A stretch of 64,000 nucleotides of DNA from the IMG/VR virus record IMGVR_UViG_3300020050_012045, positions 1 through 64,000 of that record; one strand, given 5' to 3'. Source of the stretch: a virus. Lineage: Duplodnaviria; Caudoviricetes. Within the stretch, counting starts at the first letter, position 1. Every line of letters starts with the position of its first letter. Made by a program: the position numbers and the translations under genes. Positions 1-64,000 of this stretch are shown piece by piece. The notes under the pieces are model-generated. The model worked only from the letters and a program-made list of their open reading frames with translations, was not told where the DNA came from and made no database searches.

Positions 1-831
1 GAAAAGCGAGTATCTGACGAACGTCTTAAATTCGCTGATCGAGCGTCAGCGATTGACAAGGAGATTCAAACGCAAGAACAAGTCGTTGCCCAAGCTTTAG
101 ACAAAACCAACGAACAAAAGCTTCAGGTTCTGAAAATGCAGCTCAAGGCCAAGGAAGAACTTCTCAAATCGCTTGATAACCAGGTCCAGGCGGCTCTCGA
201 CAGATACAAGGTAGACCTTAATCGTTTTGAAGCTGACAAAGCCACGTTTGAAGAGAAGACTGCTCAATTGGCCAGCATTAACAAAACCTTGGTGGAAGAC
301 AAGGTTAAGCTAGACGACATCGAGAACGCCATTGCGATCGTTCGCGGGTTCCTAACCGGGATTACCCAAGAACTTCTTCATGATGCTGAACAGGAAGCAA
401 ACAAGCTGCTTGGTCAGTTTAAGAACACCTCGAACATTAACGTGATGTTCCCGATGACCGAAAAGCTTCGGGACGGCATTCCGACATACTCGATTGACCT
501 TCAGGTGGAGCGGGACGGTGTACCGTACTCGTTTAAGGGTAACTTAAGTGGTGGTCAGAGGACTTCTGTCCATCTTGCGGTCGACCTAGCGTTCCTGAGA
601 ATTATTGGTCAGCGACAAGGTGGTAAGATTCCAGGGTTTTACATGTTAGACGAGTCGTTTAACGGGCATGACGCCGCTGTTAAAGAAGCGTGCATGGAAA
701 TCTTGTCTGAAATGGCTCAGGACCGTCAAATCATTATTGTGGACCATTCAGCTGAGTTCAAGGATATGTATAAGGCCAAGGTATTTGCCGACTTTGATGG
801 TCGCCAGACCACTTTTACGCTCCAAACCTGA
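1..831 (+). CDS. SbcC/Rad50/T4 gp46-like recombination ATPase, C-terminal part (5' truncated by window)
   Basis: Frame is open from base 1; coiled coil, then ABC signature LSGGQR, Walker B MLDESF and H-loop IVDH. Confidence 0.85.
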   Translation, partial: EKRVSDERLKFADRASAIDKEIQTQEQVVAQALDKTNEQKLQVLKMQLKAKEELLKSLDNQVQAALDRYKVDLNRFEADKATFEEKTAQLASINKTLVEDKVKLDDIENAIAIVRGFLTGITQELLHDAEQEANKLLGQFKNTSNINVMFPMTEKLRDGIPTYSIDLQVERDGVPYSFKGNLSGGQRTSVHLAVDLAFLRIIGQRQGGKIPGFYMLDESFNGHDAAVKEACMEILSEMAQDRQIIIVDHSAEFKDMYKAKVFADFDGRQTTFTLQT

Positions 832-832
832 A

Positions 833-839
833 GCTACTA
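833..839 (+). promoter_or_regulatory. GCTACTA motif (putative middle promoter)
   Basis: GCTACTA-N6-ATG(846), no SD; same spacing recurs at 1636, 5917, 52207 and 53310. Confidence 0.6.
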
Positions 840-845
840 CTGAAC

Positions 846-1283
846 ATGCAGTATACCTACTTGACCCCTCAGTTGCTGGATATCTGGGATAAGCTTGACG
901 ATCCAGACTACCGATACTACTTGGTAGGACTAAAGAACGACACTGGCGGCTATCAGCAGCTAACTGAGAGCTTTGAGAACACCGAACAGGAATACTACGT
1001 TACTACTCTCGCTGAAGAAGAGGGGTTGCTGTCGATCTATGGCGACTATGAGTCAGCTGAGCTGACCGTTCTAAATATCATTGCTCAAACCAAGATGAAG
1101 AAATCGGATTTTGTTTTGATCCGTGGAAACCTAAGTGAGATGTTCGGAATCATTGCAGACACCCAAAAGAAAATGATCGAGCGAGATGGACATTCTCTGC
1201 GAGTAGAAATTCAAGCTTACGATGCTAAGGGTGGACTTCTTGCTCGGGAACTGGTATACTCCCATCGGGCACCAAAACATTAA
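846..1283 (+). CDS. hypothetical protein
   Basis: 145-aa ORF packed in the operon. Confidence 0.7.
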   Translation: MQYTYLTPQLLDIWDKLDDPDYRYYLVGLKNDTGGYQQLTESFENTEQEYYVTTLAEEEGLLSIYGDYESAELTVLNIIAQTKMKKSDFVLIRGNLSEMFGIIADTQKKMIERDGHSLRVEIQAYDAKGGLLARELVYSHRAPKH

Positions 1284-1296
1284 GGAAAACAACCAG

Positions 1297-1632
1297 ATGG
1301 CCAAGCAATTTAAGAAAGCAAAGAAAGACCCATACGCAGACATCCCAGAAGACTTCAAAGACTTCGTTGCCAAAGCTAATTTGGCTGAACTGAAGGAACG
1401 TTTTGGTGAAGTCGCTAAAATGGAAGAGCAGAACGTTGCGGCATGCAAAGCTGATGCTGATTTGAATAGCAAGCGCGATGCCGTTAAAGTGGCAATGGAG
1501 CCATACAAGGACGCCGCAAAGCTTAGCCGCCTGAAAAAGAAGCTGTTGATCTCGGCTTTGTCAGACAAAGGTGATTCTGTGTCTGAATCTATTGTTCGAT
1601 TGGATATCGCTGCCAGCGAAATGAAAAATTAA
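1297..1632 (+). CDS. hypothetical coiled-coil protein
   Basis: ATG at 1297 after AAGGA; in frame with track ORF 1222..1632. Confidence 0.7.
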   Translation: MAKQFKKAKKDPYADIPEDFKDFVAKANLAELKERFGEVAKMEEQNVAACKADADLNSKRDAVKVAMEPYKDAAKLSRLKKKLLISALSDKGDSVSESIVRLDIAASEMKN

Positions 1633-1635
1633 GAG

Positions 1636-1642
1636 GCTACTA
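1636..1642 (+). promoter_or_regulatory. GCTACTA motif (putative middle promoter)
   Basis: GCTACTA-CCACGC-ATG(1649). Confidence 0.6.
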
Positions 1643-1648
1643 CCACGC

Positions 1649-2023
1649 ATGCCGCTTATTACCCCTACCCCCGCGACGCTCAAAAAATACGGTTTAAGTC
1701 TCGAAGAATGGCAAGCGATGGCCGACGCTCAAGACCATAAGTGTTTTGTGTGTCAGCAGGAACCCAAGAAGGGGCGCTTAAATTGCGACCATGAGCATGT
1801 CTTTCGCTGGAAATGGATGAAACCAGAAGAGCGAAAGCTGTTTTGTCGCGGACTCCTCTGCTATACTTGCAATTACCATCACCTAGGTAGGTCAATGACG
1901 ATTGCTAAGGCTCAGAGAATAATTGAGTATCTACAAGCTTATATGGCACGTCGTCCGAAAGAAATTCCCGTAGCTGTTAAACCAAAGAAGAAAAAGAAGA
2001 TTAAGAAAGGCAAGGCAAAGTGA
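1649..2023 (+). CDS. Recombination endonuclease VII-like (Holliday junction resolvase family)
   Basis: YGLSLEEW...Q..CxxC...DHEH...RGLLCxxCN pattern. Confidence 0.85.
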   Translation: MPLITPTPATLKKYGLSLEEWQAMADAQDHKCFVCQQEPKKGRLNCDHEHVFRWKWMKPEERKLFCRGLLCYTCNYHHLGRSMTIAKAQRIIEYLQAYMARRPKEIPVAVKPKKKKKIKKGKAK

Positions 2024-4857
2024 GCGAAATTTCAAATCTGGCCAAGGTAGTAATCCAACGAACGTACTCTCGTAAAAAGGAGAACGGTAAACTTGAAACC
2101 TGGGCAGAAATCGTAGAACGTGCAATTCGCGGAAACACTCGAAACTTCAACGTCTCCCAAGAGGAGATTGATCGTCTTTGGTACTTTTTAATCAATCGCA
2201 AAGCTGGTCCCGCTGGACGTGGCTGGTGGTTCAGCGGTACAAAAGCGCATGAAAAGCTTGGCGGCGTAGCATTGTCCAACTGTTGGTATTTGAACGCCGA
2301 CAGTTGGGAGAATTACGTTCAAGCCGAAGATCTTCTGATGCTAGGGGGTGGTGTTGGAATGTCAGTTGAACACCGCTTCGTAAGCAAGCTTCCAAAGATC
2401 AAGAAAGGTGTAAAAATTAGCCACCTTCCGACTAAGGACGCTCAGTTTATCGTACCGGACAGTCGAGAAGGATGGTGTGAACTTACCCGAAAAGTTCTGG
2501 AAGCGTTCTTTGTGACGGGAAAGGGGTTCACCTGGTCAACAGTGTGTATCCGTGGAGCAGGGGAACCCATCCATGGATTTGGGGGCTACGCATCTGGGCC
2601 GATGCCTTTAATTACGTTTACCGACAAAGTGACCTCACTGCTACAGGCTCGTGAAGGCAAGTCAGTTCGCCCAATCGACGCAGCCGATCTTCTCTGCTGT
2701 ATCGGCGAGCTAGTCGTGAGTGGAAACGTTCGCAGAAGTGCATTAATCCTTCTTGGTGACGCCTGGGACAAAGAATACCTAAAGGCCAAGCGTTGGGATC
2801 TTGGACCCATTCCTACACAACGTGCTATGGCAAATTACTCTGTGGTCGTTGATGACATGGAAGACGTTCACCCATTGTTCTGGAAAACATACGAACAAGG
2901 CGAGCCATTCGGCATCATGAATCGCAAGAATGTTCAAAAGTATGGTCGAATGGGAGAACTCAAAGCAGACAAGGCTGTGGGGCTCAATCCTTGTGTCCCG
3001 GCAGGAACGCAAATCTTGACTGACAAGGGGTATTTTGCGATAGATTCTCTACTTGGTCATACTGTCAACGTTTGGAATGGTAGTGAGTTCTCGCCAGTTC
3101 AACCCCAAGTTACAGGTCACAATCAAAATCTGGTCAAGGTTACGTTAAGCTCAGGTCAGGAACTCATCTGTACTGAGGCTCATAACTTCCCTGTGAAAAT
3201 GGGAAACTCTTTCGAGCTAGTGAGAGCCAAGGATTTGCGTACCGGACTTGCTTTGGCAAAATTTGAATTGCCGATTGTTCAGTCGGGTACTGAAGTATCA
3301 GCAGCGCAAGCATACTCTCAAGGGTTCTACTCTGGCGATGGAAATACTAGCGATTCCGAGGCTACCCGCAAGTACATCCACATGTATGGAGAGAAAACTC
3401 TCTGTGCTGAAAGAATGAGCGGCAAGCTAGGTAGCTTCGATCCATTACAAGATCGAGCTAGTTTTGCGCTGGATTTCATCCCAGCTGCAAAGAATTTCGT
3501 TCCGCTCAGCTGGAACTTGACTTCACGCTTGGAATGGCTAGCTGGCGTATTGGATGCTGAAGGGACTGAACTGAAAGAGGGCGGTACTCAAGTGACGTCA
3601 GTCGACCGCGAATTTCTTATCCAGACTCAAAAACTTTTGACTACCATGGGGGTGAGCAGCAAGATCAGTAAGTCAAGAGATGCTGGTCCACGTCTAATGC
3701 CAGACGGCAGGGGCGGGAGTAAATTTTACGATTGCCAAGCTTCGTATCGTATTTGTGTTGGGGCTGTTCAGGTTCAGTCGTTAAAGAAGCTTGGACTTAA
3801 GTGCGAGCGTCTGTCCTTTGACAAGACTCCGCAACGTGACGCTTCACGTTTCGTTACGGTGTTGGAGGTTGTTCCAGCTGGTGTTGCCGATACCGTTTAC
3901 TGCTTCAAAGAGGGTAAGAAAGGCTTGGGAACCTTTGAAGGTATTGTAACTGGACAATGCGCGGAAGCCACCCTTGAGTCCGGTGAGGCGTGCAATCTCC
4001 AGGATATCGCTTTATCCAACATCGACTCTGAAGAAGAGTTTATTGAGGCGGCCCGACTTATGCATCGGTGGGGCAAACGAGTAGCGATGGAGCGTTATCA
4101 CTGGGAAAACTCTCAGGAAGTAATCTCTCGTAATTATCGAATTGGAACTGGGATCACCGGCTGTCTTCGGTCTCCTCTGTTTACGCCAGACGTTTTGGAT
4201 CGTGCGTACGCCGCAATTCAAGATGAGAACGTTAAATATTCAAAAGAACTGGGTATCCCAGAAAGCATTCGCACAACTGTAGTTAAGCCATCCGGCACGG
4301 TATCGAAGTGCTACGATATGGCTGGATACGAAGGGATTCACGCGGCTTATAGCCGACACTACATCCAGCGAGTGCGTTTCGCAGCTAATGACGCATTGGT
4401 TCAAAAGTTGCGTGATGCTGGACATAAAATTGAACCAGTCATTCGTTTTGATGGCTCGCTAGATCACTCCACTGTCGTCTGTGATTTCTACGAACAGGCT
4501 CCAGAAGGATTTCCGGTTGCGGACGATGCCGATTGGGATATGATGAAGCAACTTGAAATCCTCAAGATGGCTCAAAAGCACTGGGCAGACCAAGCTGTTT
4601 CGGTTACAATTTATTATAAGCGCGAAGAGTTAGATCAACTCAAGTCTTGGTTGACTGAAAATCTCAAGGAGATCAAGTCAATAAGCTTCCTGTGCCATAG
4701 TGAGCATGGATTTATCCAAGCACCAAAGGAAAAGATCACCAAAGAACAGTACGATGAGCTGTCTTCTAAAGTTAAGCCGGTAAACCTGGATGACCTGACT
4801 GATGCTGGCGACTTATTGGATCTAGAATGCTCAAATGGTTCCTGCCCAATACGCTAA
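2020..4857 (+). CDS. nrdJ: Class II (AdoCbl-dependent, monomeric RTPR-type) ribonucleotide reductase containing an intein
   Basis: RTYSR, PAGRG, NC, GGGVG, VSGNVRRSA, NP|C-AE active site, CNL, TVVKPSGT, C-terminal CSNGSCP. Confidence 0.93.
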   Translation: MSEISNLAKVVIQRTYSRKKENGKLETWAEIVERAIRGNTRNFNVSQEEIDRLWYFLINRKAGPAGRGWWFSGTKAHEKLGGVALSNCWYLNADSWENYVQAEDLLMLGGGVGMSVEHRFVSKLPKIKKGVKISHLPTKDAQFIVPDSREGWCELTRKVLEAFFVTGKGFTWSTVCIRGAGEPIHGFGGYASGPMPLITFTDKVTSLLQAREGKSVRPIDAADLLCCIGELVVSGNVRRSALILLGDAWDKEYLKAKRWDLGPIPTQRAMANYSVVVDDMEDVHPLFWKTYEQGEPFGIMNRKNVQKYGRMGELKADKAVGLNPCVPAGTQILTDKGYFAIDSLLGHTVNVWNGSEFSPVQPQVTGHNQNLVKVTLSSGQELICTEAHNFPVKMGNSFELVRAKDLRTGLALAKFELPIVQSGTEVSAAQAYSQGFYSGDGNTSDSEATRKYIHMYGEKTLCAERMSGKLGSFDPLQDRASFALDFIPAAKNFVPLSWNLTSRLEWLAGVLDAEGTELKEGGTQVTSVDREFLIQTQKLLTTMGVSSKISKSRDAGPRLMPDGRGGSKFYDCQASYRICVGAVQVQSLKKLGLKCERLSFDKTPQRDASRFVTVLEVVPAGVADTVYCFKEGKKGLGTFEGIVTGQCAEATLESGEACNLQDIALSNIDSEEEFIEAARLMHRWGKRVAMERYHWENSQEVISRNYRIGTGITGCLRSPLFTPDVLDRAYAAIQDENVKYSKELGIPESIRTTVVKPSGTVSKCYDMAGYEGIHAAYSRHYIQRVRFAANDALVQKLRDAGHKIEPVIRFDGSLDHSTVVCDFYEQAPEGFPVADDADWDMMKQLEILKMAQKHWADQAVSVTIYYKREELDQLKSWLTENLKEIKSISFLCHSEHGFIQAPKEKITKEQYDELSSKVKPVNLDDLTDAGDLLDLECSNGSCPIR
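2992..3957 (+). mobile_element. 322-aa intein with LAGLIDADG homing endonuclease, ending in Gln
   Basis: Starts CVPAGTQILTDKG right after NP; endonuclease blocks GFYSGDG and LAGVLDAEG; ends VYCF...GIVTGQ before CAE; excision restores NPCAE. Confidence 0.92.
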
Positions 4858-4865
4858 AGCGTGCC

Positions 4866-4883
4866 CAATCTTCACTCAATCTT
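4866..4883 (+). promoter_or_regulatory. Tandem CAATCTT motifs (putative late promoter)
   Basis: CAATCTT at 4866 and 4877; the second is 6 nt before ATG 4890. Confidence 0.6.
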
Positions 4884-4889
4884 CTGAGT

Positions 4890-5441
4890 ATGAAGTTAAA
4901 TCCATTGGAAAATCAAAAATTTGGCAGATATCTAGTTCTTAGTCGAGCGTCTAACGACAAAAATAAGATGACCAGGTATCACTGTAAGTGTGAATGCGGT
5001 ACAGAAAACATCGTATACGCTAAGCATTTGCTATCTGGAGACAGCACCGGATGTTCTCAGTGCTCAATCAAAAGAGGTGTTAATCATGCGCTGTGGGATG
5101 GGTGCGGAGAAATATCTGGCGGATGGTGGTACAATAGGGTAACTAAAAGTCGCACGGGTAGAAGAAAGCAGCCAATAGTATCGATTGACGTTGTATATGG
5201 TTGGGATCTTTTTCTGAAACAAGAAGGAAAATGTGCACTAAGTGGAATGCCGCTAACATTTGGTAACACTGCCACGACCAACAGTGCTTCACTTGATCGA
5301 ATTGATAGTGACAAAGGTTACGAACCAGGGAATGTTCAGTGGGTTCACAAGCACGTGAATTTAATGAAAAATGTATACAGCCAAAAATATTTTATAGATA
5401 TTTGTCATAAAATAAGTGAGTTTACCAAAACACCAAAGTAA
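4890..5441 (+). CDS. Free-standing HNH-type homing endonuclease
   Basis: N-terminal KFGR..CKCECG..STGC module; C-terminal SLDRIDSDKGYEPGNVQWVHKHVN. Confidence 0.85.
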   Translation: MKLNPLENQKFGRYLVLSRASNDKNKMTRYHCKCECGTENIVYAKHLLSGDSTGCSQCSIKRGVNHALWDGCGEISGGWWYNRVTKSRTGRRKQPIVSIDVVYGWDLFLKQEGKCALSGMPLTFGNTATTNSASLDRIDSDKGYEPGNVQWVHKHVNLMKNVYSQKYFIDICHKISEFTKTPK

Positions 5442-5478
5442 CTGTAGGCGGAAGCTGTCCAATTCGATAGGAGGTACC

Positions 5479-5916
5479 ATGACGCTATTTGTGAACTTCA
5501 AAAAGCAATCTCCAGATGTACAAACACCCAGCTACGGGCGGGACGGCGACTCTGGCATGGACGCTAGGGCGTACCTGGAAGAGGACGTCACCATTGAGCC
5601 TGGCTTCATTAAGGTGATTCCTACTGGGTTGTCATTTGAGATGCCGATTGGCGTGGAGCTGCAAGCTCGCTCCCGTTCGGGGCTTTCTACTAAGGGAATC
5701 GTGGTCGCCAATTCACCTGGTACGATCGACAGTTCCTTCAGGGGGAATGTCGGGATCATTCTCTGGAATAATGGTCAGACAGCTTTCACCGTTAAGAACG
5801 GTGACCGGATCGCCCAGCTGGTTTTTGCTCCTGTATTAAGAGCTAACCTGACCGAGAAAGATAGTTTGTCCGAAACTGATCGTGGCGACAAAGGTTTCGG
5901 CTCTTCGGGCGTCTAA
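5479..5916 (+). CDS. dut: dUTPase (trimeric)
   Basis: SGMD, RSGL, NSPGTIDSSFRG, GDRIAQLV, RGDKGFGSSG; SD AGGAGG before ATG 5479. Confidence 0.96.
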   Translation: MTLFVNFKKQSPDVQTPSYGRDGDSGMDARAYLEEDVTIEPGFIKVIPTGLSFEMPIGVELQARSRSGLSTKGIVVANSPGTIDSSFRGNVGIILWNNGQTAFTVKNGDRIAQLVFAPVLRANLTEKDSLSETDRGDKGFGSSGV

Positions 5917-5923
5917 GCTACTA
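5917..5923 (+). promoter_or_regulatory. GCTACTA motif (putative middle promoter)
   Basis: GCTACTA-GCTGGT-ATG(5930). Confidence 0.6.
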
Positions 5924-5929
5924 GCTGGT

Positions 5930-6775
5930 ATGTCATTCTTTAAGCGCCAACCAACCGACGAACAATCCTCTGAATCTGAACAGCCAACCGAAGACGAGAC
6001 TTTGGATGAAGTGGAGGTCCGTCTTCATAAGGCCCAATACTATCGTGCAGTCCTCGATAACGACCTGTTTGGTGGCGACGAGTCAGACGTTGCAGCCCAG
6101 GTAAGCTCAGAATTCCGCGAGTTTGCGTTAACTCGCCTTCGAGTCCTTCTTGGTATCGAACAAGAACGAGTAGAGCCACAACCTGTAGAACTTCCGTTTT
6201 CGGAAGAACAGATTGAAGCTTTACAGATGTGGGCTGAAAAATTACTAAACAAACCAGCCCTGCTTCAGCAAACCTCACAGCAGCCGCAGGTTACTCCGGT
6301 GATGAGCAAGGTTGAGGTTAAGCCTCAACCAAGGTTTAGCTCAGTTCCACCACCCCAACCAGTGGCCGTAACCTCAAAACGTCCGGCTGCCAAAACTCCA
6401 CCTAAGAAAGAGACTATCAAGTCTAAATCAACCGCCAAGACGCCGAAGAAGGTAGCTAAGCAGGAAGACTTGCCCCCTGGTATTAAAATCGACGAAAATG
6501 GCGAGAAATACTTCGAGCAAGAAAAGGAAGTTGTTGACCAGTACGGCACGGTGGTTAAGAAGACCGTCAAGATGAGCATCAACGATCAGGCTGCACCGCC
6601 AATAAACGACCCCAACTACAAGCCTATGCCGTCTCCGCAAATGATGCAGGCGGTCAGCCAACAGATGGCTCAAGCAGGCATGGGCTTTGCTCAGGGGTTT
6701 GGATTGGGGCCTGAGATCCAGAAATTCATGAACACTGGCGTAAACGAAGTCGGACCAAACGACAGCGGAATTTGA
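5930..6775 (+). CDS. hypothetical protein with Pro/Lys/Gln-rich low-complexity linker
   Basis: ATG 5930 in frame with track ORF, avoids overlap with dut. Confidence 0.75.
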   Translation: MSFFKRQPTDEQSSESEQPTEDETLDEVEVRLHKAQYYRAVLDNDLFGGDESDVAAQVSSEFREFALTRLRVLLGIEQERVEPQPVELPFSEEQIEALQMWAEKLLNKPALLQQTSQQPQVTPVMSKVEVKPQPRFSSVPPPQPVAVTSKRPAAKTPPKKETIKSKSTAKTPKKVAKQEDLPPGIKIDENGEKYFEQEKEVVDQYGTVVKKTVKMSINDQAAPPINDPNYKPMPSPQMMQAVSQQMAQAGMGFAQGFGLGPEIQKFMNTGVNEVGPNDSGI

Positions 6776-6803
6776 TAAGCTATTCAATCAACAGGAGATT
6801 ACC

Positions 6804-7325
6804 ATGGCAGACAAACCAAAAACTATTCTTGAACGTGTCCAAAACCTTGAATCGAACGTCCAGTCAATCGCACAGGCTTTTAACCAGGTTGACGAACAAC
6901 GTCAAACGCTTGGCGAAGTCATCGAAGTGCTTCAGACCGCACTGACTGAACTCGGAGATGACTTCGCTGGCAAAGTTCAAAAGCGCATTGAAGATCGTCG
7001 CGAAGAGCAACGCAAAGCTCGTGACGCTCGGGCAGCCGAAGCGGTTAGTAAGATGGTTGCTGATGGTACATTGACGGTAGTTGATGCCGTAGCTCAGGAT
7101 TCATTCTTGGTTGGCCGTATTCTGGCCGCTGATGGTTCCGTTGTGTCTGCTCAGGCGCAAGGCGTGCTCGGTACCTTTCCACCAAACATGCGTGAGCAGC
7201 TGGTGGGCAAGACCGTAGGTGAGTCCGTGACTGACGCCGATGGCTCTAAGTTTGAGCTTCTTGAGCTGTACAAGTTCGATTCGCCTAAGACTTTGACAGA
7301 ACCTGAAGCCCAGCCAACTGCATAA
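6804..7325 (+). CDS. hypothetical protein: N-terminal coiled coil plus possible FKBP/GreA-C-like domain
   Basis: SD AGGAG; LGTFPPNMREQLVGKTVGESV resembles FKBP and GreA C-terminal motifs. Confidence 0.5.
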   Translation: MADKPKTILERVQNLESNVQSIAQAFNQVDEQRQTLGEVIEVLQTALTELGDDFAGKVQKRIEDRREEQRKARDARAAEAVSKMVADGTLTVVDAVAQDSFLVGRILAADGSVVSAQAQGVLGTFPPNMREQLVGKTVGESVTDADGSKFELLELYKFDSPKTLTEPEAQPTA

Positions 7326-7330
7326 ATTGC

Positions 7331-7359
7331 TTGCCACCGGCTATTAGTGTCAATAAGGT
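7331..7359 (+). promoter_or_regulatory. sigma70-like promoter, leaderless geometry; overlapping GCTATTA at 7340
   Basis: TTGCCA-N17-TAAGGT-N6-ATG(7366). Confidence 0.5.
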
Positions 7360-7365
7360 GGCATA

Positions 7366-9012
7366 ATGACCGATTCAACTCTCCGTCCATCTTGCCCCAA
7401 GTGCGGCAAGCCAAATATGGTAAAATCAAAGGCGCAGTCAGGTAAAGTTCGATGGACTTGCCAGTCTGGCGGAACTAAGACCCGGATTAGATGCTATTCT
7501 TCTGTAAATCCATGGGCTGGGGTACGCAAGTCTGCCGATGGAATTAAAGAAGCGTACGGAGCTAATACCAAAACCCCGCCTGGACCACCAGAGATTGCCA
7601 AGAAATTTGTCAAAAAGCTGGTGTCACCAACCAAGCGGTACATAGTGACATCCGCCCAAAACGGCACACCGATTAACAAGCCCTTCTTTGACTCTATTCA
7701 GGTAGCATGCAAGCGACTCAAAGCGCAATTGTTGGTGATTCCGTACCGCTACAAAAACCCCACTTCTGAGTGGACCGAATCGCAAGAAAACCATGAGTGG
7801 TGGACAGAAGAGGTGTACCCTTATCTGTGCAACACCAGAACAAAACTGAATCCCAACCTATTCATCCTTGGAGAAGTTAAGGTTCAACCAACTGCAAGCT
7901 CTCCCTTAACCGGCCTTGAGGGATTTACTGGAGCAGAATCAGGGATTGTAGGACATCCACGAGTTCAAGTGAAAGTGATTCCTGTTCCATCGGGTAAGAC
8001 GCCTAAGCTGATGGTTACCACGGGTTCTATTACCGTAAAGAACTACTCAGACTCTAAGCAGGGGGCAATGGGTGAGTTTCACCATTCGTTTGGAGCGGTC
8101 ATTGTAGAGGTAGTAGGCAATACGTTTTTTGTTCGCCAGTTATTGGCCGACAAAGACGGATCGTTTATTGACGGCTCAACCCTATACACTCCCACCAAGT
8201 ACGTTAAGGCACAAAGGGCCAAGTCACTGGCAATGGGTGACAGTCACGTGGACGTGATCGATGAAGGTGTCCTTAAGGCTACGTTTGGCAAAGGTGGGAT
8301 TGTCGAGGAGTGCGAACCTGAATACATTTTCGCCCACGACCTGGCTGACATGGGAAGCTGTAACCCGCATGAAGTTGGGAACGTGTTCTTACAGATCGCC
8401 AAGAACGCTTCAGGCAAGAACAAGATTCGCCAGGAGGTTTTGGCGGCATGTAATTTTATTGACCGCTACATCCCGCTAACTTCAACCCCAGTCATCGTAG
8501 GGTCGAATCATGATAACTTCTTGTCACGTCACATCGTGAATACTGATTGGCGGTCAGATCCTGATATGGACAACGCCAAGTTCTACTTGGAAACAGCTCT
8601 AGCTATGTTGGAGGGCACCAAGATGGCTCCAGGTGGGGCTACCTATCCGTCTCCATTCGCTCAATGGGCCAAGAAGCTTATTAAGCATCCAAAGCTTAAG
8701 GTTCTTGGTACTGGCGAGTCCATGATGGTTTTAGACGTGGAATTCGGACTTCATGGAGATAAGGGGCCAAACGGATCCAGAGGGTCGATTAAGAATATCG
8801 CTCGAATTGGTGTCAAAACAGTGATTGGTCATAGCCATACGCCAGGAATCGAAGGCGGGTGTTATCAAGCCGGCACCTCTTCACGTCGTGATCTGACTTA
8901 CGCTGCTGGGTCACCCTCAAGCTGGATGCATGCTCACGTCATCCAGTACGCCAACGGCAAACGGTCGCTACTATTCATTATCGACGGCAAATGGCGGTCA
9001 AGTGCCCTCTAA
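7366..9012 (+). CDS. T5 A1-like metallophosphoesterase/nuclease with N-terminal Zn ribbon
   Basis: 548 aa; VTSAQN, TTGSIT..NY, FHH, GDSH, HD..D, SNHD, HG..GPNGSRG, GHSH, PSSW, NGKR; N-terminal CPKC...WTC. Confidence 0.75.
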   Translation: MTDSTLRPSCPKCGKPNMVKSKAQSGKVRWTCQSGGTKTRIRCYSSVNPWAGVRKSADGIKEAYGANTKTPPGPPEIAKKFVKKLVSPTKRYIVTSAQNGTPINKPFFDSIQVACKRLKAQLLVIPYRYKNPTSEWTESQENHEWWTEEVYPYLCNTRTKLNPNLFILGEVKVQPTASSPLTGLEGFTGAESGIVGHPRVQVKVIPVPSGKTPKLMVTTGSITVKNYSDSKQGAMGEFHHSFGAVIVEVVGNTFFVRQLLADKDGSFIDGSTLYTPTKYVKAQRAKSLAMGDSHVDVIDEGVLKATFGKGGIVEECEPEYIFAHDLADMGSCNPHEVGNVFLQIAKNASGKNKIRQEVLAACNFIDRYIPLTSTPVIVGSNHDNFLSRHIVNTDWRSDPDMDNAKFYLETALAMLEGTKMAPGGATYPSPFAQWAKKLIKHPKLKVLGTGESMMVLDVEFGLHGDKGPNGSRGSIKNIARIGVKTVIGHSHTPGIEGGCYQAGTSSRRDLTYAAGSPSSWMHAHVIQYANGKRSLLFIIDGKWRSSAL

Positions 9013-9379
9013 AGAGACATTAGAAGCCGACCTTCGCGATGCCATCCGCCTAGCATACGCTATTGGTTCGGAAATCGAGGCGATCCGATTCAGAATCCAA
9101 ACCGAAGAGATTATCTCCAAGGATTTGTTGGCTCAACTCTGGAACAACAAAAAACAGATACAGGCCGAGTTGGCACAAGATGTGATTAATATGCTTGAAG
9201 TTAAACAGTTCATTTACGAACGCAAACACATTAAAGAGCTAGTTGTCAGGAATCAAACCCATCTAAAGGCTAGCAGCATGGCTTTAGACAAAAACATCGC
9301 AGAAAAGCGAGCGACAGAGATGAAGATGGAATCGATCTTGAAACAAATTGGCCAATTTGGTAAGGTAATGAACCTATGA
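9002..9379 (+). CDS. hypothetical coiled-coil protein
   Basis: Probable GTG start at 9002 in frame with track ORF 8930; GCTACTA at 8967 upstream. Confidence 0.65.
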   Translation: MPSKETLEADLRDAIRLAYAIGSEIEAIRFRIQTEEIISKDLLAQLWNNKKQIQAELAQDVINMLEVKQFIYERKHIKELVVRNQTHLKASSMALDKNIAEKRATEMKMESILKQIGQFGKVMNL

Positions 9380-10452
9380 GTGATTGCTCTACATTCAAAT
9401 TCAAACTGAAGTCATCTGGCAAGAGCCTAAAACCTCTTGCTGCTAAGGTGAACTACGTTTGGAACTACTGTAATCGAACTAGCTACACCGCTATCCGTCG
9501 TGATTATAAGTGGTTGAGCGGATTTGATTTGAGCAATTTGACAGCCGGATCTGCCAGAAATCTAAAACTTAACGCCCAGACGATTCAATCCGTCTGCACG
9601 CAATTTGTTCAATGCAGAAACCAAGCGAAGAAAGCCAAGCTTAAGCCTCGGTACGTCACGGGCAGGAACAGGAGCCTAAGCTGGATTCCGATGAAATTCG
9701 ATGGTTTCAAAATCACCAACGATTCCGTTAATTTCATGGGGAAATCTTACCGTTTCTACAAATCCCGTGAGATCGAAGGTGAAATTAAAACCGGGGCGTT
9801 CGTCCAGGACGCCGTAGGCGACTGGTGGCTAACAGTAACTTGCAAAATCGAGACGAAGTCAACCGGGAATCGTACGCCCGTAGGTATCGATCTTGGCTTC
9901 AAATCAATCGCTGTCACTTCTGAAGGTGAAGATTTTGTTAACCCTAAATTCACCCAGAAGTACGCTGACAAACTGGCTAATGCTCAGCGATACCGCCACA
10001 AAAAGGCGGTTACCCGACTTCATCGGAAAATTGCACGAAGTCGTGCTGATAACCTTCACAAAATTTCACGTCAACTGGTTGATAAATATGGAAAAATTTA
10101 TGTAGGAGACCTAAAACTCAAAGCTTCTAAATCATCGAACGATTCAAGTTACCGTGGTTTAATTCAAATGCTAACCTATAAAGCCAGTAGGCTTGGTCAG
10201 CAGGTTCATCTCGTACCCGAGATGGGCACCACAGTAACTTGCAGTTTTTGTCTGGAGAGGACTGGGCCGCAAGGCCAGAGTGGACTCTCTGTAAGAGAAT
10301 GGACTTGTGACGGTTGTGGACGAAGTCACCTGCGTGATCAAAACGCAGCTTGCAACATTCTCCGGTTGGGATTACAACTGCCTAAGACTTCGTGCCTGAC
10401 TACGGTTGGGTCGAATGAGGGGTTTACTGCGAATAATGGTGGAAAATCATGA
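9376..10452 (+). CDS. tnpB: TnpB-family RNA-guided endonuclease (IS200/IS605 OrfB) with non-canonical RuvC-II
   Basis: TFKFKL/VWNY N-terminus, RuvC-I GIDLG, NLHKISRQLV, IYVGDL (E to G), VPE..TTVTCSFC, WTCDGC, RuvC-III RDQNAACNI. Confidence 0.92.
   Translation: MSDCSTFKFKLKSSGKSLKPLAAKVNYVWNYCNRTSYTAIRRDYKWLSGFDLSNLTAGSARNLKLNAQTIQSVCTQFVQCRNQAKKAKLKPRYVTGRNRSLSWIPMKFDGFKITNDSVNFMGKSYRFYKSREIEGEIKTGAFVQDAVGDWWLTVTCKIETKSTGNRTPVGIDLGFKSIAVTSEGEDFVNPKFTQKYADKLANAQRYRHKKAVTRLHRKIARSRADNLHKISRQLVDKYGKIYVGDLKLKASKSSNDSSYRGLIQMLTYKASRLGQQVHLVPEMGTTVTCSFCLERTGPQGQSGLSVREWTCDGCGRSHLRDQNAACNILRLGLQLPKTSCLTTVGSNEGFTANNGGKS
10389..10440 (+). ncRNA. Candidate 3' end of TnpB omegaRNA (hairpin plus guide)
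   Basis: Hairpin TTCG-t-GCCTGAC-TACG-GTTGGGT-CGAA (10389-10415) at the 3' end of tnpB, where omegaRNAs lie; boundaries inferred. Confidence 0.4.
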
Positions 10453-10694
10453 GTGATTTGAATGTAACCGCCGATGACGTCAAAGATGCAATTGAGAACG
10501 ATCCGGATTTTATTGCCTTGGCCAGGTTCGATTGTTCCCTAGCTAAGTTCGTTGAGCGGTACCCTGACGGGGCTCCTTCTAACGTAATGATCGCTAAGGC
10601 GCTTTGTACCTCGGAAGAGGACGTAGAGAACATCTACCAGGAAGCTATGAAGTTCTTGAAAATCGCTTTCACTCAAGAAACGGACATTGACTGA
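10449..10694 (+). CDS. Stand-alone sigma region-4-like HTH protein
   Basis: SNVMIAKALCTSEEDVENIYQEAMKFLK resembles sigma 4.2 (T..EIA..LG.S.E.V..I...A..KLK). Confidence 0.6.
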   Translation: MSDLNVTADDVKDAIENDPDFIALARFDCSLAKFVERYPDGAPSNVMIAKALCTSEEDVENIYQEAMKFLKIAFTQETDID

Positions 10695-11100
10695 GATGTG
10701 GTGGCAGCCGATAAACCCTAGTCTTTCCGGGGCATCAACAGGCTGGGGTGCCACCGACGAGGGTGAACAAACGCCAGAGATGGCGTACTGGGACGTGCAC
10801 GACTGGACGGGGCATAAAATTGGCCGAGTGCCTGTTCCGAGTGAAGCTTTAGGTCCAAAGCTGGACGATCTGTGCATGATCCCGGGGTTTAAGGCTAGCT
10901 GGGCTAAGTACGTTCTCATGTACCGTCCTGAGACCAAGACATACGAAAATATCGACGGCACAGTGGAGTTTAGGCTGTTCCCGGCAGCAACCAAACCTAA
11001 GCTAGCGGCTGATTGGTGCAAGAAGTGTGAAATGCAGGGGCAGTTCGAGCGTACAACGCTTATGTGTCCTGGGTGCCGATGCGTGATTGGAGGATTCTAA
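10687..11100 (+). CDS. hypothetical protein with C-terminal Zn ribbon
   Basis: CKKC...CPGC at C-terminus; start may be ATG 10696. Confidence 0.65.
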   Translation: MTEMWWQPINPSLSGASTGWGATDEGEQTPEMAYWDVHDWTGHKIGRVPVPSEALGPKLDDLCMIPGFKASWAKYVLMYRPETKTYENIDGTVEFRLFPAATKPKLAADWCKKCEMQGQFERTTLMCPGCRCVIGGF

Positions 11101-11278
11101 GATGACGGTTGAGCAAGTGGTTATTGATTACAAACACTGGCAACGCATGACTGAGTTTGGCTCTGACACTAAGTTAGATTTCTGGCTTGATATCCTGTGG
11201 TCTGAATTGACGGATGAGCAGATTCAGGAAGTTCTGCTATTGCTTCATCCAAGCAAGAGTGCTACTGTCCAGGAATGA
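11087..11278 (+). CDS. small hypothetical protein
   Basis: Fills the gap; stop overlaps dnaE start (ATGA); start may be 11102. Confidence 0.55.
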   Translation: MEDSKMTVEQVVIDYKHWQRMTEFGSDTKLDFWLDILWSELTDEQIQEVLLLLHPSKSATVQE

Positions 11279-14200
11279 GTCTACGTAACTTTATTTCCCC
11301 ACATGTTCATCAGATGTCGTTCGATTCGGCGTCTACCCCTACAGAGTTTGCGGAAAAAGAGATTGAGCTTGGAACTGGTGCACTTGTGTGCACAGACCAC
11401 GGATTCATGGGAGCAAACTCTGAAGTCTACGATCTAGCCAAAAAGCACAAACTGACCCCGATCTTAGGGATCGAAGCGTACCTCAGAGACGACAATTGCC
11501 CCATTCTGGAAAAGCGTGGGATTGAAAAGGAGAAGGGCGGGTATTCACATTACTCCAAGTATTGCCATTTCTGCATGCATGCGATGGATGAGACCGCGCA
11601 CAACCAGCTGTCTATTCGATTATCAGACGCATTTTCGGATCGCGGCGAACGCCATGGTTCCGAGATTAAGCCAATTTGGACTTGGGCTGATGTAGAGCAT
11701 CTTGGTCAATACAACGTAACCGCCTCGGCGGGGTGCCTTATCGGAATCGCCAGCCGTCATCTGATGAACGGTCGAGCGGATATTGCCGAAGATTACTACA
11801 CCAAGATGCGCGGGTCCGTTAAGCCCGGGAACTTCATCGTAGAGATCTTCCCTCATGATTGCTCGACCTACTATGAAAAGGGCGTATTCCTTACGTTCTC
11901 TGATGGAACAAAAAGCAAGTACAGTACGACCAAAAAGCTGCGAATCAATTTAGACGGAAAAGAGCTGGAGTTGCCAGCAGCTGATTTTGACTCAGGATTT
12001 CATAAGTTCAAGACTCAACCAACTTTAATCGCCTATAAGCACTACCAAAAGTGGATCGATCTTGAGCCAAAGACAGTAACAGCGTGCCTCTCAATCGAGG
12101 GGTTTATTGAGAACCCATGTACTGAGTGGGCGGGAGGGACGGATTATCAAAGAGGTGCGAATCTCTTCATGATGCGTATGGCCGAAAAATACGGCGACAA
12201 GATACTCCTGTCTGACGATGCACACTTTACCGATCCGTCTCAGCATGAGATTCAAACTATGAAGCTGACGTCAAGCGGGGGAAACTGGAGGTTCCCTTTG
12301 TCGTACCATCGTCAAACTTCACAGGAAGCTTTTAATTTCCTTAGCAGCACACTAGGCATCTCCGAGAAGACGTTCGAGGGATGGGTTGACAACTCTTATG
12401 AGTTTCGGGACAAGTTTAAGGATTTCAAGTTTACTGACAAAATTCAGCTCCCAACATCTAGGTACCCCACAGATACCGTCGCTCATTTGAAGAAACTAAT
12501 TGAGAAGCACGGTCGGATGCGCTGGAACGATCCAGCATGGGTAGCTAGACTTAAACAAGAGATCACTCTTTTTCGAGACAATGGAAAGCAAGATCTGCTT
12601 CCGTATTTCTTTTTGGCCGAGGAATGCGTCTATCAATATGTGAAGCAAAGAAAACTACCTGGACCACTTCGTGGAAGCTCCGGTGGGTCCGCAATCGCAT
12701 TCCTTCTCGGGATCACTCATCTCGACCCTATCAAGCATAATCTGTCGATCGATCGCTTCATAACTTTAGATCGTATTCAATCAGACAAATGGCCAGACGT
12801 TGATATGGATTTTGGCGATCCAGACTTCTTTAAGCACCCAGAGACAGGGTGGCTTTTTACTGAGTTCGGGGAGCGTGCAGCCGCTATTGCCACCAAAACC
12901 ACCATGCGTCTGAAGTCGACAATCAAAGACGCAATGCGCTCAAGGTACGGAGAGGTTGCTTATGACATTCAAGTGCTGTGTAAGAATTTACCTGACCCGC
13001 CACAAGGCGTAACGGACGAAGATTTTCTGTGGGGGTACGTGTCAGAGGACGAAAAAGAGGTTAAAGGACTATGGGAAGAGTCAAAACCTTTAAGAGAGTT
13101 TGCTGAACGAGAACCCCAGGTCTGGGAGGTGGTTAAGAAAGCAATCGGCCTAACTAAGGGGTTTTCCCGTCATGCTTCTGCCTTTCTTGTCTCTGAGATC
13201 CCGATTAAAGAGTTCATTCCAACTATGGTTGTCAGTGGAGTGCGAACAACTCAATACAACATGACAGGAGTTGAGGCTCGCGGCGGCCTCAAGATGGACT
13301 TCCTTGGGCTTTCCACCTTGAATGACCTGGAAGATTGCATAAATTCAGTACAGGCTCGCACAACTGGACTGATTACTGAAGCTGCCACACTTGATGAAAT
13401 CAAAGTCCCCGCTCACTTCCTGGTTCCCTTCAAGAAGCAGCTTCACTCGATCTGGGATCTCCCTGAAGAGGTGGAGGTGTTCCGCGATTTATGTCGAGGC
13501 GATACAGAGACAGTATTTCAGCTATCCACTGCGAGTGCTATCAAGTGGCTGCGTGAGTTCAAGAACCCTTTAGAGGATGGAACTCCTGCCATCAACACAA
13601 AAGAGGGGATCGCAACTTTTACGGCACTCGACCGCCCTGGACCGCTAGACGCTTTTGTTCAGACTGACGACGAAAAACAGATCAACATGCTTCAGGAATA
13701 CGCTCGCAGAGCAAGAGGGATGGAGCCAACAGGCGAGATTAAGGCACTTTCCTCCTTGCTCAAGGAGTCTTTCGGCATTCTTATTTTTCAAGAAAGCTTG
13801 CAGCGGGTATATCAAGAGCTAACCGGGTGTGACGGAATCAAGGCAACAGAGTTCCGTACAAACATTGCAAAAAAGAAGATGGATAAGGTAGAAGCTGCAT
13901 ACCCGTTTTTCATGGAAAATGCCTCACCCAAAGTCGGACGCGCCGAAGCTGAGAAAATCTTCCAAAACCTTAAGGTTTTTGGAAGATATGGGTTTTGCCG
14001 GGCCCATGCACGCGGCTACGGTGAGATTGCTTACGCTTGCGCCTTCCTGAAACGCTTCTATCCGCTTGAATGGTGGACAGCAGTTTTGAAGAACGCCAAG
14101 AAGGACAAGATCATCGAGAAGTTGTGGTCACACGCAAGTCACATGGTGCTCCCACCAGATGTCCAGCTGTCTGGCGAGTTCTTCCAAATCGAAGGCACCA

Positions 14201-15237
14201 AGATTCGCGCTCCATTGTCCTTCCTCAAGGGCGTAGGCGAAAAAGCTCACGAAGAGCTTGTCAGAGGTCGCCCATACGCTGACTTCAAGGATTTTGCCGA
14301 CCGTACCCTTCAGACCAAGCTCAAGGGCGCTAAGCCTAAGCTGGAGGATGGCCAGCCGGTCATCGACAAGAAGACTGGCCTGGTCAAAATGGTGGCTGGA
14401 CGCTCAGCTGTCGGTCAAACGATGGTGTTTAAGCTGATTGCAGTTGGAGCTATGGATTCGTTATTTCCACCATCCACGCCTAACCAGAAAATGGAGATGT
14501 ACGCCCAGTACCTGGCTGAGATTACCGCCCCTAAAACTCGCAAGAAAGCGGTTGTGGCTAAAATTCCACCAGAGTGGAAGAACCTTGACCCACTGATTCA
14601 ATTTCAGGTGTCAAAGCAGATCCTACCAGTGCACCCTCAGTCACTGTCTGAAATCGTTCACGGCTACTCACACCTGCACCTAGAGCGCCGTGAGAAAGAC
14701 AAGCAGACCGCGTATATCCAGCACTTTAAGAATCAAGCGCTGGCTGATGCAATGCGTGCAGAATCCCTTGACTTAAAGCCAATTCGGCTATTAGATGGGA
14801 ATCAAGTTCGTTACTTTAACGATCAATTCCAGATCCCAGAAGGTTCCGGGCGGTGTTTATATGGAGTGTACGGGTATGTCCTCGCAGAACGTCGATTCAG
14901 TTTCCCCAAGAAAGCTCCCCGTGAAGAGCAAAAAGACGCGCTCAGTCTCACCTTTGATTCGTGTGGTGAAACGTTTGATATGGTTAAGTGGCCGGACAGG
15001 AAGACCGAGCAGCTTACTGCGCCATCCGAAGATTTAACTGGATCGGTTTGCTTTTTTGTGGTCTCTAGGTACACGAACAGCAAGCCAGCTGTCATTGAAA
15101 TGATTTATGTCCTGAAACCCAAATTGGAAAAGAGTAAAGATGAGTCAGACACAAACGGAAGCACTATCCCTGTTATTGAGTCAACTGAAGCAGGTTCGGA
15201 CGCTAGCGTCGACGGAGCTTCACAACTGGCCCCCTGA
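11275..15237 (+). CDS. dnaE: DNA polymerase III alpha subunit (family C)
   Basis: PHP (HVH..SFD, TDHG, GIEAY, SDDAH), RGSSGGS, PDVDMDF, HASA, KMDFLGLSTL, VFQL, RPGPL, IFQE, YGFCRAHA. Confidence 0.96.
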   Translation: MSLRNFISPHVHQMSFDSASTPTEFAEKEIELGTGALVCTDHGFMGANSEVYDLAKKHKLTPILGIEAYLRDDNCPILEKRGIEKEKGGYSHYSKYCHFCMHAMDETAHNQLSIRLSDAFSDRGERHGSEIKPIWTWADVEHLGQYNVTASAGCLIGIASRHLMNGRADIAEDYYTKMRGSVKPGNFIVEIFPHDCSTYYEKGVFLTFSDGTKSKYSTTKKLRINLDGKELELPAADFDSGFHKFKTQPTLIAYKHYQKWIDLEPKTVTACLSIEGFIENPCTEWAGGTDYQRGANLFMMRMAEKYGDKILLSDDAHFTDPSQHEIQTMKLTSSGGNWRFPLSYHRQTSQEAFNFLSSTLGISEKTFEGWVDNSYEFRDKFKDFKFTDKIQLPTSRYPTDTVAHLKKLIEKHGRMRWNDPAWVARLKQEITLFRDNGKQDLLPYFFLAEECVYQYVKQRKLPGPLRGSSGGSAIAFLLGITHLDPIKHNLSIDRFITLDRIQSDKWPDVDMDFGDPDFFKHPETGWLFTEFGERAAAIATKTTMRLKSTIKDAMRSRYGEVAYDIQVLCKNLPDPPQGVTDEDFLWGYVSEDEKEVKGLWEESKPLREFAEREPQVWEVVKKAIGLTKGFSRHASAFLVSEIPIKEFIPTMVVSGVRTTQYNMTGVEARGGLKMDFLGLSTLNDLEDCINSVQARTTGLITEAATLDEIKVPAHFLVPFKKQLHSIWDLPEEVEVFRDLCRGDTETVFQLSTASAIKWLREFKNPLEDGTPAINTKEGIATFTALDRPGPLDAFVQTDDEKQINMLQEYARRARGMEPTGEIKALSSLLKESFGILIFQESLQRVYQELTGCDGIKATEFRTNIAKKKMDKVEAAYPFFMENASPKVGRAEAEKIFQNLKVFGRYGFCRAHARGYGEIAYACAFLKRFYPLEWWTAVLKNAKKDKIIEKLWSHASHMVLPPDVQLSGEFFQIEGTKIRAPLSFLKGVGEKAHEELVRGRPYADFKDFADRTLQTKLKGAKPKLEDGQPVIDKKTGLVKMVAGRSAVGQTMVFKLIAVGAMDSLFPPSTPNQKMEMYAQYLAEITAPKTRKKAVVAKIPPEWKNLDPLIQFQVSKQILPVHPQSLSEIVHGYSHLHLERREKDKQTAYIQHFKNQALADAMRAESLDLKPIRLLDGNQVRYFNDQFQIPEGSGRCLYGVYGYVLAERRFSFPKKAPREEQKDALSLTFDSCGETFDMVKWPDRKTEQLTAPSEDLTGSVCFFVVSRYTNSKPAVIEMIYVLKPKLEKSKDESDTNGSTIPVIESTEAGSDASVDGASQLAP

Positions 15238-15940
15238 TAGCCGTCCAGGAATGGAGATGGCGGTCAATCAAGCCAAGGTGGAGATTGGTGGATTACTCAA
15301 GAAGTACCGCCAAATTATGGCCGATAACTCCGCTGTTGTGTTCGTTACTGGGAGCGACGCCGCTTGCGCTAAGCTCGAAGAGGAAGGCCGGATTCAGGGA
15401 ACTATCGTGATTGACGGCTCTGGATTGTTCCGTTCAATTGGCGAGAACATCTTGAGCAAGCTTGGGGATGAAAAGCGCCTGCTCCCAGGGCGAGTAATCG
15501 AGATCGAAGCTCAGCTTCACGAGGCGGCGAATTCGTTTGGATTCAATGCTTCATGGCTGCGAGTCGATACGGCGGCGTACAATACGCTCACCAAGACGCT
15601 TCCTGAGGTTACTAAGGTGGTTCGTGATACCGCTCGAATGTCGACTCCAGGGTACGTACCTCCGCTAGGTGACTTACTGGGAGTTTTGGCAGCACGAGAA
15701 ACATTCTTTACGGAGTGTGAGAAAGCAAGCTATGCTGAGCTGCCAGTTGCAGTTATGGTATCACGGCTTCAGCCAGAAGAACTCAAGGGCTTTCAAGAGA
15801 ATTTTATGCCAGGGCGTCCATTCACGGTGGTTGACGCTGGCAAGACCAAATCGGCTGAAAAGTCGCTAGTTGACGCGAGTAAAGAGCTTGCTAAAAAGCT
15901 CGGTTTAGACTCGAAACAAACCCAGAACGGGAAGGAATAA
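15140..15940 (+). CDS. hypothetical protein (replication cluster)
   Basis: 266-aa ORF between dnaE and SSB. Confidence 0.7.
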   Translation: MSQTQTEALSLLLSQLKQVRTLASTELHNWPPDSRPGMEMAVNQAKVEIGGLLKKYRQIMADNSAVVFVTGSDAACAKLEEEGRIQGTIVIDGSGLFRSIGENILSKLGDEKRLLPGRVIEIEAQLHEAANSFGFNASWLRVDTAAYNTLTKTLPEVTKVVRDTARMSTPGYVPPLGDLLGVLAARETFFTECEKASYAELPVAVMVSRLQPEELKGFQENFMPGRPFTVVDAGKTKSAEKSLVDASKELAKKLGLDSKQTQNGKE

Positions 15941-15941
15941 C

Positions 15942-16943
15942 ATGACAGTACAGATCGGTAAACCTCAGTTTCGTAATTCAGCGCCTCGTAACATTTTTAA
16001 GATCAAGGATGGGTCGAACCTGTTTCGCATCTTGCCTCCGATCGGAGCCCTGGCTGAAAAGGGCACTTGGGCGGTGTACGCCAAGATCCATTGGGGGGTA
16101 AAAACCTCTGATGGTAAGTACATGAATTTTTACTGCGTAGAGAAGAAGGACAACAAGACCAAGATGGTCACAGAGCGTTGTGCTTTGTGTGACGCAATCG
16201 CCGAAAAGAAGGTCGAGCGTGACGCCCAGGTCAAGAAGTTCACTGACCAGGGGCTTGGTCGTGAAGAGATCGTGGTAAAGACCAAGTTCTTGGAAGACTG
16301 GCTTCGCAAGTACAATTTAGAGACCAAGTGGAACGTAAATGTGATGAACCGCGAAGGTGAAGTTGGGCTGTTGAAGTTTGCTCACTCGTACTACAAGGAT
16401 TTGGAAATTCACATTGGTAACCTGATGTACCCAGAGAAGGGGCCAGACGGCAAGCCACGTAAGCCAGTTGATCCAATTGGTGCGGAAGACGGCGTTCTGT
16501 TTGACTTCCTGTACAAGGAAGGAAACCAGAAGACACGTGTTCAGAAAGTGAACATTGTCAAAGAACAACGTGACGTTGGTGGTGAAATCGTTGAGGTGAC
16601 CAAGCGTTTTCCGTTGACGGAGGCAATGATTACTAAGTTCATCGATGGTCATTATGACCTATCTAACCTGGCGCGCATTTTGACACCAAAAGAAATCGAA
16701 TCGATTGTCAGCTCGAAGTTTAGCACTGACGTTATCGACTCAATTTATACAGCTGGTCGGGCAGTTGCTAAGGCCCCAGAAGTGGCTAAGGTAGTCGAGG
16801 CTGAGGAAGAAGAGCCAACCGAGACCGTAGCTACTTTGCCGGTTGCTAAGATCCAGGTTGAGGAAGCTCCAGCTCCCCAAGCTGCTCCTATCTCGGCTGC
16901 TGCATCGTCCGATGACGACTTCTTCGCCCAATTCCAGAAATAA
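15942..16943 (+). CDS. Single-stranded DNA-binding protein (gp32-like)
   Basis: FRILPP motif, H..C..C..C Zn site, acidic/aromatic tail DDDFFAQFQK, adjacent to recA. Confidence 0.75.
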   Translation: MTVQIGKPQFRNSAPRNIFKIKDGSNLFRILPPIGALAEKGTWAVYAKIHWGVKTSDGKYMNFYCVEKKDNKTKMVTERCALCDAIAEKKVERDAQVKKFTDQGLGREEIVVKTKFLEDWLRKYNLETKWNVNVMNREGEVGLLKFAHSYYKDLEIHIGNLMYPEKGPDGKPRKPVDPIGAEDGVLFDFLYKEGNQKTRVQKVNIVKEQRDVGGEIVEVTKRFPLTEAMITKFIDGHYDLSNLARILTPKEIESIVSSKFSTDVIDSIYTAGRAVAKAPEVAKVVEAEEEEPTETVATLPVAKIQVEEAPAPQAAPISAAASSDDDFFAQFQK

Positions 16944-16998
16944 TCACTTTACAACTTAACGACTAAGTAAGAAGCTTACCTTCTAAGGAGACACGTGT

Positions 16999-18159
16999 AT
17001 GGCTGCCAACAAGTGGATGACTCGGCTACAGAAACACGAAACCGCACGCAAAATGGAGTACAATCCGTTTGCCCATGTGATTCGTTATAGTTCCCCGTAT
17101 TTGAACTGGGTGTTTGGTAATACTCACGGCATCCCGCTTGGGAAGAAAATTGCTGTATGGGGGCCAGATAAGGCAGGTAAGACAGCGACTTGCTATGACC
17201 TGATTGGAAACATTCACCGGGAAGATCCGGACGCTATCTGTGTACGATACGACACTGAAGTCCGCGATGACGTTCAGCTAACCCCGGCTATGGCGGCGGC
17301 GTTCGGAATCGATATGGATCGGTACATCTGCTATCTCGGGAATGAGCCTGAGAAGATTTTTGATCATATCAACAACGAAATCCGGGCAATGTGCCAAGAC
17401 GGCGCCCCTATTCGAGCCATCTTTATTGACTCGATTACTGGCATCATTGGCCGTCGAGCAATGAACGCTGAAGGTATCATGACCCAGCAAATTGGCGACG
17501 ATGCCAAGACACAAGCTGATGGCTTGAAGATGATTCTGGGCACGCTGCATCAGAATAAGATCGCATTGATTTTGACCGCTCAAGCTCGTGCCAACCTTGA
17601 CCCACAGACGGCTAAGTATGTTCCGTACAAGATGGCAGGGGCATGGTACCTGAAGCACTATGTTGAGTATACCCTGAAGCTTGAGCCAGCTGGCGGCGAG
17701 TTCAAGAACAAAACTCTGAGCGGCGCCGAACTAGTTGACGACTCGCTAACTGATGTTCTTGGTAAGTCTGATAAGATCGGTCACCGCATTCGTGCCACGA
17801 TGGAGAATTCATCCTGTGGTCCAAAGGGGCGTAAGGCAGAGTTTACGTTTAGCTATCGTGAAGGTGTCATTAACCGCCACGAAGAAGCGTTTCAGTTAGC
17901 CATTACTCGTGGCATCGTAGACCGCCCTAACAACACCACATATGTTATGCCTGACTTCCCCAAGGGCACTGGCAAGGATATGAGTTGGCGTGGGAAGGCG
18001 GTGTTCTTGAAAGCTGTTGAGGACAACACTGATCTGTATCAGCAGATTATCGAGCGAGTCCGTGAACAGGACATCGACCTTCAAGAGAAGGGGGCCAACA
18101 GTCGATTCTACATGCCTGAAGAGTCTGAAGGTTCGCCTGAACCGCTAACAGCCGATTGA
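16999..18159 (+). CDS. recA: RecA/UvsX-like recombinase
   Basis: Walker A GPDKAGKT, YDTE, IDSI, QARAN, AGA..LKH; SD AAGGAG. Confidence 0.9.
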   Translation: MAANKWMTRLQKHETARKMEYNPFAHVIRYSSPYLNWVFGNTHGIPLGKKIAVWGPDKAGKTATCYDLIGNIHREDPDAICVRYDTEVRDDVQLTPAMAAAFGIDMDRYICYLGNEPEKIFDHINNEIRAMCQDGAPIRAIFIDSITGIIGRRAMNAEGIMTQQIGDDAKTQADGLKMILGTLHQNKIALILTAQARANLDPQTAKYVPYKMAGAWYLKHYVEYTLKLEPAGGEFKNKTLSGAELVDDSLTDVLGKSDKIGHRIRATMENSSCGPKGRKAEFTFSYREGVINRHEEAFQLAITRGIVDRPNNTTYVMPDFPKGTGKDMSWRGKAVFLKAVEDNTDLYQQIIERVREQDIDLQEKGANSRFYMPEESEGSPEPLTAD

Positions 18160-18184
18160 CATCCCACTAGCCGTTTGTTACACT
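18156..18184 (+). promoter_or_regulatory. sigma70-like promoter
   Basis: TTGACA-N17-TACACT; predicted start about 18190. Confidence 0.75.
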
Positions 18185-18189
18185 GATAC

Positions 18190-18260
18190 CGGACGGTAGC
18201 TTAATACAAAGCCCCAGCATTGTAGTTGAGAGATGCTGGGAGTACGGCCAGCCCGTCTGC
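18190..18260 (+). tRNA. Degenerate tRNA-like RNA (possibly Thr-UGU-derived)
   Basis: Acceptor CGGACGG/CCGTCTG, U8-A9, D-stem GCTT/AAGC, imperfect anticodon arm with loop ATTGTA, T-stem GCTGG/CCAGC with non-canonical loop GAGTACGG, no CCA. Confidence 0.55.
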
Positions 18261-18269
18261 TTAGGTGCT

Positions 18270-19289
18270 ATGTCTACTGAAGAAAACATCCGCAAGCTTG
18301 TCAAGGATAATGGTATCTCCCATTGGGAGACTAGCAATAGCTACGTCTTCACCTGTCCCAGATGCAACAAGTCCGACAAGCTCTGGATGTACAAAACCAG
18401 CGGTTATTTTAAGTGCTGGGTATGCGCTGAGAACAGCAACTACAGGGGCAAGCCAGAGTATGCTTTCTGTGACCTACTAAACCAGCCGATAACTCTCATC
18501 CGCCAGGCTATCTATGGAGCAACAGACGGTCCGCTTCAAAGACTCACCATTGAGCTAAAAGATCATTGGGGCGACAGAGACGAGGACGCCGAAGAGGTAT
18601 TCTGGGTTGAACAACAAAGAACTTCTTTTGAGTGGCCCCCTGACTACGTCGACTGGCAGGATCCATGTTTTAAGAAAGCTCTGGAATACCTTGAGTCTCG
18701 TGGATTGACCATTGAAACCGTCAAAAAGTATGACATCCGATTTGCGGTACCTGAAAACCGGGTGGTGTTTCCGTACGTACTGAATGGCGTATTGGTCGGG
18801 TGGCAAGGGCGTTGGTGTGGAAAAGCTGAGGTTGTCGACCTGGACACTGGCGAGATTCGCTCAATCCCTAAAGCGCTAACTACAGCTCAGGATGACGTTA
18901 TCAAAAACAACGTTATGTTTAGTTCAAACCTAGATGTTGTCGATCACTGCGTACTGGCCGAAGGTCCACTAGACGCTCTGAAGTGCGAGCTGGCTGGTGG
19001 TAATGTTGCGGCTCTAGGCAAGGGCGTATCAGATAGCCAGATAGAGTGGATTGGAGCCAGAGTCAGCAAGCTATACCTGGCCCTAGACCTTGATGCTGCT
19101 GCTGAAATGGCACGAATCAAGAAGATCGCCTACAAAATCGGGCTAGAGGTCTATCTGATGACTCCTCCTAATCACAGAGAGGACTTCGGCGACTGCACGT
19201 TCGAGGAAGCTTATGAGTCGTTCAAGTCGGCTCAGAAGATTAGGGCTGGGCATTTATTGGTAAGCCTAGGCAAGAGAATGGTGTACTAG
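18270..19289 (+). CDS. DNA primase (DnaG/TOPRIM type)
   Basis: Zn finger CPRC..CWVC, YLESRG, RVVFP, EGPLDA, LALDLD. Confidence 0.88.
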   Translation: MSTEENIRKLVKDNGISHWETSNSYVFTCPRCNKSDKLWMYKTSGYFKCWVCAENSNYRGKPEYAFCDLLNQPITLIRQAIYGATDGPLQRLTIELKDHWGDRDEDAEEVFWVEQQRTSFEWPPDYVDWQDPCFKKALEYLESRGLTIETVKKYDIRFAVPENRVVFPYVLNGVLVGWQGRWCGKAEVVDLDTGEIRSIPKALTTAQDDVIKNNVMFSSNLDVVDHCVLAEGPLDALKCELAGGNVAALGKGVSDSQIEWIGARVSKLYLALDLDAAAEMARIKKIAYKIGLEVYLMTPPNHREDFGDCTFEEAYESFKSAQKIRAGHLLVSLGKRMVY

Positions 19290-19963
19290 CAGTATTCGTT
19301 TTCGTACCGACCTTCAGTAGCGCTAGACGTCAGACGCTGACTAGTGTCAGCAACACACCGTACCGATTTCTTAATCACCTTGTGAGCATTCTCGTTCATT
19401 CGCTGTTTCATAAAGCGGTGAAGGTTACGGCCATCTGTCAGGTCATCCCCAGTCATGTATTTGTGCAAAAACGTACACAAGTGAACCAAAGCAATAGATT
19501 TGAAGTCGCCTTGTTCATATCCAAACGAATTTAGGTGTCGAGCATAGCGGTTATAAGCTGCACAGGCGTGTTGGTCGGCCACCTTGCGCCACTTAAGCAA
19601 AAGTTCATTGGATGGATTGGGCGAGTTCTTGAACGTCTTCTCTCGAAACAAGATCGCCTCAAAGTTATCGGTGATGTTAGATCGCTTAATAGAGCCCTTG
19701 CGAACCTCAATCTGGATGTTGGCATCCACTTGAGCGTACTGAAGAAATTTGTTGATGGCTACTTGGAGTCGGGTTAGCTTGTTAGACCTGAGGTCAGAAA
19801 TGTCGATTTGTCGAGTGATATCATCGTACCCAGCACCTAACACAATTACTCTTTGGTTGACGAGAACATCGGCCCCACGTAAGCTTGCCTCGACGGAGCT
19901 ATTCTTGAGATACGATAACAGAACATTCGCGGCCTGAAGTTTCTCGGTCGTAAAGCGATCCAT
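19286..19963 (-). CDS. Putative sigma region-2-like transcription factor
   Basis: SD AGGAG; C-half LLKWRKVA..A..Y....GYEQGDFKSIALVHL..F...Y....FMKQR resembles sigma region 2; no region 4. Confidence 0.5.
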   Translation of the reverse strand: MDRFTTEKLQAANVLLSYLKNSSVEASLRGADVLVNQRVIVLGAGYDDITRQIDISDLRSNKLTRLQVAINKFLQYAQVDANIQIEVRKGSIKRSNITDNFEAILFREKTFKNSPNPSNELLLKWRKVADQHACAAYNRYARHLNSFGYEQGDFKSIALVHLCTFLHKYMTGDDLTDGRNLHRFMKQRMNENAHKVIKKSVRCVADTSQRLTSSATEGRYENEYC

Positions 19964-19980
19964 GCGTACTCCTGCTTAAA

Positions 19981-21633
19981 TTGTTCATAGGATGTCACAT
20001 AAATGAATCGGATTCAAACATTTTGAAAAAGCAGACTGACTATAAACAATTTTTCAACGAGTCGGCAATACCATTTGCGGACCATAAGCAGTCAGCCTTT
20101 CTTGGCTACCTGTTTGACAATAACAACGGATTGTTCAAGCATTACGCAGTGCTGATGGAAAAAACGTGGTTCAGCGATCCTGACCATGGGACCATTTTTG
20201 AACTAATATCCGAATACTACAAGACGTACAAAAAAGTTCACTCCCACGAGGAGATTAAGAACAGTTCACGTCTGGCGGTTAAGGACAACGATACTCAGCG
20301 GCGTATTCGCGGTAAGATCGATGCAGCGATCATCAATCGCTCGCAGTACGGAATGCAGGGGCTAGTTGACGAGCTAAACGACTGGAAGAACGCCAAAATC
20401 CTCGAAAAGACGATTACCGAATCGTCAAAATTGTTCAATGCCGGTAACTTCTCTGGTTCGACCGAGCTGTTCCAAGAAGCCATCAAAATCTACAACGATA
20501 CAACGTTTGCTAACTCAGACGTTGCGAAGCTGTCTGACTTCGGTAGCCTGATTGACTCACTGTCAGGGAAGAACTCGGTTCAATTCGGGCTTCCAATGAT
20601 GGACCGCCACCTGGCCCCAGATAATCCAACTGGTGGCTTGATGTCAGAGATGACGACGTTGTTTATTGGTGGATCGAACGCTGGTAAAACTACGTCAATG
20701 GTAACGTGTGCCATTATCAACGCAATCGCCCAACACCGTGTTCTGCTGATTTCACTAGAAGACTCCTCCTCACAGCTCCGAACTAAGATGTTCCGGTGTG
20801 CTTTGGGGATGGTGACAGTAGCCGATATTCAGCGAATCTACCAACTTGACGAAGTATCAGGTAAGCGTATGTGGGACATGCTTCGCCAAGCTGGTTCCAC
20901 ACCTAACGAGCTGATGCGTCACATGGCGAGCCCTAAGTACGCCAGTGCATTGCAAAAGTTCGCTGACTACTTCGATGATTACATTGAATATATGCCGTAC
21001 AACCGTCCGGGGATGGAAGTCGAACAACTCACCCCGCTAATCGAACGTCGCCAGGACGCTATGGTCGACCGTACAGGCAAGGGTTTCCAGCTTCTGGTGT
21101 GCGACTACCCCGCCCTGTTGACAACCTCCAGGGCATCTAAGGGGCGGATGGACCACCGGCACATCCTTGATACGGTATACGGGCACTTCACCCAACTAGC
21201 CATCCAACATAAATGGCACTCATTGGTCGCTATTCAGGCTAACCGAAACGGAGCCAAGCTCGGAAACCGAACCCACCAGGACGAAGACCGTCTGCTGGAA
21301 ATGACCGATGCCGCTGAAGCCTGGGGGCCGATTACCACTGCATCTACCGTTATCACGATTAACCGTCCACCAGACGCTCAGGCAGGGAACAGAACCTTGT
21401 ATAAACTGTGCAAGTCGCGTCAATCGCGTGTCGGATTGATTGTGGCGGCTACTAGCAATTATGACCGATTCATCGCTTACGGGAATACGTCTGAGTTCGG
21501 CTGCGTGTCGTATTATGGCAACCAGGACAACACACGGATCCTGGAAGACAAGCTGATGCCAGGAATTCACCGAGAACTAGGAATTTCTGAGCAATTAGGC
21601 GTATTTGGAGCAGAAGATGAAAAGGCCGATTAA
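19981..21633 (+). CDS. DnaB/gp41-like replicative helicase
   Basis: GGSNAGKTT, ISLED, VCDY, QANR, KSR; start uncertain (TTG 19981 or 20023). Confidence 0.88.
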   Translation: MFIGCHINESDSNILKKQTDYKQFFNESAIPFADHKQSAFLGYLFDNNNGLFKHYAVLMEKTWFSDPDHGTIFELISEYYKTYKKVHSHEEIKNSSRLAVKDNDTQRRIRGKIDAAIINRSQYGMQGLVDELNDWKNAKILEKTITESSKLFNAGNFSGSTELFQEAIKIYNDTTFANSDVAKLSDFGSLIDSLSGKNSVQFGLPMMDRHLAPDNPTGGLMSEMTTLFIGGSNAGKTTSMVTCAIINAIAQHRVLLISLEDSSSQLRTKMFRCALGMVTVADIQRIYQLDEVSGKRMWDMLRQAGSTPNELMRHMASPKYASALQKFADYFDDYIEYMPYNRPGMEVEQLTPLIERRQDAMVDRTGKGFQLLVCDYPALLTTSRASKGRMDHRHILDTVYGHFTQLAIQHKWHSLVAIQANRNGAKLGNRTHQDEDRLLEMTDAAEAWGPITTASTVITINRPPDAQAGNRTLYKLCKSRQSRVGLIVAATSNYDRFIAYGNTSEFGCVSYYGNQDNTRILEDKLMPGIHRELGISEQLGVFGAEDEKAD

Positions 21634-22150
21634 GAAAAAGAGCCAATTAAAACAACTGGAACAGCACATTTGGATTGCTGGCGAAATCAATTATGAGTTG
21701 GCAAAAGCATTCTTCGCCACCTTGGCAGAATGCAGGCCGGGTGTAAAGTTGGTCGCCAATATCTGTTCGGGCGGTGGGGATGTCGAAGTTGGGTACGCGA
21801 TCCATGACGCATTACGAACCTGGCCCTGGGGATGCACCACGGTTGGCTTTGGTATGGTTGGGTCAATAGCAGCTGTTATTTTTTGTGCGGGCGAAGAGCG
21901 TCTTTTGTCACCTAATACCATGATTTTGATTCACCCAATGTCCGCTGAGTTCGGTGGGACTGTCCGCCAGATTGGGCAGACCTACGATAGCCTCAGAAAA
22001 GCCCATGAACGTATGGTCGGAATTATCGGTGCACGCTGCCTGAGCCCTGGAATCGTAGCTAGTTGGGCAGACGATGAAACCTACCTCACCCCCGAAGTAT
22101 CCCTAGAATGCGGACTGGCTACTGGAATTATACAATTCTCAAATAAGTGA
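21617..22150 (+). CDS. clpP: ClpP-like protease
   Basis: CSGGGDV, GMVGSIAA (Ser), ILIHP (His), DETYL, GLAT; SD GGAG before ATG 21617. Confidence 0.85.
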   Translation: MKRPIKKKSQLKQLEQHIWIAGEINYELAKAFFATLAECRPGVKLVANICSGGGDVEVGYAIHDALRTWPWGCTTVGFGMVGSIAAVIFCAGEERLLSPNTMILIHPMSAEFGGTVRQIGQTYDSLRKAHERMVGIIGARCLSPGIVASWADDETYLTPEVSLECGLATGIIQFSNK

Positions 22151-22186
22151 TTGACACCTAACCCTACATTAAGGCATGGATAATAC

Positions 22187-22477
22187 ATGAACTTGCTAAA
22201 TTTGTTCGCGAACGTCTCACCCCTAGTCTTAAAGCACCCCAAGAAGTTCTTTATCGGAGCTTTGATTGGTGACGCTTTGCTAGTGCTTGGAGTGTCGTTG
22301 ATCATCATGAGCTTTCGCGATCCATCAGTAACCTTCTCTGAAGAGGTAGATCCAGCCACGCCGTCAGTCTGGGCATGCCTGTATTCTCCCCAGACTGGGG
22401 ATATGAAATGCTCTAACTTCCTTGGTGTGGTAGTTAAGCTGTTTGGACCAGGGTTAACTGGACAGGGGACAATGTGA
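22187..22477 (+). CDS. membrane protein (one TM helix)
   Basis: FFIGALIGDALLVLGVSLIIM; TTGACA 36 nt upstream. Confidence 0.6.
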   Translation: MNLLNLFANVSPLVLKHPKKFFIGALIGDALLVLGVSLIIMSFRDPSVTFSEEVDPATPSVWACLYSPQTGDMKCSNFLGVVVKLFGPGLTGQGTM

Positions 22478-23106
22478 TTCCAGACTTCATCAAAAACAAC
22501 AAAGTCGCAACCGGGCTGGTAATCTGCCTTCCGTTGGCGTTTGCCGCTGGTAAGTACACAGCAAAAATCGACACCAAGGAAGTGATCAAGACGGTCGAGG
22601 TCACCAAAGACAAGATCGTGGAGGTCAAGGTGACCGAGTATGTCGATCGGGTTGTTGAGAAAGTGGTTTACGTCAAGCGAACCAATATCGACACCAAGAA
22701 AGAGACCACGACAACCAAACTGCCAGACGGAACGGTTACTGTAGTAGTGGTGGAGACTGACAAGTCTAAGACCGAGACAGCGTCTAGTCAGGAGACTACT
22801 AAAGATACTGCTGTGGTGGTCAATGAGGCTAAGCAGACCGATACGTCAAAATCCCTAACCTTGAAGTCTTCCAAGGAGGTCTCGTCACAAGAGCCTCAGT
22901 GGAAGTTTACCGTAAACGCACAGGCGGGCGGTATTTTGGGCACCGAACGTAAGCCCTTAGTTGGGTTCGGATTGTCAGCCGAACGTCGAATCTTGGGGCC
23001 ATTCTGGGTAGGTGTGGTAGCGTCAGTAGACCTAGGTATTGCTCTGACCGGGGTTACAGGGGTACATTCAGTCAAGGGTGGGTTAGTGTTTGGGGTAGAA
23101 CTGTGA
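22474..23106 (+). CDS. membrane-anchored protein with extended linker and C-terminal beta-strands (possible lysis accessory)
   Basis: N-terminal TM, VEV/TK-rich stalk, amphipathic beta C-terminus. Confidence 0.55.
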   Translation: MIPDFIKNNKVATGLVICLPLAFAAGKYTAKIDTKEVIKTVEVTKDKIVEVKVTEYVDRVVEKVVYVKRTNIDTKKETTTTKLPDGTVTVVVVETDKSKTETASSQETTKDTAVVVNEAKQTDTSKSLTLKSSKEVSSQEPQWKFTVNAQAGGILGTERKPLVGFGLSAERRILGPFWVGVVASVDLGIALTGVTGVHSVKGGLVFGVEL

Positions 23107-23375
23107 TTTCGACACGTAAACAACAGCGTCTGTACTACAATTCCTCAACAGATCGCGTCATTGTGACTATCGAGTCCATTCCATGTGTCGTTAGTACACA
23201 GGAGTCTGGGCAAGTTTTCATGAAAATGATGCAGGAAATCCTGGATGACTCTAAAATCCTGAATACGGGAGGAGACTTCCCGTTCGATAAGGCCAGTATT
23301 ATTCACACCGGAGCCTGCTGGCAGTTCAAGTCCGAAACCTTAGTAATCAAAGGGAATCTAAATGGAGCTGTTTAA
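23103..23375 (+). CDS. hypothetical protein
   Basis: Coupled ORF (GTGA overlap). Confidence 0.6.
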   Translation: MISTRKQQRLYYNSSTDRVIVTIESIPCVVSTQESGQVFMKMMQEILDDSKILNTGGDFPFDKASIIHTGACWQFKSETLVIKGNLNGAV

Positions 23376-23955
23376 AAAACTTGAGAAGATGTCCGACAAG
23401 CTGGAACGCAAGCTAAACCCTGGCCGCGAACTGAAGATGGTTCCTGCAACAGATCCAATTTTGAGCCAACGAGCCATTCCGTATACTGGAGATGTGGTTA
23501 CCGATACAGCCCTTCAGCAGTTCGTTGTAGACATGATTTACACAATGAGCAAGCACCGAGCCGCTGGGATTGCAGCTTGCCAGGTTGGCTCGCCATTGGC
23601 TTTGATTTTGGTGTACAGCGAAGAGGGTCCAGTAGTGATGCTGAACCCAGTTATCACAAATTTAAGCGAATCCAAGACGTATGAGCGTGAAGGTTGCTTG
23701 ACGTACCCTGGGCTGTTTGTCTCGTTATGGCGCTCAACTGAGGTTACGGTTCAATACCTGGACCTAGACGGCAAAACACAAACATTGACAGCAGGTGGAC
23801 TGACAGCTCGCGCTATCCAGCATGAAGTAGATCATGTCCAAGGTGTTGTTTTTATTGATAAAATGCCTAAGGTTCAGCGAAGTCAGGTAGGTAAGAAGCT
23901 GGAGCGAGTGCGTCGACGTATCGCTAAGAATGCGAAATCACTTAATCGACAGTAA
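23362..23955 (+). CDS. def: Peptide deformylase
   Basis: AAGIAACQVG, EGCLT.PG, QHEVDH. Confidence 0.95.
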   Translation: MELFKKLEKMSDKLERKLNPGRELKMVPATDPILSQRAIPYTGDVVTDTALQQFVVDMIYTMSKHRAAGIAACQVGSPLALILVYSEEGPVVMLNPVITNLSESKTYEREGCLTYPGLFVSLWRSTEVTVQYLDLDGKTQTLTAGGLTARAIQHEVDHVQGVVFIDKMPKVQRSQVGKKLERVRRRIAKNAKSLNRQ

Positions 23956-24444
23956 CAATTTGACGTTCTTGTTCACACGGTTAGGTACTTGCTTAGCCAT
24001 TGCTGAGTTCATCAGACCGTCAGCCGCTGCCCGCCAGTCACCTTTCTCAAAAGCTTTTAGAGTTTGCTTGAATTTTCTGATTCCAGAATTTCCCAGCTGG
24101 AATCTCATATCAACCAAAATCGCCTTAGCTTCGTCTGGCATGGAGTCAAAACCAGACACAAAATCTAGGTCTTTGATGCAAACTTCAAGCTCTTCCTTAA
24201 GAAGAGCTTCAACTTGTCCATCATTCAGGAGCGGAACTGTTTTAGATTTTCCCGCTTTCTTAGCTTCCTCGATTGCTGCCCAAACCATATCTGGGTTGAC
24301 GCCGACCGCCTTGAGCTTATCGTTTGAGCCTGGTGCCTCCAGGTTGTGGCCAACGGCACACGTCCACAGACCAACCGAGTCCTTGTACGCACAGTACCGT
24401 ACACCCTCGTTTTCCTTCAACATTTTGATTAAATCGATTGCCAT
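23938..24444 (-). CDS. Phage lysozyme/endolysin (GH24, T4-lysozyme-like)
   Basis: ENEG...AYKDSVGLWT..VGH, DMRFQLG, KF, WRAAA..S..AKQVPNR. Confidence 0.9.
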   Translation of the reverse strand: MAIDLIKMLKENEGVRYCAYKDSVGLWTCAVGHNLEAPGSNDKLKAVGVNPDMVWAAIEEAKKAGKSKTVPLLNDGQVEALLKEELEVCIKDLDFVSGFDSMPDEAKAILVDMRFQLGNSGIRKFKQTLKAFEKGDWRAAADGLMNSAMAKQVPNRVNKNVKLLLSIK

Positions 24445-24453
24445 AGTGAAGAA

Positions 24454-24460
24454 AAGATTG
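24454..24460 (-). promoter_or_regulatory. CAATCTT motif (putative late promoter)
   Basis: 9 nt upstream of lysozyme ATG. Confidence 0.7.
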
Positions 24461-24479
24461 TCTTAGCGTGACGATTTGT

Positions 24480-24508
24480 TTGACATCAATACACAGTTCC
24501 TGTATTCG
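24480..24508 (+). promoter_or_regulatory. sigma70-like promoter, leaderless geometry
   Basis: TTGACA-N17-TATTCG-N6-ATG(24515). Confidence 0.65.
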
Positions 24509-24514
24509 TCTCTC

Positions 24515-24961
24515 ATGAAGACGAAAGACTTAGTTGTTGGCGAGATCTACGTAGACAAAGATGGTCGCAACGAATGTGTGGTGGTTGGTGCTGGAGTGAC
24601 CGCAAGACAAGACCGTTACACTGGTCAGATAACGGTGTCGGACATGGATAATGGCAGGGATATCGTGGTTGCGTGTTCGTATCCGTACAACACCTTCGCT
24701 ACGATGGACATTCGCACTCCACAATCGCTGGCCATGACCAAGGCAGAATGGCTGGATTTGCAAGCTCAACAGCGGGCTCGCCAGGCAGAAAAAGAGAAAC
24801 GCCTCGCTGACCGTCAAGCAAAGCAAGACGCTTTAATGCCAGCGGTCAAGGAAGCTCTCGAAGCTGCTGGGGTTGTACTGTATGTTTCCAATTTTGCAGG
24901 AGCACGAATCGACATGGATTTTGAGCAGTTGTGCAAACTTCTGAAAATTGATATGGGGTAG
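24515..24961 (+). CDS. hypothetical early protein
   Basis: ATG 24515 in frame with track ORF. Confidence 0.7.
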   Translation: MKTKDLVVGEIYVDKDGRNECVVVGAGVTARQDRYTGQITVSDMDNGRDIVVACSYPYNTFATMDIRTPQSLAMTKAEWLDLQAQQRARQAEKEKRLADRQAKQDALMPAVKEALEAAGVVLYVSNFAGARIDMDFEQLCKLLKIDMG

Positions 24962-24997
24962 GGTAAATTGAACAAGAAAAAGAAAGAGAACTAGATA

Positions 24998-25174
24998 ATG
25001 TTCGCCATCGAATACAAACACAAAAACGTAACCCGTGAAGAGCCCTGGAAGCCACTTCGTACCTACGTAGCAACAAAGGAAGAGGCTTGCCGCTACGTTC
25101 AGCGGCTGATAAAAATGCACGAACAGGATGGGTGGGAGTTCAGGTGGAAGGCGTACGTGAGAGTCAGTGAGTGA
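24998..25174 (+). CDS. 58-aa hypothetical protein (absent from ORF track)
   Basis: MFAIEYKHKNVTREEPWKPLRTYVATKEEACRYV...; fills the gap up to the tail fibre stop. Confidence 0.55.
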   Translation: MFAIEYKHKNVTREEPWKPLRTYVATKEEACRYVQRLIKMHEQDGWEFRWKAYVRVSE

Positions 25175-25175
25175 C

Positions 25176-27587
25176 TTATTGGTCGCCGATGACCATGAAG
25201 GTTATCTTCAAAGCAGAGGTACTTATAGTTGTGTTAGTGGAGGAATCCCAAAGCACGATAGAGAAGCCGGTAGTTGCCTTTGCTGTTACATAAGAAATAA
25301 TCGGAGCATCAGTGTAAACAAAGACAGCATAGGTAGAAGATGCCATTTGAGAAGCTGCATCGAAAGTGATCACCACCTCAACAGCCGAGGCGCCATCGGC
25401 TGCTGACCATCCACCAAAACCCGCTTGAGAAGTGGGATCACTAGCGCCGGCACCCGTCATCGTTCCCCAGTGCTTAATGAAGCTGGCAACATTAAGAGAG
25501 TTATTGAACGGGACGGTTGGTCCGGCTGGGGCCTGTCCGGCAAATTTAATATTTTCATTCACTTGAATTGAAATGTCGGTATCGGCAGCTCCGTTTGTGC
25601 CCCCGCCTTTGAAGAAAATTCCACCACCGCCAGTTGAGCCGCTGTTTCCGCTAGCCCTTATGCCCCACCCTCCAGTGCCGCCGCCATAAGCTTCAACGCC
25701 GTTACCACTAGTTCGTCCTGTAGCGATCAGTCCGCTGTTAGCGTTATTGGCTGTGGTGTTACCTAGAGTCCCGGCGCTTCCACCGATAGAGCGGATACCT
25801 AACCCACTTGTAGCACCACCAGTAGACGTAAGGCCATCTCCGGTCGCGCCACCAAGGAAGGATCCACCATCAAAGGCGCCAGATCCTTCGCCGTAGATGC
25901 CAACGCCAAAACCCTGGGAAATACCATGGACGCCGTGACTAACCGTTCCACCTGCCGATGAGCCTTCTCCGTACACCCCAACACAATTGGTATTGAGCCC
26001 TCTACCTAAAACCCCACTGTTTCCTACTCCACCGCCATAACCAACAACTCCGGCATAAGCCGATCCGCCCGCTGAATAGCTAGTGTTGCCCAAAACTCCG
26101 AATCCACTGCCGGCGTTCCCCGAAACCCCTACCCCATCTACACCGCTAGCTTGACCAAAGACGCCAATCCCCTCAAGGATGTTGGTTGCGTACCCTTCGA
26201 TTGCGGACGTAGAGGCAGTTGGCGTATTAACCGTCAATCCAACCCCGGAAATTGCGGTGTAGGCTGCTTGTCTGTTTGTATTAAGAGCGACAAATCCAAA
26301 CGCAACGTTAGCGGCACCATCGGACATCACGATCGGAGCAGCTGGAGTAACAGCTGCGTGGCTGAGCTTAACTACACCTAATGTGCCGCCCGCTGTTGCG
26401 CCTGGAGTTGTTACCTGGGTAGCTACGCTGAACGCACGACCAATTTCGTACGAACGATCACGAACATAAATCGAAGTGCCAATGCGGTACGCAAGAACAA
26501 TTCGTGACCCTGGAATAGCTGGAGAAGGTAGATCGTTCAAAAACGCTACAGCTGCAACAATCGGTGTAACAGTGTCTGTGCGATTAACGTCAACATATAG
26601 ACACTGACCATCGCTTAGTGGCAGTGTACCGTCTGTTACGGTGTTGTAGTACCCACCAGAGGCATTCTCGAATGTGACAAACAGGTTAACCCAACTGAGG
26701 TTTGGCAATGTCCAGCTGAAGTTATCCCCGCCGAGCAGAGCGCCTGGTCCTGGGGCGTAAATCACCTTCATGATGTCGCGAGACGTAGGTGAGTACCAAG
26801 ACTCGCCAGACTTAGCTTCCCACAAGACCGAAGTCACCGCATCCATCCACTCTTTCATGGACAGAATTTGCTTGTCGCCACCACTGAACGGATCGTCGTT
26901 ATAAGTTGCAGGGGCGTACGTAATCGGGTTTTCACGACGGTTAGTGTCACGCCAAATGTACGAGCTGATAGCACTTGGAGCGTCGCCACCAGAGCCCAAA
27001 CGGAACATCATTTGGCGGGCGTCAGTAATCGACACCACATTACCGTTGCTGTCAGTCTGAACCTGAGCAACCGGACAGATGTTAGGGGTGAAGCTAAACG
27101 GAGTCACCGAAATATAGATCTTGTAATCCAGTACACGCGCCTGAGGGACTACGCGAGTAGTCTCGGCTTTGGTGTTGGGATCGTAAAACTTCGTTGTGTC
27201 AGCGGTAGTGCTGTCAGCGGTTCGAGTGAAGTCGATACCAACGTAATTGATAGCGGACGAAGTAAACGCCCCACTAACTCGGCTATTCCCTACGTTGAGG
27301 TTTTCAAGTGTCCGGCCAACAGTAACAGGGAGAACCGTCCCCGCCTCTGTTCCGTTATAGTGGAACACTAACCCGTCAGTCACGTTCAGCTGTAACGATG
27401 AGGCTGGATTACCAAACGTTGACGTTACTGGGATGGTAAATCCACGAATAATCAGTGACTCTTCACCGGCCCAAACTTGACCAGCTAGTGTGTCAAAATC
27501 GTTAGCTATTCCAGACTCGATTGCGCGAAGTTGTGGAATATCCAGGCGTTGTTGTCCTATGAAATTCCCGGAACGTTTTATTGCCAT
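25176..27587 (-). CDS. Tail fibre/receptor-binding protein with Gly-rich GVxG repeats
   Basis: 803 aa; baseplate-attachment-like N-terminus, repeated GVxG units; structural block. Confidence 0.7.
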   Translation of the reverse strand: MAIKRSGNFIGQQRLDIPQLRAIESGIANDFDTLAGQVWAGEESLIIRGFTIPVTSTFGNPASSLQLNVTDGLVFHYNGTEAGTVLPVTVGRTLENLNVGNSRVSGAFTSSAINYVGIDFTRTADSTTADTTKFYDPNTKAETTRVVPQARVLDYKIYISVTPFSFTPNICPVAQVQTDSNGNVVSITDARQMMFRLGSGGDAPSAISSYIWRDTNRRENPITYAPATYNDDPFSGGDKQILSMKEWMDAVTSVLWEAKSGESWYSPTSRDIMKVIYAPGPGALLGGDNFSWTLPNLSWVNLFVTFENASGGYYNTVTDGTLPLSDGQCLYVDVNRTDTVTPIVAAVAFLNDLPSPAIPGSRIVLAYRIGTSIYVRDRSYEIGRAFSVATQVTTPGATAGGTLGVVKLSHAAVTPAAPIVMSDGAANVAFGFVALNTNRQAAYTAISGVGLTVNTPTASTSAIEGYATNILEGIGVFGQASGVDGVGVSGNAGSGFGVLGNTSYSAGGSAYAGVVGYGGGVGNSGVLGRGLNTNCVGVYGEGSSAGGTVSHGVHGISQGFGVGIYGEGSGAFDGGSFLGGATGDGLTSTGGATSGLGIRSIGGSAGTLGNTTANNANSGLIATGRTSGNGVEAYGGGTGGWGIRASGNSGSTGGGGIFFKGGGTNGAADTDISIQVNENIKFAGQAPAGPTVPFNNSLNVASFIKHWGTMTGAGASDPTSQAGFGGWSAADGASAVEVVITFDAASQMASSTYAVFVYTDAPIISYVTAKATTGFSIVLWDSSTNTTISTSALKITFMVIGDQ

Positions 27588-27598
27588 TTGCTTTATCC

Positions 27599-28012
27599 TT
27601 AAAATTCGTTATTGTAGCCAATACCTTGGAATGAAAACGACCCAGACACTACGCCCTGAGCTGGGACGTTCCAGTCCTGGGACGTAATAGCGCATTTGTC
27701 GCAATTGAAAATGATGCTGTCAGTGACGCGATCGATGACAGTGATACTGAAGTACCGAGACCGAGCAAGGAAGGCATCGCGAGGAGCTATGCCTGCCCCC
27801 TCGATGCCGGCTGTGTTGTGCTTACGGTATAGCGACACAGACCCCGACACCTCGTGTGAGCCAGTAGCTATCTCAAATGGGAACACGGAGTCGATTCCCC
27901 GAATGGCACGAGTACCGCTGTTAACTGTCCATCTGAAGTCGCTTGCCACACCAAACAGTTTACCGTTAATGTAGACAGAGCAATCAGTTCCTGCTATTGT
28001 GGAATTCCTCAT
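27599..28012 (-). CDS. Tail tube-like protein
   Basis: 137-aa beta-rich, VYING, IRGIDS..P.EI, F.I.V.DR, SF.F.G. Confidence 0.6.
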   Translation of the reverse strand: MRNSTIAGTDCSVYINGKLFGVASDFRWTVNSGTRAIRGIDSVFPFEIATGSHEVSGSVSLYRKHNTAGIEGAGIAPRDAFLARSRYFSITVIDRVTDSIIFNCDKCAITSQDWNVPAQGVVSGSFSFQGIGYNNEF

Positions 28013-31000
28013 TGACCGTCACCTTCTCTTGCTGCCTGAAGCTCATTTTCGATGTCATCGCCAGCGTAAACGTAGACTACGTCAGACAACTTCTGGGCTC
28101 CTTCCGTGGGAAGACCATTGCCGCCAAGCCCGGTATCACCTGGGTACAGAACTTGCTTGTTAATGTGCAGGCCGACAGCTTTAATTGAGTCAATGTCATT
28201 GCCGGCTGCAATTCGACCAGCTGACGAAGCTGTAAGATACGTAACACCAATTCCTAAACTTGACTCTGGAGCATAGGGTGATGTCGAAATCAGAATACTT
28301 CCAACCGTTCCTATTTGATATCCACGGGGGAACGTGAATGAGCGGTCAAGCCGAAGGTCATTGCCAGCGACACCAAGATAGCGGATAGGTTCTGATTGAG
28401 TTTCGTATCCAAAATCAAGGACAATAAACCCTGGAGCGTCAGCGATCCCGTCAGTTGAGGTCAGTGACATTGTTGCTGGAGCTTGTCCTGGTGGAATCGC
28501 AACCGTCAATTCAGACACCAAGTTACCAATTGTGACACCTTCGGTCGTATCGAGAATGTAACCAGACTCAACCAGCCCGGCATCTGCATCTATCGGCGTG
28601 ATTTGCCCAGATTGCCAAGTAGTGATCCATTCGTGCTCTGGGGTGCTGAACTGAATCGAGGTCGGGGTAGGAACGGCATCGATCTTAAACGTCCCACTTA
28701 CCCCGCCGTCTGACACTTGCTGAAACATATTAAGAATGTGATAAACAGGCTGCGTTGGCGACACGACCAGAACCCGACCGTCATCTAGCGTACATGCCGG
28801 GGTGGTCGTCTCATAGTTGAACGTTGTTTCATCTCCGATTGACCAGAAGCGCAAAGAGTTAGTGAGACCGTGGAAGTTTACAATTTGTGGCGGCGGCCCA
28901 GCTGAGAAACCAAACGGCATTGCAGCTGTGCTTAAAGTCGTTCCGTTGAACAGAAGGGCAGTTCCGTTATTTAGAGGCAGAAGCTGTCCATGTCCGCGCG
29001 CAAGTCCGGTGTCGTACCTATCAACTACTGAGCGTGAGCTGATGTCGAAAATGAGTACGTTGCTTTGTACTGTGGCCGACCCATTGTACCCACCAATATA
29101 CCAGAGCTGACCACCAGGACCACGCTTCACATAGGTGAGGATCCCACCATTGCGAGAATCGCCAGCAGCAACTCGATAAGCGTACCAGCCGTTAGCTGTC
29201 GTTACAGGATCGGACGGGAAATTGACTTCGTAGACAAAGCGGTCAAGCCATATCCAGATGTTGTCGTTCCCATCGACAGTCATCCGAAGCTCGGTAGAGG
29301 CGGTTGCGTCAAGAACTGGGGCGACCATATCTGTCCAGATAGACGTATCTGGATCAAACTCCTCCACAAAAAGATCAAGCAGGTCCGTACCGGCTACGTA
29401 AACCTTTCCAGTGGCTCTTTTGACTAGCTGAGGGATAAATTGAGGATAGGGATGATTGGTTGCACCAGCTGGCGCAATCACATTTTCAGTTGGATCGTAA
29501 ATTTCAGACGTCGACGCTCCACCAAGCCCCCCGACAATGAGCACTCGACCACTGTCAAGGGTGATAGCCGCGCCGCCATATCGATCGACTAGGCTGCCAT
29601 CGAAGGTTTCTGACCACGTGTTAGTGTCTGGGTCATAAATGACCCAAGAGGATGGCTTGCGGACAAAAAATCTCCCGTCAAGCAATTTTGCTGATGGCTG
29701 GAGCGCAAAGCTGTAAGTGTTGTCAGTGTTGGTGTTTGCCATCGAGGCGAAGTAGTTGTCACGATCGACCAACGGGCTAAAATTCTCCAGCTGGACGTAT
29801 GATCCTGCGAGCAACCCGTGGTTCGAGTCAAACCCCATATCGACCACGCCATCAGAGCCACGGAATATGTCGAACTCTGTTGACTCGATAAGCGTTTGGC
29901 CATTGGCATAAAAGGCGGTCTTCTCATCACGAGCGATTGCGGCTGCTGTAGCTGGAAGTAGAATGTCTGCTTGGTTAGGATATGGCAATGCGGACGTAGC
30001 GAAGTAGTTCGAGGTCTTAGACAGAGTGGTTGCGCTGTCATCCAAGAACAAAACCGTATCAGTACCTACCTGAACTACCGGCGATTGAGCGACCGCGTCC
30101 GGGTTGTAGATTTCGACGTATTTATTGCCGAGATAGATACCCACATCTGTAATCTGAAATGAACCTCGATTGGCAGCGTTGAACGCTGAATCGTACAGGC
30201 TCAAGTAGTCGTCAGCGTAAACCTCTGTCAAGACTGGGTCGGTTCCGCCAAACCACCGCAACCAGACTTTGTTGTATGGAACCAACGGGTTGACCGCTTG
30301 GGTGATAACTTCCCATTCGACCCCTGGTACCGATACCGTGTCGATAATTTTAGGGAAGCGGAGCTTACTGACTGCCGTCCCGCCCGTTACTAGCAGGCTC
30401 CCATATAGGCCAAGCCATTTGTTAATCACCTGGACAGATTTCAGGCCAGTTGCGGGATCACTAACGTCTTGGGCATACGCTGACACAGAATTGGTCAAAA
30501 ACGCCCGATTGAGCACCTGTGCCACTTCAAACGCTGTAGCTTGGCCGATATTGGTAAAATCGTTGCTGGCAAACGTCACGGTGACCGAGGTGTCGTTAAT
30601 CTGTAGGTCTAAAGTGTCGTTGGCGCTCAAAACGAAGGGTTCGTTCAGCTCAGTTCTAAACGTAGCTGTTACCGCTTCATCCCCATAGTAGGCTCTTAGG
30701 ACTTCAAGGAAGGGGTGGTTAACAACTCGGTTGGCATTGATAGCAATTGCGAGCTGTCTGAGGGTTTCATCAGACAGACCAGTATTAGGCGAGCGATCAA
30801 CTGATATAGCATTTGTGAGTCTTTCGAGGTAAAGCCCGGACGCTGACCAAAAAAAGTTCTGATAAAACGCGGACTTAGCGGTTTCTGTCAAGATTTGGTC
30901 AGAATAACCAATAGCGGCGGCCATGGCGTTCCAGCCCGGCCCCTTGAAGTTAGGGTTCAAATTAGATCGATAAATGTCTTCTGCGGAGAAAGAGCGCCCA

Positions 31001-31332
31001 TTTTCTGCAAGAAATGCGGACTTCCCGGTGATGTCGAACTGCAACGGAAGCGAGGAGAAGGTGTCCCCTGACGGGGTTTCAATAACAGGCAGAATTGTCA
31101 GCTGCCAGGTGCCGATAGCCAGTTTATCGCTGTAAACCAGATCGACCGAGAATGGGTCACCGCTGACAGTGCGGATTTTGACAAGTGTGACACTTCCTGG
31201 GCCAGACAGGGTGTAATTTGCCTTGTAAGTAGCGTCATAGGCGACGTTATCGCGTGCCGTAAACGGGATTTTGGTGAATGTGACCCGCAAAACGGCTGGA
31301 GCGACAGGCGTTACGGAAGCGGAGAATGCCAT
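28009..31332 (-). CDS. Baseplate wedge-like structural protein with Kelch beta-propeller insert
   Basis: ASGLYLERL...LSDETLRQL wedge-like N-terminus; LLDGR, LDSGRVLIVGG..SEIYDP, YIGG Kelch repeats. Confidence 0.7.
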   Translation of the reverse strand: MAFSASVTPVAPAVLRVTFTKIPFTARDNVAYDATYKANYTLSGPGSVTLVKIRTVSGDPFSVDLVYSDKLAIGTWQLTILPVIETPSGDTFSSLPLQFDITGKSAFLAENGRSFSAEDIYRSNLNPNFKGPGWNAMAAAIGYSDQILTETAKSAFYQNFFWSASGLYLERLTNAISVDRSPNTGLSDETLRQLAIAINANRVVNHPFLEVLRAYYGDEAVTATFRTELNEPFVLSANDTLDLQINDTSVTVTFASNDFTNIGQATAFEVAQVLNRAFLTNSVSAYAQDVSDPATGLKSVQVINKWLGLYGSLLVTGGTAVSKLRFPKIIDTVSVPGVEWEVITQAVNPLVPYNKVWLRWFGGTDPVLTEVYADDYLSLYDSAFNAANRGSFQITDVGIYLGNKYVEIYNPDAVAQSPVVQVGTDTVLFLDDSATTLSKTSNYFATSALPYPNQADILLPATAAAIARDEKTAFYANGQTLIESTEFDIFRGSDGVVDMGFDSNHGLLAGSYVQLENFSPLVDRDNYFASMANTNTDNTYSFALQPSAKLLDGRFFVRKPSSWVIYDPDTNTWSETFDGSLVDRYGGAAITLDSGRVLIVGGLGGASTSEIYDPTENVIAPAGATNHPYPQFIPQLVKRATGKVYVAGTDLLDLFVEEFDPDTSIWTDMVAPVLDATASTELRMTVDGNDNIWIWLDRFVYEVNFPSDPVTTANGWYAYRVAAGDSRNGGILTYVKRGPGGQLWYIGGYNGSATVQSNVLIFDISSRSVVDRYDTGLARGHGQLLPLNNGTALLFNGTTLSTAAMPFGFSAGPPPQIVNFHGLTNSLRFWSIGDETTFNYETTTPACTLDDGRVLVVSPTQPVYHILNMFQQVSDGGVSGTFKIDAVPTPTSIQFSTPEHEWITTWQSGQITPIDADAGLVESGYILDTTEGVTIGNLVSELTVAIPPGQAPATMSLTSTDGIADAPGFIVLDFGYETQSEPIRYLGVAGNDLRLDRSFTFPRGYQIGTVGSILISTSPYAPESSLGIGVTYLTASSAGRIAAGNDIDSIKAVGLHINKQVLYPGDTGLGGNGLPTEGAQKLSDVVYVYAGDDIENELQAAREGDGQ

Positions 31333-31363
31333 TAGTTGACCACCGGGTGGGAAGACTGAGTGA

Positions 31364-31370
31364 AAGATTG
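31364..31370 (-). promoter_or_regulatory. CAATCTT motif (putative late promoter); GCTACTA also on - strand at 31393-31399
   Basis: 31 nt upstream of ATG 31332. Confidence 0.7.
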
Positions 31371-31396
31371 CGGGCTTGTATAGTCTAAGCTATAGT
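31368..31396 (+). promoter_or_regulatory. sigma70-like promoter, leaderless geometry
   Basis: TTGCGG-N17-TATAGT-N6-ATG(31403). Confidence 0.6.
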
Positions 31397-31402
31397 AGCC
31401 GT

Positions 31403-32074
31403 ATGACGTCAAAATCGCTTACAATTTGCATGATTTCGGATACGCATTCCATGCAGGATAACCTAGATATGCCGTTTGCGGACCTGCTTATCGTAGCTGG
31501 GGACATCTGCGGGCGTGGGACGGTCCAGGAGGTCAAGCAGTTTAACAGATGGCTAGGCGACCAAAAGCTGACCTACGGATACAAAAAGGTTATTTTTGTG
31601 CCAGGAAACCACGATGAGCCGTTAGTTAACCCAGACAACTACTCACTCCTAAGCGAATCAGAGGTTCTGGTTAACCGCCGCTTTGAATACGAAGGGCTGG
31701 TGTTCTATGGCTCCCCATACGTTACCGTCTATGGGGATTGGGACTTCCAGCTTGGGCCAGTTCACTTACGAGACAACTGGGCTAAAATCCCAGATGACGT
31801 CAATGTCCTGGTTACTCATATGCCGGCTTACGGAACGCTGGATAACGTCGAACAAGGCCGTCGTGGACAGGTTTTTGGGGTTGGTTGTGTTCACCTTAAG
31901 GACAGGATTGAAGATCTCCCTGATTTGAAGCTCCATGTATTCGGTCACCTGCACCTTGATGGCGGCCAAATGAAACAGGTTGGACGTTACGTCGCCTGTA
32001 ACGCTGCAATGGCCACGGAAGAATACACTGTTGGAGAAAGACAGCCTCAGCTAATTATTTTGAAAGATATGTGA
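31403..32074 (+). CDS. Calcineurin-like metallophosphoesterase
   Basis: ISDTH, AGD, PGNHD, VTH, FGHLH. Confidence 0.9.
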   Translation: MTSKSLTICMISDTHSMQDNLDMPFADLLIVAGDICGRGTVQEVKQFNRWLGDQKLTYGYKKVIFVPGNHDEPLVNPDNYSLLSESEVLVNRRFEYEGLVFYGSPYVTVYGDWDFQLGPVHLRDNWAKIPDDVNVLVTHMPAYGTLDNVEQGRRGQVFGVGCVHLKDRIEDLPDLKLHVFGHLHLDGGQMKQVGRYVACNAAMATEEYTVGERQPQLIILKDM

Positions 32075-32082
32075 CCAGCCTG

Positions 32083-32110
32083 TTGACTTTTAATTCAGTT
32101 CTGATATTGT
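32083..32110 (+). promoter_or_regulatory. sigma70-like promoter, leaderless geometry
   Basis: TTGACT-N16-(TGA)TATTGT-N6-ATG(32117). Confidence 0.7.
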
Positions 32111-32116
32111 TGCTTC

Positions 32117-32695
32117 ATGAGCAACCTTCTTCCTTCTCAAAAATCCGTCCAAGCCGCAATCCAAAACCTGGCCAAGAAATATGGCGATCAAGCTCGTACG
32201 AGCATGTACGCCAAAGTGGGTGTAAACAACGAACGTGCATGTGTCACTAACGGACACTCCGCTTTGTTCTGGCCATGTAATTTTAAGTCTGGTGTGTACA
32301 CGCTCGATGGCGGCGCGCTAGAGGGGCAGTTTCCTGATGTCGATTACGTTGTTCCGCGATTGAGCGAAACTCAATCCTTCTCTGGGGTATTAAATTTGCC
32401 ACAAGGAGATAAAGATAACTATTCTCTCTTGGTCGCCGGTGGCACGCCATTTTGGGCGATCCCAGCAACATTCCGTACCTACAAGGACCAACACGCTTCT
32501 TCGCTGTTTGGTGGGACTGGACCAACCAATACGTTTGACGGGAAGTACCTGCAACTTCTGGCAAAATTCTTCGAGTCCACTACACTGTACTTCACCTGCT
32601 TCTCCGAAGTGTCTCCGGTGTTGATCACGTTGTCAAAGCCAACTGAAGACTTCACCAAAGGCAAGTTTGCAATTATGATGGGTATGCGCGTTTAA
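32117..32695 (+). CDS. Truncated DNA pol III beta-clamp-like protein
   Basis: CVTNGH, EGQFPDVDYVVP, FDGKYL, SPV, C-terminal IMMGMRV resemble DnaN motifs; only 192 aa. Confidence 0.55.
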   Translation: MSNLLPSQKSVQAAIQNLAKKYGDQARTSMYAKVGVNNERACVTNGHSALFWPCNFKSGVYTLDGGALEGQFPDVDYVVPRLSETQSFSGVLNLPQGDKDNYSLLVAGGTPFWAIPATFRTYKDQHASSLFGGTGPTNTFDGKYLQLLAKFFESTTLYFTCFSEVSPVLITLSKPTEDFTKGKFAIMMGMRV

Positions 32696-32701
32696 TAGTG
32701 C

Positions 32702-32730
32702 TTGATTTTAATTTTCACCAATGATACACT
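32702..32730 (+). promoter_or_regulatory. sigma70-like promoter with leader and SD
   Basis: TTGATT-N17-TACACT, then AGGAG. Confidence 0.7.
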
Positions 32731-32748
32731 GACCTCAGGAGATACCAA

Positions 32749-33672
32749 ATGATTATCAACCTCGAAAAAGCAACCACTGCCCAAGAAGCTCTCGAAACCG
32801 CTAAGTTGAACTGGACCGTCAATGTCCAGCCAATGAACGCACAACTTGCTAACGGAACAATCGTCAACGTTCCAGGCAATAACCTAGTAGTCCGTGAAGA
32901 CAACAAGGTTTTGGGAGTCGTTGGCTCCCGATATCGCTCAGCAAACAACGCTGACATCTTCAAGGTGGCGGATGACGTCATCGCCCAAATCGGTGGGTTT
33001 TACGACCGAGCCCTGGTGTTCAAGGGTGACCGCCAAGTGGTTTTGCAGGTCAAACTGCCAACCACCTTGACTCTTGGTAAGGACGTGGTGGCTCGCTACC
33101 TCACCCTGACCAACTCGTTCGACGGCTCGATTGCCTTGAAGGGCTTCGTGACCCCAGTGCGTATCCTGTGCCAAAACATGGTGGCAATGGCAATGAAGCG
33201 TGCCAATGACTCAATCACGATCCGTCACTCGTCACAGGTCCAAGACCGTCTGAATGATGTGGGTCGTTTGCTGAAGCTGACCGCTGACTACCACCAACGC
33301 TATGACCAGTTGGCTGGAGCATTGTACTCAGCCAAGTTCTCGTTCGGTCAAATGAACCAACTGGCGTCCGAGCTGATCCCAGTCAAGGTCAACGAAGACG
33401 GCGAGGAGTTCGACTCGACTCGTGCCCGTAACAACCGTGACCAGCTCGTGGCATTGTTCGAGGGTGGCCGTGGTCACAAGGAGTCTGAAATCGTTGGAAC
33501 GGCATGGGCGGCTTACAATGCTGTCGCTGAGTACGTTGACCATGTTCGCTCTTCCCGAGTTGGTGCTGGTGGCGACACCACAACCAAGCGTTTAGAGTCT
33601 GCATACTTCGGTTCTGGACTGGCTATGAAGACCCGATCTTTAGATTTGATTCGTTCCGCAACTGGTGTATAA
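32749..33672 (+). CDS. DUF932 family phage/plasmid protein
   Basis: LNWTV, VRED..VLGVVG.RY, NSFDGS, TPVRILCQN, IRHS, GTAWAAYNAVAEYVDH. Confidence 0.9.
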   Translation: MIINLEKATTAQEALETAKLNWTVNVQPMNAQLANGTIVNVPGNNLVVREDNKVLGVVGSRYRSANNADIFKVADDVIAQIGGFYDRALVFKGDRQVVLQVKLPTTLTLGKDVVARYLTLTNSFDGSIALKGFVTPVRILCQNMVAMAMKRANDSITIRHSSQVQDRLNDVGRLLKLTADYHQRYDQLAGALYSAKFSFGQMNQLASELIPVKVNEDGEEFDSTRARNNRDQLVALFEGGRGHKESEIVGTAWAAYNAVAEYVDHVRSSRVGAGGDTTTKRLESAYFGSGLAMKTRSLDLIRSATGV

Positions 33673-33673
33673 T
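33646..33673 (+). promoter_or_regulatory. sigma70-like promoter overlapping the DUF932 stop
   Basis: TTGATT-N16-TATAAT with upstream TG. Confidence 0.5.
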
Positions 33674-33693
33674 CAAGTTGCACATACGGTGGA

Positions 33694-33723
33694 CGCCGCC
33701 GCCCTAATTCTGGGGCGGCGGCG
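33694..33723. other. Strong GC hairpin without U-tract
   Basis: CGCCGCCGCCC-TAATTCTG-GGGCGGCGGCG. Confidence 0.7.
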
Positions 33724-33744
33724 AATACTGTCGGAAAGAACTCT

Positions 33745-33963
33745 ATGGATGACAAGACCCTGGCCCAGATGACTCAGATGCTAGAGGCAAAAATCACCCA
33801 TACGATTCGGACATCTAAGCGGACCAAAAACTTTAAGGTTTACTTGGACCTGCTTGGTGTGACATACAAGCAGGCGGTCATGCTTAGCGATTTAGTAAAA
33901 ATGTGCGAACGAATTGCAAGCGAATCAGATCCGTCTCATTTTGAAATCACGGATGAGGTTTAA
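33745..33963 (+). CDS. small hypothetical protein
   Basis: Abuts helicase start. Confidence 0.6.
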   Translation: MDDKTLAQMTQMLEAKITHTIRTSKRTKNFKVYLDLLGVTYKQAVMLSDLVKMCERIASESDPSHFEITDEV

Positions 33964-35199
33964 GTGTCAGAAATTGTTCTAACCGAAGCGCAGCAAGACG
34001 GCGTCGACATGGCCATGGCGCTTGCGGCCAGTGGTTGTAAAATCGGTGTCTTGGCGGGCGTAGCAGGATCAGGTAAGACTACATCACTAAAGCACATCAC
34101 CAACCAGATTGAGTGCCAGCTTATCGCGCCAACAGGCCGTGCCGCCTCCCGAATGTCTGAGTTGACAGGGAAGTCAGCGTCCACCGTCCATCGTTGGCTG
34201 TATGAGCCTGAGGACCGCCTAGATGGTCATGTGACGTTCAAGCGACGTGCGATTGACAAGGTACCTGTTCCTGCTGGCAAGCTGGTCGTGGTTGATGAGT
34301 CCTCTATGATCAACGAGGAGATGTTTCGAGATATCGTCGACACGTGTCAGGCAATCAATTGTGCCGTCCTGTTTGTCGGTGACCCGTTCCAGCTTCCCCC
34401 GGTCAGCAAAGACAGGAATGATGATTTCTCCATCTTCTCGGACAAGTTCAAGTATGACGCCAAAGTCAACTTGACAGACGTTATGCGACAGGCCGAGAAG
34501 AACCCTATCATCAGGATGACCAAGCTAATTCGAGAGGGTGAGCTGTCGGACGCGATGGAGATGGTAGACCTAGTTTACGGTTCACCAGACGACAAAATCA
34601 TTGAAGTGGTTGAATCTGGTGGGATGGTCATTTGTCATACCAACAAAGCCCGTCTTCACATGAACAAGTATTACCGGCAGTTGGCTGAAAAGACTGAGCT
34701 AGAGATAGGCGAACCCCTGCTTATCCTTAAGAACTGTTACCGACTTGGGGCTATGAATGGCGAGACGTATCAGTTCACTGGATACGGAGACTTCCTTGGT
34801 GAGAAAACGGTTTACTGTCCAATCTCTAAGAAAGAGGTCAAGTTGTCGTTTTTTATGACCCAGTTAGCTGGGATGGACTGTATCATGTCTCAAGAGATCA
34901 TTGAAGGTCAGCATCAAGAGGTAAGCATTTCGTCAATCGAGCGAGTCCTGAACTACTGGGTGCGGAATGGCACCCCTTACGTCCATGCAAACTACGGTTA
35001 CGCTCTATCTGCCCACAAATCGCAGGGTTGCCAGAGTTCCAAAGTGTTAGTCTGTCTTGAACCAACCGTTGATCTGTACTCCAGCTTTGGCCAACGATGG
35101 GCATATACAGCGTTCACACGGGCGATCGATAAAGTGTCAGCAATGTACTTGTCTCGCAACCCTGAACAAGATTTGCCATTGACAACCAAAATCAAGTGA
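33964..35199 (+). CDS. Dda/RecD-like SF1B helicase
   Basis: GVAGSGKTT, APTGRAA, STVH, VDESSM, GDPFQLPPV, RQA, YALSAHKSQG, YTAFTRA. Confidence 0.93.
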   Translation: MSEIVLTEAQQDGVDMAMALAASGCKIGVLAGVAGSGKTTSLKHITNQIECQLIAPTGRAASRMSELTGKSASTVHRWLYEPEDRLDGHVTFKRRAIDKVPVPAGKLVVVDESSMINEEMFRDIVDTCQAINCAVLFVGDPFQLPPVSKDRNDDFSIFSDKFKYDAKVNLTDVMRQAEKNPIIRMTKLIREGELSDAMEMVDLVYGSPDDKIIEVVESGGMVICHTNKARLHMNKYYRQLAEKTELEIGEPLLILKNCYRLGAMNGETYQFTGYGDFLGEKTVYCPISKKEVKLSFFMTQLAGMDCIMSQEIIEGQHQEVSISSIERVLNYWVRNGTPYVHANYGYALSAHKSQGCQSSKVLVCLEPTVDLYSSFGQRWAYTAFTRAIDKVSAMYLSRNPEQDLPLTTKIK

Positions 35200-35207
35200 T
35201 GATAAAT
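35179..35207 (+). promoter_or_regulatory. sigma70-like promoter, leaderless geometry
   Basis: TTGACA-N17/18-(A)TAAAT, in-frame ATG at 35215. Confidence 0.55.
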
Positions 35208-35214
35208 GTTAACT

Positions 35215-35511
35215 ATGGTTATCGACGCAAACCACTTGCTGCAATACATAGCCGAAGAACGTTACTGGCAAGCTGCCTCTATCGCTAGCGTCTTGCGTAA
35301 GCAGGCGTACGAAAACAACACACATCTTTTAGCGGAAGAGCTTGACAAGTTTATCGACTTAGTTGTATCAGCAACAGGGAACCCTGAACGGTTTGCTGCA
35401 ATGCGACATGAGTGGAACCTGGCAATTCTACTTCGTCGCAGGCCGATGGATTTGCTACCAAAGCATTCTAAAGTACATGTAGACCCTGAAGAGTTTGAAA
35501 TCACGTTTTGA
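35215..35511 (+). CDS. hypothetical protein
   Basis: ORF; start 35206 or 35215. Confidence 0.6.
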   Translation: MVIDANHLLQYIAEERYWQAASIASVLRKQAYENNTHLLAEELDKFIDLVVSATGNPERFAAMRHEWNLAILLRRRPMDLLPKHSKVHVDPEEFEITF

Positions 35512-35522
35512 TGGAGAGTTAA

Positions 35523-35753
35523 ATGATCGATGACCTGTGTATTCGCATCTACCTAGCTTCGCACGTTCCTAGTGGATTTCACACTTACCTTCCACCTGGA
35601 GATAGTTCGATTTTCTGGGTAGCATATGTACCTAATGTTTTCAAGAATACTCATATCAGTTTTCTTGAGTCGACCTCTTTCAGCCGTGACGCAGTGTCAG
35701 AGGTTATCGAAGTCCCAGATGGTCAGCTGTACCTAGGAAGGAACCCACTGTGA
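35523..35753 (+). CDS. hypothetical protein
   Basis: SD GGAG. Confidence 0.6.
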   Translation: MIDDLCIRIYLASHVPSGFHTYLPPGDSSIFWVAYVPNVFKNTHISFLESTSFSRDAVSEVIEVPDGQLYLGRNPL

Positions 35754-36175
35754 AGAAACTTGTGACTAGTTTTGAGGAACTTAAAGAGGCGGCCAAACTG
35801 CTTGTTGGCGAGTGGATCAATCGCATCGAACATCTCGGTTCCGACCCAGAAGATGATGCCGGCTCTTGGAAGATGAAGATCGGAGCAAATCGTCATGGAC
35901 GGTGCGCTGTCCTGGTGGGGTTTCGTCCACAGGGATTTACGTTGATTTATTGGGGGATTTCACTCTGCAAGAAAGGCGATAAATTTGACCGCGATCTGGG
36001 CTTTTCAATCGCCAAAAAGCGAGCAATGGAAGCGTATCGTGATAAGGTGATGACAACCAGTGACCAAAATCGAGCACTGTCAATGACTGACGACGGGCTG
36101 GCTGGGGTTGTTCGATTGGAAAATCACAGCGAACTTCGCCAGTATTTCCGCGAACGGGCAAAGCTTATTAACTAA
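35750..36175 (+). CDS. hypothetical phage protein
   Basis: G.S.C...D.FDR..G..IA..RA motif common in small phage proteins. Confidence 0.65.
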   Translation: MKKLVTSFEELKEAAKLLVGEWINRIEHLGSDPEDDAGSWKMKIGANRHGRCAVLVGFRPQGFTLIYWGISLCKKGDKFDRDLGFSIAKKRAMEAYRDKVMTTSDQNRALSMTDDGLAGVVRLENHSELRQYFRERAKLIN

Positions 36176-39100
36176 ACCGCGATTGAGATTTGAACGTCAA
36201 CGTCCGGATCGAAGATAAACGGTTTTTCGTTCGCCTGAACTGGAATCAAGTCAGATTCAGAAGAGTAGGTTGGGCTCAACACGCTAACCGCTGCTACCCC
36301 AGATACAGCTCGTGCTGCCGACACAATCCGAGAAATATCAACTGCCGTTCCAAGTGGAATGGAATTGACGGCTGTCGCAACAGCGTTACGGACGCGATCG
36401 ATTGTAGCTTGCTGGGTAGCTCCAGTGCGCAAGCGAAGTTGCAATGAAACTTGGATTCGCTTAACGTTTGGTCCACTGATATTGACAGACGCTCCAGCAG
36501 CCACGACACCTGGATAGATGGTTGGGGCGGACAGGTCACCGTACAGAACCTTGGTGACCTCTCCAATTAGCCCTGTGCTGACGTTGTAGCCGTTAGCTCC
36601 AATCAGTGGGGTAGTGGCAAAGTCAAACCTGGACAGAGGCTGAATGTTGCCACCGAGTGTTTCGCTAATGCCCGACAGCAGAACCCCAGAGTCAAAGATG
36701 GCCCAGGATGTTCCGACTACAAGCGGATCAATCGAAGAATCTGGGTCAATACCGATACGGCTCAAGAACTTGATTAAACGTAGCGGCGACTTAATCATAC
36801 GGATCTGGTTAAGGTTAGTGCCGAGAGCGACAGGACTGACTGCTGTAAACGTAGTGTCTACAGTGAAGACACCGCTGTTGGGTGTAATCGTTTGGACTTC
36901 GTAGATACCGATATTGCTATCTGTCCCTAGCTCGTACGCGATCTCAAACAGATCGCCAGGCAGGAGAGAGTTTGCGGTGTAGTTGCGGCCCGTGTCGGTT
37001 CCTGGGGTAATCACCTCATTAACCGCATTGGGGTTTTCTACCCAGGCATACTGGAAGTTAGTTCCTGTGCTGGTAATGCTTCCAGAACGAACAATTCTGA
37101 AGTATCCATTGTTCGACGATGAAGCATTTTCATAGTCCGTAAAGATAAAGTCACCTTCTGGACCAAAGGCGGTTGCGGATTTATGGAGGTATAAGGCAAA
37201 GTTACCAACTTTGTGGACAATCAACTGGCCACCACCAACAAACGACGTCGAGGTGTTTGCTTGGGTGCTGAGTGTCACTGTCCCGTTGGAAGCCAGGGCG
37301 ATAGTGGTGCCACTTGTTGCGTTAGGAACACTAGATACGGTTTGGTCAGTGTTTTGCAAAGCAACGTAGCTGCCACCCAATAAACTGTAATCAAACGCTC
37401 GGCTGAAGTTAACCTTCTTGAGCGTGACATCCCCGGCTCCGGTGACCGGAACGATTTGGCCATTGAGCGAGTTGGATGCCATTTGGACGCCGCCAAGCTC
37501 ACCTGGGTTTTCTGACGTAATTTGCAGCTTGCCATCTAGGCCGGTAGTTTCGAGGTCAGCAACCTGTCCAAGTCCGGTTACCGCTGGTGAGTTCAACCAA
37601 GCGCTAATGGTCTCTGAGGTAACAGGGACAAGGCGAGCTGGTTCACTAGTGAAGGTTGACAATCCGCCATCCGTTCCTTGCTTGAACCGAATGGTGTTTG
37701 GCACTACAGTCAGGTCTGACGTTCTGACGTAATTGACCCCATCTTTGAGTGAGAACTTATCAACTGACGTACCAGCATAGTTGATTGTTGGAGTGAAATC
37801 TTCGTCAAGGGTGGAGCGATCCAATATCCCTGTTCCTGGGTTGATGTAGGCTTCAGCAGTAAACAGATCGGCCAGGTCAGACGTAACAAACGCCACAACG
37901 TCGTCAGCGGTTGAGTTGGCAGTATCTATTGGGTAAATAGAGATGGCGGTTGCCGAGCCTACCATTGTAGGTGCTGGTAGGTTAGTAACAGATGCCGCTG
38001 GAACAAAGAACTCGATTGAGGTCGGATTTACGGTCGTGATCCGGTAAGTGCCGTTCAGCGTCCAAGCTGTATTAGGTGAGGCGATTGAGATAATGTCACC
38101 AGCAACAGCCGCCGCAAACGAAGGAGGAGACAAAGAGCTAGCAGCTAAGCCGCCAAGCGCAGCAGGCGCAGCGGCTGTACCAGCTTCAGTGTAAGTGAAG
38201 GTAGTTGCACCGGCAGTAGTTACGATCTTTGGGCCAGGAGGGAAATCAACACCGCTTACCCCACTGATGTAAACTACCTGCCCTACTGCGAGCCCATGAG
38301 TGCTACCAGTAACAACAGAGACTACGCTTCCGGCACGACCAATCGTTGAGATGTTTGGAGTTGCTGTGTAGTAACTCATGGTCACTGAACGTCCATTCCC
38401 GGATGCAATGTTGGATGACGTAAACGCAGTGTTGGCGAGAATATTCAGCCCCGCTCTTGCGGCTCCAGATGGTAGGGTGATCTGAAGATCGGAACCATTG
38501 GCAATCTCGTATGCCATTGTTTGGTTTGCTGACTCTGGATAGGTGTAAGCAACGCTCCAGTCGTTCCCCTCTGAACCGTAACGATTGTATCTCCAGAGGA
38601 TTTCCTTAAACGCCTCACCGAGATGACTGATGACCTTTGGCTTCATGTAACACCAAAAATCATTAAAGAACGGCGTCACACCAAAGGAGTCGTCAAGTGC
38701 GGCTCCACCGTTATCGGTGTCGAACACGTTCATTGCGGCGCCCGTGCTGCCTGTCAAAGTTACATTGCGGTACATTGGAATATTGTAGGTCTGGGTCAGT
38801 GAGTCATCGTTCATGACAACAGACAGCGAGTCGTAAGGGCCAACTGCATATGGTTGGGCCAGACAGAACAGATCGCCGCCATCGTTTTCTTGAGCGTCAT
38901 CCCACAGATTGATACCGTACGATTGAGCGCTAGCCACAGCTGATCCGGACGAAGCATAGGTCAGGGTGGTGTTAGTGGGGGTTGAGGCGACTGCATAGTA
39001 GTCCGCAAGGAAATTCGCATCTGCCGTACCGATTGGACCAGAGAAGATGACATCTCCAGTTTTGAACCCATGCGCGGTCGGGGTAGTAACGGTAACGATA

Positions 39101-41958
39101 TTGGCAGCACGAACTAACCCGCCAGCTGCGACCGTAAATTGAGTCACGGCGGATGAAGTTTGTTTTGCCCGACTGGTAAAGTTCGCAATAGACAAGACGT
39201 TCTGACGTCCTGCCAAGAGCTTGTGACGTCCAGCTAGATGTGAAGTGTTGCCAAGAAGCAAGGCGGCTCGCTGGTAGCTAGGTAGACCGTACAGAAATCG
39301 CCCAGCTTCAGCCCGAACTGGCGTAGAGAACACTAGGTCAGTAGTAAATTGTGGGAACGCTTGATTGGTTGTGTTGGTCAGGATGCTGCCGATATTTCCA
39401 AACGAAGGCAAGGTCACTTCGGACGGTCCAGCAAGCAAAGAAGCCAGATGTGGGACCGAGCTTTGATTCAGAACCCCGGTATCAAAACCTAGCAGTTGGG
39501 CAGATTGATCGGCTGTCACCACCATGATGTCTCCACCACGATAGTTATTGCTGGAGATCCGCAAATATCGTCCACGGTAAATTGATGCAGTCGCCCCGGT
39601 CAGCTGTTCGTTCAAGCAAGTGACGATTGCGTCTAGCGTTTGAACCCCAGCTGGGATACGCACTTCTTGGATGTACGAATTGGTGCGTGCAAACACCATA
39701 CCAGAATTAAGGAGTGAAACGCCTGCTTGTGCTGCCGCTGACGCCATTGCGTATCGAAGCGCAAATCCGGTGATTGTGCTGGGTTCAGTCACTCTGAACG
39801 CACCATGAACAGTAACAGCTGTATCCCAAACAACAGCATAATCGCCAGCAACCAAAGCGCCGTTAGTGGGCAGAGTTGCCGCAACTACACCTGTGCTGTG
39901 GGTGAATGTGTATGTGGTCGACCCCGATACACCGATGTCGAGAATTTCTGTCGCCCCGTCAACTGCTACCCACAATTTAGCGATACTAGGGAACGTAACC
40001 GAACCCGAACTCAAGTCGGCAGATTGTGCAGCTCCACGAGTATTTATCGATCCAACGGTCAGGCTGTCTCCAGCTACCAACGGCTCAAACAGCTTCACTT
40101 GGGCGGTGTTGCGGTTCAGGCTGTAGTCACGGTTAAGGCCGGAAGCAGACAGGCCGGAGGTTGGAGTGAACATTCCGGCTGTAATTAGATTCGGAGATGA
40201 GACTGGGGCACTTAGAACAATGCTAGCACCGCTATCTGCACCTTTGTTTGATTGCAGGATGAGGTAACCGCCGCCGTCAGAAGCAGTAATACCTGGGATT
40301 TTGTCATTGAAGACTTGAGCCCAGGAAGCGATACTATTGTTTTTGGAGACTGTCGTGTACCCGGTGTTTGACGCCACAAAGTCAGCATCAGTGAACGTGT
40401 ACGTTGCAGCTGGAGTTCCATCAACAGCCGCCTTAATTTCGTATCCTGTAGCGATGGTTGCCCAGCTAGACTGAGCAGCTGAATCGATGGCCGCTATTTG
40501 TCCGTCTTTGTACAGCAATTGGTCGTTTTTGTACAGTTTAAGAGTGTAGCTTGTATCAGTGCTAAACCCGAGGTAAACGTTAGCGTCAATCCCGGACGAT
40601 GGAACTGATACTTGGATGTCGTCGTTTGTATCACTTCTCGCGAGAAGTGATACTTTGGTTCCGTTGTCGGACGTCCGAGCAGAAAACAAGATGTCAGGAT
40701 TGGAATTGATCGAGCTGACAACTTCAACAGCCAAAGCAGAGCCGATAGCGGTGAACTCATCTGGACTGAACGAGTGCTCAGTCAAAATGCCACCAACCAC
40801 AACAGACAGCTTGGCGCCAGAGACCAAAGAGAATGGTCCTGTCAAAGTAGTCTTAGTGAACGCCCGGCTAACTGGACGTTGACCGGACAGAGCAAAATAC
40901 TGCTCACCGCCAGAGGCGTTATCAACCAGAACTTCGTACGGAATGCCTTCGTTCAGCTCTTCATACCCTGTACCGTCATCGATATAAACGGTTGCCGGCT
41001 CGTCAGCGGGTTCAACGATGGTAACCGAAGATACTCGTTTGTTCTCGTCTGGGGAGAACACACCGGACGCTGCCGACAAGATAGCATACGAAGTTCCACG
41101 CGATTTAGACGATTTGACTAAAACTAGTCGCTGAACAAGCTGGTCATCTGACTCGATATCGGAGCCGGACGTCAGGGGCTGAGGGTTGGTACATGCTGCC
41201 CCTGCAAATGGGAGGCTGGTAAATGAAGTGATCGAGCCTCGTGGTACGTTTCCTTTCGAGCCAGGCTCTTGGCAGATGATAGGAACGTTAGATACGCTGA
41301 CTTCACCGTCCAGAATTTCAGCATCCGAGGTCGTGCTGTACTGAATTGGTTGAGTGCGAGCATCACGGGTGGTTGCGACTGTAGTTCCAGCGGGAATTGG
41401 GCGCGAACCCTTTTGGGCCAAAACTACGTCTTCGTTGATGTTGTGGAAAGTCGCAGTTGGAGTGGTCAAGGTCAAGGTCCAGAACCCGCTGAACTGGGTT
41501 TTGGCGGAATAGCTAATCGGACCTTCAACGTTGATTGTGCCACGGCCAATGTAGATTTGGCCCGTAGCTGGAAATTCCACAGCAGATACAACTCGCAACG
41601 TGGACGATCCAGCGACTGGAGCTATAGATCCTGAGTAGATTGAGGTCGAGATCCGCTGAAGGGTAGTGTCCGAGATATCGACCTTGCCTGAGGCTGGAAG
41701 GGCGGGGTTCTTGGTCAAACCTTCTGAACGAGCTTCAAATTCCAGCGCTTGGCCGGACAGGCGGGTGACGTCACGTAAATCCAGGGCGTTGAATACGTCC
41801 TGAGTGGACCGTAGGTCAGACTGAGCAGCAGCCTCCAGGGCGGTCAAAATAGAGGAGCCAGTTTTAAGCTGACGGATGCCGAACCGGGCTTTGAAGGTCA
41901 GGACTTGGTCAGCCAGGATTTGTTGGTAAGAACGTGGCTGTGGGACAGTGAATGCCAT
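36172..41958 (-). CDS. Giant baseplate J-like wedge protein (1928 aa)
   Basis: N-terminal gpJ motifs (IPAGTTV, PG..GNV..G.I, N.....G.D.ESDD.L..R); gpJ-like C-terminus (V..AVNS..LG..V..S.IV...V.GV). Confidence 0.85.
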   Translation of the reverse strand: MAFTVPQPRSYQQILADQVLTFKARFGIRQLKTGSSILTALEAAAQSDLRSTQDVFNALDLRDVTRLSGQALEFEARSEGLTKNPALPASGKVDISDTTLQRISTSIYSGSIAPVAGSSTLRVVSAVEFPATGQIYIGRGTINVEGPISYSAKTQFSGFWTLTLTTPTATFHNINEDVVLAQKGSRPIPAGTTVATTRDARTQPIQYSTTSDAEILDGEVSVSNVPIICQEPGSKGNVPRGSITSFTSLPFAGAACTNPQPLTSGSDIESDDQLVQRLVLVKSSKSRGTSYAILSAASGVFSPDENKRVSSVTIVEPADEPATVYIDDGTGYEELNEGIPYEVLVDNASGGEQYFALSGQRPVSRAFTKTTLTGPFSLVSGAKLSVVVGGILTEHSFSPDEFTAIGSALAVEVVSSINSNPDILFSARTSDNGTKVSLLARSDTNDDIQVSVPSSGIDANVYLGFSTDTSYTLKLYKNDQLLYKDGQIAAIDSAAQSSWATIATGYEIKAAVDGTPAATYTFTDADFVASNTGYTTVSKNNSIASWAQVFNDKIPGITASDGGGYLILQSNKGADSGASIVLSAPVSSPNLITAGMFTPTSGLSASGLNRDYSLNRNTAQVKLFEPLVAGDSLTVGSINTRGAAQSADLSSGSVTFPSIAKLWVAVDGATEILDIGVSGSTTYTFTHSTGVVAATLPTNGALVAGDYAVVWDTAVTVHGAFRVTEPSTITGFALRYAMASAAAQAGVSLLNSGMVFARTNSYIQEVRIPAGVQTLDAIVTCLNEQLTGATASIYRGRYLRISSNNYRGGDIMVVTADQSAQLLGFDTGVLNQSSVPHLASLLAGPSEVTLPSFGNIGSILTNTTNQAFPQFTTDLVFSTPVRAEAGRFLYGLPSYQRAALLLGNTSHLAGRHKLLAGRQNVLSIANFTSRAKQTSSAVTQFTVAAGGLVRAANIVTVTTPTAHGFKTGDVIFSGPIGTADANFLADYYAVASTPTNTTLTYASSGSAVASAQSYGINLWDDAQENDGGDLFCLAQPYAVGPYDSLSVVMNDDSLTQTYNIPMYRNVTLTGSTGAAMNVFDTDNGGAALDDSFGVTPFFNDFWCYMKPKVISHLGEAFKEILWRYNRYGSEGNDWSVAYTYPESANQTMAYEIANGSDLQITLPSGAARAGLNILANTAFTSSNIASGNGRSVTMSYYTATPNISTIGRAGSVVSVVTGSTHGLAVGQVVYISGVSGVDFPPGPKIVTTAGATTFTYTEAGTAAAPAALGGLAASSLSPPSFAAAVAGDIISIASPNTAWTLNGTYRITTVNPTSIEFFVPAASVTNLPAPTMVGSATAISIYPIDTANSTADDVVAFVTSDLADLFTAEAYINPGTGILDRSTLDEDFTPTINYAGTSVDKFSLKDGVNYVRTSDLTVVPNTIRFKQGTDGGLSTFTSEPARLVPVTSETISAWLNSPAVTGLGQVADLETTGLDGKLQITSENPGELGGVQMASNSLNGQIVPVTGAGDVTLKKVNFSRAFDYSLLGGSYVALQNTDQTVSSVPNATSGTTIALASNGTVTLSTQANTSTSFVGGGQLIVHKVGNFALYLHKSATAFGPEGDFIFTDYENASSSNNGYFRIVRSGSITSTGTNFQYAWVENPNAVNEVITPGTDTGRNYTANSLLPGDLFEIAYELGTDSNIGIYEVQTITPNSGVFTVDTTFTAVSPVALGTNLNQIRMIKSPLRLIKFLSRIGIDPDSSIDPLVVGTSWAIFDSGVLLSGISETLGGNIQPLSRFDFATTPLIGANGYNVSTGLIGEVTKVLYGDLSAPTIYPGVVAAGASVNISGPNVKRIQVSLQLRLRTGATQQATIDRVRNAVATAVNSIPLGTAVDISRIVSAARAVSGVAAVSVLSPTYSSESDLIPVQANEKPFIFDPDVDVQISIAV

Positions 41959-41991
41959 GAAATGCTCTCCAGAGGCAGGGAAGGTGCCTCA

Positions 41992-42014
41992 AAGATTGTC
42001 TATGGGGTAGTAGC
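41992..42014 (-). promoter_or_regulatory. CAATCTT (41992-41998) and GCTACTA (42008-42014) motifs
   Basis: Both upstream of baseplate J; leader hairpin GAGGCA/TGCCTC, then SD GGAG. Confidence 0.7.
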
Positions 42015-42022
42015 CAGACGGC

Positions 42023-44584
42023 TTAGAAGTTGAGAGGGAAGCTGACCGGGACGTTTTTGTTCGTACCAGCAATACCAACTTCAATATTCAGGCGGTATTT
42101 GTTGCTCAAAATGCTGATATCTGCCCGTTTTAGGCCGGAAAACGTAGGGTCGGCGTTGATGAACTCTTCGGCTGACGCTACGATGTCCTTGGCATTAACG
42201 TCGGATGTTGAGGTACCCGGCTTAACACCTACACCAAACCCTGGGTGCTGTTTGAGGGAAGCGCGAGGGGTAGTAAACCCAATTTGGAGCGTCTGAACGA
42301 TGTTTCTGAGCCCGTAGGACAGAGGATTATCGCCTGTTTCAGTCACAACTAGGCCGAGTTTGTCGTCCAAAAGCCAATCAACCCCGGCTACCTTAAGCAG
42401 AGGATCGAAGACGTCTACCCCCGGAATCGCCTCAATATCTGAAGGATCGTCTGGTAAACCCTGGGATGGGATGTAGATGGTCTTTCTGGAATTGACGGTT
42501 CCAGGAAGGAAGGCGTCGACCTTGGCGTTTTCGGCAGTCGTGAAGCGGTCCAGGTCTTTATCGCCATCCAACGTAACCAGGAAATTGGTTGGCGAGATTT
42601 CAGCGATATCGATGACGTGTCGGGCTTCTTTGTTTTGGCTGTCGGACGATAAATACACAGTCTGTTTAAGAAACAGGTTGGTAACGTCATTGACAGCAAC
42701 GGTATTGGAGTCACCGTTCGATTGCATGAATAACGAAACCCCGACTTCGTCAACATATGGCGCCCTGAGCCCGTTCAGGGTAGCTATCTCGTGCCAACGA
42801 TTAGCGTCGCCTAGGTAAGTTAAGGCTAGCCCCTCAAGGGTAGCCCCGTAAGGGAATGGGACAGCGAACTTAGACGACGGCACAGTAAAGGCGATACCTG
42901 ACGCTTCGGCAAGTCCAGCAACATATTCAAGTGATGTTGGAACCTGTTCGATCTGATTGCCACGCTCTTGAAGGTAAACCGTGAACTTGTCTGTTGCCAG
43001 GATAATTTCATTCATTGCAGCTAGAGCATCGAACTCTTCTTGAGCCGGGGCTCGTTGAGTCGAGGTCGGGATTGGCAGGTCAAACAGCTCCTGATAGTCA
43101 GTCGCCCAGGCTCCAATTAACGCCGCAAACTGGTCTTGAGCTTCCTGGACCTGAGCCCGGTACAGTCGCAGGTCATCGGCGGTCATTTTACGACCAGTTG
43201 CAACCTCGGTATCCAGCTGTTGTCTTAGCGCTGGTGCCGCCGAAGCTTCTTCTGCCGTGATTGCCCCAAAAGCTTGGAAATCACGTGGATCTGGAGCAGA
43301 TGGGTCATTCGTTTCCGCTAACTTTAGCTGGTTGTGTAGGTTGCTGGCTAACTCGTTTGCGATCTTATTTATATTATAAGCTAGATCGCGTGTAGGATTG
43401 GCAAGACCGAAGGTCAGGCTAAAGTCAGCGTTGCTGAAGTCTGTCGCCAAATCGTCATAGAGTTTCTTGTAGTTTTGCGCGACTGTGTTGGCAGCTAGGT
43501 TTGTAGCCGATGACGCTGCCTTCATTTCGTTCAAAACCCCACGGGCGAACGAAGCGGGCATTTCCACTATGTCACGGGCAACACCAGCAATATCTTTTGC
43601 TGCCCCAGTAACCTGGCGGCTAACTTCGGATACAATGGCCAGTGGGCCGAGCAGTGCTGTATTGAGAAGCTTCTTGGACGCAATGATGACTTGGCGAGCA
43701 GCCTGGATGCGGTTCAAGACGTCGTTGACGATATTTGGGGATACATTGTCGTTGCGCTCAATTAGAGAAACCGACCCAGCGGCCGCATTTAACGCAATCC
43801 GGCGAAAAGCACGCAAATTCAACGAGTACATGTACTCCATCGGTGAATTTGCTGAACGCTTCATGTCAAAATTCTTGAGGGTACACAGGTAAATCGAGCT
43901 GTCTTTCCAGTTGCAGAAAGCCAACCGGATATCCTTGGGATTCAGGCCAGTCAAGGTGCCGTTGGTTGAGTTGCCAAAGTCATCCTTTTCCGGGATAGCT
44001 GCGGATTGCTTGATGGCAATGTAGCCTTCAAGGAAAGTTCTAAGCCCATGAAACAAAAGAAAGCCAGAGGTGAGGTCTTCGCTTCCGGTGCCGCTGGTTG
44101 GTAATTCGTTTTTGACCCGAACTGGACCACCGAATACCGTGGCAACTCCACCGGCAATTGAGCGGGCTTGGTCAACGAATGGGCGACCAAAAGATCCACC
44201 CGGAGCTGGGGTGCCGCCAACCGAACCCTTGCCGATATTGACGCCAGTCGTACCTGAGAAGCTGATTTCGCGGAATGGGGCACCGCCGAGCTTTTCAGTA
44301 TATCCGTTCAGTGTCGCTTCTACCCGGTCTGCCGATATTAGGGTGATCGACATTGACTCAGGCGGGATAGGTAGAGTGTACTTCCAAAGGGGAATCGGGG
44401 CATAGCTACCGTCATGCAGAACTCGAACTAAAAGGAGTTGGTAAGGGTAGTATTTGTCCCAGTTGTCGCTGCTATTGACGTTGTTTTTCCACGTCGATAC
44501 AAAGGCATCGGCGTGATACAGCGGAAGCTCGTACTCCGTTGGATCTGTCGAGATAATAGTTGGTGAGGATTCTGGTTCAGACAA
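42023..44584 (-). CDS. Baseplate protein with LysM-like and gp25-like domains
   Basis: GATLEGLALTYLGDANRWHEIATLNGL (LysM-like); G..NIVQ...TPR..L..HP.FG (gp25-like); TTG start at 44584 after AGGGAG. Confidence 0.75.
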   Translation of the reverse strand: MSEPESSPTIISTDPTEYELPLYHADAFVSTWKNNVNSSDNWDKYYPYQLLLVRVLHDGSYAPIPLWKYTLPIPPESMSITLISADRVEATLNGYTEKLGGAPFREISFSGTTGVNIGKGSVGGTPAPGGSFGRPFVDQARSIAGGVATVFGGPVRVKNELPTSGTGSEDLTSGFLLFHGLRTFLEGYIAIKQSAAIPEKDDFGNSTNGTLTGLNPKDIRLAFCNWKDSSIYLCTLKNFDMKRSANSPMEYMYSLNLRAFRRIALNAAAGSVSLIERNDNVSPNIVNDVLNRIQAARQVIIASKKLLNTALLGPLAIVSEVSRQVTGAAKDIAGVARDIVEMPASFARGVLNEMKAASSATNLAANTVAQNYKKLYDDLATDFSNADFSLTFGLANPTRDLAYNINKIANELASNLHNQLKLAETNDPSAPDPRDFQAFGAITAEEASAAPALRQQLDTEVATGRKMTADDLRLYRAQVQEAQDQFAALIGAWATDYQELFDLPIPTSTQRAPAQEEFDALAAMNEIILATDKFTVYLQERGNQIEQVPTSLEYVAGLAEASGIAFTVPSSKFAVPFPYGATLEGLALTYLGDANRWHEIATLNGLRAPYVDEVGVSLFMQSNGDSNTVAVNDVTNLFLKQTVYLSSDSQNKEARHVIDIAEISPTNFLVTLDGDKDLDRFTTAENAKVDAFLPGTVNSRKTIYIPSQGLPDDPSDIEAIPGVDVFDPLLKVAGVDWLLDDKLGLVVTETGDNPLSYGLRNIVQTLQIGFTTPRASLKQHPGFGVGVKPGTSTSDVNAKDIVASAEEFINADPTFSGLKRADISILSNKYRLNIEVGIAGTNKNVPVSFPLNF

Positions 44585-44601
44585 GGTGAACTCCCTGCCC
44601 A

Positions 44602-44608
44602 AAGATTG
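44602..44608 (-). promoter_or_regulatory. CAATCTT motif (putative late promoter)
   Basis: 17 nt upstream of the TTG start. Confidence 0.7.
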
Positions 44609-44611
44609 TTT

Positions 44612-44698
44612 TCAACAGCAGATTAGGTAAATACCGAACAAAAACGGGAGAGTAAGAATGGTGATTACCTCGATTGCTAGCCGGATATGGGTGTTCAT
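44612..44698 (-). CDS. 28-aa hydrophobic micropeptide candidate
   Basis: MNTHIRLAIEVITILTLPFLFGIYLICC*; fills the intergenic gap. Confidence 0.35.
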   Translation of the reverse strand: MNTHIRLAIEVITILTLPFLFGIYLICC

Positions 44699-44722
44699 AT
44701 GTCGATTGTCTCATATTGTAGG

Positions 44723-44750
44723 TTGACTTTCAATTGGGATCTGATATTAT
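44723..44750 (+). promoter_or_regulatory. sigma70-like promoter, leaderless geometry
   Basis: TTGACT-N16-(TGA)TATTAT-N7-ATG(44758). Confidence 0.7.
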
Positions 44751-44757
44751 TGGGTTC

Positions 44758-44952
44758 ATGAGCAACTTAAACGAGATTGACGCTTCGGTTTTCTTGGAAC
44801 AGCTGGCTCGTGAGGTCTTGGCAAACATGGATGTTGTCGAGCCAGGCACCACCTTCACTCCGCAGGGTGACAAGGTGGTTTACGACAACTTGTCTGGTAT
44901 TTCTGTTGTGTACTGCCGTGAATACCCCAATGATCCTGTCGTCATTTTGTAG
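44758..44952 (+). CDS. small hypothetical early protein
   Basis: MSNLNEIDAS...; lone + gene inside the structural block. Confidence 0.6.
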   Translation: MSNLNEIDASVFLEQLAREVLANMDVVEPGTTFTPQGDKVVYDNLSGISVVYCREYPNDPVVIL

Positions 44953-45898
44953 TGTTGGTTTTTGATAGGTACGTAGCCGACTGGCCAAAGAAGGTTGGGA
45001 AAGCTGACGGAATAAGTGAGTTCAAGGGGATGCCGATAGCGTCAAACCCCGGCTGCAAGTGAGCCGTGATGGGGATGGCAGCTGCCGACTGAGACAGGAC
45101 TGTCATGCCGGCAGCGATCGTGGTCAGCATTATCATGATTTGTTGCAATAGGGTGTCTTCAGCAAGACGGTAAGTATCCCCTAGAACCAAATGCTCCCCA
45201 CCACCTAAAATGACACCATTGGTAGCATTGATGTTCACCTTCTTGTCACCGTGGCTCAGCTCCACCACTTGGTCGCCATCACCAGATTGGAACTTGGCTG
45301 ACCCATCTTTGGTGACCGTGATCTTAAAGCCAGCAGTAGATGAGCCCTCTTTTGAAGTGCCGTCGTTCTCAGTTGGTCCACGGCGAGTAAGGCTAAGCTG
45401 ACCGTCACCATCGATTTCAATATTGATGCCGTTGTACTCGAACTCAAGGTAGGGGCCAGTTTGAGCAGACTCGGTTTTCTTTTCGGTATACAGAAGAGGG
45501 TGCTTGTAGGCGCCTATGATGACTCCCTTTTCGGAGTCCTTGCTTAGACATTGAACTAAAACACGACTATTGAGGCTGATAGCTCCATCTGTGCTTTGTT
45601 TTTCAAACCTAGGTTGCCACCGAAAAAAATCAGCTGGGGTTCCGAATGAGCACGCCATGATGCAGTTACGGAACCGAAGGGTAGTGTTAATGCTAGCCCC
45701 TTCTGTATTTGACGTAAGTACGTCATACTCGTAAAACTTTTTCGATACGTTGGATTCATCAGTTGGGGCATGGATCTTTACGATTTCCCCAATCAAAACG
45801 GCGTCTGAGTCAAAACGATCCAAAAAAGATGACTGGGTCCGAGGGCCAGAGACACCAAGGAACGAAGGGAGGACTGTTCCGTCTGATAGCGTAGGCAT
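44942..45898 (-). CDS. Baseplate spike (gpV/gp5-like)
   Basis: OB-fold-like N-terminus, beta-repeat stalk, HLVLGD; follows the hub gene. Confidence 0.65.
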   Translation of the reverse strand: MPTLSDGTVLPSFLGVSGPRTQSSFLDRFDSDAVLIGEIVKIHAPTDESNVSKKFYEYDVLTSNTEGASINTTLRFRNCIMACSFGTPADFFRWQPRFEKQSTDGAISLNSRVLVQCLSKDSEKGVIIGAYKHPLLYTEKKTESAQTGPYLEFEYNGINIEIDGDGQLSLTRRGPTENDGTSKEGSSTAGFKITVTKDGSAKFQSGDGDQVVELSHGDKKVNINATNGVILGGGEHLVLGDTYRLAEDTLLQQIMIMLTTIAAGMTVLSQSAAAIPITAHLQPGFDAIGIPLNSLIPSAFPTFFGQSATYLSKTNTTK

Positions 45899-45900
45899 AA

Positions 45901-47820
45901 TTAGACCTTGTTGATCTTAACGACTTGGCTCGTCAACTGTTCAAAGGTTTTAAGATCGGTGCGCGAGTTTCGGGCTTTAGACAGGCTTTCGTATTCTGGT
46001 GGGCCGAAGGTGATCTCAACTGAAGGGTCAGTTTGGAATTTACCGGGCGCATCACCGGACTGATCAAAGGTATCGAGGGGGACTCCGTGTGAAAGAGAAA
46101 GCGAGGTAGAGAACATCTTCTCGCCTCCAGGTATGATTCCGCCAGAATGAGAGACTGATTCAATGTGAAACATAAGGCCATTGATAATGGCATTATCGCC
46201 GTGAGAAATCGGAAGCTGAACACCCTCAAGGTCAACATTCCCCGACAGTCTCAGATGGGAGTCAAGCAGGATGTCGCCCATGATTGAGGTGTACACTCTG
46301 GAACGATTCTCTTTAGCGGTCACCGTTCGATCGAAGGCTTGAGCGGTGACTTTTTGAACGTATCTTCGTAATCCGTTACGTGCGATATCAGCAGGGATGG
46401 ATGCCGGTGGGGCAAAAATTCTCTGGGAAGATAGATTCTGTTGCTCGTTAGACGAAAACTTATCCCCAGACTCGATTTGTACCGAGTTAAAGCGAGCATT
46501 ATCGGAGCGACCAACATCAAAAGATGTCACGCGGGCCATGTCAATCTGCCATGCTGGGTAAGCAGAGAACGGCGTAAGCTTAACTCCTTTTGGGGCTAAA
46601 TTGTTTGTCAGGTCTTCAGAGGTTAAGGGGTTGGTCCTGATCACAATAGACGGCAAGAGTCTGCCGGTGCCTGGCTCGGGGCGAAGAGCTGTGTACATCT
46701 CATTGATTGGCTCGTTGATGTAGCCTCGCATAATGCTCCAGCAACTTTGCCCAGAAATGTCGAAAGTTGACGGATTAACCTTGTCGTTGAACTCTTCGGT
46801 GGTGAGATACGTATTTCCACGAATCCGATTAGCCAGCTTTGGGATAAGCGGACCCCATGGAGTGGGAGTTGTGAAGTCGGCACCGTCACTTCTGAAGGTG
46901 TTACCAGGAGAAGCGTATGTCTGACGTCCCGAATAGTACCTGTGGATGTCATCTACCGAACTAGCCTGAGGTAGATTAAGTATGTCGCCGAGGATTTGAG
47001 GGATCTTAAACTTTGTGACCAGGGTAGCCTTAAGCGGATCGTTAGTCTTACTATCGATTGTCTTCGGATCGGATCCAAGAATAATGCTACCGAGAGTGGG
47101 GACTAGTTTCGTAATGTTAACAAACCCTTGGTTGTCTCCCTTGCCAGAAAACAAAACATCAAGACCTACGCCAAAGTCTTCAAGGAACTGAGTGTACGTC
47201 TGGTAGCTAAACGCCAAAACCGGATCATAGAACAAAACAGAATTCATTTCAGTAAATGAAGCTGCACTTACAGCATAGCTAGCTTCAATTTCACCACCTG
47301 GTGAGCGCTGAACAGATTGACGAATAGATGTCAACCGACCGATAAATTTTAAGCCGGAGTCAAAATCGTTCAGACTGAATTCTTCCTCTGTGGTACCGAG
47401 GTCGGGATAATCTGAATCAATTAGCAGCTGATACTTTGAGCGAATAGCTCCAAGAGTTTTTTCGTACGAAGCTTTGTCCTCAAAGCACCAGAATAGGCAC
47501 CAGTCGCCGGGCATGATCTTCTGAAGCCAGTTATGTTGTCCGTATCTAAGGGTCATCGACAGTCCACCCATTGGGGAAGACTTGTTGGTTGTTACAGACC
47601 ACCGATTGATTTCGTCATCAAGAACGTAGATGCCGTCGATTTTGGTGGGATTCTTTTGGGACTCAGAGGTTCCACAATCGAGAAAAGTAGGGCCGCCCGT
47701 ATCGGCAAGTTTTGAACGAGCCAACGGATCCACGATCGCGTATGGAAGGATAACTGCCAACCAGTACGCTTGCTGAGTGTGGACATCTGAATGATGATTA
47801 TCAATCTGGATGACGTTCAT
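45901..47820 (-). CDS. Baseplate hub protein
   Basis: Follows tape measure; FIGR, NEMY, I.RNGLR, FHIESVSH. Confidence 0.65.
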   Translation of the reverse strand: MNVIQIDNHHSDVHTQQAYWLAVILPYAIVDPLARSKLADTGGPTFLDCGTSESQKNPTKIDGIYVLDDEINRWSVTTNKSSPMGGLSMTLRYGQHNWLQKIMPGDWCLFWCFEDKASYEKTLGAIRSKYQLLIDSDYPDLGTTEEEFSLNDFDSGLKFIGRLTSIRQSVQRSPGGEIEASYAVSAASFTEMNSVLFYDPVLAFSYQTYTQFLEDFGVGLDVLFSGKGDNQGFVNITKLVPTLGSIILGSDPKTIDSKTNDPLKATLVTKFKIPQILGDILNLPQASSVDDIHRYYSGRQTYASPGNTFRSDGADFTTPTPWGPLIPKLANRIRGNTYLTTEEFNDKVNPSTFDISGQSCWSIMRGYINEPINEMYTALRPEPGTGRLLPSIVIRTNPLTSEDLTNNLAPKGVKLTPFSAYPAWQIDMARVTSFDVGRSDNARFNSVQIESGDKFSSNEQQNLSSQRIFAPPASIPADIARNGLRRYVQKVTAQAFDRTVTAKENRSRVYTSIMGDILLDSHLRLSGNVDLEGVQLPISHGDNAIINGLMFHIESVSHSGGIIPGGEKMFSTSLSLSHGVPLDTFDQSGDAPGKFQTDPSVEITFGPPEYESLSKARNSRTDLKTFEQLTSQVVKINKV

Positions 47821-50297
47821 TTATTGTCCGCGCGAGCAGGGCGATATGGTTGCCCCTGTGGGGCCGCTTGAACATCAGCCGGCATATTCTTTTTCATTTC
47901 GTTAATAGCCTTAACAGCTTCCTTGCCAGCCAATCTAGCGAGGGCATCTGTCGCCATATTAGAGGCTGAGGTCATTACAGCCAATTGAAGTCCAGCAGCT
48001 GCTGCGTTCTCATTAAGGATATTAAGCATTTTCTGATTTGCATCACCCGGAGCGCCAGCTTCTTCTGTTAGTCGTTTGTAGCTAGCCGCTCCAGCCGCAA
48101 AAACATCCCCAACGGTTTTTAGCGTAGTCGATAAGGTCTTCAGGTCTGTCATCATGTTCTGCACCTGCATATTGATAGCGCTGGTTGCAGTTCCTGATAC
48201 CTGATTCTTAAGACCTCCCTTACCTGCGTTAAAGGAATCAAGATCCGACAATCCACCGATTGAGCGCATCCCACCCTCAAAGTCCATTAGGTCGCCACCG
48301 CCGAGCCGAGACTTACCAAGAGCCGCCGCATCGCGTTGAGCGCCTTCGTTCCCCTTAAGGGCTGCAAAGAGATCGCCACCTGTGCCTTCAAGGAGTTTAG
48401 CGAGCCGTTTAGCTGGAGCCGAGTTGCCGGAAGAAAGAACAGAACCGAGTCGCTTAGATCGATCGGCTAGCGCTTTTTGTGCCTGACCTTGGCCAATGCC
48501 AAAAATAGACAGGGAGTTATTTGGATCTTGCTTGCCACTAGCCGCTGACGCAAGATCTGCAAATGAAGCATTAGCAAGGGTTTCGATCTCTTCAATTGAG
48601 GATCCGTCACCCATGATAGTTGACGCCGAACCAAGGTTGCGAGACGCCATGAATGGGTTTGATTGTTGGATTCTATCCATCAAACCAACACCGCGAATGT
48701 TTTCGTCGATTCTTCGGCCAGCACCAGGACCACGACCAACGTCAGAGGAATACAGTGCCCCCAGAGTATTCCCGGTCATGCCGTTTGCGCCAATAGTGTT
48801 GGCGGCGACCGCTTCGCCGATCTTTTGAAAGAAGGTGATGTCCGCTTCCTTCAGGCCATTCTTCATGCCGGAGGCGATTACTTTTTCAAGCAGTTGGGTT
48901 CCGGATCCACCCGTTTCGGCCATGCGGCCAAGAATTCCACCAGCCGCCTGGGAATCAAACCCCTTATTGGTTAACCCCATCACTTGAGGAGTTAGGTGTT
49001 GAGCTTCGCGATCTCCAAATTGACCACGTAACGCCCCGGACATTGCAACTGTTTGACCAGCGTCAAAACCCATCCCGCCGCCACGTGAAATCATTCTGAG
49101 AGCAGCAGAATCACCGCCCATTGTGCGAGATGCATGAGCACGAAGTCCGGCAGTGGCTTTGCCAACCTCCAATCCCTCAATAGCTGCTCTATTTTTTGCC
49201 GTTTGTGACATCAGGGATAGTGAGTGACTACCCTCTTCACCGGCCATAGCCATAGCTTCGCCAGATTGAATTTTTTGCTCAAGCATCTGTTGTTGTTGCT
49301 TGTTGTTGGCTAACCCGGAAAAGCCAGAGCTAGCTAGCCCCCCACCTAATCCGGCTGCAAATGGAGCCCCGATACCTGTTGCTGCTCCAGCTGCTCCAAT
49401 CGCCACTCCACCAACTATTTTGGCGGCATTCATTATGCCACCTGAGGTGTTCTGCATGACAGCGCCCTTGAGCTTGTCATCAATATTCGTTGTATCGTCA
49501 AGGGTTCTGTTGAGAACTCCTAATCCATTCCCTACGATATTTCGCTGGACAGAACCGTCTGGATTTAATCCTTGTTTGCCGTCACCAAAACCAACGGTAT
49601 TGCCCATGACAATACCTAGTTGGCCAGATTTAGCCATTGCTCGGGCGCTGTTGTACCCACTTTCGGATCGGTTGGAGTTTTCTAGTCCCCCAAACTTAGA
49701 GGCTGTAGCGTAATCACCGGCACCACTTACTAAGCCACCAAAGGTTCCCCATGCCGCACCAACAGCTCCAAGGCCGCCAGCCACATTCGCCCAATTTACG
49801 TTAGGTTTCCAGGTGGGTGCGCCTGGACCAACGAAACCGTTACCCATGCCAGAGCCGAGGTTCCCCCCGCCGCTACCATTAGCCGAGATAGCTCCTGGCG
49901 GCGCCCCGTAACCAATCATCCCGCCGCCACCACCATATCGGGCCAAACCCATCCCGCCGTTGGATCCGGCGCTGCCAGTCCATCCGCCAGATTGAGGAAT
50001 CCGAGCTAAGGTGCGTGAGTAGTTATTGAGGGTCGCCTGTCCGCCCTGGCTAAGTTCCTTATGGAATCCCTGAGCTTCCTTAGTTAGTCCGGCAAGTGCC
50101 CCACGGATACTGTCCAGATGTTTAGAAAACGAATCTGGGTGGTTCTGGTTGGATTGTTTGCCGATAGATACCGTAGCTAACGAGGCGGATAATTTACTGG
50201 CTTGCTGTGTCAGAGCCGCCATTTGAGCTTCTAGGTCTTTGAAGCCCTTATTGTCGGACTTCATGACGATATTTAGTGATAGTTCTTTTTCTGACAC
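47817..50297 (-). CDS. Tail tape measure protein
   Basis: 826 aa Gly/Ala-rich helical protein after two chaperone-sized genes. Confidence 0.75.
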   Translation of the reverse strand: MSEKELSLNIVMKSDNKGFKDLEAQMAALTQQASKLSASLATVSIGKQSNQNHPDSFSKHLDSIRGALAGLTKEAQGFHKELSQGGQATLNNYSRTLARIPQSGGWTGSAGSNGGMGLARYGGGGGMIGYGAPPGAISANGSGGGNLGSGMGNGFVGPGAPTWKPNVNWANVAGGLGAVGAAWGTFGGLVSGAGDYATASKFGGLENSNRSESGYNSARAMAKSGQLGIVMGNTVGFGDGKQGLNPDGSVQRNIVGNGLGVLNRTLDDTTNIDDKLKGAVMQNTSGGIMNAAKIVGGVAIGAAGAATGIGAPFAAGLGGGLASSGFSGLANNKQQQQMLEQKIQSGEAMAMAGEEGSHSLSLMSQTAKNRAAIEGLEVGKATAGLRAHASRTMGGDSAALRMISRGGGMGFDAGQTVAMSGALRGQFGDREAQHLTPQVMGLTNKGFDSQAAGGILGRMAETGGSGTQLLEKVIASGMKNGLKEADITFFQKIGEAVAANTIGANGMTGNTLGALYSSDVGRGPGAGRRIDENIRGVGLMDRIQQSNPFMASRNLGSASTIMGDGSSIEEIETLANASFADLASAASGKQDPNNSLSIFGIGQGQAQKALADRSKRLGSVLSSGNSAPAKRLAKLLEGTGGDLFAALKGNEGAQRDAAALGKSRLGGGDLMDFEGGMRSIGGLSDLDSFNAGKGGLKNQVSGTATSAINMQVQNMMTDLKTLSTTLKTVGDVFAAGAASYKRLTEEAGAPGDANQKMLNILNENAAAAGLQLAVMTSASNMATDALARLAGKEAVKAINEMKKNMPADVQAAPQGQPYRPARADNK

Positions 50298-50318
50298 AGG
50301 CTAACCTCGGGGTGGGGC

Positions 50319-50870
50319 TTAAAGATTGCTTTTGGGAATGCTCAGGCTATCCTCATCCAAACCCTCGCCAGATATGCTAAAGTCCTCAAACTCAGGGGGT
50401 GGGACCGCTTTTTCCACCAATGGGGCCGATTCCACCGCTTTTAAGGGGGAGGGCAGGGATTCTGGTACCCCCTCGAACGCTGTTTCTATCGCCTTGGAGA
50501 TTTCGGCCCCGTCTTTGGCATTGCTTACAATTTCTTTAAGCGACGCCTTAGGTTTGAGCTTTGCTGCAATGATCTCCATTTGAGTCGCGATTTCGGAGTC
50601 TTCGTCCTTGAGGCGTTTTGCTCTTTGTTCTGGGGTTTCCAGCAGATCACGGACGGTTTTGGCCCGTTCTTCGTGCTCCATTGACGAGTAATTCGATTCA
50701 AAATAATGGGTTAGGACGAAGTCGACAGGGAGGTCGTAAACAACGTGTAATGGGGTGTTAAACGACTCGGAATACCAGCGATGGACAGACCGTAAGAAAG
50801 CAGCCGAATCAGGCTGAATGACTGATTGCAGGGCCTTGATTTGGATGGTCTTGAGAAGATCGCTGGCCAT
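50319..50870 (-). CDS. Putative tail assembly chaperone (T-like)
   Basis: Position before tape measure; RWYS..F.TPL. Confidence 0.55.
   Translation of the reverse strand: MASDLLKTIQIKALQSVIQPDSAAFLRSVHRWYSESFNTPLHVVYDLPVDFVLTHYFESNYSSMEHEERAKTVRDLLETPEQRAKRLKDEDSEIATQMEIIAAKLKPKASLKEIVSNAKDGAEISKAIETAFEGVPESLPSPLKAVESAPLVEKAVPPPEFEDFSISGEGLDEDSLSIPKSNL
50322..50328 (-). promoter_or_regulatory. CAATCTT motif (putative late promoter)
   Basis: In the last codons of the upstream gene, 24 nt before the tape measure GTG. Confidence 0.6.
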
Positions 50871-50875
50871 TCAAC

Positions 50876-51271
50876 TTACAAAGCTTCTTTGGTTGTTTCT
50901 GCCTTTAGAGCTTCTTTTTGTTCTGGGGTAAGCTCTTTTTCACTAACAGCGTCGTTCTGGACCTTTTGAATACCTTTCCACACTTCAACCAGAAGATTCT
51001 CATCCACGAGGTCCAGGCCATTGCCGTATTCACTCCACCATGACGGAGCCTTAGTAATACTGACGTGACAGTCAGCGAGTGCGGTTGCTCGGGACTTCTC
51101 TTCGGACGTCTCAGCATTTGGGCCGAGATATTCACGCTTCCAGCGGTCGCGTGCCAGCATCTGGCGATGGCTAAGGAAACGTACAGCCCGGAACGAGCCC
51201 TTGTACGTTTCCTTGGTTTTGTCGCCTACTACGTGGATGTCAAATGGGGAATCTTCGGTCAGTGCAGCCAT
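50876..51271 (-). CDS. Putative tail assembly chaperone (G-like)
   Basis: Position; Y.G.F, AP.WW, D..L motifs. Confidence 0.6.
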   Translation of the reverse strand: MAALTEDSPFDIHVVGDKTKETYKGSFRAVRFLSHRQMLARDRWKREYLGPNAETSEEKSRATALADCHVSITKAPSWWSEYGNGLDLVDENLLVEVWKGIQKVQNDAVSEKELTPEQKEALKAETTKEAL

Positions 51272-51392
51272 GATAATTTCCTTGATTGTTGAATTAGCTC
51301 TAAGCTACAATAGCGTAGAGTCAAAACTGCCATTTTAATGACAGATAATTGCGTAAATTGGTTGGAATTGTGCCATTAAGATGGCAAGAAAG

Positions 51393-51399
51393 AAGATTG
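51393..51399 (-). promoter_or_regulatory. CAATCTT motif (putative late promoter)
   Basis: At the far end of the intergenic region upstream of the tail chaperone operon. Confidence 0.55.
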
Positions 51400-51400
51400 C

Positions 51401-51607
51401 GTGCGAAATCCAGACAGAATCGGACCATTTGTCGCTAAGCTGGCTGAGCTGTGGGCGGATTCACCTGATTTGCGGTTTGGGCAAGTTGTATCCATGCTTG
51501 AGTGCTACCTACCTAAGGGGGTGGATGGATTCACCTGTGAAGACCCACAATGGGAGACCGCGATGCAGGTAGCGATTAACCAGATTCGATTCAGCAAGGT
51601 GGTTTGA
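51401..51607 (+). CDS. YihD/DUF1040-like small protein
   Basis: MRNPDRI...L..LW...PDLRFGQ. Confidence 0.65.
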   Translation: MRNPDRIGPFVAKLAELWADSPDLRFGQVVSMLECYLPKGVDGFTCEDPQWETAMQVAINQIRFSKVV

Positions 51608-51610
51608 AAA

Positions 51611-52000
51611 GTGACTCATTCCATCCTTCTAACTCGATCTGAGCATCACTCGTTGCGTTTCCTGGTGGAGTATATCCAACGGCTGGCCATCGGGCGTTTC
51701 ATTGATACTGGAATGTTGGCCTTTGAGGACAAAATAGAGCTGATTATTAAGGCTTGCGAAGAGACAGGTCAGCTAAAGCAAGCCTTGAAGCAGAAATACG
51801 GTGCGTCATACCTATGCGACTTCGAGCCCCAACAGATATCTAACTTGGTTGAGATGATTGGAACTCTGACCCAAGAAGAAGTTGCAGAGTTTGTAACGCC
51901 TGAGCTAATTGAAGTGCTCGGAACCAGAGAATCCAGGCTTCAGTTCATTCAGAAACTGTCAATTGAGCCGCCAGAAGCCCCACCTGTCCGCCTGGATTAG
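51611..52000 (+). CDS. hypothetical protein
   Basis: 129-aa ORF. Confidence 0.6.
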   Translation: MTHSILLTRSEHHSLRFLVEYIQRLAIGRFIDTGMLAFEDKIELIIKACEETGQLKQALKQKYGASYLCDFEPQQISNLVEMIGTLTQEEVAEFVTPELIEVLGTRESRLQFIQKLSIEPPEAPPVRLD

Positions 52001-52194
52001 AACTCGAAGGTAATGACGCCACGATGCTCAACTGGCAAGTCTGGCTTGTCGGTTGGAATCTCTTCTAATGGCGGCTGTGGCAGTGGAAGCTGCAAGAACG
52101 GACGATCGTCTTTCTTGGGGCGAGTTCGCTCCAACCAGTCAATCATTGCGTCCAGGTCAGCCGCGTCACCCATAGATCCAAGATTGTTGGCCAT
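51997..52194 (-). CDS. small hypothetical protein
   Basis: GCTATTA-N6-ATG and TTGACT 35 nt upstream; RPFLQLPLP..RGVITFEF. Confidence 0.6.
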   Translation of the reverse strand: MANNLGSMGDAADLDAMIDWLERTRPKKDDRPFLQLPLPQPPLEEIPTDKPDLPVEHRGVITFEF

Positions 52195-52260
52195 GGCTAA
52201 TAATAGCTCTTTATAAAGACCAAAGTCAATACCCTGCCGAACTTATTTCAACAAACTTGT

Positions 52261-52289
52261 TTGACATTGAAATTTCTATGTGGCAGGAT
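52261..52289 (+). promoter_or_regulatory. sigma70-like promoter
   Basis: TTGACA-N17-CAGGAT; leader hairpin GGGC/GCCC and SD GGAG. Confidence 0.55.
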
Positions 52290-52325
52290 GTCTGAAGTCG
52301 GGCAATTAAGCCCTTGGAGTTACGA

Positions 52326-52547
52326 ATGAATAATTATGTGAAGTTCCCAGTCTCGAAGACGTTGTTGAACCGCTTGAATGTCACGGAAGGTAAGTTTGTT
52401 CAGTTGGTGAACTCAAACAAGCCAACCCGTGAATTGTCGAGTCAAACTGGTGCGTCGCAACGTACCATTCAAGAGAAGCGCCAGTTGGTGAAGCGTGAGC
52501 GTCAGAACCGCAAGAGCACGCCAACAACTACGCCGACCTCATTCTAA
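52326..52547 (+). CDS. small basic HTH-like protein
   Basis: PTRELSSQTGASQRTIQEKR. Confidence 0.55.
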   Translation: MNNYVKFPVSKTLLNRLNVTEGKFVQLVNSNKPTRELSSQTGASQRTIQEKRQLVKRERQNRKSTPTTTPTSF

Positions 52548-53297
52548 GCTATCCGCCTCTTCCAGCCCACGCTGACGAGTCCATTCGTCATACCCTTCGT
52601 ACTTATAAGTCAAGTTGCCAGCTGAACTAAAAGAATAGTTTGGTGGGCAGATTGACGGAGAACATCTACAGTTAGGATGTTCGCCCGCTAAACTAGGGAT
52701 ACCACTACCCTTTTTGTGGTACCCCTTGGAGATTTCAGACATCTTCCAAACTCGGGGTGTGACGCCATCAGGGAGCATATGCAAGGACAAGCACTCCCCG
52801 CAGCACTTGCCGTCACGGACGATTACAAAGAACAATGTTGGATCATCGATCCCGATCTTGGCAGCTGTGTGAACCACACCCTCAAAAGCCCCAGTCGACC
52901 GAGCCCGTTGAGCCTCGCTGTCAACTACTCTCTTGACCTCGAACTCAGCCTTATCCAAAATCCCCTGGACCATTTCGGTCAGGTTGACTTCGCTGTCATC
53001 TTTTTTAGTCTTCTCTTGGGTAATCAGGGTGTGGCGAAGGTCAGCTTCCATTCCGGTCTTGACGGCATCAAGGTAAGCCTGAGCTACCTCAATCAACGAG
53101 TCTTCGGTAGTTGGGTCAGGGTAACCGCCATGAGCACGAACTGATTCCCGGTACAGAGCGGGCAGAGAGTCGTACCCAATGTTCAGGCTGTTCTTCTCGG
53201 TCGGAAGAAACTGCTGGGTGATGACATCAAACATGTCCTTGATATAGCTGACTACCTTTTGGAACTGATGGCCTGGGCGTGGGTTTTTAGGTGGCAT
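52539..53297 (-). CDS. Head morphogenesis protein (MuF/SPP1 gp7-like)
   Basis: CxxC...HPNCRC; GCTATTA-N6-ATG upstream (53304-53310). Confidence 0.75.
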   Translation of the reverse strand: MPPKNPRPGHQFQKVVSYIKDMFDVITQQFLPTEKNSLNIGYDSLPALYRESVRAHGGYPDPTTEDSLIEVAQAYLDAVKTGMEADLRHTLITQEKTKKDDSEVNLTEMVQGILDKAEFEVKRVVDSEAQRARSTGAFEGVVHTAAKIGIDDPTLFFVIVRDGKCCGECLSLHMLPDGVTPRVWKMSEISKGYHKKGSGIPSLAGEHPNCRCSPSICPPNYSFSSAGNLTYKYEGYDEWTRQRGLEEADSLE

Positions 53298-53386
53298 AAG
53301 TTGTAATAGCCCTGAAACGATTTATTTTTAAATTGTTTAGCAATATTAACTAGATAGCTAGATTCGTGAATAGATACTTGAAACGA

Positions 53387-54235
53387 TTATCGTGGCCCAA
53401 ATCCACCCTTACGAACAGTCGGAACATCACGGACAGAGGCGTTCTCATCGTCCTTGGCCCGGTCTTCGTTCTGAAACACCCATTCGCGCTGAAGCTCTAG
53501 CTGGAATGGTCCACGAACCAGATTGACTTCACCAGTGACGACATTAACGTCTTTGTTGACTCGAATCTCATGCAGGATGCGGCTAACCGAGTAATACGGA
53601 ATGTATTGGTAACGGATTGAGCAGGTCACACCCCGACCGAGAACAGGGTCATACCCAGGGGATTTACCTGGGCGCCAGACGATGTTTCCGTTGGTGACTT
53701 CAAAGTCAACCCCTTGTCGGTACTTCTTGCCCCTAGCGTCCTTAAGAAGCTGAACAGATGTTACAGGGAAAATCATCCGGTCAGTACCAGACTGGTGATG
53801 CTCGAATTTCTGGCTGTTCGACACTCGGACAGGGTTGTCCTTGATGTAAACCCGATCTGCCACCTGGAACACAACCGGACAGTCGCAGTCGTGACCGTCA
53901 AAGCGCTTGTTGTAAAACCTCTGGACGGTCAAGTACGCCTTGGATTCATCGAAGATGCCGGCGTCCTTCCAGTCCTGGGAAGTTCCGTTGGAATAAAACC
54001 AACCCTCGGTTTCGCCAACGGTGTCAAAACTCATTCCGCCTGAACAGGTAGAGTGATTAGCATGAGGGCGAATGTCATCTGGAGATATTGACTCCTCGAC
54101 ACAGTAACTCATTGCTTCGTGAATGATTTCGACGCCATGAGACCTGATGAGATTGTCAAAAGCGTCGTTGTCAAACGAGACCGCCTCGAACGGAATTTTT
54201 ATATCGTGTCTTGTTGGATCTGGACGTTTCGCCAT
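53387..54235 (-). CDS. Head closure/neck-like structural protein
   Basis: FD.LI..HG, Y..GVDF.V..G.I.W, SIRY...P; late motif upstream. Confidence 0.55.
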   Translation of the reverse strand: MAKRPDPTRHDIKIPFEAVSFDNDAFDNLIRSHGVEIIHEAMSYCVEESISPDDIRPHANHSTCSGGMSFDTVGETEGWFYSNGTSQDWKDAGIFDESKAYLTVQRFYNKRFDGHDCDCPVVFQVADRVYIKDNPVRVSNSQKFEHHQSGTDRMIFPVTSVQLLKDARGKKYRQGVDFEVTNGNIVWRPGKSPGYDPVLGRGVTCSIRYQYIPYYSVSRILHEIRVNKDVNVVTGEVNLVRGPFQLELQREWVFQNEDRAKDDENASVRDVPTVRKGGFGPR

Positions 54236-54241
54236 GGCGGA

Positions 54242-54248
54242 AAGATTG
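54242..54248 (-). promoter_or_regulatory. CAATCTT motif (putative late promoter), leaderless geometry
   Basis: CAATCTT-TCCGCC-ATG(54235). Confidence 0.7.
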
Positions 54249-54312
54249 TCTAAAAGACTTAACTATTGAATATTGTTGATGTATTTATCGGAGGAAAAGT
54301 ACAGTGTGGGTA

Positions 54313-54341
54313 TTGACATGACCGGCTAGGTGCGATAGAAT
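54313..54341 (+). promoter_or_regulatory. sigma70 promoter, leaderless geometry
   Basis: TTGACA-N17-TAGAAT-N6-ATG(54348). Confidence 0.8.
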
Positions 54342-54347
54342 GACGAC

Positions 54348-54638
54348 ATGACAAAGCTCTTTAATCTAACCACGACGATAGTGCAAGCAGCGAGCGAATT
54401 TGTTCCGGCAGGTTATGTGGTAGAGTTCGAGAGCAAAGTCAGTCGCTTGACGATTAAACGCGGCGAGTTCCACTCATGGATAACCTTAAATATTCACAAT
54501 TCAATTGATTTGAAGGAAATCGTAACCGAACAAGTCAAATTTGTTGACACGCTGTATATTCATGCCAAAACAGAGCACGAGAAAACCGGCTTAAAACTTC
54601 TTTCTTACGAGATGGCAGCAGAAAGTGAGCCCAAGTGA
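54348..54638 (+). CDS. hypothetical early protein
   Basis: ORF directly after promoter. Confidence 0.65.
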   Translation: MTKLFNLTTTIVQAASEFVPAGYVVEFESKVSRLTIKRGEFHSWITLNIHNSIDLKEIVTEQVKFVDTLYIHAKTEHEKTGLKLLSYEMAAESEPK

Positions 54639-55276
54639 AACCAATCATAACCGATTCGTTTGGCACCCGATATTACTCCCACGGGATTCCACCTATTGAG
54701 CTGACAGTCAAGGGTGAGGATAAAGTCGTGGCCTGGGCCTGTGGCAAGTGCAAGAACGTCAAGCACGAAGACTTCGTACTAGCTTGCTGTGCAGAGGGGC
54801 GCATTTGCTGCAAGCCGGGATGTGACGAAAGCACTGAATACTCACACCTTACAGTTTGCAACAAGCACCGGACCGAAAGTGAACGGGAGCGAGAGCAAGA
54901 AGTCTTCGATAAAGCCACCAAAGTGTCTTGGAAGGATTACCCAGACGGCTGGCTGTACTCAGAGCACTTTGGCAAGTATTTTGCCAGTTTTGAGGACTTG
55001 GCAATGGAGTTGTCTGACACAGACCCAGAAGACTGGCCAGAGTATGTTTACGGATGCGACAAAATGACGCTTCATATTGATGCTAGGGATGTTATCGAGA
55101 ACGCTACCCAGGACTTCTACGAAGACGCGATTGATGACCTAGACGAAGATAGTCTGCAAGTTAAGCTTGATCAGTGGGTGGAAGCTCAGAAGCTAGAGTC
55201 TTATGAAGCTAACTACAACGTCGCTGTCACTTTGGAAGGCTTTGAAGAGATGATCGGAGACTTGGACGTAGAGTAA
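54635..55276 (+). CDS. hypothetical Cys-rich/acidic phage protein
   Basis: WACGKC..CC..C..C N-terminus, acidic C-terminus. Confidence 0.7.
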   Translation: MKPIITDSFGTRYYSHGIPPIELTVKGEDKVVAWACGKCKNVKHEDFVLACCAEGRICCKPGCDESTEYSHLTVCNKHRTESEREREQEVFDKATKVSWKDYPDGWLYSEHFGKYFASFEDLAMELSDTDPEDWPEYVYGCDKMTLHIDARDVIENATQDFYEDAIDDLDEDSLQVKLDQWVEAQKLESYEANYNVAVTLEGFEEMIGDLDVE

Positions 55277-55585
55277 TTAGATCAGTGCGTTCATGCGGTC
55301 GGTCATTGCGCTGTATTCGCGAACAGCCTCAGCCGAGTGAGCTACAACTGACGCTTCGCTCTTGCTCAGCTCAGTAATCTCCAACTCAGGATGACGAGTT
55401 TTGGCTACGTGCTTGGCGATAGCTGGGTGGCCACCGATTCCAAGGATTTTGCCCACTTTGCCATCTTTTAGGCCGGTGTGAACGACGCCAAGGCCGCCCT
55501 TTGCCATCGAATAAAACGCTTCTTGGTTGCCTAACATACCGATTTTCTTCGGTTTATTTGCCATTTGTTTGCTGTCTAAGTCCAT
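55277..55585 (-). CDS. small putative late protein
   Basis: ATG 55585 with SD GAGG and CAATCTT at 55604-55610. Confidence 0.65.
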   Translation of the reverse strand: MDLDSKQMANKPKKIGMLGNQEAFYSMAKGGLGVVHTGLKDGKVGKILGIGGHPAIAKHVAKTRHPELEITELSKSEASVVAHSAEAVREYSAMTDRMNALI

Positions 55586-55603
55586 GTGATACCTCTGTCG
55601 AGA

Positions 55604-55610
55604 AAGATTG
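55604..55610 (-). promoter_or_regulatory. CAATCTT motif (putative late promoter)
   Basis: 18 nt upstream of ATG 55585. Confidence 0.7.
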
Positions 55611-55619
55611 CTATGGAGG

Positions 55620-55648
55620 TTGACATCATAGTGGGGTTTTGGTATTGA
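55620..55648 (+). promoter_or_regulatory. sigma70-like promoter, leaderless geometry
   Basis: TTGACA-N17-TATTGA-N6-ATG(55655). Confidence 0.7.
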
Positions 55649-55654
55649 TTGGGA

Positions 55655-56002
55655 ATGAGCGAAACAAGTTTCAAATTTGAAATTACCGAAGCTCGATCGG
55701 GTAAAGTTGTCGATCATTGGGTTTGCAAGACCCGTACGCCAGAAACCACAATTGACGAGACGCGATTACTTTATATGGTAAAGAGTCGAACAACGTTCAT
55801 TCACACATGCCGACTGGTCTCTGACCTTGAGACGGTTGATATGTACTGGATGGTCGATCCAATGGGACGAATGACGCATTATTTCAGAAAGTTGGCTGCT
55901 AGCGCTCCTGAATCAGGCACTTGCCCAACTTGCGGTGATCGTGGTAGCTTTATACGCATGGCTTTAACCTGTCCAACACACGGAGTTTTCGGTGGCTGCT
56001 AA
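55655..56002 (+). CDS. hypothetical protein with C-terminal Zn ribbon
   Basis: CPTC...CPTH..FGGC. Confidence 0.65.
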   Translation: MSETSFKFEITEARSGKVVDHWVCKTRTPETTIDETRLLYMVKSRTTFIHTCRLVSDLETVDMYWMVDPMGRMTHYFRKLAASAPESGTCPTCGDRGSFIRMALTCPTHGVFGGC

Positions 56003-58230
56003 GACTTGTGAATACGTGACCCATTGGGGCGGTCGACGACCAGAAGACGAGTGCGGAGAGCCACGTGTTGAAGGCTTGGTTGTCTGCCTCAGGCATGCAT
56101 CCAAAGACTCGCTATACTTAGTGATTCAGGACCAGGCCAAGGAGCTTGAGCGTCTGAAACGGGAGTCGCAGGAGATTCAAGAACACTTTCGTGAAGCTAC
56201 AAAAAAGTTTGGATGGCGGTGACAGTATGAGACGCTATCTGGAGATTCCAAAATGAAGGCATCTGATGTTTGGTTTCATGTATTGACAGTAGACGAGGCA
56301 CCGCAAGTTGTCTTGGGCTTCCGTTGGTTCGACGAGGAAAGGGGAGAGTTGTTTGCTCACCTTCATGTGCCGTTAGCGAATTTTCAATTGGACTGCCTAT
56401 TAACGCAAGGGCCCATTCCATGTGTTTCTGGGAAAATTAAACAACCTGCCCCTGAGACTAGGGGTGAGTATGTGGAATCAACTCGAAATGAGCTTCGCCT
56501 CTGGCTGGACAGAGATGAGCTTGGGACTATCCGTCTCAAGGTAATTGACCTGATTAGTCGTCATGAATTTTCTGTTGTGTTTCCTGGTCATGGACTTTTC
56601 ACTGGATTTTTTTCTGAGCTTTGCCAATCACGTAGTCCAAGAGGATTTTGCTCCTTGCCTGACCTTACTAAGTTCTTGGTTGGTGAAGCATGAGCCTACC
56701 CGCCCTGTTCATCATTCTCTGTCTTAGCGCAATGCTGCTGGGTGTAATCTGGTTTGGTGTGACGACTTGGCAGTCACCAGCTACGGCAAACGAATTTGAT
56801 CTCGAACCGTTCTTTGCTGAAGACGCCAAGCGAAAGAAAGTCACATCCAACTTAAAAACCTGGAAGACGGATGGCGTCACTAAGCTGGTTTACGTTGACG
56901 ACGGTAGTCAGCACAAAGGTTTGGCCCGTCTCATTTGGGAGAAAGACTTCTTCACCCTGGTTGAACTTCCCGATGGGACAGAATACATCCTTCTCAGGGG
57001 TGAATACACCCATACCATCTACCCGAGAAAGCAAGAGCCAGCCCCGGAGGTCACAAATAAGTCAGTCGCAAAACAAGTCGATGAAGTGTGCAAGCTGGTC
57101 CAGGAAGTGCTCAATGATGACTCAGCACGTGAAGTTCGCTGGACACCCACTCCTCAGCCAACTAACCCGCTGTACGTCTGTCCGGTACAGTGGTGTAAAT
57201 CGCAATGGGATTGGAGCTTGGCACAGTGCTCTGGGTGTGGTACTACTTTGGCATGGATATTTAAAATGCAATCTGAAGGCGCTGATGGCGAGCTGCTGGT
57301 TAAGCGACCAAGCATGAATAAAGTTATCAAGGAGATGAAGTGAGCGCATTTGAGGGATATCTTTTGGGGTTAGCTGTTGTAATGTTTTTGGCAAAATTTG
57401 CCGTTTGTGTCATTCAAGCGGAAAACGGCGGATTGAACGAGGCGCCTGGCCCTTTCTTCGTCTTGTTTTTGATGTTTGTGATGATTGACGTGCCGTTAGC
57501 AATTGTCGCGACCCAGAATGTAAATCTTGTTCGGGTGCAACGATGAGTAAGGATTGCATCTACATGGTCTTTGCTGTAACCGAGCTGAAGAGTCGGTACG
57601 ACAAGCCTAGAAAAGGTAGTAATAGCAAGAGCACTTTTGTTGGTTTGTTTTCGGACAAAGCTACAGTGAAAAAACTATTAAAGACCAACCCCAACCCAGA
57701 ATGCTCTCACTACCACGTATCCTGGTGCTGGCTAGATAGCCATTGCCCAGACCCAACCGACTGGATTGTTACTAAAGATGGAGAGTGGATTTGAAAAAGA
57801 CTAAGTGGCGAGTTGGTGGCGGCGTTCACGCCAGTACATATCTTGGCGAAGTAGAAGCAGCGACGGCCAAAGAGGCGATTGAAGAAGCTTGGAAGATCGC
57901 ATTTGTGTCAGTTTGTCACCAATGCAGTAGCGACGTATCGGATCCTGAGGTGACATCAATCTGGGTTGAAAATGAAGACACCGGCGAATATTCAGAAAGT
58001 GGTGACGAATGAAAGATTACAATAAAATACCAATGAAAGATTACAATAAAATTTCATTTAAGTTTGTCTGGGTAGTGAACACTTATTATCAGTTTGACGG
58101 ACGTTGCGATCATCCCCCCGAAGCGGTCTTCACCAGTAAAGAAGCGGCATTGGCATATTGTGAGGAAAGAGGATATCACGGAATGGGACAGAATGCTCCC
58201 AACATTACCAAACTGAGAGTTCAGGAATGA
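55992..58230 (+). CDS. Run of small coupled hypothetical ORFs (55992-56222, 56253-56693, 56690-57343, 57340-57546, 57543-57794, 57785-58012, 58009-58230)
   Basis: Head-to-tail ORFs with ATGA/GTGA overlaps; two have TM segments. Confidence 0.65.
58008..58052 (+). repeat. 21-bp direct repeat, 24-bp period (MKDYNKIP-MKDYNKI)
   Basis: AATGAAAGATTACAATAAAAT at 58008 and 58032. Confidence 0.9.
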
Positions 58231-58640
58231 AACTAATCATTGCAGGACTTCGTGACTATACGCCGACTGACTCCGAAATGGACGAAGCGGTCAAGTTTGC
58301 GTTAGGCGAGACATACAAGTGGGGCAAGCCTTCGGCGGTCACCGAGGTTGTAAGTGGCAAAGCTTCCGGGGTTGATGCCGCTGGGGAAGCTTGGGCTAAG
58401 CGCAACAATTTGCCAGTCAAAGACTTTCCTGCTGACTGGGACAAGCACGGTAAGGCGGCTGGACCAATCCGCAACCGAGAGATGGCCAAGTACGGCGATG
58501 TTCTAGTTGCTTTTTGGGACGGAAACAGTAAAGGTACTGGGAGCATGATCAAAGAGATGAACGGGTTGGCAAAGCAGGTCTACATCTTTAAGCCTAAGGC
58601 TAAACAAGCGGACATTCCTAAGCCTCGGACCGGCTTATGA
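58227..58640 (+). CDS. YspA/DUF2493-like SLOG family protein
   Basis: IIAG.RDY, VVSG.A.GVD, FPADW..HGKAAGPIRN..MA, AFWDG.SKGT..MI. Confidence 0.88.
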   Translation: MKLIIAGLRDYTPTDSEMDEAVKFALGETYKWGKPSAVTEVVSGKASGVDAAGEAWAKRNNLPVKDFPADWDKHGKAAGPIRNREMAKYGDVLVAFWDGNSKGTGSMIKEMNGLAKQVYIFKPKAKQADIPKPRTGL

Positions 58641-60087
58641 GCGACAAGCTCCCTAAAGTGTACGAAGAGATTGGGGCGCGCTTCAACGGATACGAGTGGG
58701 AGGCGTGTTTTGATGTCGTGGATCCAGTAAAGATCATGAGGCGACTAAAGAGAACTGGCGCAGACATCAAAAGTGTGGTTATTGACTACCGTTATCAGCC
58801 GCTGACGTTTCAGGGAATATGCATTGTTGAAATGGTCCCCGTTTATCCATATGTGACGACACGAATCACCTGGACAATGAATAAATGAGCGACAAAGACT
58901 TCATCTCCGATATCGATCTTAGTCGACTACAATTCCTCGCGGATGCAATTGTTTACGCTCCGAGCGAAGCTGAGCGGTTCAGTAAAACGATTATTGAGAA
59001 CGGTGAGCTTGAAGGGGAACTAGCAAGAGAAGTCGAACAATCGCTTCTTCGCTCCGCTAGTGACACTCGTCGGTTCGTATCTACCATTGCTATTAGTAAT
59101 GCATCAAAAGCCGACAGAGTTGCCGCATTCATGCTGTGTACGTCATTGGCCATAGTCCTTCCTGGGAGAATCTGAATGAAGATTACAGCCGAAGATTTCC
59201 AGTTGCTCATATGCGGCTTTCCTCCGTATGAGGCTATCTACTCCAGAGTTCATGCGTTCACGAAACATAACGACCTGTCAGTGTTTATAGAAGCTCTCAA
59301 GCAACACGATCAGGTGTTGAGAGACGCCGGGTGCACCAACGTTAGCTTGGAAGCTGTTGATTACGGCAGCAGTAACGTGCACCTAGCTATATATGGTCGG
59401 CGCCAGGCTACCGAGAGCGAGCGACTCGCTAAAGAAGACTTAGAGCGAAATATGCAGCAAGCCAAAAGGGCTAAGCTTAGGGAAGATCTATTTCGCTACC
59501 AAAAGCGGATTGAAGACATCAAGCGCGAACTGGGGGACGAATGAAGGTTTACATCCTTTACGGCACCAGATGGGATACCGATTACGATCCTATAGACACT
59601 CTCGGGGTTTATTCTACTTACCAGAAGGCTTTATTGGCTGGTAACAAGTGGTTTCTTGGATACAGCGGATGGAAAGTGAATGACGATCTGAGAAACACCA
59701 AAATCAAAGAGATGCATGATAACTCCCCAGGGCTAAAGAAGCTTAAATTCAAGGAGCTTGAGCCAATTGTGTTGAACGTAGCCGGCCCGTATGTTCCAAT
59801 GCCAGAAAGAATGTGGGAACACAACTTTGACATTTTGGAGATCGAAGAAATGGAGGTCGACGGTGAATAAGTGGACTTGGTTGGAAGAGGCACGCGGACT
59901 AGCCAGAATGGTTGGCGACACCGGATCGGTTAGCGGCAAGGACTTCAGAATTGCTGTTCAGGTGATTGATAAGCTGATTGAGAAGTATTTAGAATACAGG
60001 AATGATGACCTTTCGGATTGTAGCGCTCATGATGCTGAAGCAGCGATACGAGACGATCTCCGTGAATTTACGGACAAACTCCGATGA
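58637..60087 (+). CDS. Run of small hypothetical ORFs (58637-58888, 58885-59175, 59176-59544, 59541-59870, about 59863-60087)
   Basis: Head-to-tail coupled ORFs. Confidence 0.65.
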
Positions 60088-60518
60088 GTATCTTATCAGT
60101 CTACTGCGACGGCTCTTCCCACGCCAAAGGCGGACTACCAATCGGCTGGGCGTTCTGCCTAGTGGTTGACAACCAGCTTTGGTATGCTAGTACCGGATGC
60201 TCTGAGTCTGGAACCAACAACGTAGCAGAGTTGACCGCTGCTATTGATGGCTTGGAAGCGGCTAAGCAGTTCCGCAAGGAAGGTCAATTAGTGGAACTGG
60301 TGTCTGACAGCCAGTACACACTAGGCAGCGCTACTGGGGCTTACGTAGCTGTCAAGAACGTTGAGTTGGTGCAGCGGCTTCAGGCCCTTTACAAGGAAGT
60401 ATGTTGGCGGACGAGGTGGGTCAGAGGGCACGATGGTGATGAGTTCAACGAGATGTGTGACGGACTAGCTAAGGCCGCCAAGCAAGCGACAGTTGACTCG
60501 CTTAAGGTGAAGAAATGA
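60084..60518 (+). CDS. rnhA: Ribonuclease HI
   Basis: YCDGS, TNNVAEL, SDSQY, WVRGH, NEMCDGLA. Confidence 0.94.
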   Translation: MSILSVYCDGSSHAKGGLPIGWAFCLVVDNQLWYASTGCSESGTNNVAELTAAIDGLEAAKQFRKEGQLVELVSDSQYTLGSATGAYVAVKNVELVQRLQALYKEVCWRTRWVRGHDGDEFNEMCDGLAKAAKQATVDSLKVKK

Positions 60519-61097
60519 CGCCAACTATATGCTACATGATCGTGGAGAATTCTTCGTGTGAACCCGTGACAGCCTGCGTCTGTACAACGATGGAAATAGC
60601 TGAGCGAGAGCTAGAGAAGCTAGAAGCAGAGACTGTGAAAGAATTGGGTATACGAGAAAAACTTTACCACAAACCTTGGTGGGTAATTGAAGAATGTGCA
60701 CTATATACCGAATAAAGGTGAAGAAATGACTGACAGCGAAGCTTCTGGGTTAGTTTACGGTTCAGCAATCGTGCTGATGGGCTTAATGTTTGCAGTCCAT
60801 GATTGCCAAAACAACAGCATCCAGTCTGCTGAAGATACGCTCGCAGAAGCAAAGAAGAACCGGACAGAAGCCGAGGAGAAGGATATACACTGGGAACTGC
60901 TGAGGTGTAAAGCTAAGATGACCGAGAGCGTAGAGGTTGGCGGACTGAGTACGTTTTGCGCTTTCAAATACCAAGAGAACGTCACCAAAATGACCAAAGC
61001 TGGGTACGCAATGGAGAAGTTTGGCCCTGGGTACTGTAACACCAAATTTCTTGACTGCTACAGTGTGAGCTGGGCAGCGGTCACTGACTCAAAATGA
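60515..61097 (+). CDS. Two small hypothetical ORFs (60515-60715; about 60726-61097, with TM helix)
   Basis: Coupled ORFs. Confidence 0.6.
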
Positions 61098-61710
61098 TGT
61101 GATTGACCTGGATCTTGTCGGCAAGTGAGGTCACTAGCGGAAACAGCTTAGGATCAGAAAACCCGTCTACAGCGTTACGGTTCTCAGCTTCCTTAAAGTC
61201 TAACCACCAACTCTTACCCTCGCCTACATACCCAAAATACTGCTCACGGGTCAGACCCATCCGTTCAATCACGATTTGGGCTAGCCCCGAACCAAGAGCG
61301 TCAAGCACCTTGGCCATGTTCTTGAGATCGGTTGAGTTGCCACCGTCCAAGCCTTCAGCGATTGGCTCGTGAGCCATCAGGGTGGAGCGGGTGGTCATTA
61401 GGCGGACAGGGCATGCTTGGAGAAGGAAGAACCCGAACGAATAAGCTTTATGGTCAACCACACAGGTCAACTTGACCGTTTTAAGGGATTCGATGGTTTG
61501 AATCAGATTGAGACCGTTCTCAATCGAGCCGCCAGACGAGTTGATCTTGAGCCAAACGTCAGTTCGACCTGACTTTTCATAAATCACCAGCTGCTCACGA
61601 ACTGCCATCACCTCCTCTAGCCGGAATGTCCGTAGTTCGATCATGACGGCGTTATCGGACGGGGCAACAAATGGCAGGGCGGCAAAGATGAGTGGTAGTA
61701 AAAACAACAT
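61081..61710 (-). CDS. ClpP/S14-S49-like protease with N-terminal signal-like peptide
   Basis: INSSGGSI, AYSFGF, LMAHEP, AVDG; hydrophobic N-terminus; SD AGGAG and GCTACTA at 61728-61734. Confidence 0.8.
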   Translation of the reverse strand: MLFLLPLIFAALPFVAPSDNAVMIELRTFRLEEVMAVREQLVIYEKSGRTDVWLKINSSGGSIENGLNLIQTIESLKTVKLTCVVDHKAYSFGFFLLQACPVRLMTTRSTLMAHEPIAEGLDGGNSTDLKNMAKVLDALGSGLAQIVIERMGLTREQYFGYVGEGKSWWLDFKEAENRNAVDGFSDPKLFPLVTSLADKIQVNHIILSQ

Positions 61711-61719
61711 GAAAACTCC

Positions 61720-61748
61720 TTGATAATTAGTAGCTTTTTAGATAGGCT
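61720..61748 (+). promoter_or_regulatory. sigma70-like promoter, leaderless geometry
   Basis: TTGATA-N17-TAGGCT-N6-ATG(61755). Confidence 0.7.
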
Positions 61749-61754
61749 ACGCGG

Positions 61755-62357
61755 ATGAGTGACTTTGTGGCTTCGCGGTATGTGGTCAGAAAAGATTACG
61801 AATACGGTGAATTTGTCATCGGAAACAACGGGTACTTCTCTGTTATCTCGTCCTATGGCAATTGGGCGTACAAGTGGTGCGGGCCCGGGATGGAGTTTAA
61901 GAATTTCCTGTGCAAACTCGACAATGAATACGTGATGTGTAAGCTGGGGAAACAGGAGCACTACAACTCAACAGCCACGCTAAAGTCCTTCGAGCAACTA
62001 CTTAAGAATTTCGATATCCCAGATGAGAAATGCAAGGAAGTGCTCAATGACGTTTCCGAAGATTATTGCTCATTTGACACCGAGCAGGACTTTGAGCTTT
62101 TCTACAGTGACTACATAGATTCATGTATCCCAGAGCTGGACTATTACGACGTAGCGGGGTGCGTCGTAAAGACGTTTGGTAATCAGATGGAAGGGTTCAT
62201 GAAAGAAATCTGGCCGTTGTTTGTTGCTGAACTTAAGAAGGAATTGCTCCCTAAGGAGTCCCCATCGGAAGGGGTACTACCCTTGCCTCCGCGAGATGTA
62301 GTGTACAAAACCATTCTTGAGCGCTCCGAAGAAATCCAACGAGGAGACAAGAAATGA
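61755..62357 (+). CDS. hypothetical phage protein
   Basis: 200-aa ORF after promoter. Confidence 0.7.
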   Translation: MSDFVASRYVVRKDYEYGEFVIGNNGYFSVISSYGNWAYKWCGPGMEFKNFLCKLDNEYVMCKLGKQEHYNSTATLKSFEQLLKNFDIPDEKCKEVLNDVSEDYCSFDTEQDFELFYSDYIDSCIPELDYYDVAGCVVKTFGNQMEGFMKEIWPLFVAELKKELLPKESPSEGVLPLPPRDVVYKTILERSEEIQRGDKK

Positions 62358-63445
62358 CCCCTGAATATCTGCGTAAGCTAGACGCGCTCGTTGACGAAGG
62401 TTTTCTCTCTAAGTCCGTAAAGGGCGATCTGGTGTCCTACAACTACACCAAGCGGTGTCAACATGAACGGCACTGGACGCCGCTGACCCTGAATGCTCGC
62501 GGAACCATCTATAATTCCAAGACTGGCCAGATTGTAGCCCGAGCATTCCCTAAGTTCTTTAACGAGTTCGAGCCAGAAGCCGCTAACATCAACTGGAACC
62601 AGGAGATCGTGTCGGTTGCGACTAAGGCCGATGGCTCCCTAGGGATCGGCTACGTAGACGGGGACGGGCAACTATCCATTACTACCCGTGGATCTTTCTA
62701 CTCTGAACAGGCTATCAAAGCTACCAAGATGATTCGGACGAAGTACAGACACACCCTATTCGGTAACGTAACCCCATTGTTTGAGATTATCTATCCAGAG
62801 AACCGGATAGTCCTGGACTACGGGACAGAAGAGAAACTGGTACTTCTGTCTGTTCTTAACTTAAACGGCGATGCAATGGATCATGCTTTCTGCGAGGAAT
62901 ACGCTGAAGCATGTGGTTTTGAACTAGCTAAGCAACACCCAGACAAGTACAGCTGGACCCGCCAGCAGTTCGTTGACTACGTTAACAGCTTACCTTGGAC
63001 CGAAGAGGGCCTAGTCATCCGGTTCGCTGATAATACTTCAGTCAAGGTGAAGAGCCCCGAGTACATGCGAGTAGCTAAGGCCAGAGCTAACCTGAACTAC
63101 CTATGGCTATGGGAGTGTGGTCGAACCAACTGGAAACAGGAGGTTCTGAAGCTCCCGGATGAATTGTGGCCAGAAGCAGACAAGCTGGGAGATGACATTG
63201 AAAACCTCATGGCTGACCTGATCGCTAAATGCCTTTTGTTGCGGGGGCAGTTAGATTTGATTGGCGAAACAGACCGCAAGGTATATGCTGAGAAAGTGAA
63301 GAAAGCTCCAGACTTCTACCAGAAGTTCTTGTTCAAGATGTTTCCGCTTACGGGCTGGTTAGAGGGAGCGCTTGACATGGCCTGGAAAGCTTGTCGACCA
63401 GTTGGCGGTAAGTTGCCTGAAATTCAAGATATAGGAGTGAAGTAA
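62354..63445 (+). CDS. RNA ligase 1 (T4 RnlA family)
   Basis: YNYT, ARG, FPKFFN, motif I KADGS, TRGSF, FEII.P.NRIV.DY, EGLV, VKVKS..Y. Confidence 0.92.
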   Translation: MTPEYLRKLDALVDEGFLSKSVKGDLVSYNYTKRCQHERHWTPLTLNARGTIYNSKTGQIVARAFPKFFNEFEPEAANINWNQEIVSVATKADGSLGIGYVDGDGQLSITTRGSFYSEQAIKATKMIRTKYRHTLFGNVTPLFEIIYPENRIVLDYGTEEKLVLLSVLNLNGDAMDHAFCEEYAEACGFELAKQHPDKYSWTRQQFVDYVNSLPWTEEGLVIRFADNTSVKVKSPEYMRVAKARANLNYLWLWECGRTNWKQEVLKLPDELWPEADKLGDDIENLMADLIAKCLLLRGQLDLIGETDRKVYAEKVKKAPDFYQKFLFKMFPLTGWLEGALDMAWKACRPVGGKLPEIQDIGVK

Positions 63446-64000
63446 TGCAGGAAAATATTGAATCCCTCAACCTTCGGATCGAAACATTGAGCAACCGTCT
63501 TTCTTCAGAGAAGGATCCAGCACAGAAAGAGAATCTTGAAATCTCATTGATGCTGCTCATTGACCGTTTAGAGCGGGCTACCAAGCGGGAAAAGAATCGC
63601 AAACGTGTAAAAGACATTCGGCAGCAACGTGTAGGTCGCGTCACCAAGCTTGGGACATTTGAGGTCACAGGAGATGAGCTTCGTGTCACCGATCCTTGTT
63701 ACAGCAAGGACACTACTGGGTGTGCCGGAACTCTGGAGAACCCAGCCAAGGGCACGTGGCATGCCTACATTCAGTACCAAGACGAAGGGCCTGATTGGGG
63801 TGTTCGTAACTCCACGATTTTTGCTGTTCATGAATCCTGCTCCCAAAAGCTGAAGTTTGAGCATGGGTGGTTGTATCAGAATCACATGAGCAGCCTTTCT
63901 GGCATTGACGTTGGCGTCGATTCTGGGACTGCTGGGATTTTTGACGACTCGAAGTATCCTGACAACCCTCACGAAGAGAGGGAAGATGACGACCAGGGGT
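63445..64000 (+). CDS. DUF4241-like protein (3' truncated, absent from ORF track)
   Basis: Open from ATG 63445 to window end; LRVTDPCY and GVDSGTAGIFD motifs. Confidence 0.7.
   Translation, partial: MQENIESLNLRIETLSNRLSSEKDPAQKENLEISLMLLIDRLERATKREKNRKRVKDIRQQRVGRVTKLGTFEVTGDELRVTDPCYSKDTTGCAGTLENPAKGTWHAYIQYQDEGPDWGVRNSTIFAVHESCSQKLKFEHGWLYQNHMSSLSGIDVGVDSGTAGIFDDSKYPDNPHEEREDDDQG

What the first reader, a model, noticed from the sequence alone, without database searches (positions are those of the whole stretch)
4866..55610. CAATCTT: candidate phage-specific late promoter at the head of every structural/lysis block
Seen: CAATCTT occurs in the sense orientation just upstream of the lysozyme (24454), Kelch wedge (31364), baseplate J (41992), LysM/gp25 (44602), tape measure (50322), tail chaperone (51393), neck (54242) and 55585 (55604) genes, and twice before the HNH gene. 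About 8 copies are expected by chance anywhere in the window, but far fewer than one in these short upstream regions. Established: the T4 late promoter (TATAAATA) is a -10-only element read by gp55. Inference: this is an analogous late promoter with a different sequence.
Basis: partly seen in the sequence, partly recalled or inferred. Interest (0 to 1): 0.8.

Follow-up and report, generated by a model that had tools for sequence, protein, structure and literature searches.

The report
Late-gene promoter box of Mx1-like phage
The seven-letter word CAATCTT is very probably the single-box switch that turns on the particle-building and lysis genes of this uncultured relative of Myxococcus phage Mx1, most likely read by a shortened sigma factor the phage encodes; it is a new example of a known kind of phage gene switch, and no transcript has yet been mapped.

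Summary
Observation confirmed. All listed CAATCTT copies are at the stated coordinates. The total count is not enriched (12 observed, about 10 expected), but placement is: 11 of 12 window copies, and 22 of 23 in the whole 158.6-kb phage genome, lie in sense orientation 6-33 nt (one at 121 nt) before a start codon. Outside the window all 11 copies do (background about 12%, p about 1e-10). CAATCTTT is the most upstream-enriched 8-mer in an unbiased scan. The word holds the same, often orthologous, positions in Myxococcus phage Mx1 and in uncultured relatives of 32-61% GC; a low-GC subclade uses aCTTAATCTW. There is no -35-like signal. The gap to ATG has a hard minimum and a peak at exactly 6 nt, matching the phage's own TTGACA/TATTAT promoters. 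This implies a -10-type box, a start 7 nt downstream and many leaderless mRNAs. The genome's only detectable sigma-like gene (150038-151087) aligns to sigma-70 regions 2, 3 and 4.1 and ends before region 4.2. "Every structural block" is overstated: the capsid and terminase blocks lack the box. Everything rests on sequence; no transcript ends are mapped. The scan found the same motif earlier in other Mx1-like genomes. The closest documented system is phiEco32 gp36; T4 gp55 is the classic analogue.

The parts
4866..4872 (+). CAATCTT copy, the upstream member of a tandem pair 11 nt apart before the HNH endonuclease gene
4877..4883 (+). CAATCTT copy exactly 6 nt before ATG 4890 of the HNH endonuclease gene (leaderless class)
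   Evidence: HNH identity from PHROGs
4890..5441 (+). HNH endonuclease gene (183 codons from the ATG at 4890)
24454..24460 (-). CAATCTT(T) copy 9 nt before ATG 24444 of the lysozyme/endolysin gene; no Shine-Dalgarno sequence in the spacer
   Evidence: endolysin PHROG E=6e-17
23938..24444 (-). endolysin gene (168 aa)
31364..31370 (-). CAATCTT(T) copy 31 nt before ATG 31332 of the 1107-aa Kelch-like baseplate/tail protein; the Mx1 homologue has TAATCTT upstream
28009..31332 (-). 1107-aa homologue of the Mx1 'kelch repeat protein'
41992..41998 (-). CAATCTT(T) copy 33 nt before ATG 41958 of the baseplate J-like gene; the Mx1 orthologue also has an exact CAATCTT; a stem begins 2 nt after the box
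36172..41958 (-). baseplate J-like protein (1928 aa)
44602..44608 (-). CAATCTT(T) copy 17 nt before TTG 44584 of the baseplate assembly protein gene; the Mx1 orthologue has an exact CAATCTT 6 nt before its ATG
42023..44584 (-). baseplate assembly/hub-like protein (853 aa from the TTG at 44584)
50322..50328 (-). CAATCTT(T) copy overlapping the stop codon of the upstream gene, 24 nt before GTG 50297 of the 826-aa protein (tape measure by position only)
47817..50297 (-). 826-aa late protein; function not confirmed (no PHROG hit)
51393..51399 (-). CAATCTT(C) copy at the head of the 44942-51271 block, 121 nt before ATG 51271; the weakest case; the Mx1 orthologue has TAATCTT 33 nt upstream
52180..52186 (-). 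CAATCTT(G) copy inside codons 3-5 of a 65-aa gene, exactly 6 nt before in-frame ATG 52173; the gene also has a host-type leaderless promoter (TTGACT-N18-TATTAT-N5-ATG 52194)
54242..54248 (-). CAATCTT(T) copy exactly 6 nt before ATG 54235 of a virion structural protein gene (leaderless class)
   Evidence: PHROG 1004
53387..54235 (-). virion structural protein (282 aa)
55604..55610 (-). CAATCTT(T) copy 18 nt before ATG 55585 of a 102-aa gene; the Mx1 orthologue has an exact CAATCTT 15 nt before its ATG
13331..13337 (-). CAATCTT copy antisense inside the DNA polymerase gene; no start codon nearby; probably a chance copy

Best explanation
CAATCTT (here R-CAATCTT-T) is the single, -10-type element of this phage's late promoters. 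Host-type promoters (TTGACA-N17-TAnnnT) drive the plus-strand replication genes and the block that contains the phage's own sigma gene (genome 150038-151087, minus strand, outside the window). That sigma has regions 2, 3 and 4.1 but no region 4.2, so it cannot read a -35 box. Bound to host core RNA polymerase, it recognises CAATCTT on the non-template strand at about -13 to -7 (AATCTT in the hexamer position, with A at -11 and T at -7). Transcription then starts 7 nt after the last T. Where the box lies exactly 6 nt before ATG, the mRNA begins at the start codon (leaderless). Where it lies 15-35 nt away, the short leader carries a Shine-Dalgarno sequence. Shown here: placement, strand bias, conservation, geometry and the sigma domain architecture.
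For: (1) Placement. 22 of 23 genome copies lie in sense orientation 6-33 nt (one at 121 nt) before a start codon. 19 of 23 pass the strict ORF 5'-end criterion against 12.8% for permuted words (p=6e-14), and 11 of 11 do so outside the window. CAATCTTT is the top upstream-enriched 8-mer. (2) Downstream genes are virion or lysis genes: endolysin, Kelch-like protein, baseplate J, baseplate assembly, virion structural protein, tail-fibre-like proteins, a gene ahead of the sheath, prohead protease and a gene ahead of the portal. (3) Conservation. The same word is upstream-enriched in Mx1 (sheath 44% identical, 55.5% GC). 8 of 13 orthologous gene pairs have an exact copy in both phages and 3 more have a one-mismatch copy in Mx1. 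In 21 dereplicated IMG/VR relatives, 33 of 84 copies lie at ORF 5' ends against 9.7% (p=6e-13). Unbiased discovery ranks it first in G004 and second in G005. (4) Geometry. In 64 pooled sites the gap to the start codon has a hard minimum of 6 nt, peaks at 6 (16 of 64) and is never 5. The base 7 nt after the box is a purine in 35 of 48 non-leaderless sites (p=1e-3). Shine-Dalgarno-like tetramers occur in 25 of 38 long spacers and 2 of 24 short ones. The phage's own TTGACA-N16-18-TAnnnT promoters show the same -10 hexamer-N6-ATG spacing (9 cases). (5) No -35: no upstream column exceeds 0.24 bits. (6) Reader. The only sigma region-2 match in the genome is the 349-aa gene. A profile of 35 homologues matches RpoD/SigA at E=6e-11 over sigma-70 residues about 370-566, and the protein ends there. 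It matches PHROG 351, 'RNA polymerase sigma factor'. The AlphaFold2 model has pLDDT 84 and all top Foldseek hits are sigma chains. No Sigma70_r4 match lies in this gene. Its block is headed by a TTGACA-type promoter. (7) Co-divergence. Relatives whose sigma is most divergent (27-32% identity) use aCTTAATCTW. (8) Precedent. phiEco32 gp36 lacks region 4 homology and reads a single element with starts 6-8 bp downstream (PMC8948821).
Against: No transcript 5' ends or expression timing exist for this phage or for Mx1; no usable RNA data were found. The major capsid and terminase blocks have no copy, so another route to late expression must also exist. In several long-spacer sites a stem begins 1-3 nt after the box. 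That would fit a start immediately after the box rather than 7 nt downstream. The sigma-to-box assignment rests on its being the only detectable candidate, plus a two-group co-divergence, which is not independent evidence. Two Mx1 variants change the last T (CAATCTA), the base expected to be most critical at -7. In-silico promoter predictions for phages have failed before: only 2 of 5 predicted sigma-70 promoters of phage 7-11 were validated in vivo (PMC8948821).
Confidence: 0.7

Rival explanations
1. CAATCTT is a late promoter element but is read by something other than the 349-aa phage sigma. Candidates are a host sigma redirected by a phage activator or appropriator, or an undetected, highly divergent phage RNA polymerase.
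For: The sigma assignment is by elimination. Many large late proteins have no recognisable function. The Pfam search for a T7-like polymerase was uninformative because its controls did not ring either.
Against: The box is conserved in phages spanning 32-61% GC, which probably have different hosts. That favours a reader carried by the phage. Every complete relative checked carries the sigma. The -10-like geometry matches that of the phage's sigma-70-type promoters. A sigma without region 4.2 matches a box without a -35.
Confidence: 0.15
2. CAATCTT acts at the RNA level, as an endonuclease processing site, a 5'-UTR stability element or a translational operator within longer transcripts, rather than as a transcription start signal.
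For: It lies close to start codons. In about a fifth of long-spacer sites it is followed by a stem-loop (7 of 38 with z<-1.5), as at some RNase E-type sites. In the 6-nt class it occupies the place of a Shine-Dalgarno sequence.
Against: The distance to the start codon varies from 6 to 35 nt, and canonical Shine-Dalgarno sequences appear in the long spacers, so it cannot be a ribosome-binding element. The hard minimum and sharp peak at exactly 6 nt, the purine preference 7 nt downstream, and the identical spacing in the phage's own -10 hexamers are what a start-site geometry predicts, not a cleavage site. It also heads blocks at strand switches, where no upstream same-strand transcript is expected.
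Confidence: 0.07
3. CAATCTT is a DNA site for another process, such as nicking, replication, packaging or binding of a repressor or other protein, that happens to lie in intergenic regions.
For: It is a short, strictly conserved word, nearly absent from the rest of this genome: 1-2 copies away from starts against about 19-27 expected. Only 3 of 210 permuted words are that rare.
Against: It has strict sense orientation relative to the downstream gene and a fixed minimum spacing to ATG. It is associated only with virion or lysis genes, and its positions are orthologous across phages. None of this is expected for replication or packaging sites.
Confidence: 0.05
4. The pattern is chance or compositional bias of intergenic DNA.
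For: The total count in the window equals the chance expectation.
Against: None of 209 permuted 7-mers reaches the same number of start-proximal copies in any of five data sets, with p from 3e-5 to 6e-14. Unbiased discovery recovers the word independently in four other genomes.
Confidence: 0.01

Closest known systems
phiEco32 middle/late promoters read by the phage sigma gp36 (PMC8948821; PMC4331800)
   Same: A single highly conserved element (tAATGTAtA) with no -35. Mapped starts lie 6-8 bp downstream. The phage sigma is distantly related to sigma-A and lacks region 4 homology, which the authors use to explain the missing -35. [quoted passage not shown] Both boxes share an AATnT core.
   Different: The box sequence differs. 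Sequence search finds no homology between the sigmas: tblastn of this sigma against 50,697 phage records hits only Mx1. This sigma keeps region 3 and region 4.1 and has an extra N-terminal domain of about 130 aa. The phage is a 158-kb myovirus rather than a podovirus. A large leaderless class is present. Nothing here is experimentally mapped.
Phage T4 late transcription: gp55 sigma, gp33 co-activator, gp45 sliding clamp, TATAAATA box (from established knowledge; T4-like late promoters also treated in PMC1524935)
   Same: A short -10-only box with no -35, placed before virion and lysis genes and read by a truncated phage sigma-family protein on host core polymerase. Promoters are often internal to gene blocks.
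   Different: The box sequence differs (CAATCTT against TATAAATA). This sigma is about twice the size of gp55, with regions 2, 3 and 4.1 rather than a region-2-like core only. No gp33-like co-activator was found: the translationally coupled 100-aa neighbour has no homologues beyond near-identical copies. Clamp or replication coupling is untested.
Bacterial sigma-70-type -10 elements giving leaderless mRNAs, including this phage's own early promoters
   Same: Hexamer-N6-ATG spacing. A and T fall at the positions equivalent to -11 and -7 when aligned by the leaderless ATG.
   Different: There is no -35 and no TGn extension. AATCTT matches TATAAT at only 3 of 6 positions. A conserved C, or T in a subclade, lies at -13.

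Membership tests
Sigma-70 family sigma factor (the 349-aa protein at genome 150038-151087) | Region 2 (core binding and -10 recognition) | tested here: met
   The family profile matches RpoD/SigA in the PDB at E=6e-11, starting at sigma-70 residue about 370. Pfam Sigma70_r2 matches at E=1.3e-4 to 6e-3, below the curated cut-off. PHROG 351 'RNA polymerase sigma factor' matches at E=2.5e-7. All top Foldseek hits are sigma chains.
Sigma-70 family sigma factor (the 349-aa protein at genome 150038-151087) | Region 3 | tested here: met
   The profile alignment runs continuously through sigma-70 residues about 456-540.
Sigma-70 family sigma factor (the 349-aa protein at genome 150038-151087) | Region 4.2 helix-turn-helix that reads the -35 element | tested here: not met
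   The alignment ends at sigma-70 residue about 566-570 (region 4.1) and the protein ends 3-8 residues later. The listed homologues are almost all about 330-370 aa. No Sigma70_r4 match falls in this gene. The model ends after two C-terminal helices.
Sigma-70 family sigma factor (the 349-aa protein at genome 150038-151087) | Binds core RNA polymerase and directs initiation | not testable with these tools
   Needs biochemistry.
T4-type late promoter system (gp55/gp33/gp45) | Single -10-type box without a -35 | tested here: met
   No upstream column exceeds 0.24 bits in 64 sites.
T4-type late promoter system (gp55/gp33/gp45) | Box sequence TATAAATA | tested here: not met
   The box is CAATCTT.
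T4-type late promoter system (gp55/gp33/gp45) | gp55-family sigma (region-2-like core only, about 185 aa) | tested here: inconclusive
   The protein has 349 aa with regions 2, 3 and 4.1. The only PHROG hit is a generic sigma family. No direct comparison with gp55 was run.
T4-type late promoter system (gp55/gp33/gp45) | gp33-like co-activator and sliding-clamp dependence | tested here: inconclusive
   The coupled 100-aa downstream ORF has no homologues or domains. Clamp coupling is not testable here.
phiEco32 gp36-type single-element promoters | One conserved element, no -35, upstream of middle/late genes | tested here: met
   definition from PMC8948821.
phiEco32 gp36-type single-element promoters | Transcription starts 6-8 bp downstream of the element | not testable with these tools
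   Only inferred. The evidence is the hard minimum and peak of 6 nt to ATG, the purine preference at +7, and the same spacing in the phage's own -10 hexamers.
phiEco32 gp36-type single-element promoters | Sigma homologous to gp36 | tested here: not met
   tblastn of the sigma against 50,697 GenBank phage records at E<=1e-3 finds only Mx1.

The most novel reading that the evidence does not exclude
The late box is placed inside ribosome-site-masking hairpins, so it controls translation as well as transcription. In four sites of this genome (41992, 69343, 114331, 143006), and in striking cases in relatives (Mx1 64585, -17.4 kcal/mol; one site in L022), a stem's 5' arm lies between the box and the inferred start site. 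Its 3' arm covers the Shine-Dalgarno sequence or the start codon. Read-through transcripts from upstream would then be translationally silent, and only transcripts initiated by the late sigma would be translated, as described for T4 gene e. Together with the leaderless class and the dual-start gene at 52173/52194, this would make promoter choice a direct determinant of which proteins and isoforms are made.
Probability: 0.2. Interest if true: 0.6.

Novelty: new member of a known kind. Interest (0 to 1): 0.5.

Why it matters
This supplies the late-gene switch, and a strong candidate for its reader, for a large and almost entirely uncultured phage group. About 140 sigma homologues were found, many on contigs of 100-180 kb, from hosts of very different GC content. 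Mx1 is the only cultured member. The box gives a simple rule for annotating late operons and true start codons in these genomes: several longest-ORF starts are wrong, and the box-N6-ATG rule corrects them. It also predicts widespread leaderless late mRNAs. The pair of a 7-bp box and a sigma lacking region 4.2 is a compact, possibly portable, orthogonal expression module. All of this can be tested directly in Mx1 and Myxococcus xanthus.

Tried and rejected
- Overall over-representation of CAATCTT: not present (12 observed against 10.4 expected in the window; 23 against about 19-27 in the genome).
- One-mismatch copies of CAATCTTT: not enriched (120 against 116 expected). Only CAATCCTT at 82527 sits at the canonical 6-nt spacing at the head of a block.
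- Box before the capsid and terminase blocks: none found. Only a distant AAATCTTT lies about 600 nt upstream of the capsid block.
- RNA evidence: no RNA holder is listed. Contigs from three cDNA-labelled wastewater runs and one DNA run were short, shallow and probably DNA, with no informative ends.
- Megablast against GenBank phages: no match.
- Literature search for the literal word: only primers. The Mx1 papers do not mention promoters.
- Other sigma-like candidates noted earlier in this window (19286-19963 minus strand, 10449-10694 plus strand): no Pfam support. The only Sigma70_r4-like hit in the genome is weak (E=0.02, 89962-90030) and PHROGs gives nothing for that protein.
- T7-like RNA polymerase (PF00940): no hit, but the controls did not ring either, so this is uninformative.
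- The 100-aa ORF coupled to the sigma gene as a gp33-like co-activator: no homologues beyond near-identical copies.
- A stem-loop after the box as a general feature: rejected (median z about 0.1). Only a subset is strong.
- Depletion of spurious copies: Poisson p<1e-6, but the empirical permutation distribution gives only about 0.014, so it is suggestive only.

Full report
WHAT THE WINDOW IS. The window is bases 1-64000 of a complete 158,596-bp virus record with direct terminal repeats and 49% GC. Its nearest GenBank relative is Myxococcus phage Mx1 (169.6 kb, 55.5% GC), whose tail sheath is 44% identical. Nucleotide search against GenBank phages finds nothing. Near-identical sequence occurs in wastewater and drinking-water metagenomes. 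The host is unknown.

CHECK OF THE OBSERVATION. Dinucleotide shuffles give 10.4 +/- 3.2 copies, so the number of copies is ordinary. What is not ordinary is where they lie.
- Ten of the 12 are on the minus strand.
- Eleven of the 12 lie in sense orientation just upstream of a start codon.
- Only 13331, antisense inside the DNA polymerase gene, looks like a chance copy.

Flank alignment shows that the real core in this genome is R-CAATCTT-T. The 8-mer CAATCTTT occurs 18 times in the genome, always on the minus strand and always 5-32 nt from a minus-strand start codon. Nothing is conserved further upstream.

STATISTICS. In an unbiased scan of all k-mers in the 45 nt upstream of crudely called genes, CAATCTTT is the top 8-mer (14 of 18 copies, p=1.7e-20), ahead of the Shine-Dalgarno word AAGGAGA. 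I then used a stricter definition of a genuine ORF 5' end: a start codon that opens at least 60 codons and has no in-frame start more than 25 codons upstream. All 209 other permutations of the word served as controls.
- Window: 8 of 12 copies qualify against a 13% background (p=3e-5).
- Whole genome: 19 of 23 (p=6e-14).
- No permuted word reaches these counts.

One-mismatch copies are not enriched (120 against 116 expected). The exception is CAATCCTT at 82527, at the head of a block with the canonical spacing. Away from starts the genome holds only 1-2 copies against about 19-27 expected. By the empirical distribution of permuted words that is only moderately unusual (3 of 210 are as rare), so I treat depletion as suggestive.

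WHAT LIES DOWNSTREAM. In the window the box precedes these genes:
- the endolysin;
- the 1107-aa homologue of the Mx1 Kelch-repeat protein;
- baseplate J;
- the baseplate assembly protein;
- an 826-aa protein (tape measure by position only);
- a 131-aa protein;
- a virion structural protein;
- a 102-aa protein;
- an HNH endonuclease, on the plus strand, with two tandem copies.

Outside the window the copies at 68071, 69343, 74034, 82175, 94151, 95176, 96204, 102545, 114331, 137565 and 143006 precede tail-fibre-like proteins, a 1243-aa fibre/appendage-like protein, the 211-aa gene just before the sheath, the prohead protease and the gene just before the portal. Most minus-strand blocks are headed by a copy, but many copies are internal and some overlap the stop codon of the upstream gene (CAATCTTTAA, CAATCTTTAG). 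The capsid block (127-132 kb) and the terminase/helicase/sigma block (145-154 kb) have none. So "every structural block" holds inside the window but not genome-wide.

CONSERVATION. Mx1 has 32 copies. CAATCTT is among its top upstream-enriched 7-mers, with copies before the portal, prohead protease, baseplate J, baseplate assembly and tailspike genes, among others. For 13 motif-headed genes with an Mx1 homologue, 8 have an exact copy upstream in both phages. Three more have a one-mismatch copy in Mx1 (TAATCTT, CAATCTA), although the intergenic DNA is otherwise unalignable.

Twenty-five IMG/VR loci around sheath homologues (34-46% identity, 32-66% GC) show the same pattern. After dereplication, 33 of 84 copies lie at ORF 5' ends against 9.7% for controls (p=6e-13), including copies directly before sheath genes.

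I ran unbiased discovery on four further genomes (three complete, one 84% complete).
- G004 ranks CAATCTT first.
- G005 ranks it second.
- G001 and G002 (30-34% GC) instead give aCTTAATCTW, which keeps the AATCT core but has a different 5' flank.

GEOMETRY. In 64 non-redundant sites pooled from 15 sources:
- the gap between the last T and the start codon is never 5 nt;
- it is exactly 6 nt in 16 sites;
- it shows a minor cluster at 9 nt and a broad hump at 15-27 nt;
- spacers of 10 nt or less almost never contain a Shine-Dalgarno-like tetramer (2 of 24), while spacers of 15 nt or more usually do (25 of 38);
- the base 7 nt after the box is a purine in 35 of 48 sites outside the 6-nt class (p=1e-3) and T in only 3, and this peak is specific to that position.

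The phage itself provides a calibration. Its host-type promoters (TTGACA-N16-18-TAnnnT, often with a TGn-like extension) place ATG exactly 6 nt after the -10 hexamer in 9 cases and 5-7 nt after it in 14. So the early mRNAs are leaderless with the same hexamer-N6-ATG spacing. If the last T of the box is placed at -7, the box spans -13 to -7, with A at -11 and T at -7, the two bases that sigma-70-family region 2 captures (established knowledge). The A of ATG then falls at +1. No column between -43 and -14 carries more than 0.24 bits, so there is no -35.

THE LIKELY READER. The only sigma region-2 match in the genome lies in the 349-aa gene at 150038-151087 on the minus strand. This gene is syntenic with, and 36% identical to, the Mx1 'putative RNA polymerase sigma factor'.
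- It belongs to a family of at least 137 proteins, almost all about 330-370 aa, many on contigs of 100-180 kb.
- A profile of 35 members matches primary sigma factors in the PDB (E=6e-11). The match runs from region 2.1 through region 3 into region 4.1 (sigma-70 residues about 370-566), and the protein ends there.
- PHROG 351, 'RNA polymerase sigma factor', matches at E=2.5e-7.
- The AlphaFold2 model (pLDDT 84) retrieves only sigma chains as top Foldseek hits.
- No region-4 match falls in this gene.

A sigma without the -35-reading helix-turn-helix matches a promoter without a -35. Its gene block is headed by a TTGACA-type promoter with a Shine-Dalgarno leader. That fits a cascade in which host polymerase makes the sigma and the sigma then switches on the box. 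Every complete relative tested has the sigma, and the relatives with the altered box have the most divergent sigma (27-32% identity). Among 50,697 GenBank phage records only Mx1 has a homologue. Other sigma-like candidates suggested for this window have no Pfam support.

RIVALS. An RNA-level role (processing site or translational element) is hard to reconcile with four observations: the variable distance to the start codon with normal Shine-Dalgarno sequences in between; the sharp 6-nt minimum; the purine preference at +7; and copies at strand switches. A different reader, such as a host sigma plus a phage factor or a cryptic phage polymerase, cannot be excluded. The T7-type polymerase search was uninformative. 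Even so, conservation across phages of 32-61% GC argues for a reader carried by the phage. Chance is excluded.

A SECONDARY OBSERVATION. Stems after the box are not general (median z about 0.1), but 7 of 38 long-spacer sites have z<-1.5. One of the seven is an artefact of the tandem copy at 4866. Four are real sites in this genome (41992, 69343, 114331, 143006), one is in Mx1 (-17.4 kcal/mol before the tailspike gene) and one is in L022. In these, the 5' arm lies between the box and the inferred start, and the 3' arm covers the Shine-Dalgarno sequence or the start codon. Two readings are possible. The start may be immediately after the box, giving a 5'-terminal hairpin. Alternatively, as described for T4 gene e (from my own knowledge), only transcripts begun at the late promoter would expose the ribosome site. 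This is unresolved.

COMPARISON WITH KNOWN SYSTEMS. The closest documented case is phiEco32. Its sigma gp36 lacks region 4 homology and reads a single element, tAATGTAtA, with starts 6-8 bp downstream (PMC8948821; also PMC4331800). T4 gp55 with TATAAATA is the classic analogue. The present system works like both but belongs to neither family. The box differs. The sigma shows no detectable homology to gp36. It has a different architecture from gp55, with regions 2, 3 and 4.1 plus an N-terminal domain of about 130 aa. No co-activator was found. The papers I could search on Mx1 do not mention promoters. Earlier notes of this scan report the same box in other Mx1-like genomes. My analysis was done before I read them, and it agrees.

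VERDICT. This is a real, strongly supported regulatory word. It is most likely a -10-type single-box late promoter of Mx1-like phages, paired with a phage sigma that lacks region 4.2, and many of its mRNAs are probably leaderless. It is a new member of a known kind of system. All functional claims are inferred from sequence. A caution applies: only 2 of 5 bioinformatically predicted sigma-70 promoters of phage 7-11 were validated in vivo.

Noticed in passing
window 32083(+), 44723(+), 52229(-), 54313(+), 59966(+); genome 96910, 99224, 131967, 143026 and others: Host-type promoters TTGACA-N16-18-TAnnnT, often preceded by 'ttctgR' (a TGn-like extended -10), sit exactly 6 nt (9 cases) or 5-7 nt (14 cases) before ATG. 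The early mRNAs therefore also appear leaderless. Some 'GCTATTA' copies noted elsewhere as a non-sigma-70 class are the -10 of such promoters and have a TTGAC -35 (for example 52229 and 129109).
   Followed up: partly
window 24454-24520: Back-to-back divergent promoters. The late box for the lysozyme gene (minus strand) lies about 20 bp from a TTGACA...TATTCG-N6-ATG promoter for the plus-strand gene, whose true start is probably the ATG near 24515 rather than the TTG at 24476. The same early-promoter sequence of about 35 nt recurs near 96.9 kb.
   Followed up: partly
window 51997-52229 (-): A 65-aa gene has two possible leaderless starts. A host-type promoter gives ATG 52194. CAATCTT at 52180, 6 nt upstream, gives the in-frame ATG 52173. 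The result could be early and late isoforms differing by 7 residues.
   Followed up: partly
window 4866-5441 (+): The only plus-strand copies in the genome are a tandem pair before an HNH endonuclease gene that sits among replication genes and has no Mx1 homologue. It looks like a mobile endonuclease gene that carries its own late promoter.
   Followed up: no
G001 (L041-L047) and G002 (L048-L055): Low-GC relatives (30-34% GC) use aCTTAATCTW instead of rCAATCTT before their large late genes, and their sigma is the most divergent (27-32% identity). This pair could be used for a specificity-swap experiment.
   Followed up: partly
Mx1, L006-L009: Mx1 has other strongly upstream-enriched words (GTAGATC, GGATCTGCTAGTATG) before its many small minus-strand genes. 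They probably mark another promoter class.
   Followed up: no
window 54340-54597 and 55658-55916: A closely related strain in a drinking-water metagenome (run X2) replaces these two plus-strand small-gene segments with unrelated sequence of similar length. They behave as hot spots of gene swapping between late operons.
   Followed up: no
genome about 129075-129165 (outside the window): A strong intrinsic-terminator-like hairpin with a T-run lies directly after the major capsid gene, followed by a TTGACG-N16-TATTAT-N7-ATG promoter. The capsid block itself has no CAATCTT, so how it is expressed late is unexplained.
   Followed up: no
genome 89440-90108 (+), L035: A 222-aa protein gives the genome's only Sigma70_r4-like match, and it is weak (E=0.02). 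PHROGs gives nothing for it. It may be an unrelated helix-turn-helix regulator.
   Followed up: partly

Follow-up and report, generated by a model that had tools for sequence, protein, structure and literature searches.

A transposase-less TnpB with a rearranged RuvC-II site at an overlapping gene junction of a large phage: probably an active RNA-guided element with a homing-type life style

What does a tnpB gene do in a large phage when no transposase accompanies it and both its neighbours overlap it? The gene in question (9376..10452, plus strand; an intact, full-length open reading frame of 358 aa) lies in the first 64 kb, here called the window, of an IMG/VR phage record that is complete at 158,596 bp and has direct terminal repeats. 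It overlaps both neighbours by ATGA, as an earlier note on this DNA had seen, at 9376-9379 with the upstream reading frame, which ends at 9379, and at 10449-10452 with an 81-aa reading frame (10449..10694). The note had offered two functions, an active RNA-guided nuclease for homing or phage competition and a domesticated regulator acting together with the adjacent sigma-4-like protein. We favor the first: the locus probably harbors an active, transposase-less TnpB/omega-RNA (OMEGA) element that acts like a free-standing homing endonuclease gene, the predicted activity fitting the intact residues, the dN/dS values, the conserved RNA scaffold and the presence/absence variation described below.

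The protein combines the OrfB_IS605 (48.1 bits) and Cas12f1-like_TNB/zinc-ribbon (61.4 bits) domains, both above the Pfam cut-offs, with a TnpB fold, and it matches phrog_506 (2.8e-59). The best PDB match of its AF2 model (pLDDT 88.9) in Foldseek is the ternary complex of ISDra2 TnpB (8h1j; TM 0.74, E 2.7e-22); residues 338-358, which are disordered in the model, are the read-through of the RNA scaffold. Relatives of more than 50% identity were all found in phage-like contigs, and those in bacterial genomes reach at most 47%. The 158.6-kb genome carries one tnpB copy. That the window lacks tnpA had been noted before, and this absence extends to the full 158,596 bp, in which neither a Y1 TnpA (PF01797) nor a serine recombinase (PF00239) was detected. 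Within 6700-11400 no plus-strand sigma-70-like promoter or terminator was predicted, which is compatible with a single operon, and an Rfam search over 8500-11500 returned only noise.

In an alignment with ISDra2 TnpB, D172 (9889-9891) and D321 (10336-10338) correspond to D191 and D361, respectively, and G244 (10105-10107) stands at the position of E278; E282 (10219-10221), the Glu of LVPE, lies seven residues ahead of C289, the first Cys of a C4 zinc finger (C289..C314; 10240-10317; all on the plus strand). This bears out what had been read from the letters: a Gly in place of the RuvC-II Glu, a Glu just ahead of the zinc finger and both catalytic Asp retained. The canonical D-E-D triad of TnpB is thus absent and the site fits the rearranged variant, since in RuvC-II-rearranged (RIIr) clades the Glu is replaced by Gly and a compensating Glu comes from after beta-5 as in RuvX; these clades are predicted to be active, and some of their branches are mainly viral (PMC10691335). 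The window protein has both the Gly at the RuvC-II Glu position and the conserved downstream Glu, and in the AF2 model E282 directly follows strand 276-281.

In an alignment of 55 homologues D172, G244, E282, the four Cys, R320 and N323 are invariant and D321 is conserved in more than 90%; the G244/E282 pattern is repeated in 25 IMG/VR relatives. Judged from these alignments, G244 with the relocated E282 is a clade trait, neither decay nor a dead site. The element is therefore best read as belonging to the IS200/IS605-related, RuvC-II-rearranged TnpB clade with Gly at the Glu position and E282 as the putative compensating Glu. By its described traits the protein would be a new member of a known and already catalogued clade, and RNA-guided cleavage of DNA is its most likely activity.

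How tnpB came to lie where it does can be seen from relatives that lack it. One contig (L033) aligns with window 9237-9383 at 93% and continues directly with 10449-11882; the empty site is precise to the base, and the flanking genes overlap there by ATGA. In a second contig (L032) and in Myxococcus phage Mx1 tnpB is absent from the same junction with the gene order kept, and two more metagenome contigs carry the same insertion at 99.9% identity. The insertion is thereby shown to be polymorphic, with precise empty sites. On the best reading, tnpB appears to have entered the phage lineage recently at the ATGA junction of the coiled-coil and 81-aa genes. The overlaps, from which it had been concluded that tnpB is welded into an operon, do not carry that conclusion: the flanking genes already met at this ATGA before tnpB arrived, and the insertion duplicated it.

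The upstream neighbour encodes a coiled-coil protein of about 125 aa (9002..9379, plus strand; listed as open reading frame 8930..9379) and ends in the TGA within the ATGA at 9376-9379. In contig L031 gene calling gives 125 aa, and in L032 the homologous 124-aa coiled-coil gene and the 81-aa gene's homologue overlap directly. BLASTP detected no similarity between the upstream 149-aa reading frame and its positional counterpart in Mx1. An apparent C-terminal likeness of the window's upstream protein to the upstream protein in contig L029 was dismissed as chance, as BLAST found no match. At the end of the 2.3-kb contig L031, positions 1965-2353 equal window 8918-8530 in reverse, directly after 10766, which is probably an assembly chimera.

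The downstream neighbour (10449..10694, plus strand) is a resident phage gene outside the element that encodes a helix-turn-helix (HTH) protein. Homologues without tnpB are found in L033 (99% aa identity), L032 (73%) and Mx1 (40%); in Mx1 (OR576727.2, L027:8998-9240) the homologue is an unannotated 80-aa reading frame between the coiled-coil gene and a gene for a DnaE-like polymerase. The synteny of A1-like, coiled-coil, HTH and DnaE genes links the window phage distantly to Mx1. The A1-like gene (T5 A1 / DNA transfer, phrog_1745) encodes 548 aa in the window and 607 aa in a 99.9% identical contig (L030), in which a T-to-G change at window position 9010 removes the stop codon; the difference is either a polymorphism or an error in one of the assemblies. 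An IMG/VR search with the upstream A1-like protein returned no relatives.

Could TnpB be a domesticated regulator which binds without cutting and has the sigma-4-like protein as partner, in the manner of TldR or of dCas12f with its sigma factor? The 81-aa protein is probably a small sigma-70 region-4-like HTH protein: in an Atlas search with language-model features PF04545 is found in 22 of the 30 nearest clusters, while Pfam gave no match at E<=0.1 and the AF2 model (pLDDT 59.7) was too poor for a fold search. The start/stop overlaps on both sides would couple the three genes translationally, and the inferred guide finds a 10-nt seed match at the tnpB start codon, at the left junction, where binding without cutting is possible in principle. 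But the adjacency is not conserved, since L033, L032 and Mx1 have the 81-aa gene without tnpB and the sister tnpB copies (81-84% aa identity) lie at unrelated loci beside unrelated genes. Exapted TnpBs are inactivated (PMC10691335), whereas here all catalytic residues are intact and invariant; and the ATGA coupling was there before tnpB. Judged by gene order in these relatives, a conserved link between tnpB and the sigma-like gene does not exist; the partnership is refuted by this evidence, and we regard a regulatory role of this kind as very improbable.

The sister copies disclose more of the element's history. The closest TnpB (84% aa identity) is encoded in a contig (L028) that is 96% identical to window 50072-61803. 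There the element is inserted at the position of window 53308-53313, so that the window phage itself carries the empty site (53308..53328, plus strand), 21 nt of which are identical to the sequence following the scaffold in L028. Provided that the L028 element is active and the TAM fits, it would be able to cleave the genome of the window phage when both phages infect one cell. A third tnpB copy is found in contig L119, with its empty site in L029, which in turn carries a fourth copy elsewhere, start/stop-overlapped with unrelated genes. The tnpB copies are about 20% apart in DNA and the backbones of the window and L028 only about 4%, from which we conclude that these are old element lineages which landed independently. 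Comparison of L119:1128-1355 with L029:5931-6125 places the sister insertion 3 nt ahead of the stop codon of a 64-aa gene; in L119 the gene call is 75 aa long, the frame apparently running on through the right end of the element in reverse complement.

The insert in the window is bracketed by a perfect 10-nt direct repeat. The left copy (9376..9385, plus strand) contributes the start codon and first three codons (MSD) of tnpB, and the right copy (10449..10458, plus strand) overlaps the start of the inferred guide. TnpB and the 81-aa protein both begin with MSD because the repeat is duplicated. The chance of a 10-nt repeat at these fixed junction positions is about 1e-6, and the empty allele in L033 has a single copy, identical in 8/10 nt, the remainder being synonymous drift. 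In the three occupied/empty pairs the duplications measure 10 nt (window), 10 nt (L119, perfect) and 6 nt (L028). Repeats abutting the right end are also present in L034 (10 nt), L097 (17 nt) and L018 (10 nt), for which there is no empty allele for comparison. A 57%-identical phage copy (L114) has a perfect 12-nt direct repeat that lies 35 nt before the start and 10 nt past the scaffold end; the offset of 10 nt looks as if a bit of an earlier flank had moved along with the element.

The two ends of these insertions differ in kind. On the right, the repeat copy lies in every case directly against the scaffold end; on the left, a leader of 0, 41 or 84 nt comes after the copy, and the leaders do not align with one another in BLAST, so that TnpA would find no conserved left end for binding. 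Terminal inverted repeats were not visible in the element ends inspected. The homology of the window tnpB to its sister copies begins a few codons inside the open reading frame; tnpB thus takes its start codon from the duplicated start of the neighbour and its stop from the neighbour's ATGA. Without a left end and without a phage TnpA, the window copy is unable to transpose alone. The missing left end, the target duplication and the in-frame start-codon fusion together make the element an architectural variant.

Did the element nevertheless arrive as an ordinary IS1341-type insertion, by peel-and-paste with a host Y1 TnpA acting in trans, the repeat being a coincidence or a later event? The earlier note had held that relatives with a precise empty site and canonical IS ends would indicate just that; the precise empty site exists (L033), the canonical ends do not, for the left end is missing and the target is duplicated. 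A relative with 49% identity (L201:1094-2559) encodes a 136-aa Y1 TnpA and, immediately after it, a rearranged-type TnpB; its left-end and right-end hairpins match. The clade thus includes autonomous IS605-type elements, and these could act in trans. Canonical members of the same TnpB clade, among them chromosomal multi-copy ones (L129-131), have hairpins at conserved left and right ends and no duplication, and the scaffold end in the window resembles a canonical right-end terminus. What defines the IS200/IS605 family, however, is that its ends form hairpins and its target is not duplicated (PMC13565253), yet the three phage-borne pairs have duplications of 10, 10 and 6 nt. Of the two subterminal hairpins the window element has a degenerate equivalent at the right end and none at the left, its homology begins inside the reading frame, and the leaders of the phage-borne copies share no alignable left end. 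Arrival by this route is in our view distinctly unlikely.

The duplication is not general. When 90 loci of the wider clade were screened for flanking repeats against mismatched controls, the excess was small (repeats of at least 11 nt in 5 loci versus 0 in the controls), and several of the long repeats were hairpins common to left and right ends; the duplication therefore belongs to some elements and not to the whole clade. A literature search yielded no report of duplication-flanked prokaryotic TnpB-only elements; eukaryotic Fanzors ride on transposons that make duplications (PMC10711439). We tentatively propose, as a possibility that we hold to be less than even, that peel-and-paste is not how the phage-borne elements of this lineage come to new loci: they would use a pathway that is anchored at the omega-RNA/right end, accepts any 5′ end, even a truncation within the reading frame, and generates the 6-10-bp duplication. 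Such a pathway might capture the element at a staggered break that is then filled in, or it might run through one-ended strand transfer or target-primed copying, with end joining to resolve the product. Among the insertions, those in-frame fusions that preserve expression of the operon would be kept by selection, in the window via a borrowed start codon.

Inside the 3′ end of tnpB lies an omega-RNA-like scaffold, which is at the same time the right end of the element (at least 10354..10448, plus strand), and seven homologous elements share its fold. In the window the order is stem 1 (10363-10380), a CCUAAGAC linker, stem 2 (10389-10415), a GAGGGG motif, a weak stem 3 and a tail that closes the element. 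The layout common to the window and six relatives (51-84% aa identity) is stem 1, CCUAAGAC linker, stem 2, GAGGGA motif, an optional stem 3 and tail; it spans from the NIL codons to 10448, the short tail ending in AUC. Stem 1 shows covariation: over the seven elements 92.9% of the cells are paired, with compensatory changes in 4/7 pairs, as compared with 29-50% of paired cells in slid alignments used as control. The hairpin that had been noticed at 10389-10415 is predicted exactly there and is stem 2. The architecture of this putative omega RNA is shown to be conserved by comparison of the elements, and the window element has the structured RNA over the 3′ end of tnpB, followed by a putative flank-derived guide, that characterizes TnpB/OMEGA systems. 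An exact search for the scaffold in IMG/VR gave no matches. In L201 the right-end hairpin and cleavage site occupy the position equivalent to the scaffold end, which identifies stem 3 as the remnant of a TnpA-binding hairpin.

The guide, placed by the earlier note at 10420-10439, has to be moved. That stretch aligns in six relatives with a conserved GAGGGAUU motif and the third stem, and is therefore scaffold and not guide. The sequence similarity among the copies ends at the scaffold tail, at 10448 (plus or minus 1 nt), and gives way to the local flank; the guide is therefore expected to start at about 10449. The inferred guide (10449..10468, plus strand) is the flank just 3′ of the scaffold and coincides with the first codons of the 81-aa gene. 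By eye no self-target had been found for the guide first proposed, and the corrected guide is likewise unique, a second match being absent from the 158.6-kb genome at up to 3 mismatches. Two observations count against the homing reading. The one empty allele of this site that was sampled (L033) differs from the guide at 5/20 positions, three of them among the first 12, and a consistent TAM did not emerge from the three verified sites, at each of which the 5 nt left of the duplication are different. The pentamer T[TA]G[GA]T, which recalls a TAM and occurs at all three sites 14-15 nt to the left of the duplication, was dropped because shuffled sequences did as well in 597/2000 trials.

That the element is instead an inert relic, a stranded and left-truncated insertion tolerated in the operon, the protein or RNA of which no longer works, we consider unlikely. 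The missing left end and the lack of a start or stop codon of its own are in line with a relic, as are the absence of TnpA from the genome, the degenerate third stem and a scaffold fold that is the weakest of the seven (z = -1.08). Yet the open reading frame is full length with every conserved residue kept, and tnpB is shown to be under purifying selection, with dN/dS of 0.11-0.19 in all pairs of close copies (three sister copies; dS about 1). Moreover, the N-terminal fusion is in frame, the element provides the downstream gene with a Shine-Dalgarno-like GGTGGA, and the insertion is identical across independent samples.

An active homing element is therefore the reading we retain, and from it we infer nuclease activity, an omega RNA derived from a polycistronic transcript, a TAM and homing. 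The scaffold would be encoded in at least the last 95 nt of the tnpB open reading frame and the guide in the first 16-20 nt or so of the downstream 81-aa gene. In a mixed infection TnpB would cut the tnpB-less allele of related phages, and recombination would then copy tnpB into it (non-restorative homing or marker exclusion); this is probably how the element persists and spreads.

The window thus offers a clear-cut case from nature, a large phage with a TnpB but no transposase, and occupied and empty alleles are at hand for three sister elements. With these pairs it becomes testable whether TnpBs with a rearranged site are active homing nucleases in phage populations and how copies without TnpA reach new sites. 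The recurrent target duplication, the fixed right end and the free left end contradict the textbook description of the family; if a second insertion pathway truly exists, it would help to explain the abundance of orphan tnpB genes. The idea of a regulator working with a sigma fragment fails when confronted with the relatives, and a wrong lead is thereby avoided.

Among known systems, the RIIr-5 and related clades (Altae-Tran 2023, PMC10691335) come close in the protein. They share with the window TnpB the Gly in place of the RuvC-II Glu, the downstream Glu predicted to complete the site, the C4 zinc finger, the RDxN motif of RuvC-III and the length of 340-390 aa, and they too have members with and without TnpA, some of them viral; target duplications or copies devoid of a left end are, in contrast to what we describe here, not reported in that paper. 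ISDra2 TnpB (8H1J, 8EXA, 8BF8; Karvelis 2021, PMC8612924) has the same overall fold (TM 0.74), an RNA scaffold overlapping the 3′ end of tnpB, a guide from the right flank and the biology of a homing nuclease, the last three being predicted for the window element. Identity to the window protein is only 18-23%, and ISDra2 retains the canonical RuvC-II Glu. Unlike the window element, ISDra2 is a complete IS: it has TnpA, both a left and a right end and a TTGAT TAM, and no target duplication.

With the IS1341 group, the tnpB-only elements of IS200/IS605, the window element has in common tnpB alone with a right-end/omega-RNA module; it differs from them in lacking a left-end hairpin, in the variable or absent 5′ leader and in the 6-10-bp target duplication. 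TldR and the sigma-associated dead TnpB/dCas12f systems likewise have a TnpB-family protein beside a regulatory gene, but theirs is a protein with an inactivated RuvC in a conserved partnership, whereas the window protein has an intact site and the relatives lack the partnership. In its expected way of life the element resembles the free-standing homing endonucleases SegF and Mob of T4-like phages (PMC13565253), nuclease genes wedged between conserved phage genes, the presence and locus of which vary among related phages and which are expected to cut the allele lacking the gene; the difference is that in the window element the target would be recognized by an RNA guide rather than by the protein.

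Follow-up and report, generated by a model that had tools for sequence, protein, structure and literature searches.

A sigma-2-like protein, a sigma-4/LuxR-like protein and a truncated sigma-70-family protein in a 158.6-kb phage genome

Genes and features at the locus

The window is a stretch of 64,000 nucleotides of a phage genome. An earlier note, made from the sequence alone, had proposed that two genes in it, here called A and B, encode a region-2-like and a region-4-like half of one sigma factor, which would redirect host RNA polymerase (RNAP) to non-sigma70 promoter motifs. Both open reading frames are present and both are real conserved genes (Table 1). The homologues of A share 44–78% identity, and those of B, found in 20 other loci, share 26–73% identity. 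The A family includes 245 representative clusters (E ≤ 1e-3), none of which is annotated.

Table 1. Features of genes A and B in the window, and the sigma-70-family gene elsewhere in the genome
Feature	Position	Strand	Basis
Protein A, 225 aa, basic (pI 9.4), unannotated phage family	19286..19963	-	ORF list; homologues
Sigma-domain-2-like helical bundle of A (residues 119-215)	19319..19609	-	AF2 model; structural search; complex model; conservation
Most conserved linear motif of A family (residues 96-118), F-E-x-[VI]-x-x-R-x-x-x-F-x-x-x-P-N-P	19610..19678	-	Conservation; complex model
N-terminal alpha/beta domain of A (residues 1-80)	19724..19963	-	AF2 model
Sigma70-type promoter-like site TTGCCG-18-TATAGT upstream of A	20039..20068	-	Consensus match only
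Protein B, 81 aa, acidic (pI 4.1), core gene, upstream of Pol III alpha gene	10449..10694	+	ORF list; homologues
Sigma-4/LuxR-type HTH of B (residues 31-75; helices 31-37, 45-52, 56-75)	10539..10673	+	Model; profiles; language-model neighbours
Sigma-70-family protein, 349 aa	G000:C1:150038-151087 (~150 kb)		Profile alignments

Gene A lies antisense between a primase gene (18270–19289, +) and a DnaB-type helicase gene (19981–21633, +). The same antisense slot is kept in Myxococcus phage Mx1, in L004, L015, L016 and L018 and in the P0003 contigs, and is unchanged among relatives that share just 20–45% identity. In L006, the primase and helicase genes are 62 bp apart and no A is found in between. 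An AGGAG Shine-Dalgarno sequence stands 7 nt ahead of the ATG of A. The promoter-like site of A falls within the helicase ORF, at its annotated 5' end, and the count of sigma70-type promoter-like sites in this region is at chance level. Longer forms of A with an extra C-terminal module exist in Mx1 and locus L016, and this module was not found in any of the six frames of the present genome.

Gene B immediately precedes the Pol III alpha gene in all of the relatives whose flanks were examined, and has an inserted tnpB gene ahead of it in this genome. The absence of a phage RNAP from the window, remarked on before, extends to the entire 158.6-kb genome for the beta and beta-prime subunits, for which no gene was found. 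A search of the genome for a T7-type RNAP also gave no match, with the search's own control silent as well.

Protein B, the 349-aa sigma and the promoter-like motifs

B had been described as essentially only a region-4.2-like HTH. Convergent weak evidence agrees with this description, although the curated family cut-offs were missed. Residues 35–77 of the B model superpose on the HTHs of FliA, SigL, SigW, SigF, SigH, SigB, DesR and EsrB at 2.0–2.5 Å over about 40 residues with about 20% identity, with Z of only 2.2–2.7. The structural Z for B was at most 3.7 overall, and Foldseek returned nothing significant for the model. The family profile matched the NarL DNA-binding domain in register with the HTH (E 0.006). 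Among 21 B relatives, sub-threshold Pfam matches were obtained for Sigma70_r4 (E 0.039, 3 members), GerE (E 0.0029, 2 members) and PhyR_sigma-like (E 0.0075), and the curated cut-offs of PF04545, PF08281 and PF00196 were not reached by the family. B was also not matched when PF04545 was searched across the whole genome. The language-model neighbours of B are viral clusters of 74–79 aa, in which 63–83% of the members carry Sigma70_r4.

The B family is acidic throughout (pI 4.1–5.4). Its would-be recognition helix opens with S/T-E-E-[DE]-V-E and is not the basic or polar helix expected for DNA contact, which makes DNA reading less likely and favours protein binding. B also includes a 4.1-like helix and, at its N terminus, a conserved D-P-D-F motif. 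The weak but convergent evidence points to an acidic HTH protein of the sigma-4/LuxR type. B would be a core, free-standing, four-helix protein at the head of the replication operon and, by analogy with sigma region 4 and T4 gp33, may sit on the beta-flap tip of RNAP.

A complete sigma elsewhere in the genome had been named in the earlier note as an alternative source of promoter specificity. This was half borne out: a sigma-70-family gene is present outside the window, yet its 349-aa product is without region 4.2. Its matches to TIGR02980, TIGR02937 and TIGR02479 stay under the cut-offs, and its profile aligns to solved RpoD/SigA from region 1.2/2.1 to region 4.1 (E 7e-11), ending at residues 567–571 of 613 in E. 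coli and at residue 372 of 423 in Thermus SigA. All 120 relatives end 0–21 residues after the stop of this alignment, and the region 4.2 HTH is missing from the 349-aa sigma as well as from every one of them. The gene is also found in Mx1 and G001. This protein, covering regions 1.2 to 4.1, would be the phage group's own sigma.

Two non-sigma70 promoter motifs in the window had been pointed out in the earlier note. GCTAYTA is enriched in the window (16 versus 7.5 expected); its genome-wide count of 31 is not enriched, and the arrangement GCTAYTA-N6-ATG occurs 8 times genome-wide versus about 0.5 expected. The 7-mer CAATCTT is at chance in the window (12 versus 10.4 expected), but the longer 8-mer CAATCTTT occurs 18 times in the genome versus about 4.8 expected, with all of the copies on the minus strand and mostly just upstream of minus-strand genes. 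No conserved upstream (-35-like) block was found near the 18 copies, suggesting that region 4.2 may not be needed at all. When relatives lacking A were counted, CAATCTTT exceeded the control in G013 (13 versus 0), G014 (15 versus 3), G011 (6 versus 0) and G006 (9 versus 1). A is thus not co-inherited with the single-element CAATCTTT promoter class. As to which factor reads which motif, we infer that the single-element late motif CAATCTTT is more likely read by the 349-aa sigma, with or without B.

The 349-aa sigma and B may together form a phage late sigma that is split inside region 4, with A as an optional extra, and we hold this as a tentative possibility. The sigma stops exactly at the start of region 4.2 in 120/120 relatives, and the B HTH superposes on the last ~40 residues (region 4.2) of FliA, SigW, SigH, SigB and WhiG. 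Both genes are present in 11/11 complete relatives, in Mx1 and in G001, with a conserved spacing of 14–19 kb in the three genomes checked. However, little can be read from the co-occurrence of two core genes. A fusion of the sigma with B was not found among the 120 relatives, and hhalign among the B, A and 349-aa sigma families showed no relation. The 4.1-like helix that B already has also speaks against such a split, its acidic recognition helix makes -35 reading unlikely, and CAATCTTT has no -35-like block to be read. Should B complete another protein, the 349-aa sigma is a likelier candidate than A.

B could instead be a conventional LuxR/GerE-type regulator that binds DNA and acts on its own replication operon as activator or autorepressor, without a direct tie to sigma. 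The top sequence-profile matches, which are the NarL DNA-binding domain and GerE, and the position immediately upstream of Pol III alpha in every locus with examined flanks are consistent with such a role. The acidity of the family, with E-E-[DE]-V-E in place of the basic or polar DNA-contacting residues of LuxR and sigma-4 proteins, and the language-model neighbours, which are Sigma70_r4 and not GerE clusters, make it rather doubtful.

Protein A and its relation to B

The C-terminal half of A had been read as region-2-like and without an HTH. The likeness was found at the level of the fold, and the HTH is indeed missing, because the chain ends after the last helix; support from sequence was not obtained. 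The AF2 model (pLDDT 70.7) has helices at residues 119–139, 141–146, 151–170 and 181–215. In an exhaustive structural search (VIA-align, 48,161 solved chains), the helical half (119–215) was nearest to sigma domain 2, with about 20 of the best 32 rows being sigma factors; these have Z of 5–6.2, rmsd of 3–4 Å and 70–85 aligned residues covering residues 111–210, and Z of 5–6 is attainable by chance for helical bundles according to the tool's own note. T4 gp55 matched with Z of 4.6 in the same search, and the weak viral structural matches of A include phage sigma factors. Foldseek gave nothing significant for the model, and no convincing fold match was found for the N-terminal domain (1–80). In Pfam, PHROGs and NCBIfam, A had no match, with none to Sigma70_r2 (PF04542) or the NCBIfam sigma models even at E ≤ 1. 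The sigma models had zero matches at E ≤ 0.1 in 128 A relatives, and neither the PDB profile search nor hhalign gave a sigma match.

The helix 151–170 is the analogue of region 2.2 and bears the near-invariant Asp153. The last helix (181–215) is long and basic (pI 11), with near-invariant Gln187, conserved Arg188 and Lys199 and few aromatics. Among the 128 relatives, Arg107 is conserved in 99%, Asn116 in 88%, and Phe111 and Pro117 in 79%. The motif 96–118 has no order in the model of A alone, and packs against beta-prime when the complex is modelled.

When A was modelled with the clamp-helix segment of E. coli beta-prime (235–345), a check that the earlier note had suggested, the two were predicted to dock with an ipSAE of 0.84 versus 0.21 for the best of 3 controls, with E. 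coli beta-prime as a stand-in for that of the host. Of 80 solved complexes, 58 also pass the ipSAE mark that A passed, compared with 2 among 110 mismatched pairs. At least 80% of the contacts are shared between the runs, and the partner pLDDT is at least 78. Because sigma-beta-prime complexes have already been solved, this pass may mirror the likeness of A to those complexes. In the model, residues 145–163 of A lie on beta-prime 267–298, and Asp153 contacts beta-prime 274, 275, 278 and 298, which presumably echoes sigma70 Asp403 and gp55 E70/D74/E77. The predicted interface is more conserved than the rest of A (2.07 versus 1.56 bits, Mann-Whitney p 0.0025) and includes 9 of the 20 most conserved positions.

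On the strength of this model, we read A as a new accessory sigma-2-like protein that would bind RNAP. Its helical half would act like sigma domain 2: the Asp153 helix (151–170) and the preceding F..R...F...PNP motif would dock on the clamp helices of host beta-prime, leaving the conserved basic face (Gln187, Arg188 and Lys199) exposed, plausibly for DNA. A may serve a minor promoter class as a gp55-kind, sigma-2-only specificity factor, or may compete with the host sigma and displace it.

A role of A as a replication accessory (for example in helicase loading or in the coupling of primase to helicase), with only incidental sigma-2 resemblance, appears unlikely. It would account for the invariant helicase/primase slot across distant relatives and for the missing sequence link to sigma, and the Z of 5–6 is modest for a helical bundle. 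But an antisense gene with its own promoter-like site and Shine-Dalgarno sequence is unusual for a replisome part, and sigma factors dominate the top structural rows while no helicase loader label is among the 50 best. In addition, the modelled beta-prime interface beats the controls and is the most conserved surface, and half of the relatives dispense with A yet keep the same helicase and primase genes.

The occurrence of the two genes was compared among relatives. B was found in 21/22 related contigs and 11/11 complete genomes, and A in 10/22 related contigs and 6/11 complete genomes, although divergent A may have been missed. At least 5 complete relatives thus have B but no A, indicating that B works without A. 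All of the A-bearing loci with a visible region upstream of Pol III alpha (G000, L004, Mx1, L015 and L016) carry B, which is uninformative because B is a core gene. The long A forms of Mx1 and L016 co-exist with B, so B is not a fragment broken off A; their C-terminal module differs from a B-like HTH. No fused A-B form was found, as phmmer of B against 153 relatives gave no match. The enrichment of CAATCTTT in A-less relatives also speaks against the pairing of A with B. A and B are not obligate partners and probably do not make up one factor between them.

That A and B form a gp55/gp33-kind two-subunit sigma, which reads GCTAYTA and/or CAATCTT on host RNAP, is very unlikely: complementary domain content, the modelled docking of A on the clamp helices, the gp33-like acidity of B, its presence in the A-bearing loci above, single-element promoter-like motifs, the unlinked gp55 and gp33 genes of T4 (PMC7892883) and the existence of split sigmas (10.64898/2026.10.01.756105) speak for it, but B occurs without A, CAATCTTT is retained in A-less relatives, the genes are neither fused nor adjacent, and no clamp gene was found or clamp-binding tail recognised. 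The earlier observation therefore stands for the sigma-like folds of A and B and fails for their pairing; its interpretation keeps the sigma-2 and sigma-4 folds, the lack of an own RNAP and the non-sigma70 motifs, and loses the single split sigma. The joint reading preferred here, to which we give a probability of roughly 0.5, is that A would represent an accessory RNAP-binding sigma-2-like family and B a core sigma-4/LuxR-like protein, with the 349-aa sigma, alone or together with B, as the likelier reader of CAATCTTT.

Comparison with known systems

Compared with LuxR/GerE (NarL-type) HTH proteins, B has a profile in register with NarL, and GerE is matched with E 0.0029 in one relative. Unlike these proteins, B is a stand-alone protein of 70–80 aa, acidic and below the Pfam cut-off, and its N-terminal D-P-D-F motif is non-GerE. 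A and B each resemble by fold a single domain of the sigma-70 groups 3/4 (SigB/F/G, FliA/WhiG, ECF), and the 349-aa protein resembles these groups through its sub-cut-off TIGR matches and its RpoD/SigA alignment over regions 1.2–4.1. In contrast to them, the 349-aa protein has no region 4.2, A and B reach none of the curated cut-offs, regions 3 and 4 are absent from A, and the recognition helix of B is acidic.

T4 gp55 contacts the clamp helices via E70/D74/E77 (PMC7892883), and A resembles it in the sigma-2-like bundle, the long last helix and the acidic residue modelled on the clamp helices. Protein B, which is small, acidic and sigma-4-like in its modelled geometry, would resemble T4 gp33 in function. 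The A and B genes are unlinked, as in T4, and CAATCTTT, like the T4 late motif, consists of one element with no -35 block. Unlike gp55 and gp33, A and B have no sequence similarity to either protein and no PHROG match. No sliding-clamp gene of the PF00712 type was found, in a search whose controls rang, and no QL[SD]LF-like clamp-binding tail was seen by eye in six close A homologues. A adds an N-terminal alpha/beta domain and the PNP motif. Half of the relatives do without A, B is universal, and this genome also encodes a further, nearly full-length sigma.

B. subtilis SigO-RsoA, Tn916 Sig7-Sig8 and SPO1 gp33-gp34 are two-subunit (split) sigma factors (10.64898/2026.10.01.756105). Like them, A and B place sigma-2-like and sigma-4-like functions on separate polypeptides. 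The partner genes of the three known pairs are adjacent and co-inherited, whereas 9 kb separate A from B, the two are on opposite strands, and their co-occurrence is not strict. We know of no description of a sigma split between regions 4.1 and 4.2, which is where the 349-aa sigma and B, a better candidate pair than A and B, would be divided.

Protein A in the replication module

The window covers the opening 64 kb of a virus record that is complete at 158,596 bp and has direct terminal repeats. The region that holds the genes for protein A (225 aa) and protein B (81 aa) spans a replication module (see the table). The sole named relative is Myxococcus phage Mx1, in which the gene order is the same, and megablast with the Pol III alpha gene found no close relative among known phages. 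In one related locus, L016:15950-19781 (-), Pol III alpha is represented by two ORF calls (714 and 565 aa), which may reflect either gene splitting or a frameshift. A beta-clamp gene was not found in the genome. A LAGLIDADG domain sits inside the class II ribonucleotide reductase of the window and probably marks an intein or an inserted homing endonuclease.

Coordinates of the genes, protein regions and motifs discussed (window positions unless stated otherwise)
Feature	Position	Strand	Remark
Class II ribonucleotide reductase	2020-4857	+	
tnpB	9376-10452	+	
Protein B	10449-10694	+	follows tnpB directly; upstream of Pol III alpha
Pol III alpha	11275-15237		
SSB-like gene			listed after Pol III alpha
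RecA/UvsX-like gene			listed after the SSB-like gene
Primase	18270-19289		
Protein A	19286-19963	-	
DnaB-type helicase	19981-21633		
ClpP			listed after the helicase
349-aa sigma	whole genome, G000:C1:150038-151087 (L001:1072-2121)	-	outside the window
A, alpha/beta domain	residues 1-77		AF2 model
A, motif	residues about 96-118		AF2 model; highly conserved but disordered
A, four helices	residues 119-215		AF2 model
CAATCTTT	24460, 31370, 41998, 44608, 50328, 54248, 55610	-	11 more beyond the window
GCTAYTA-N6-ATG	833, 1636, 5917, 52207, 53310; genome 72839, 96217, 135323		

Protein A is probably a new accessory sigma-2-like protein, most likely RNA polymerase-binding, a reading to which we give a probability of about 0.65. 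Its AF2 model (pLDDT 70.7) consists of three parts. In an exhaustive structural comparison, some 20 of the top 32 rows for this model belong to sigma domain 2 at Z 5-6.2, including ShbA, SigE, E. coli sigma70, the complex of Taq SigA domain 2 with -10 DNA, SigW, WhiG, RpoS, sigma32 and SigH, and T4 gp55 gave Z 4.6. Modest as the Z scores of these model-based matches are, the preponderance of a single family, sigma, is not. A search of BFVD returned one significant relative together with weak phage sigma rows. Foldseek against the PDB gave nothing significant for the model of A or that of B, and the ESM Atlas shape search gave no informative result. The earlier note had likened A to sigma region 2 and B to region 4.2 by eye, and its judgement of domain likeness was a good one.

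Residues 95-225 of A were modelled with residues 235-345 of E. coli beta-prime. The complex scored 0.84 versus 0.21 for the best control; its mark was attained in 58 of 80 solved complexes, as against 2 of 110 mismatched pairs. The runs share at least 80% of their contacts, and the partner pLDDT is at least 78. In the model, A 145-163 lies on the beta-prime clamp helices (267-298), where Asp153, kept in 98% of relatives, contacts beta-prime 274, 275, 278 and 298. Conservation is higher at the interface than in the remainder of A (p 0.0025), and nine of the 20 best conserved positions fall within it. Because sigma-beta-prime complexes have already been solved, the pass of A indicates likeness to such complexes and not binding.

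At threshold, neither A nor B matches Pfam, PHROGs or NCBIfam. Five close homologues of A were found (216-235 aa), and a profile search extended the family to 245 representative clusters, all unannotated. Most members measure 280-580 aa and end in a conserved helical module at the C-terminus, found in 109 of 153 members; zinc ribbons occur in some. The Mx1 record OR576727.2 also encodes, at 120454-120720 (-), a second protein (166-aa frame) that shares with the long A forms just their C-terminal module. Sigma models gave 0 matches against 128 relatives of A, and the A profile gave chance matches only against PDB sequences (eL21, S100). By hhalign, the A family showed no relation to the family of the phage sigma, nor did the C-terminal module to either sigma or B.

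The A gene is always antisense, sandwiched between the helicase and primase genes, and it has its own Shine-Dalgarno sequence and a promoter-like site of sigma70 type. For the helicase ORF, the annotated start, a TTG at 19981, is just 17 nt from the A start (window 19964-20068). The helicase resembles other DnaB proteins from residues 20-28 onwards; its true start is probably further downstream, and a divergent promoter region would remain. In-frame stop codons occur in A-family matches of three related genomes, one each in G008 and G009 and four in G015 (loci L125, L127 and L128). The gene in G015 appears degenerate, in keeping with a dispensable A.

Protein B and the phage sigma

Protein B is a core, acidic, apparently sigma-4/LuxR-like protein. 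Homologues (26-73% identity) were found in 20 other loci, and the gene is just upstream of Pol III alpha wherever neighbours were checked. In Mx1 the homologue is unannotated (OR576727.2, L005:3986-4201, minus strand) and lies in the 193-nt gap that separates the Pol III alpha gene from the annotated gene upstream, at about 157.45-157.64 kb. Mx1 has genes for all three proteins, the other two being the A homologue WNM70287.1 and the sigma at 2080-3075. The tnpB gene next to B is an insertion relative to contig L003, in which the homologue of a 149-aa gene directly overlaps that of B. Within the window, tnpB shares 4 nt with each neighbour, so there is no space for IS ends; a tnpB homologue (39% identity) is located about 4.4 kb upstream of the B gene in loci L008 and L009.

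The model of B has four helices (pLDDT 78.7). Its residues 35-77 superpose at 2.0-2.5 A, with low Z, on region 4.2 of FliA, SigL, SigW, SigF, SigH and SigB, and on LuxR-type domains. A 21-member profile of B matches the NarL DNA-binding domain (E 0.006), and its relatives give Sigma70_r4, GerE and PhyR_sigma-like matches, all below threshold. The language-model neighbours of B are viral clusters of 74-79 aa, with Sigma70_r4 in 63-83% of members. Acidic throughout (pI 4.1-5.4), the family has a recognition helix that starts with E-E-[DE]-V-E, and both features fit a protein-binding role better than DNA reading.

A whole-genome Sigma70_r2 search found a 349-aa ORF that matches SigB/F/G, ECF and FliA models, all below cut-offs. 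More than 130 relatives match it in length (137 at E<=0.001); they come from contigs as large as about 180 kb, and some bear a sigma name from JGI. The profile of the 349-aa protein can be aligned with solved RpoD/SigA over regions 1.2/2.1 to 4.1 and ends at residues 567-571 of 613 in E. coli and residue 372 of 423 in Thermus; all 120 of 120 relatives have their C-terminal end no more than 21 residues from that stop point. The phage's own sigma is thus without region 4.2, the -35-reading HTH and the piece that B resembles. The earlier note had allowed for a complete sigma elsewhere in the genome; a sigma is indeed present there, but it is incomplete. Its gene and a downstream ORF of 100 aa share 4 nt. 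The absence of a phage RNA polymerase, noted before for the window, was upheld for beta and beta-prime, neither of which has a gene in the genome, and PF00940 gave no match to a T7-type enzyme in a search whose positive control was silent too.

If there is any split sigma here, the 349-aa sigma with B is a better candidate than A with B, and a sigma completed by B in this way is possible, though on balance unlikely. Among 22 large related contigs chosen as carrying the phage sigma, B is present in 21, and in 11 of 11 complete genomes. No fused sigma-B form was found among 120 relatives, in which internal insertions explain the longer members, and hhalign gave no profile relation between B and sigma. 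What argues for the pairing is therefore the complementary content and the co-occurrence of two core genes. One longer relative, P0219 (605 aa), has an insertion of about 260 aa within the sigma, with Cys at its start and His-Asn at its end, followed by Ser. A Cys start and a His-Asn end before Ser are the usual intein signature.

The partnership of A and B, proposed in the earlier note as a split sigma, is probably wrong, and we consider it very unlikely that the two form one sigma. In the same sample A is present in only 10 of the 22 contigs and 6 of the 11 complete genomes, so the co-occurrence check went against the pair, with A missing from 12 contigs and B from 1. In locus L006 primase and helicase are 62 bp apart, with no gene in between. 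Long A is found in Mx1 and L016, and B is kept in both. As B occurs without A and alongside long A, it is no fragment of A and is independent of it. B was ruled out as the C-terminal part that A lacks, since an HMM built on 109 long relatives found the module absent from the six frames of the genome, and phmmer of B against the A family gave no match.

Promoter-like motifs

Genome-wide there are 18 copies of the motif CAATCTTT, every one on the minus strand and most of them 6-33 nt before minus-strand gene starts. It shows a preference for A at position -1 and no conserved -35-like block upstream. Several distant relatives are enriched for it as well. In relatives without A it is also enriched over the control (13 versus 0 in genome G013, 15 versus 3 in G014, 6 versus 0 in G011 and 9 versus 1 in G006), which argues that A is not its reader. 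GCTAYTA-N6-ATG occurs 8 times versus about 0.5 expected and has the look of a class of leaderless promoters. It is missing from 19 of 19 distant relatives, with or without A.

A possible sigma kit and known systems

It is conceivable, although we regard it as doubtful, that this group of phages of roughly 160-170 kb, Mx1 among them, redirects host RNA polymerase by an undescribed modular sigma kit of three parts. The first would be the core sigma ending after region 4.1. The second would be the core, acidic, free-standing B, placed on the beta flap in trans, by which the sigma would be split inside region 4. The third, in about half of the lineages, would be the sigma-2-only A, a new family encoded antisense within the replication module, which might either open a further promoter class or evict host sigma from the clamp helices.

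Three sigma-like parts, each inherited differently, occur here in a widespread environmental phage group, whose cultured member, Mx1 on Myxococcus xanthus, makes the system open to testing. The A family offers 245 unannotated clusters with a testable predicted beta-prime-binding surface and one near-invariant aspartate. A sigma family uniformly devoid of its -35 reader, a universal, free, region-4-like B and the strand-specific CAATCTTT, promoter-like but with no -35 block, make a concrete new case that bears on how much of sigma promoter recognition needs. To our knowledge, very few systems are known in which a phage takes over host RNA polymerase with a partial sigma (T4, SPO1 and recently Tn916). 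In T4 gp55, acidic residues of the third helix lie on the clamp helices (PMC7892883), and A would likewise place an acidic residue on them, a contact that for A is predicted by the model.
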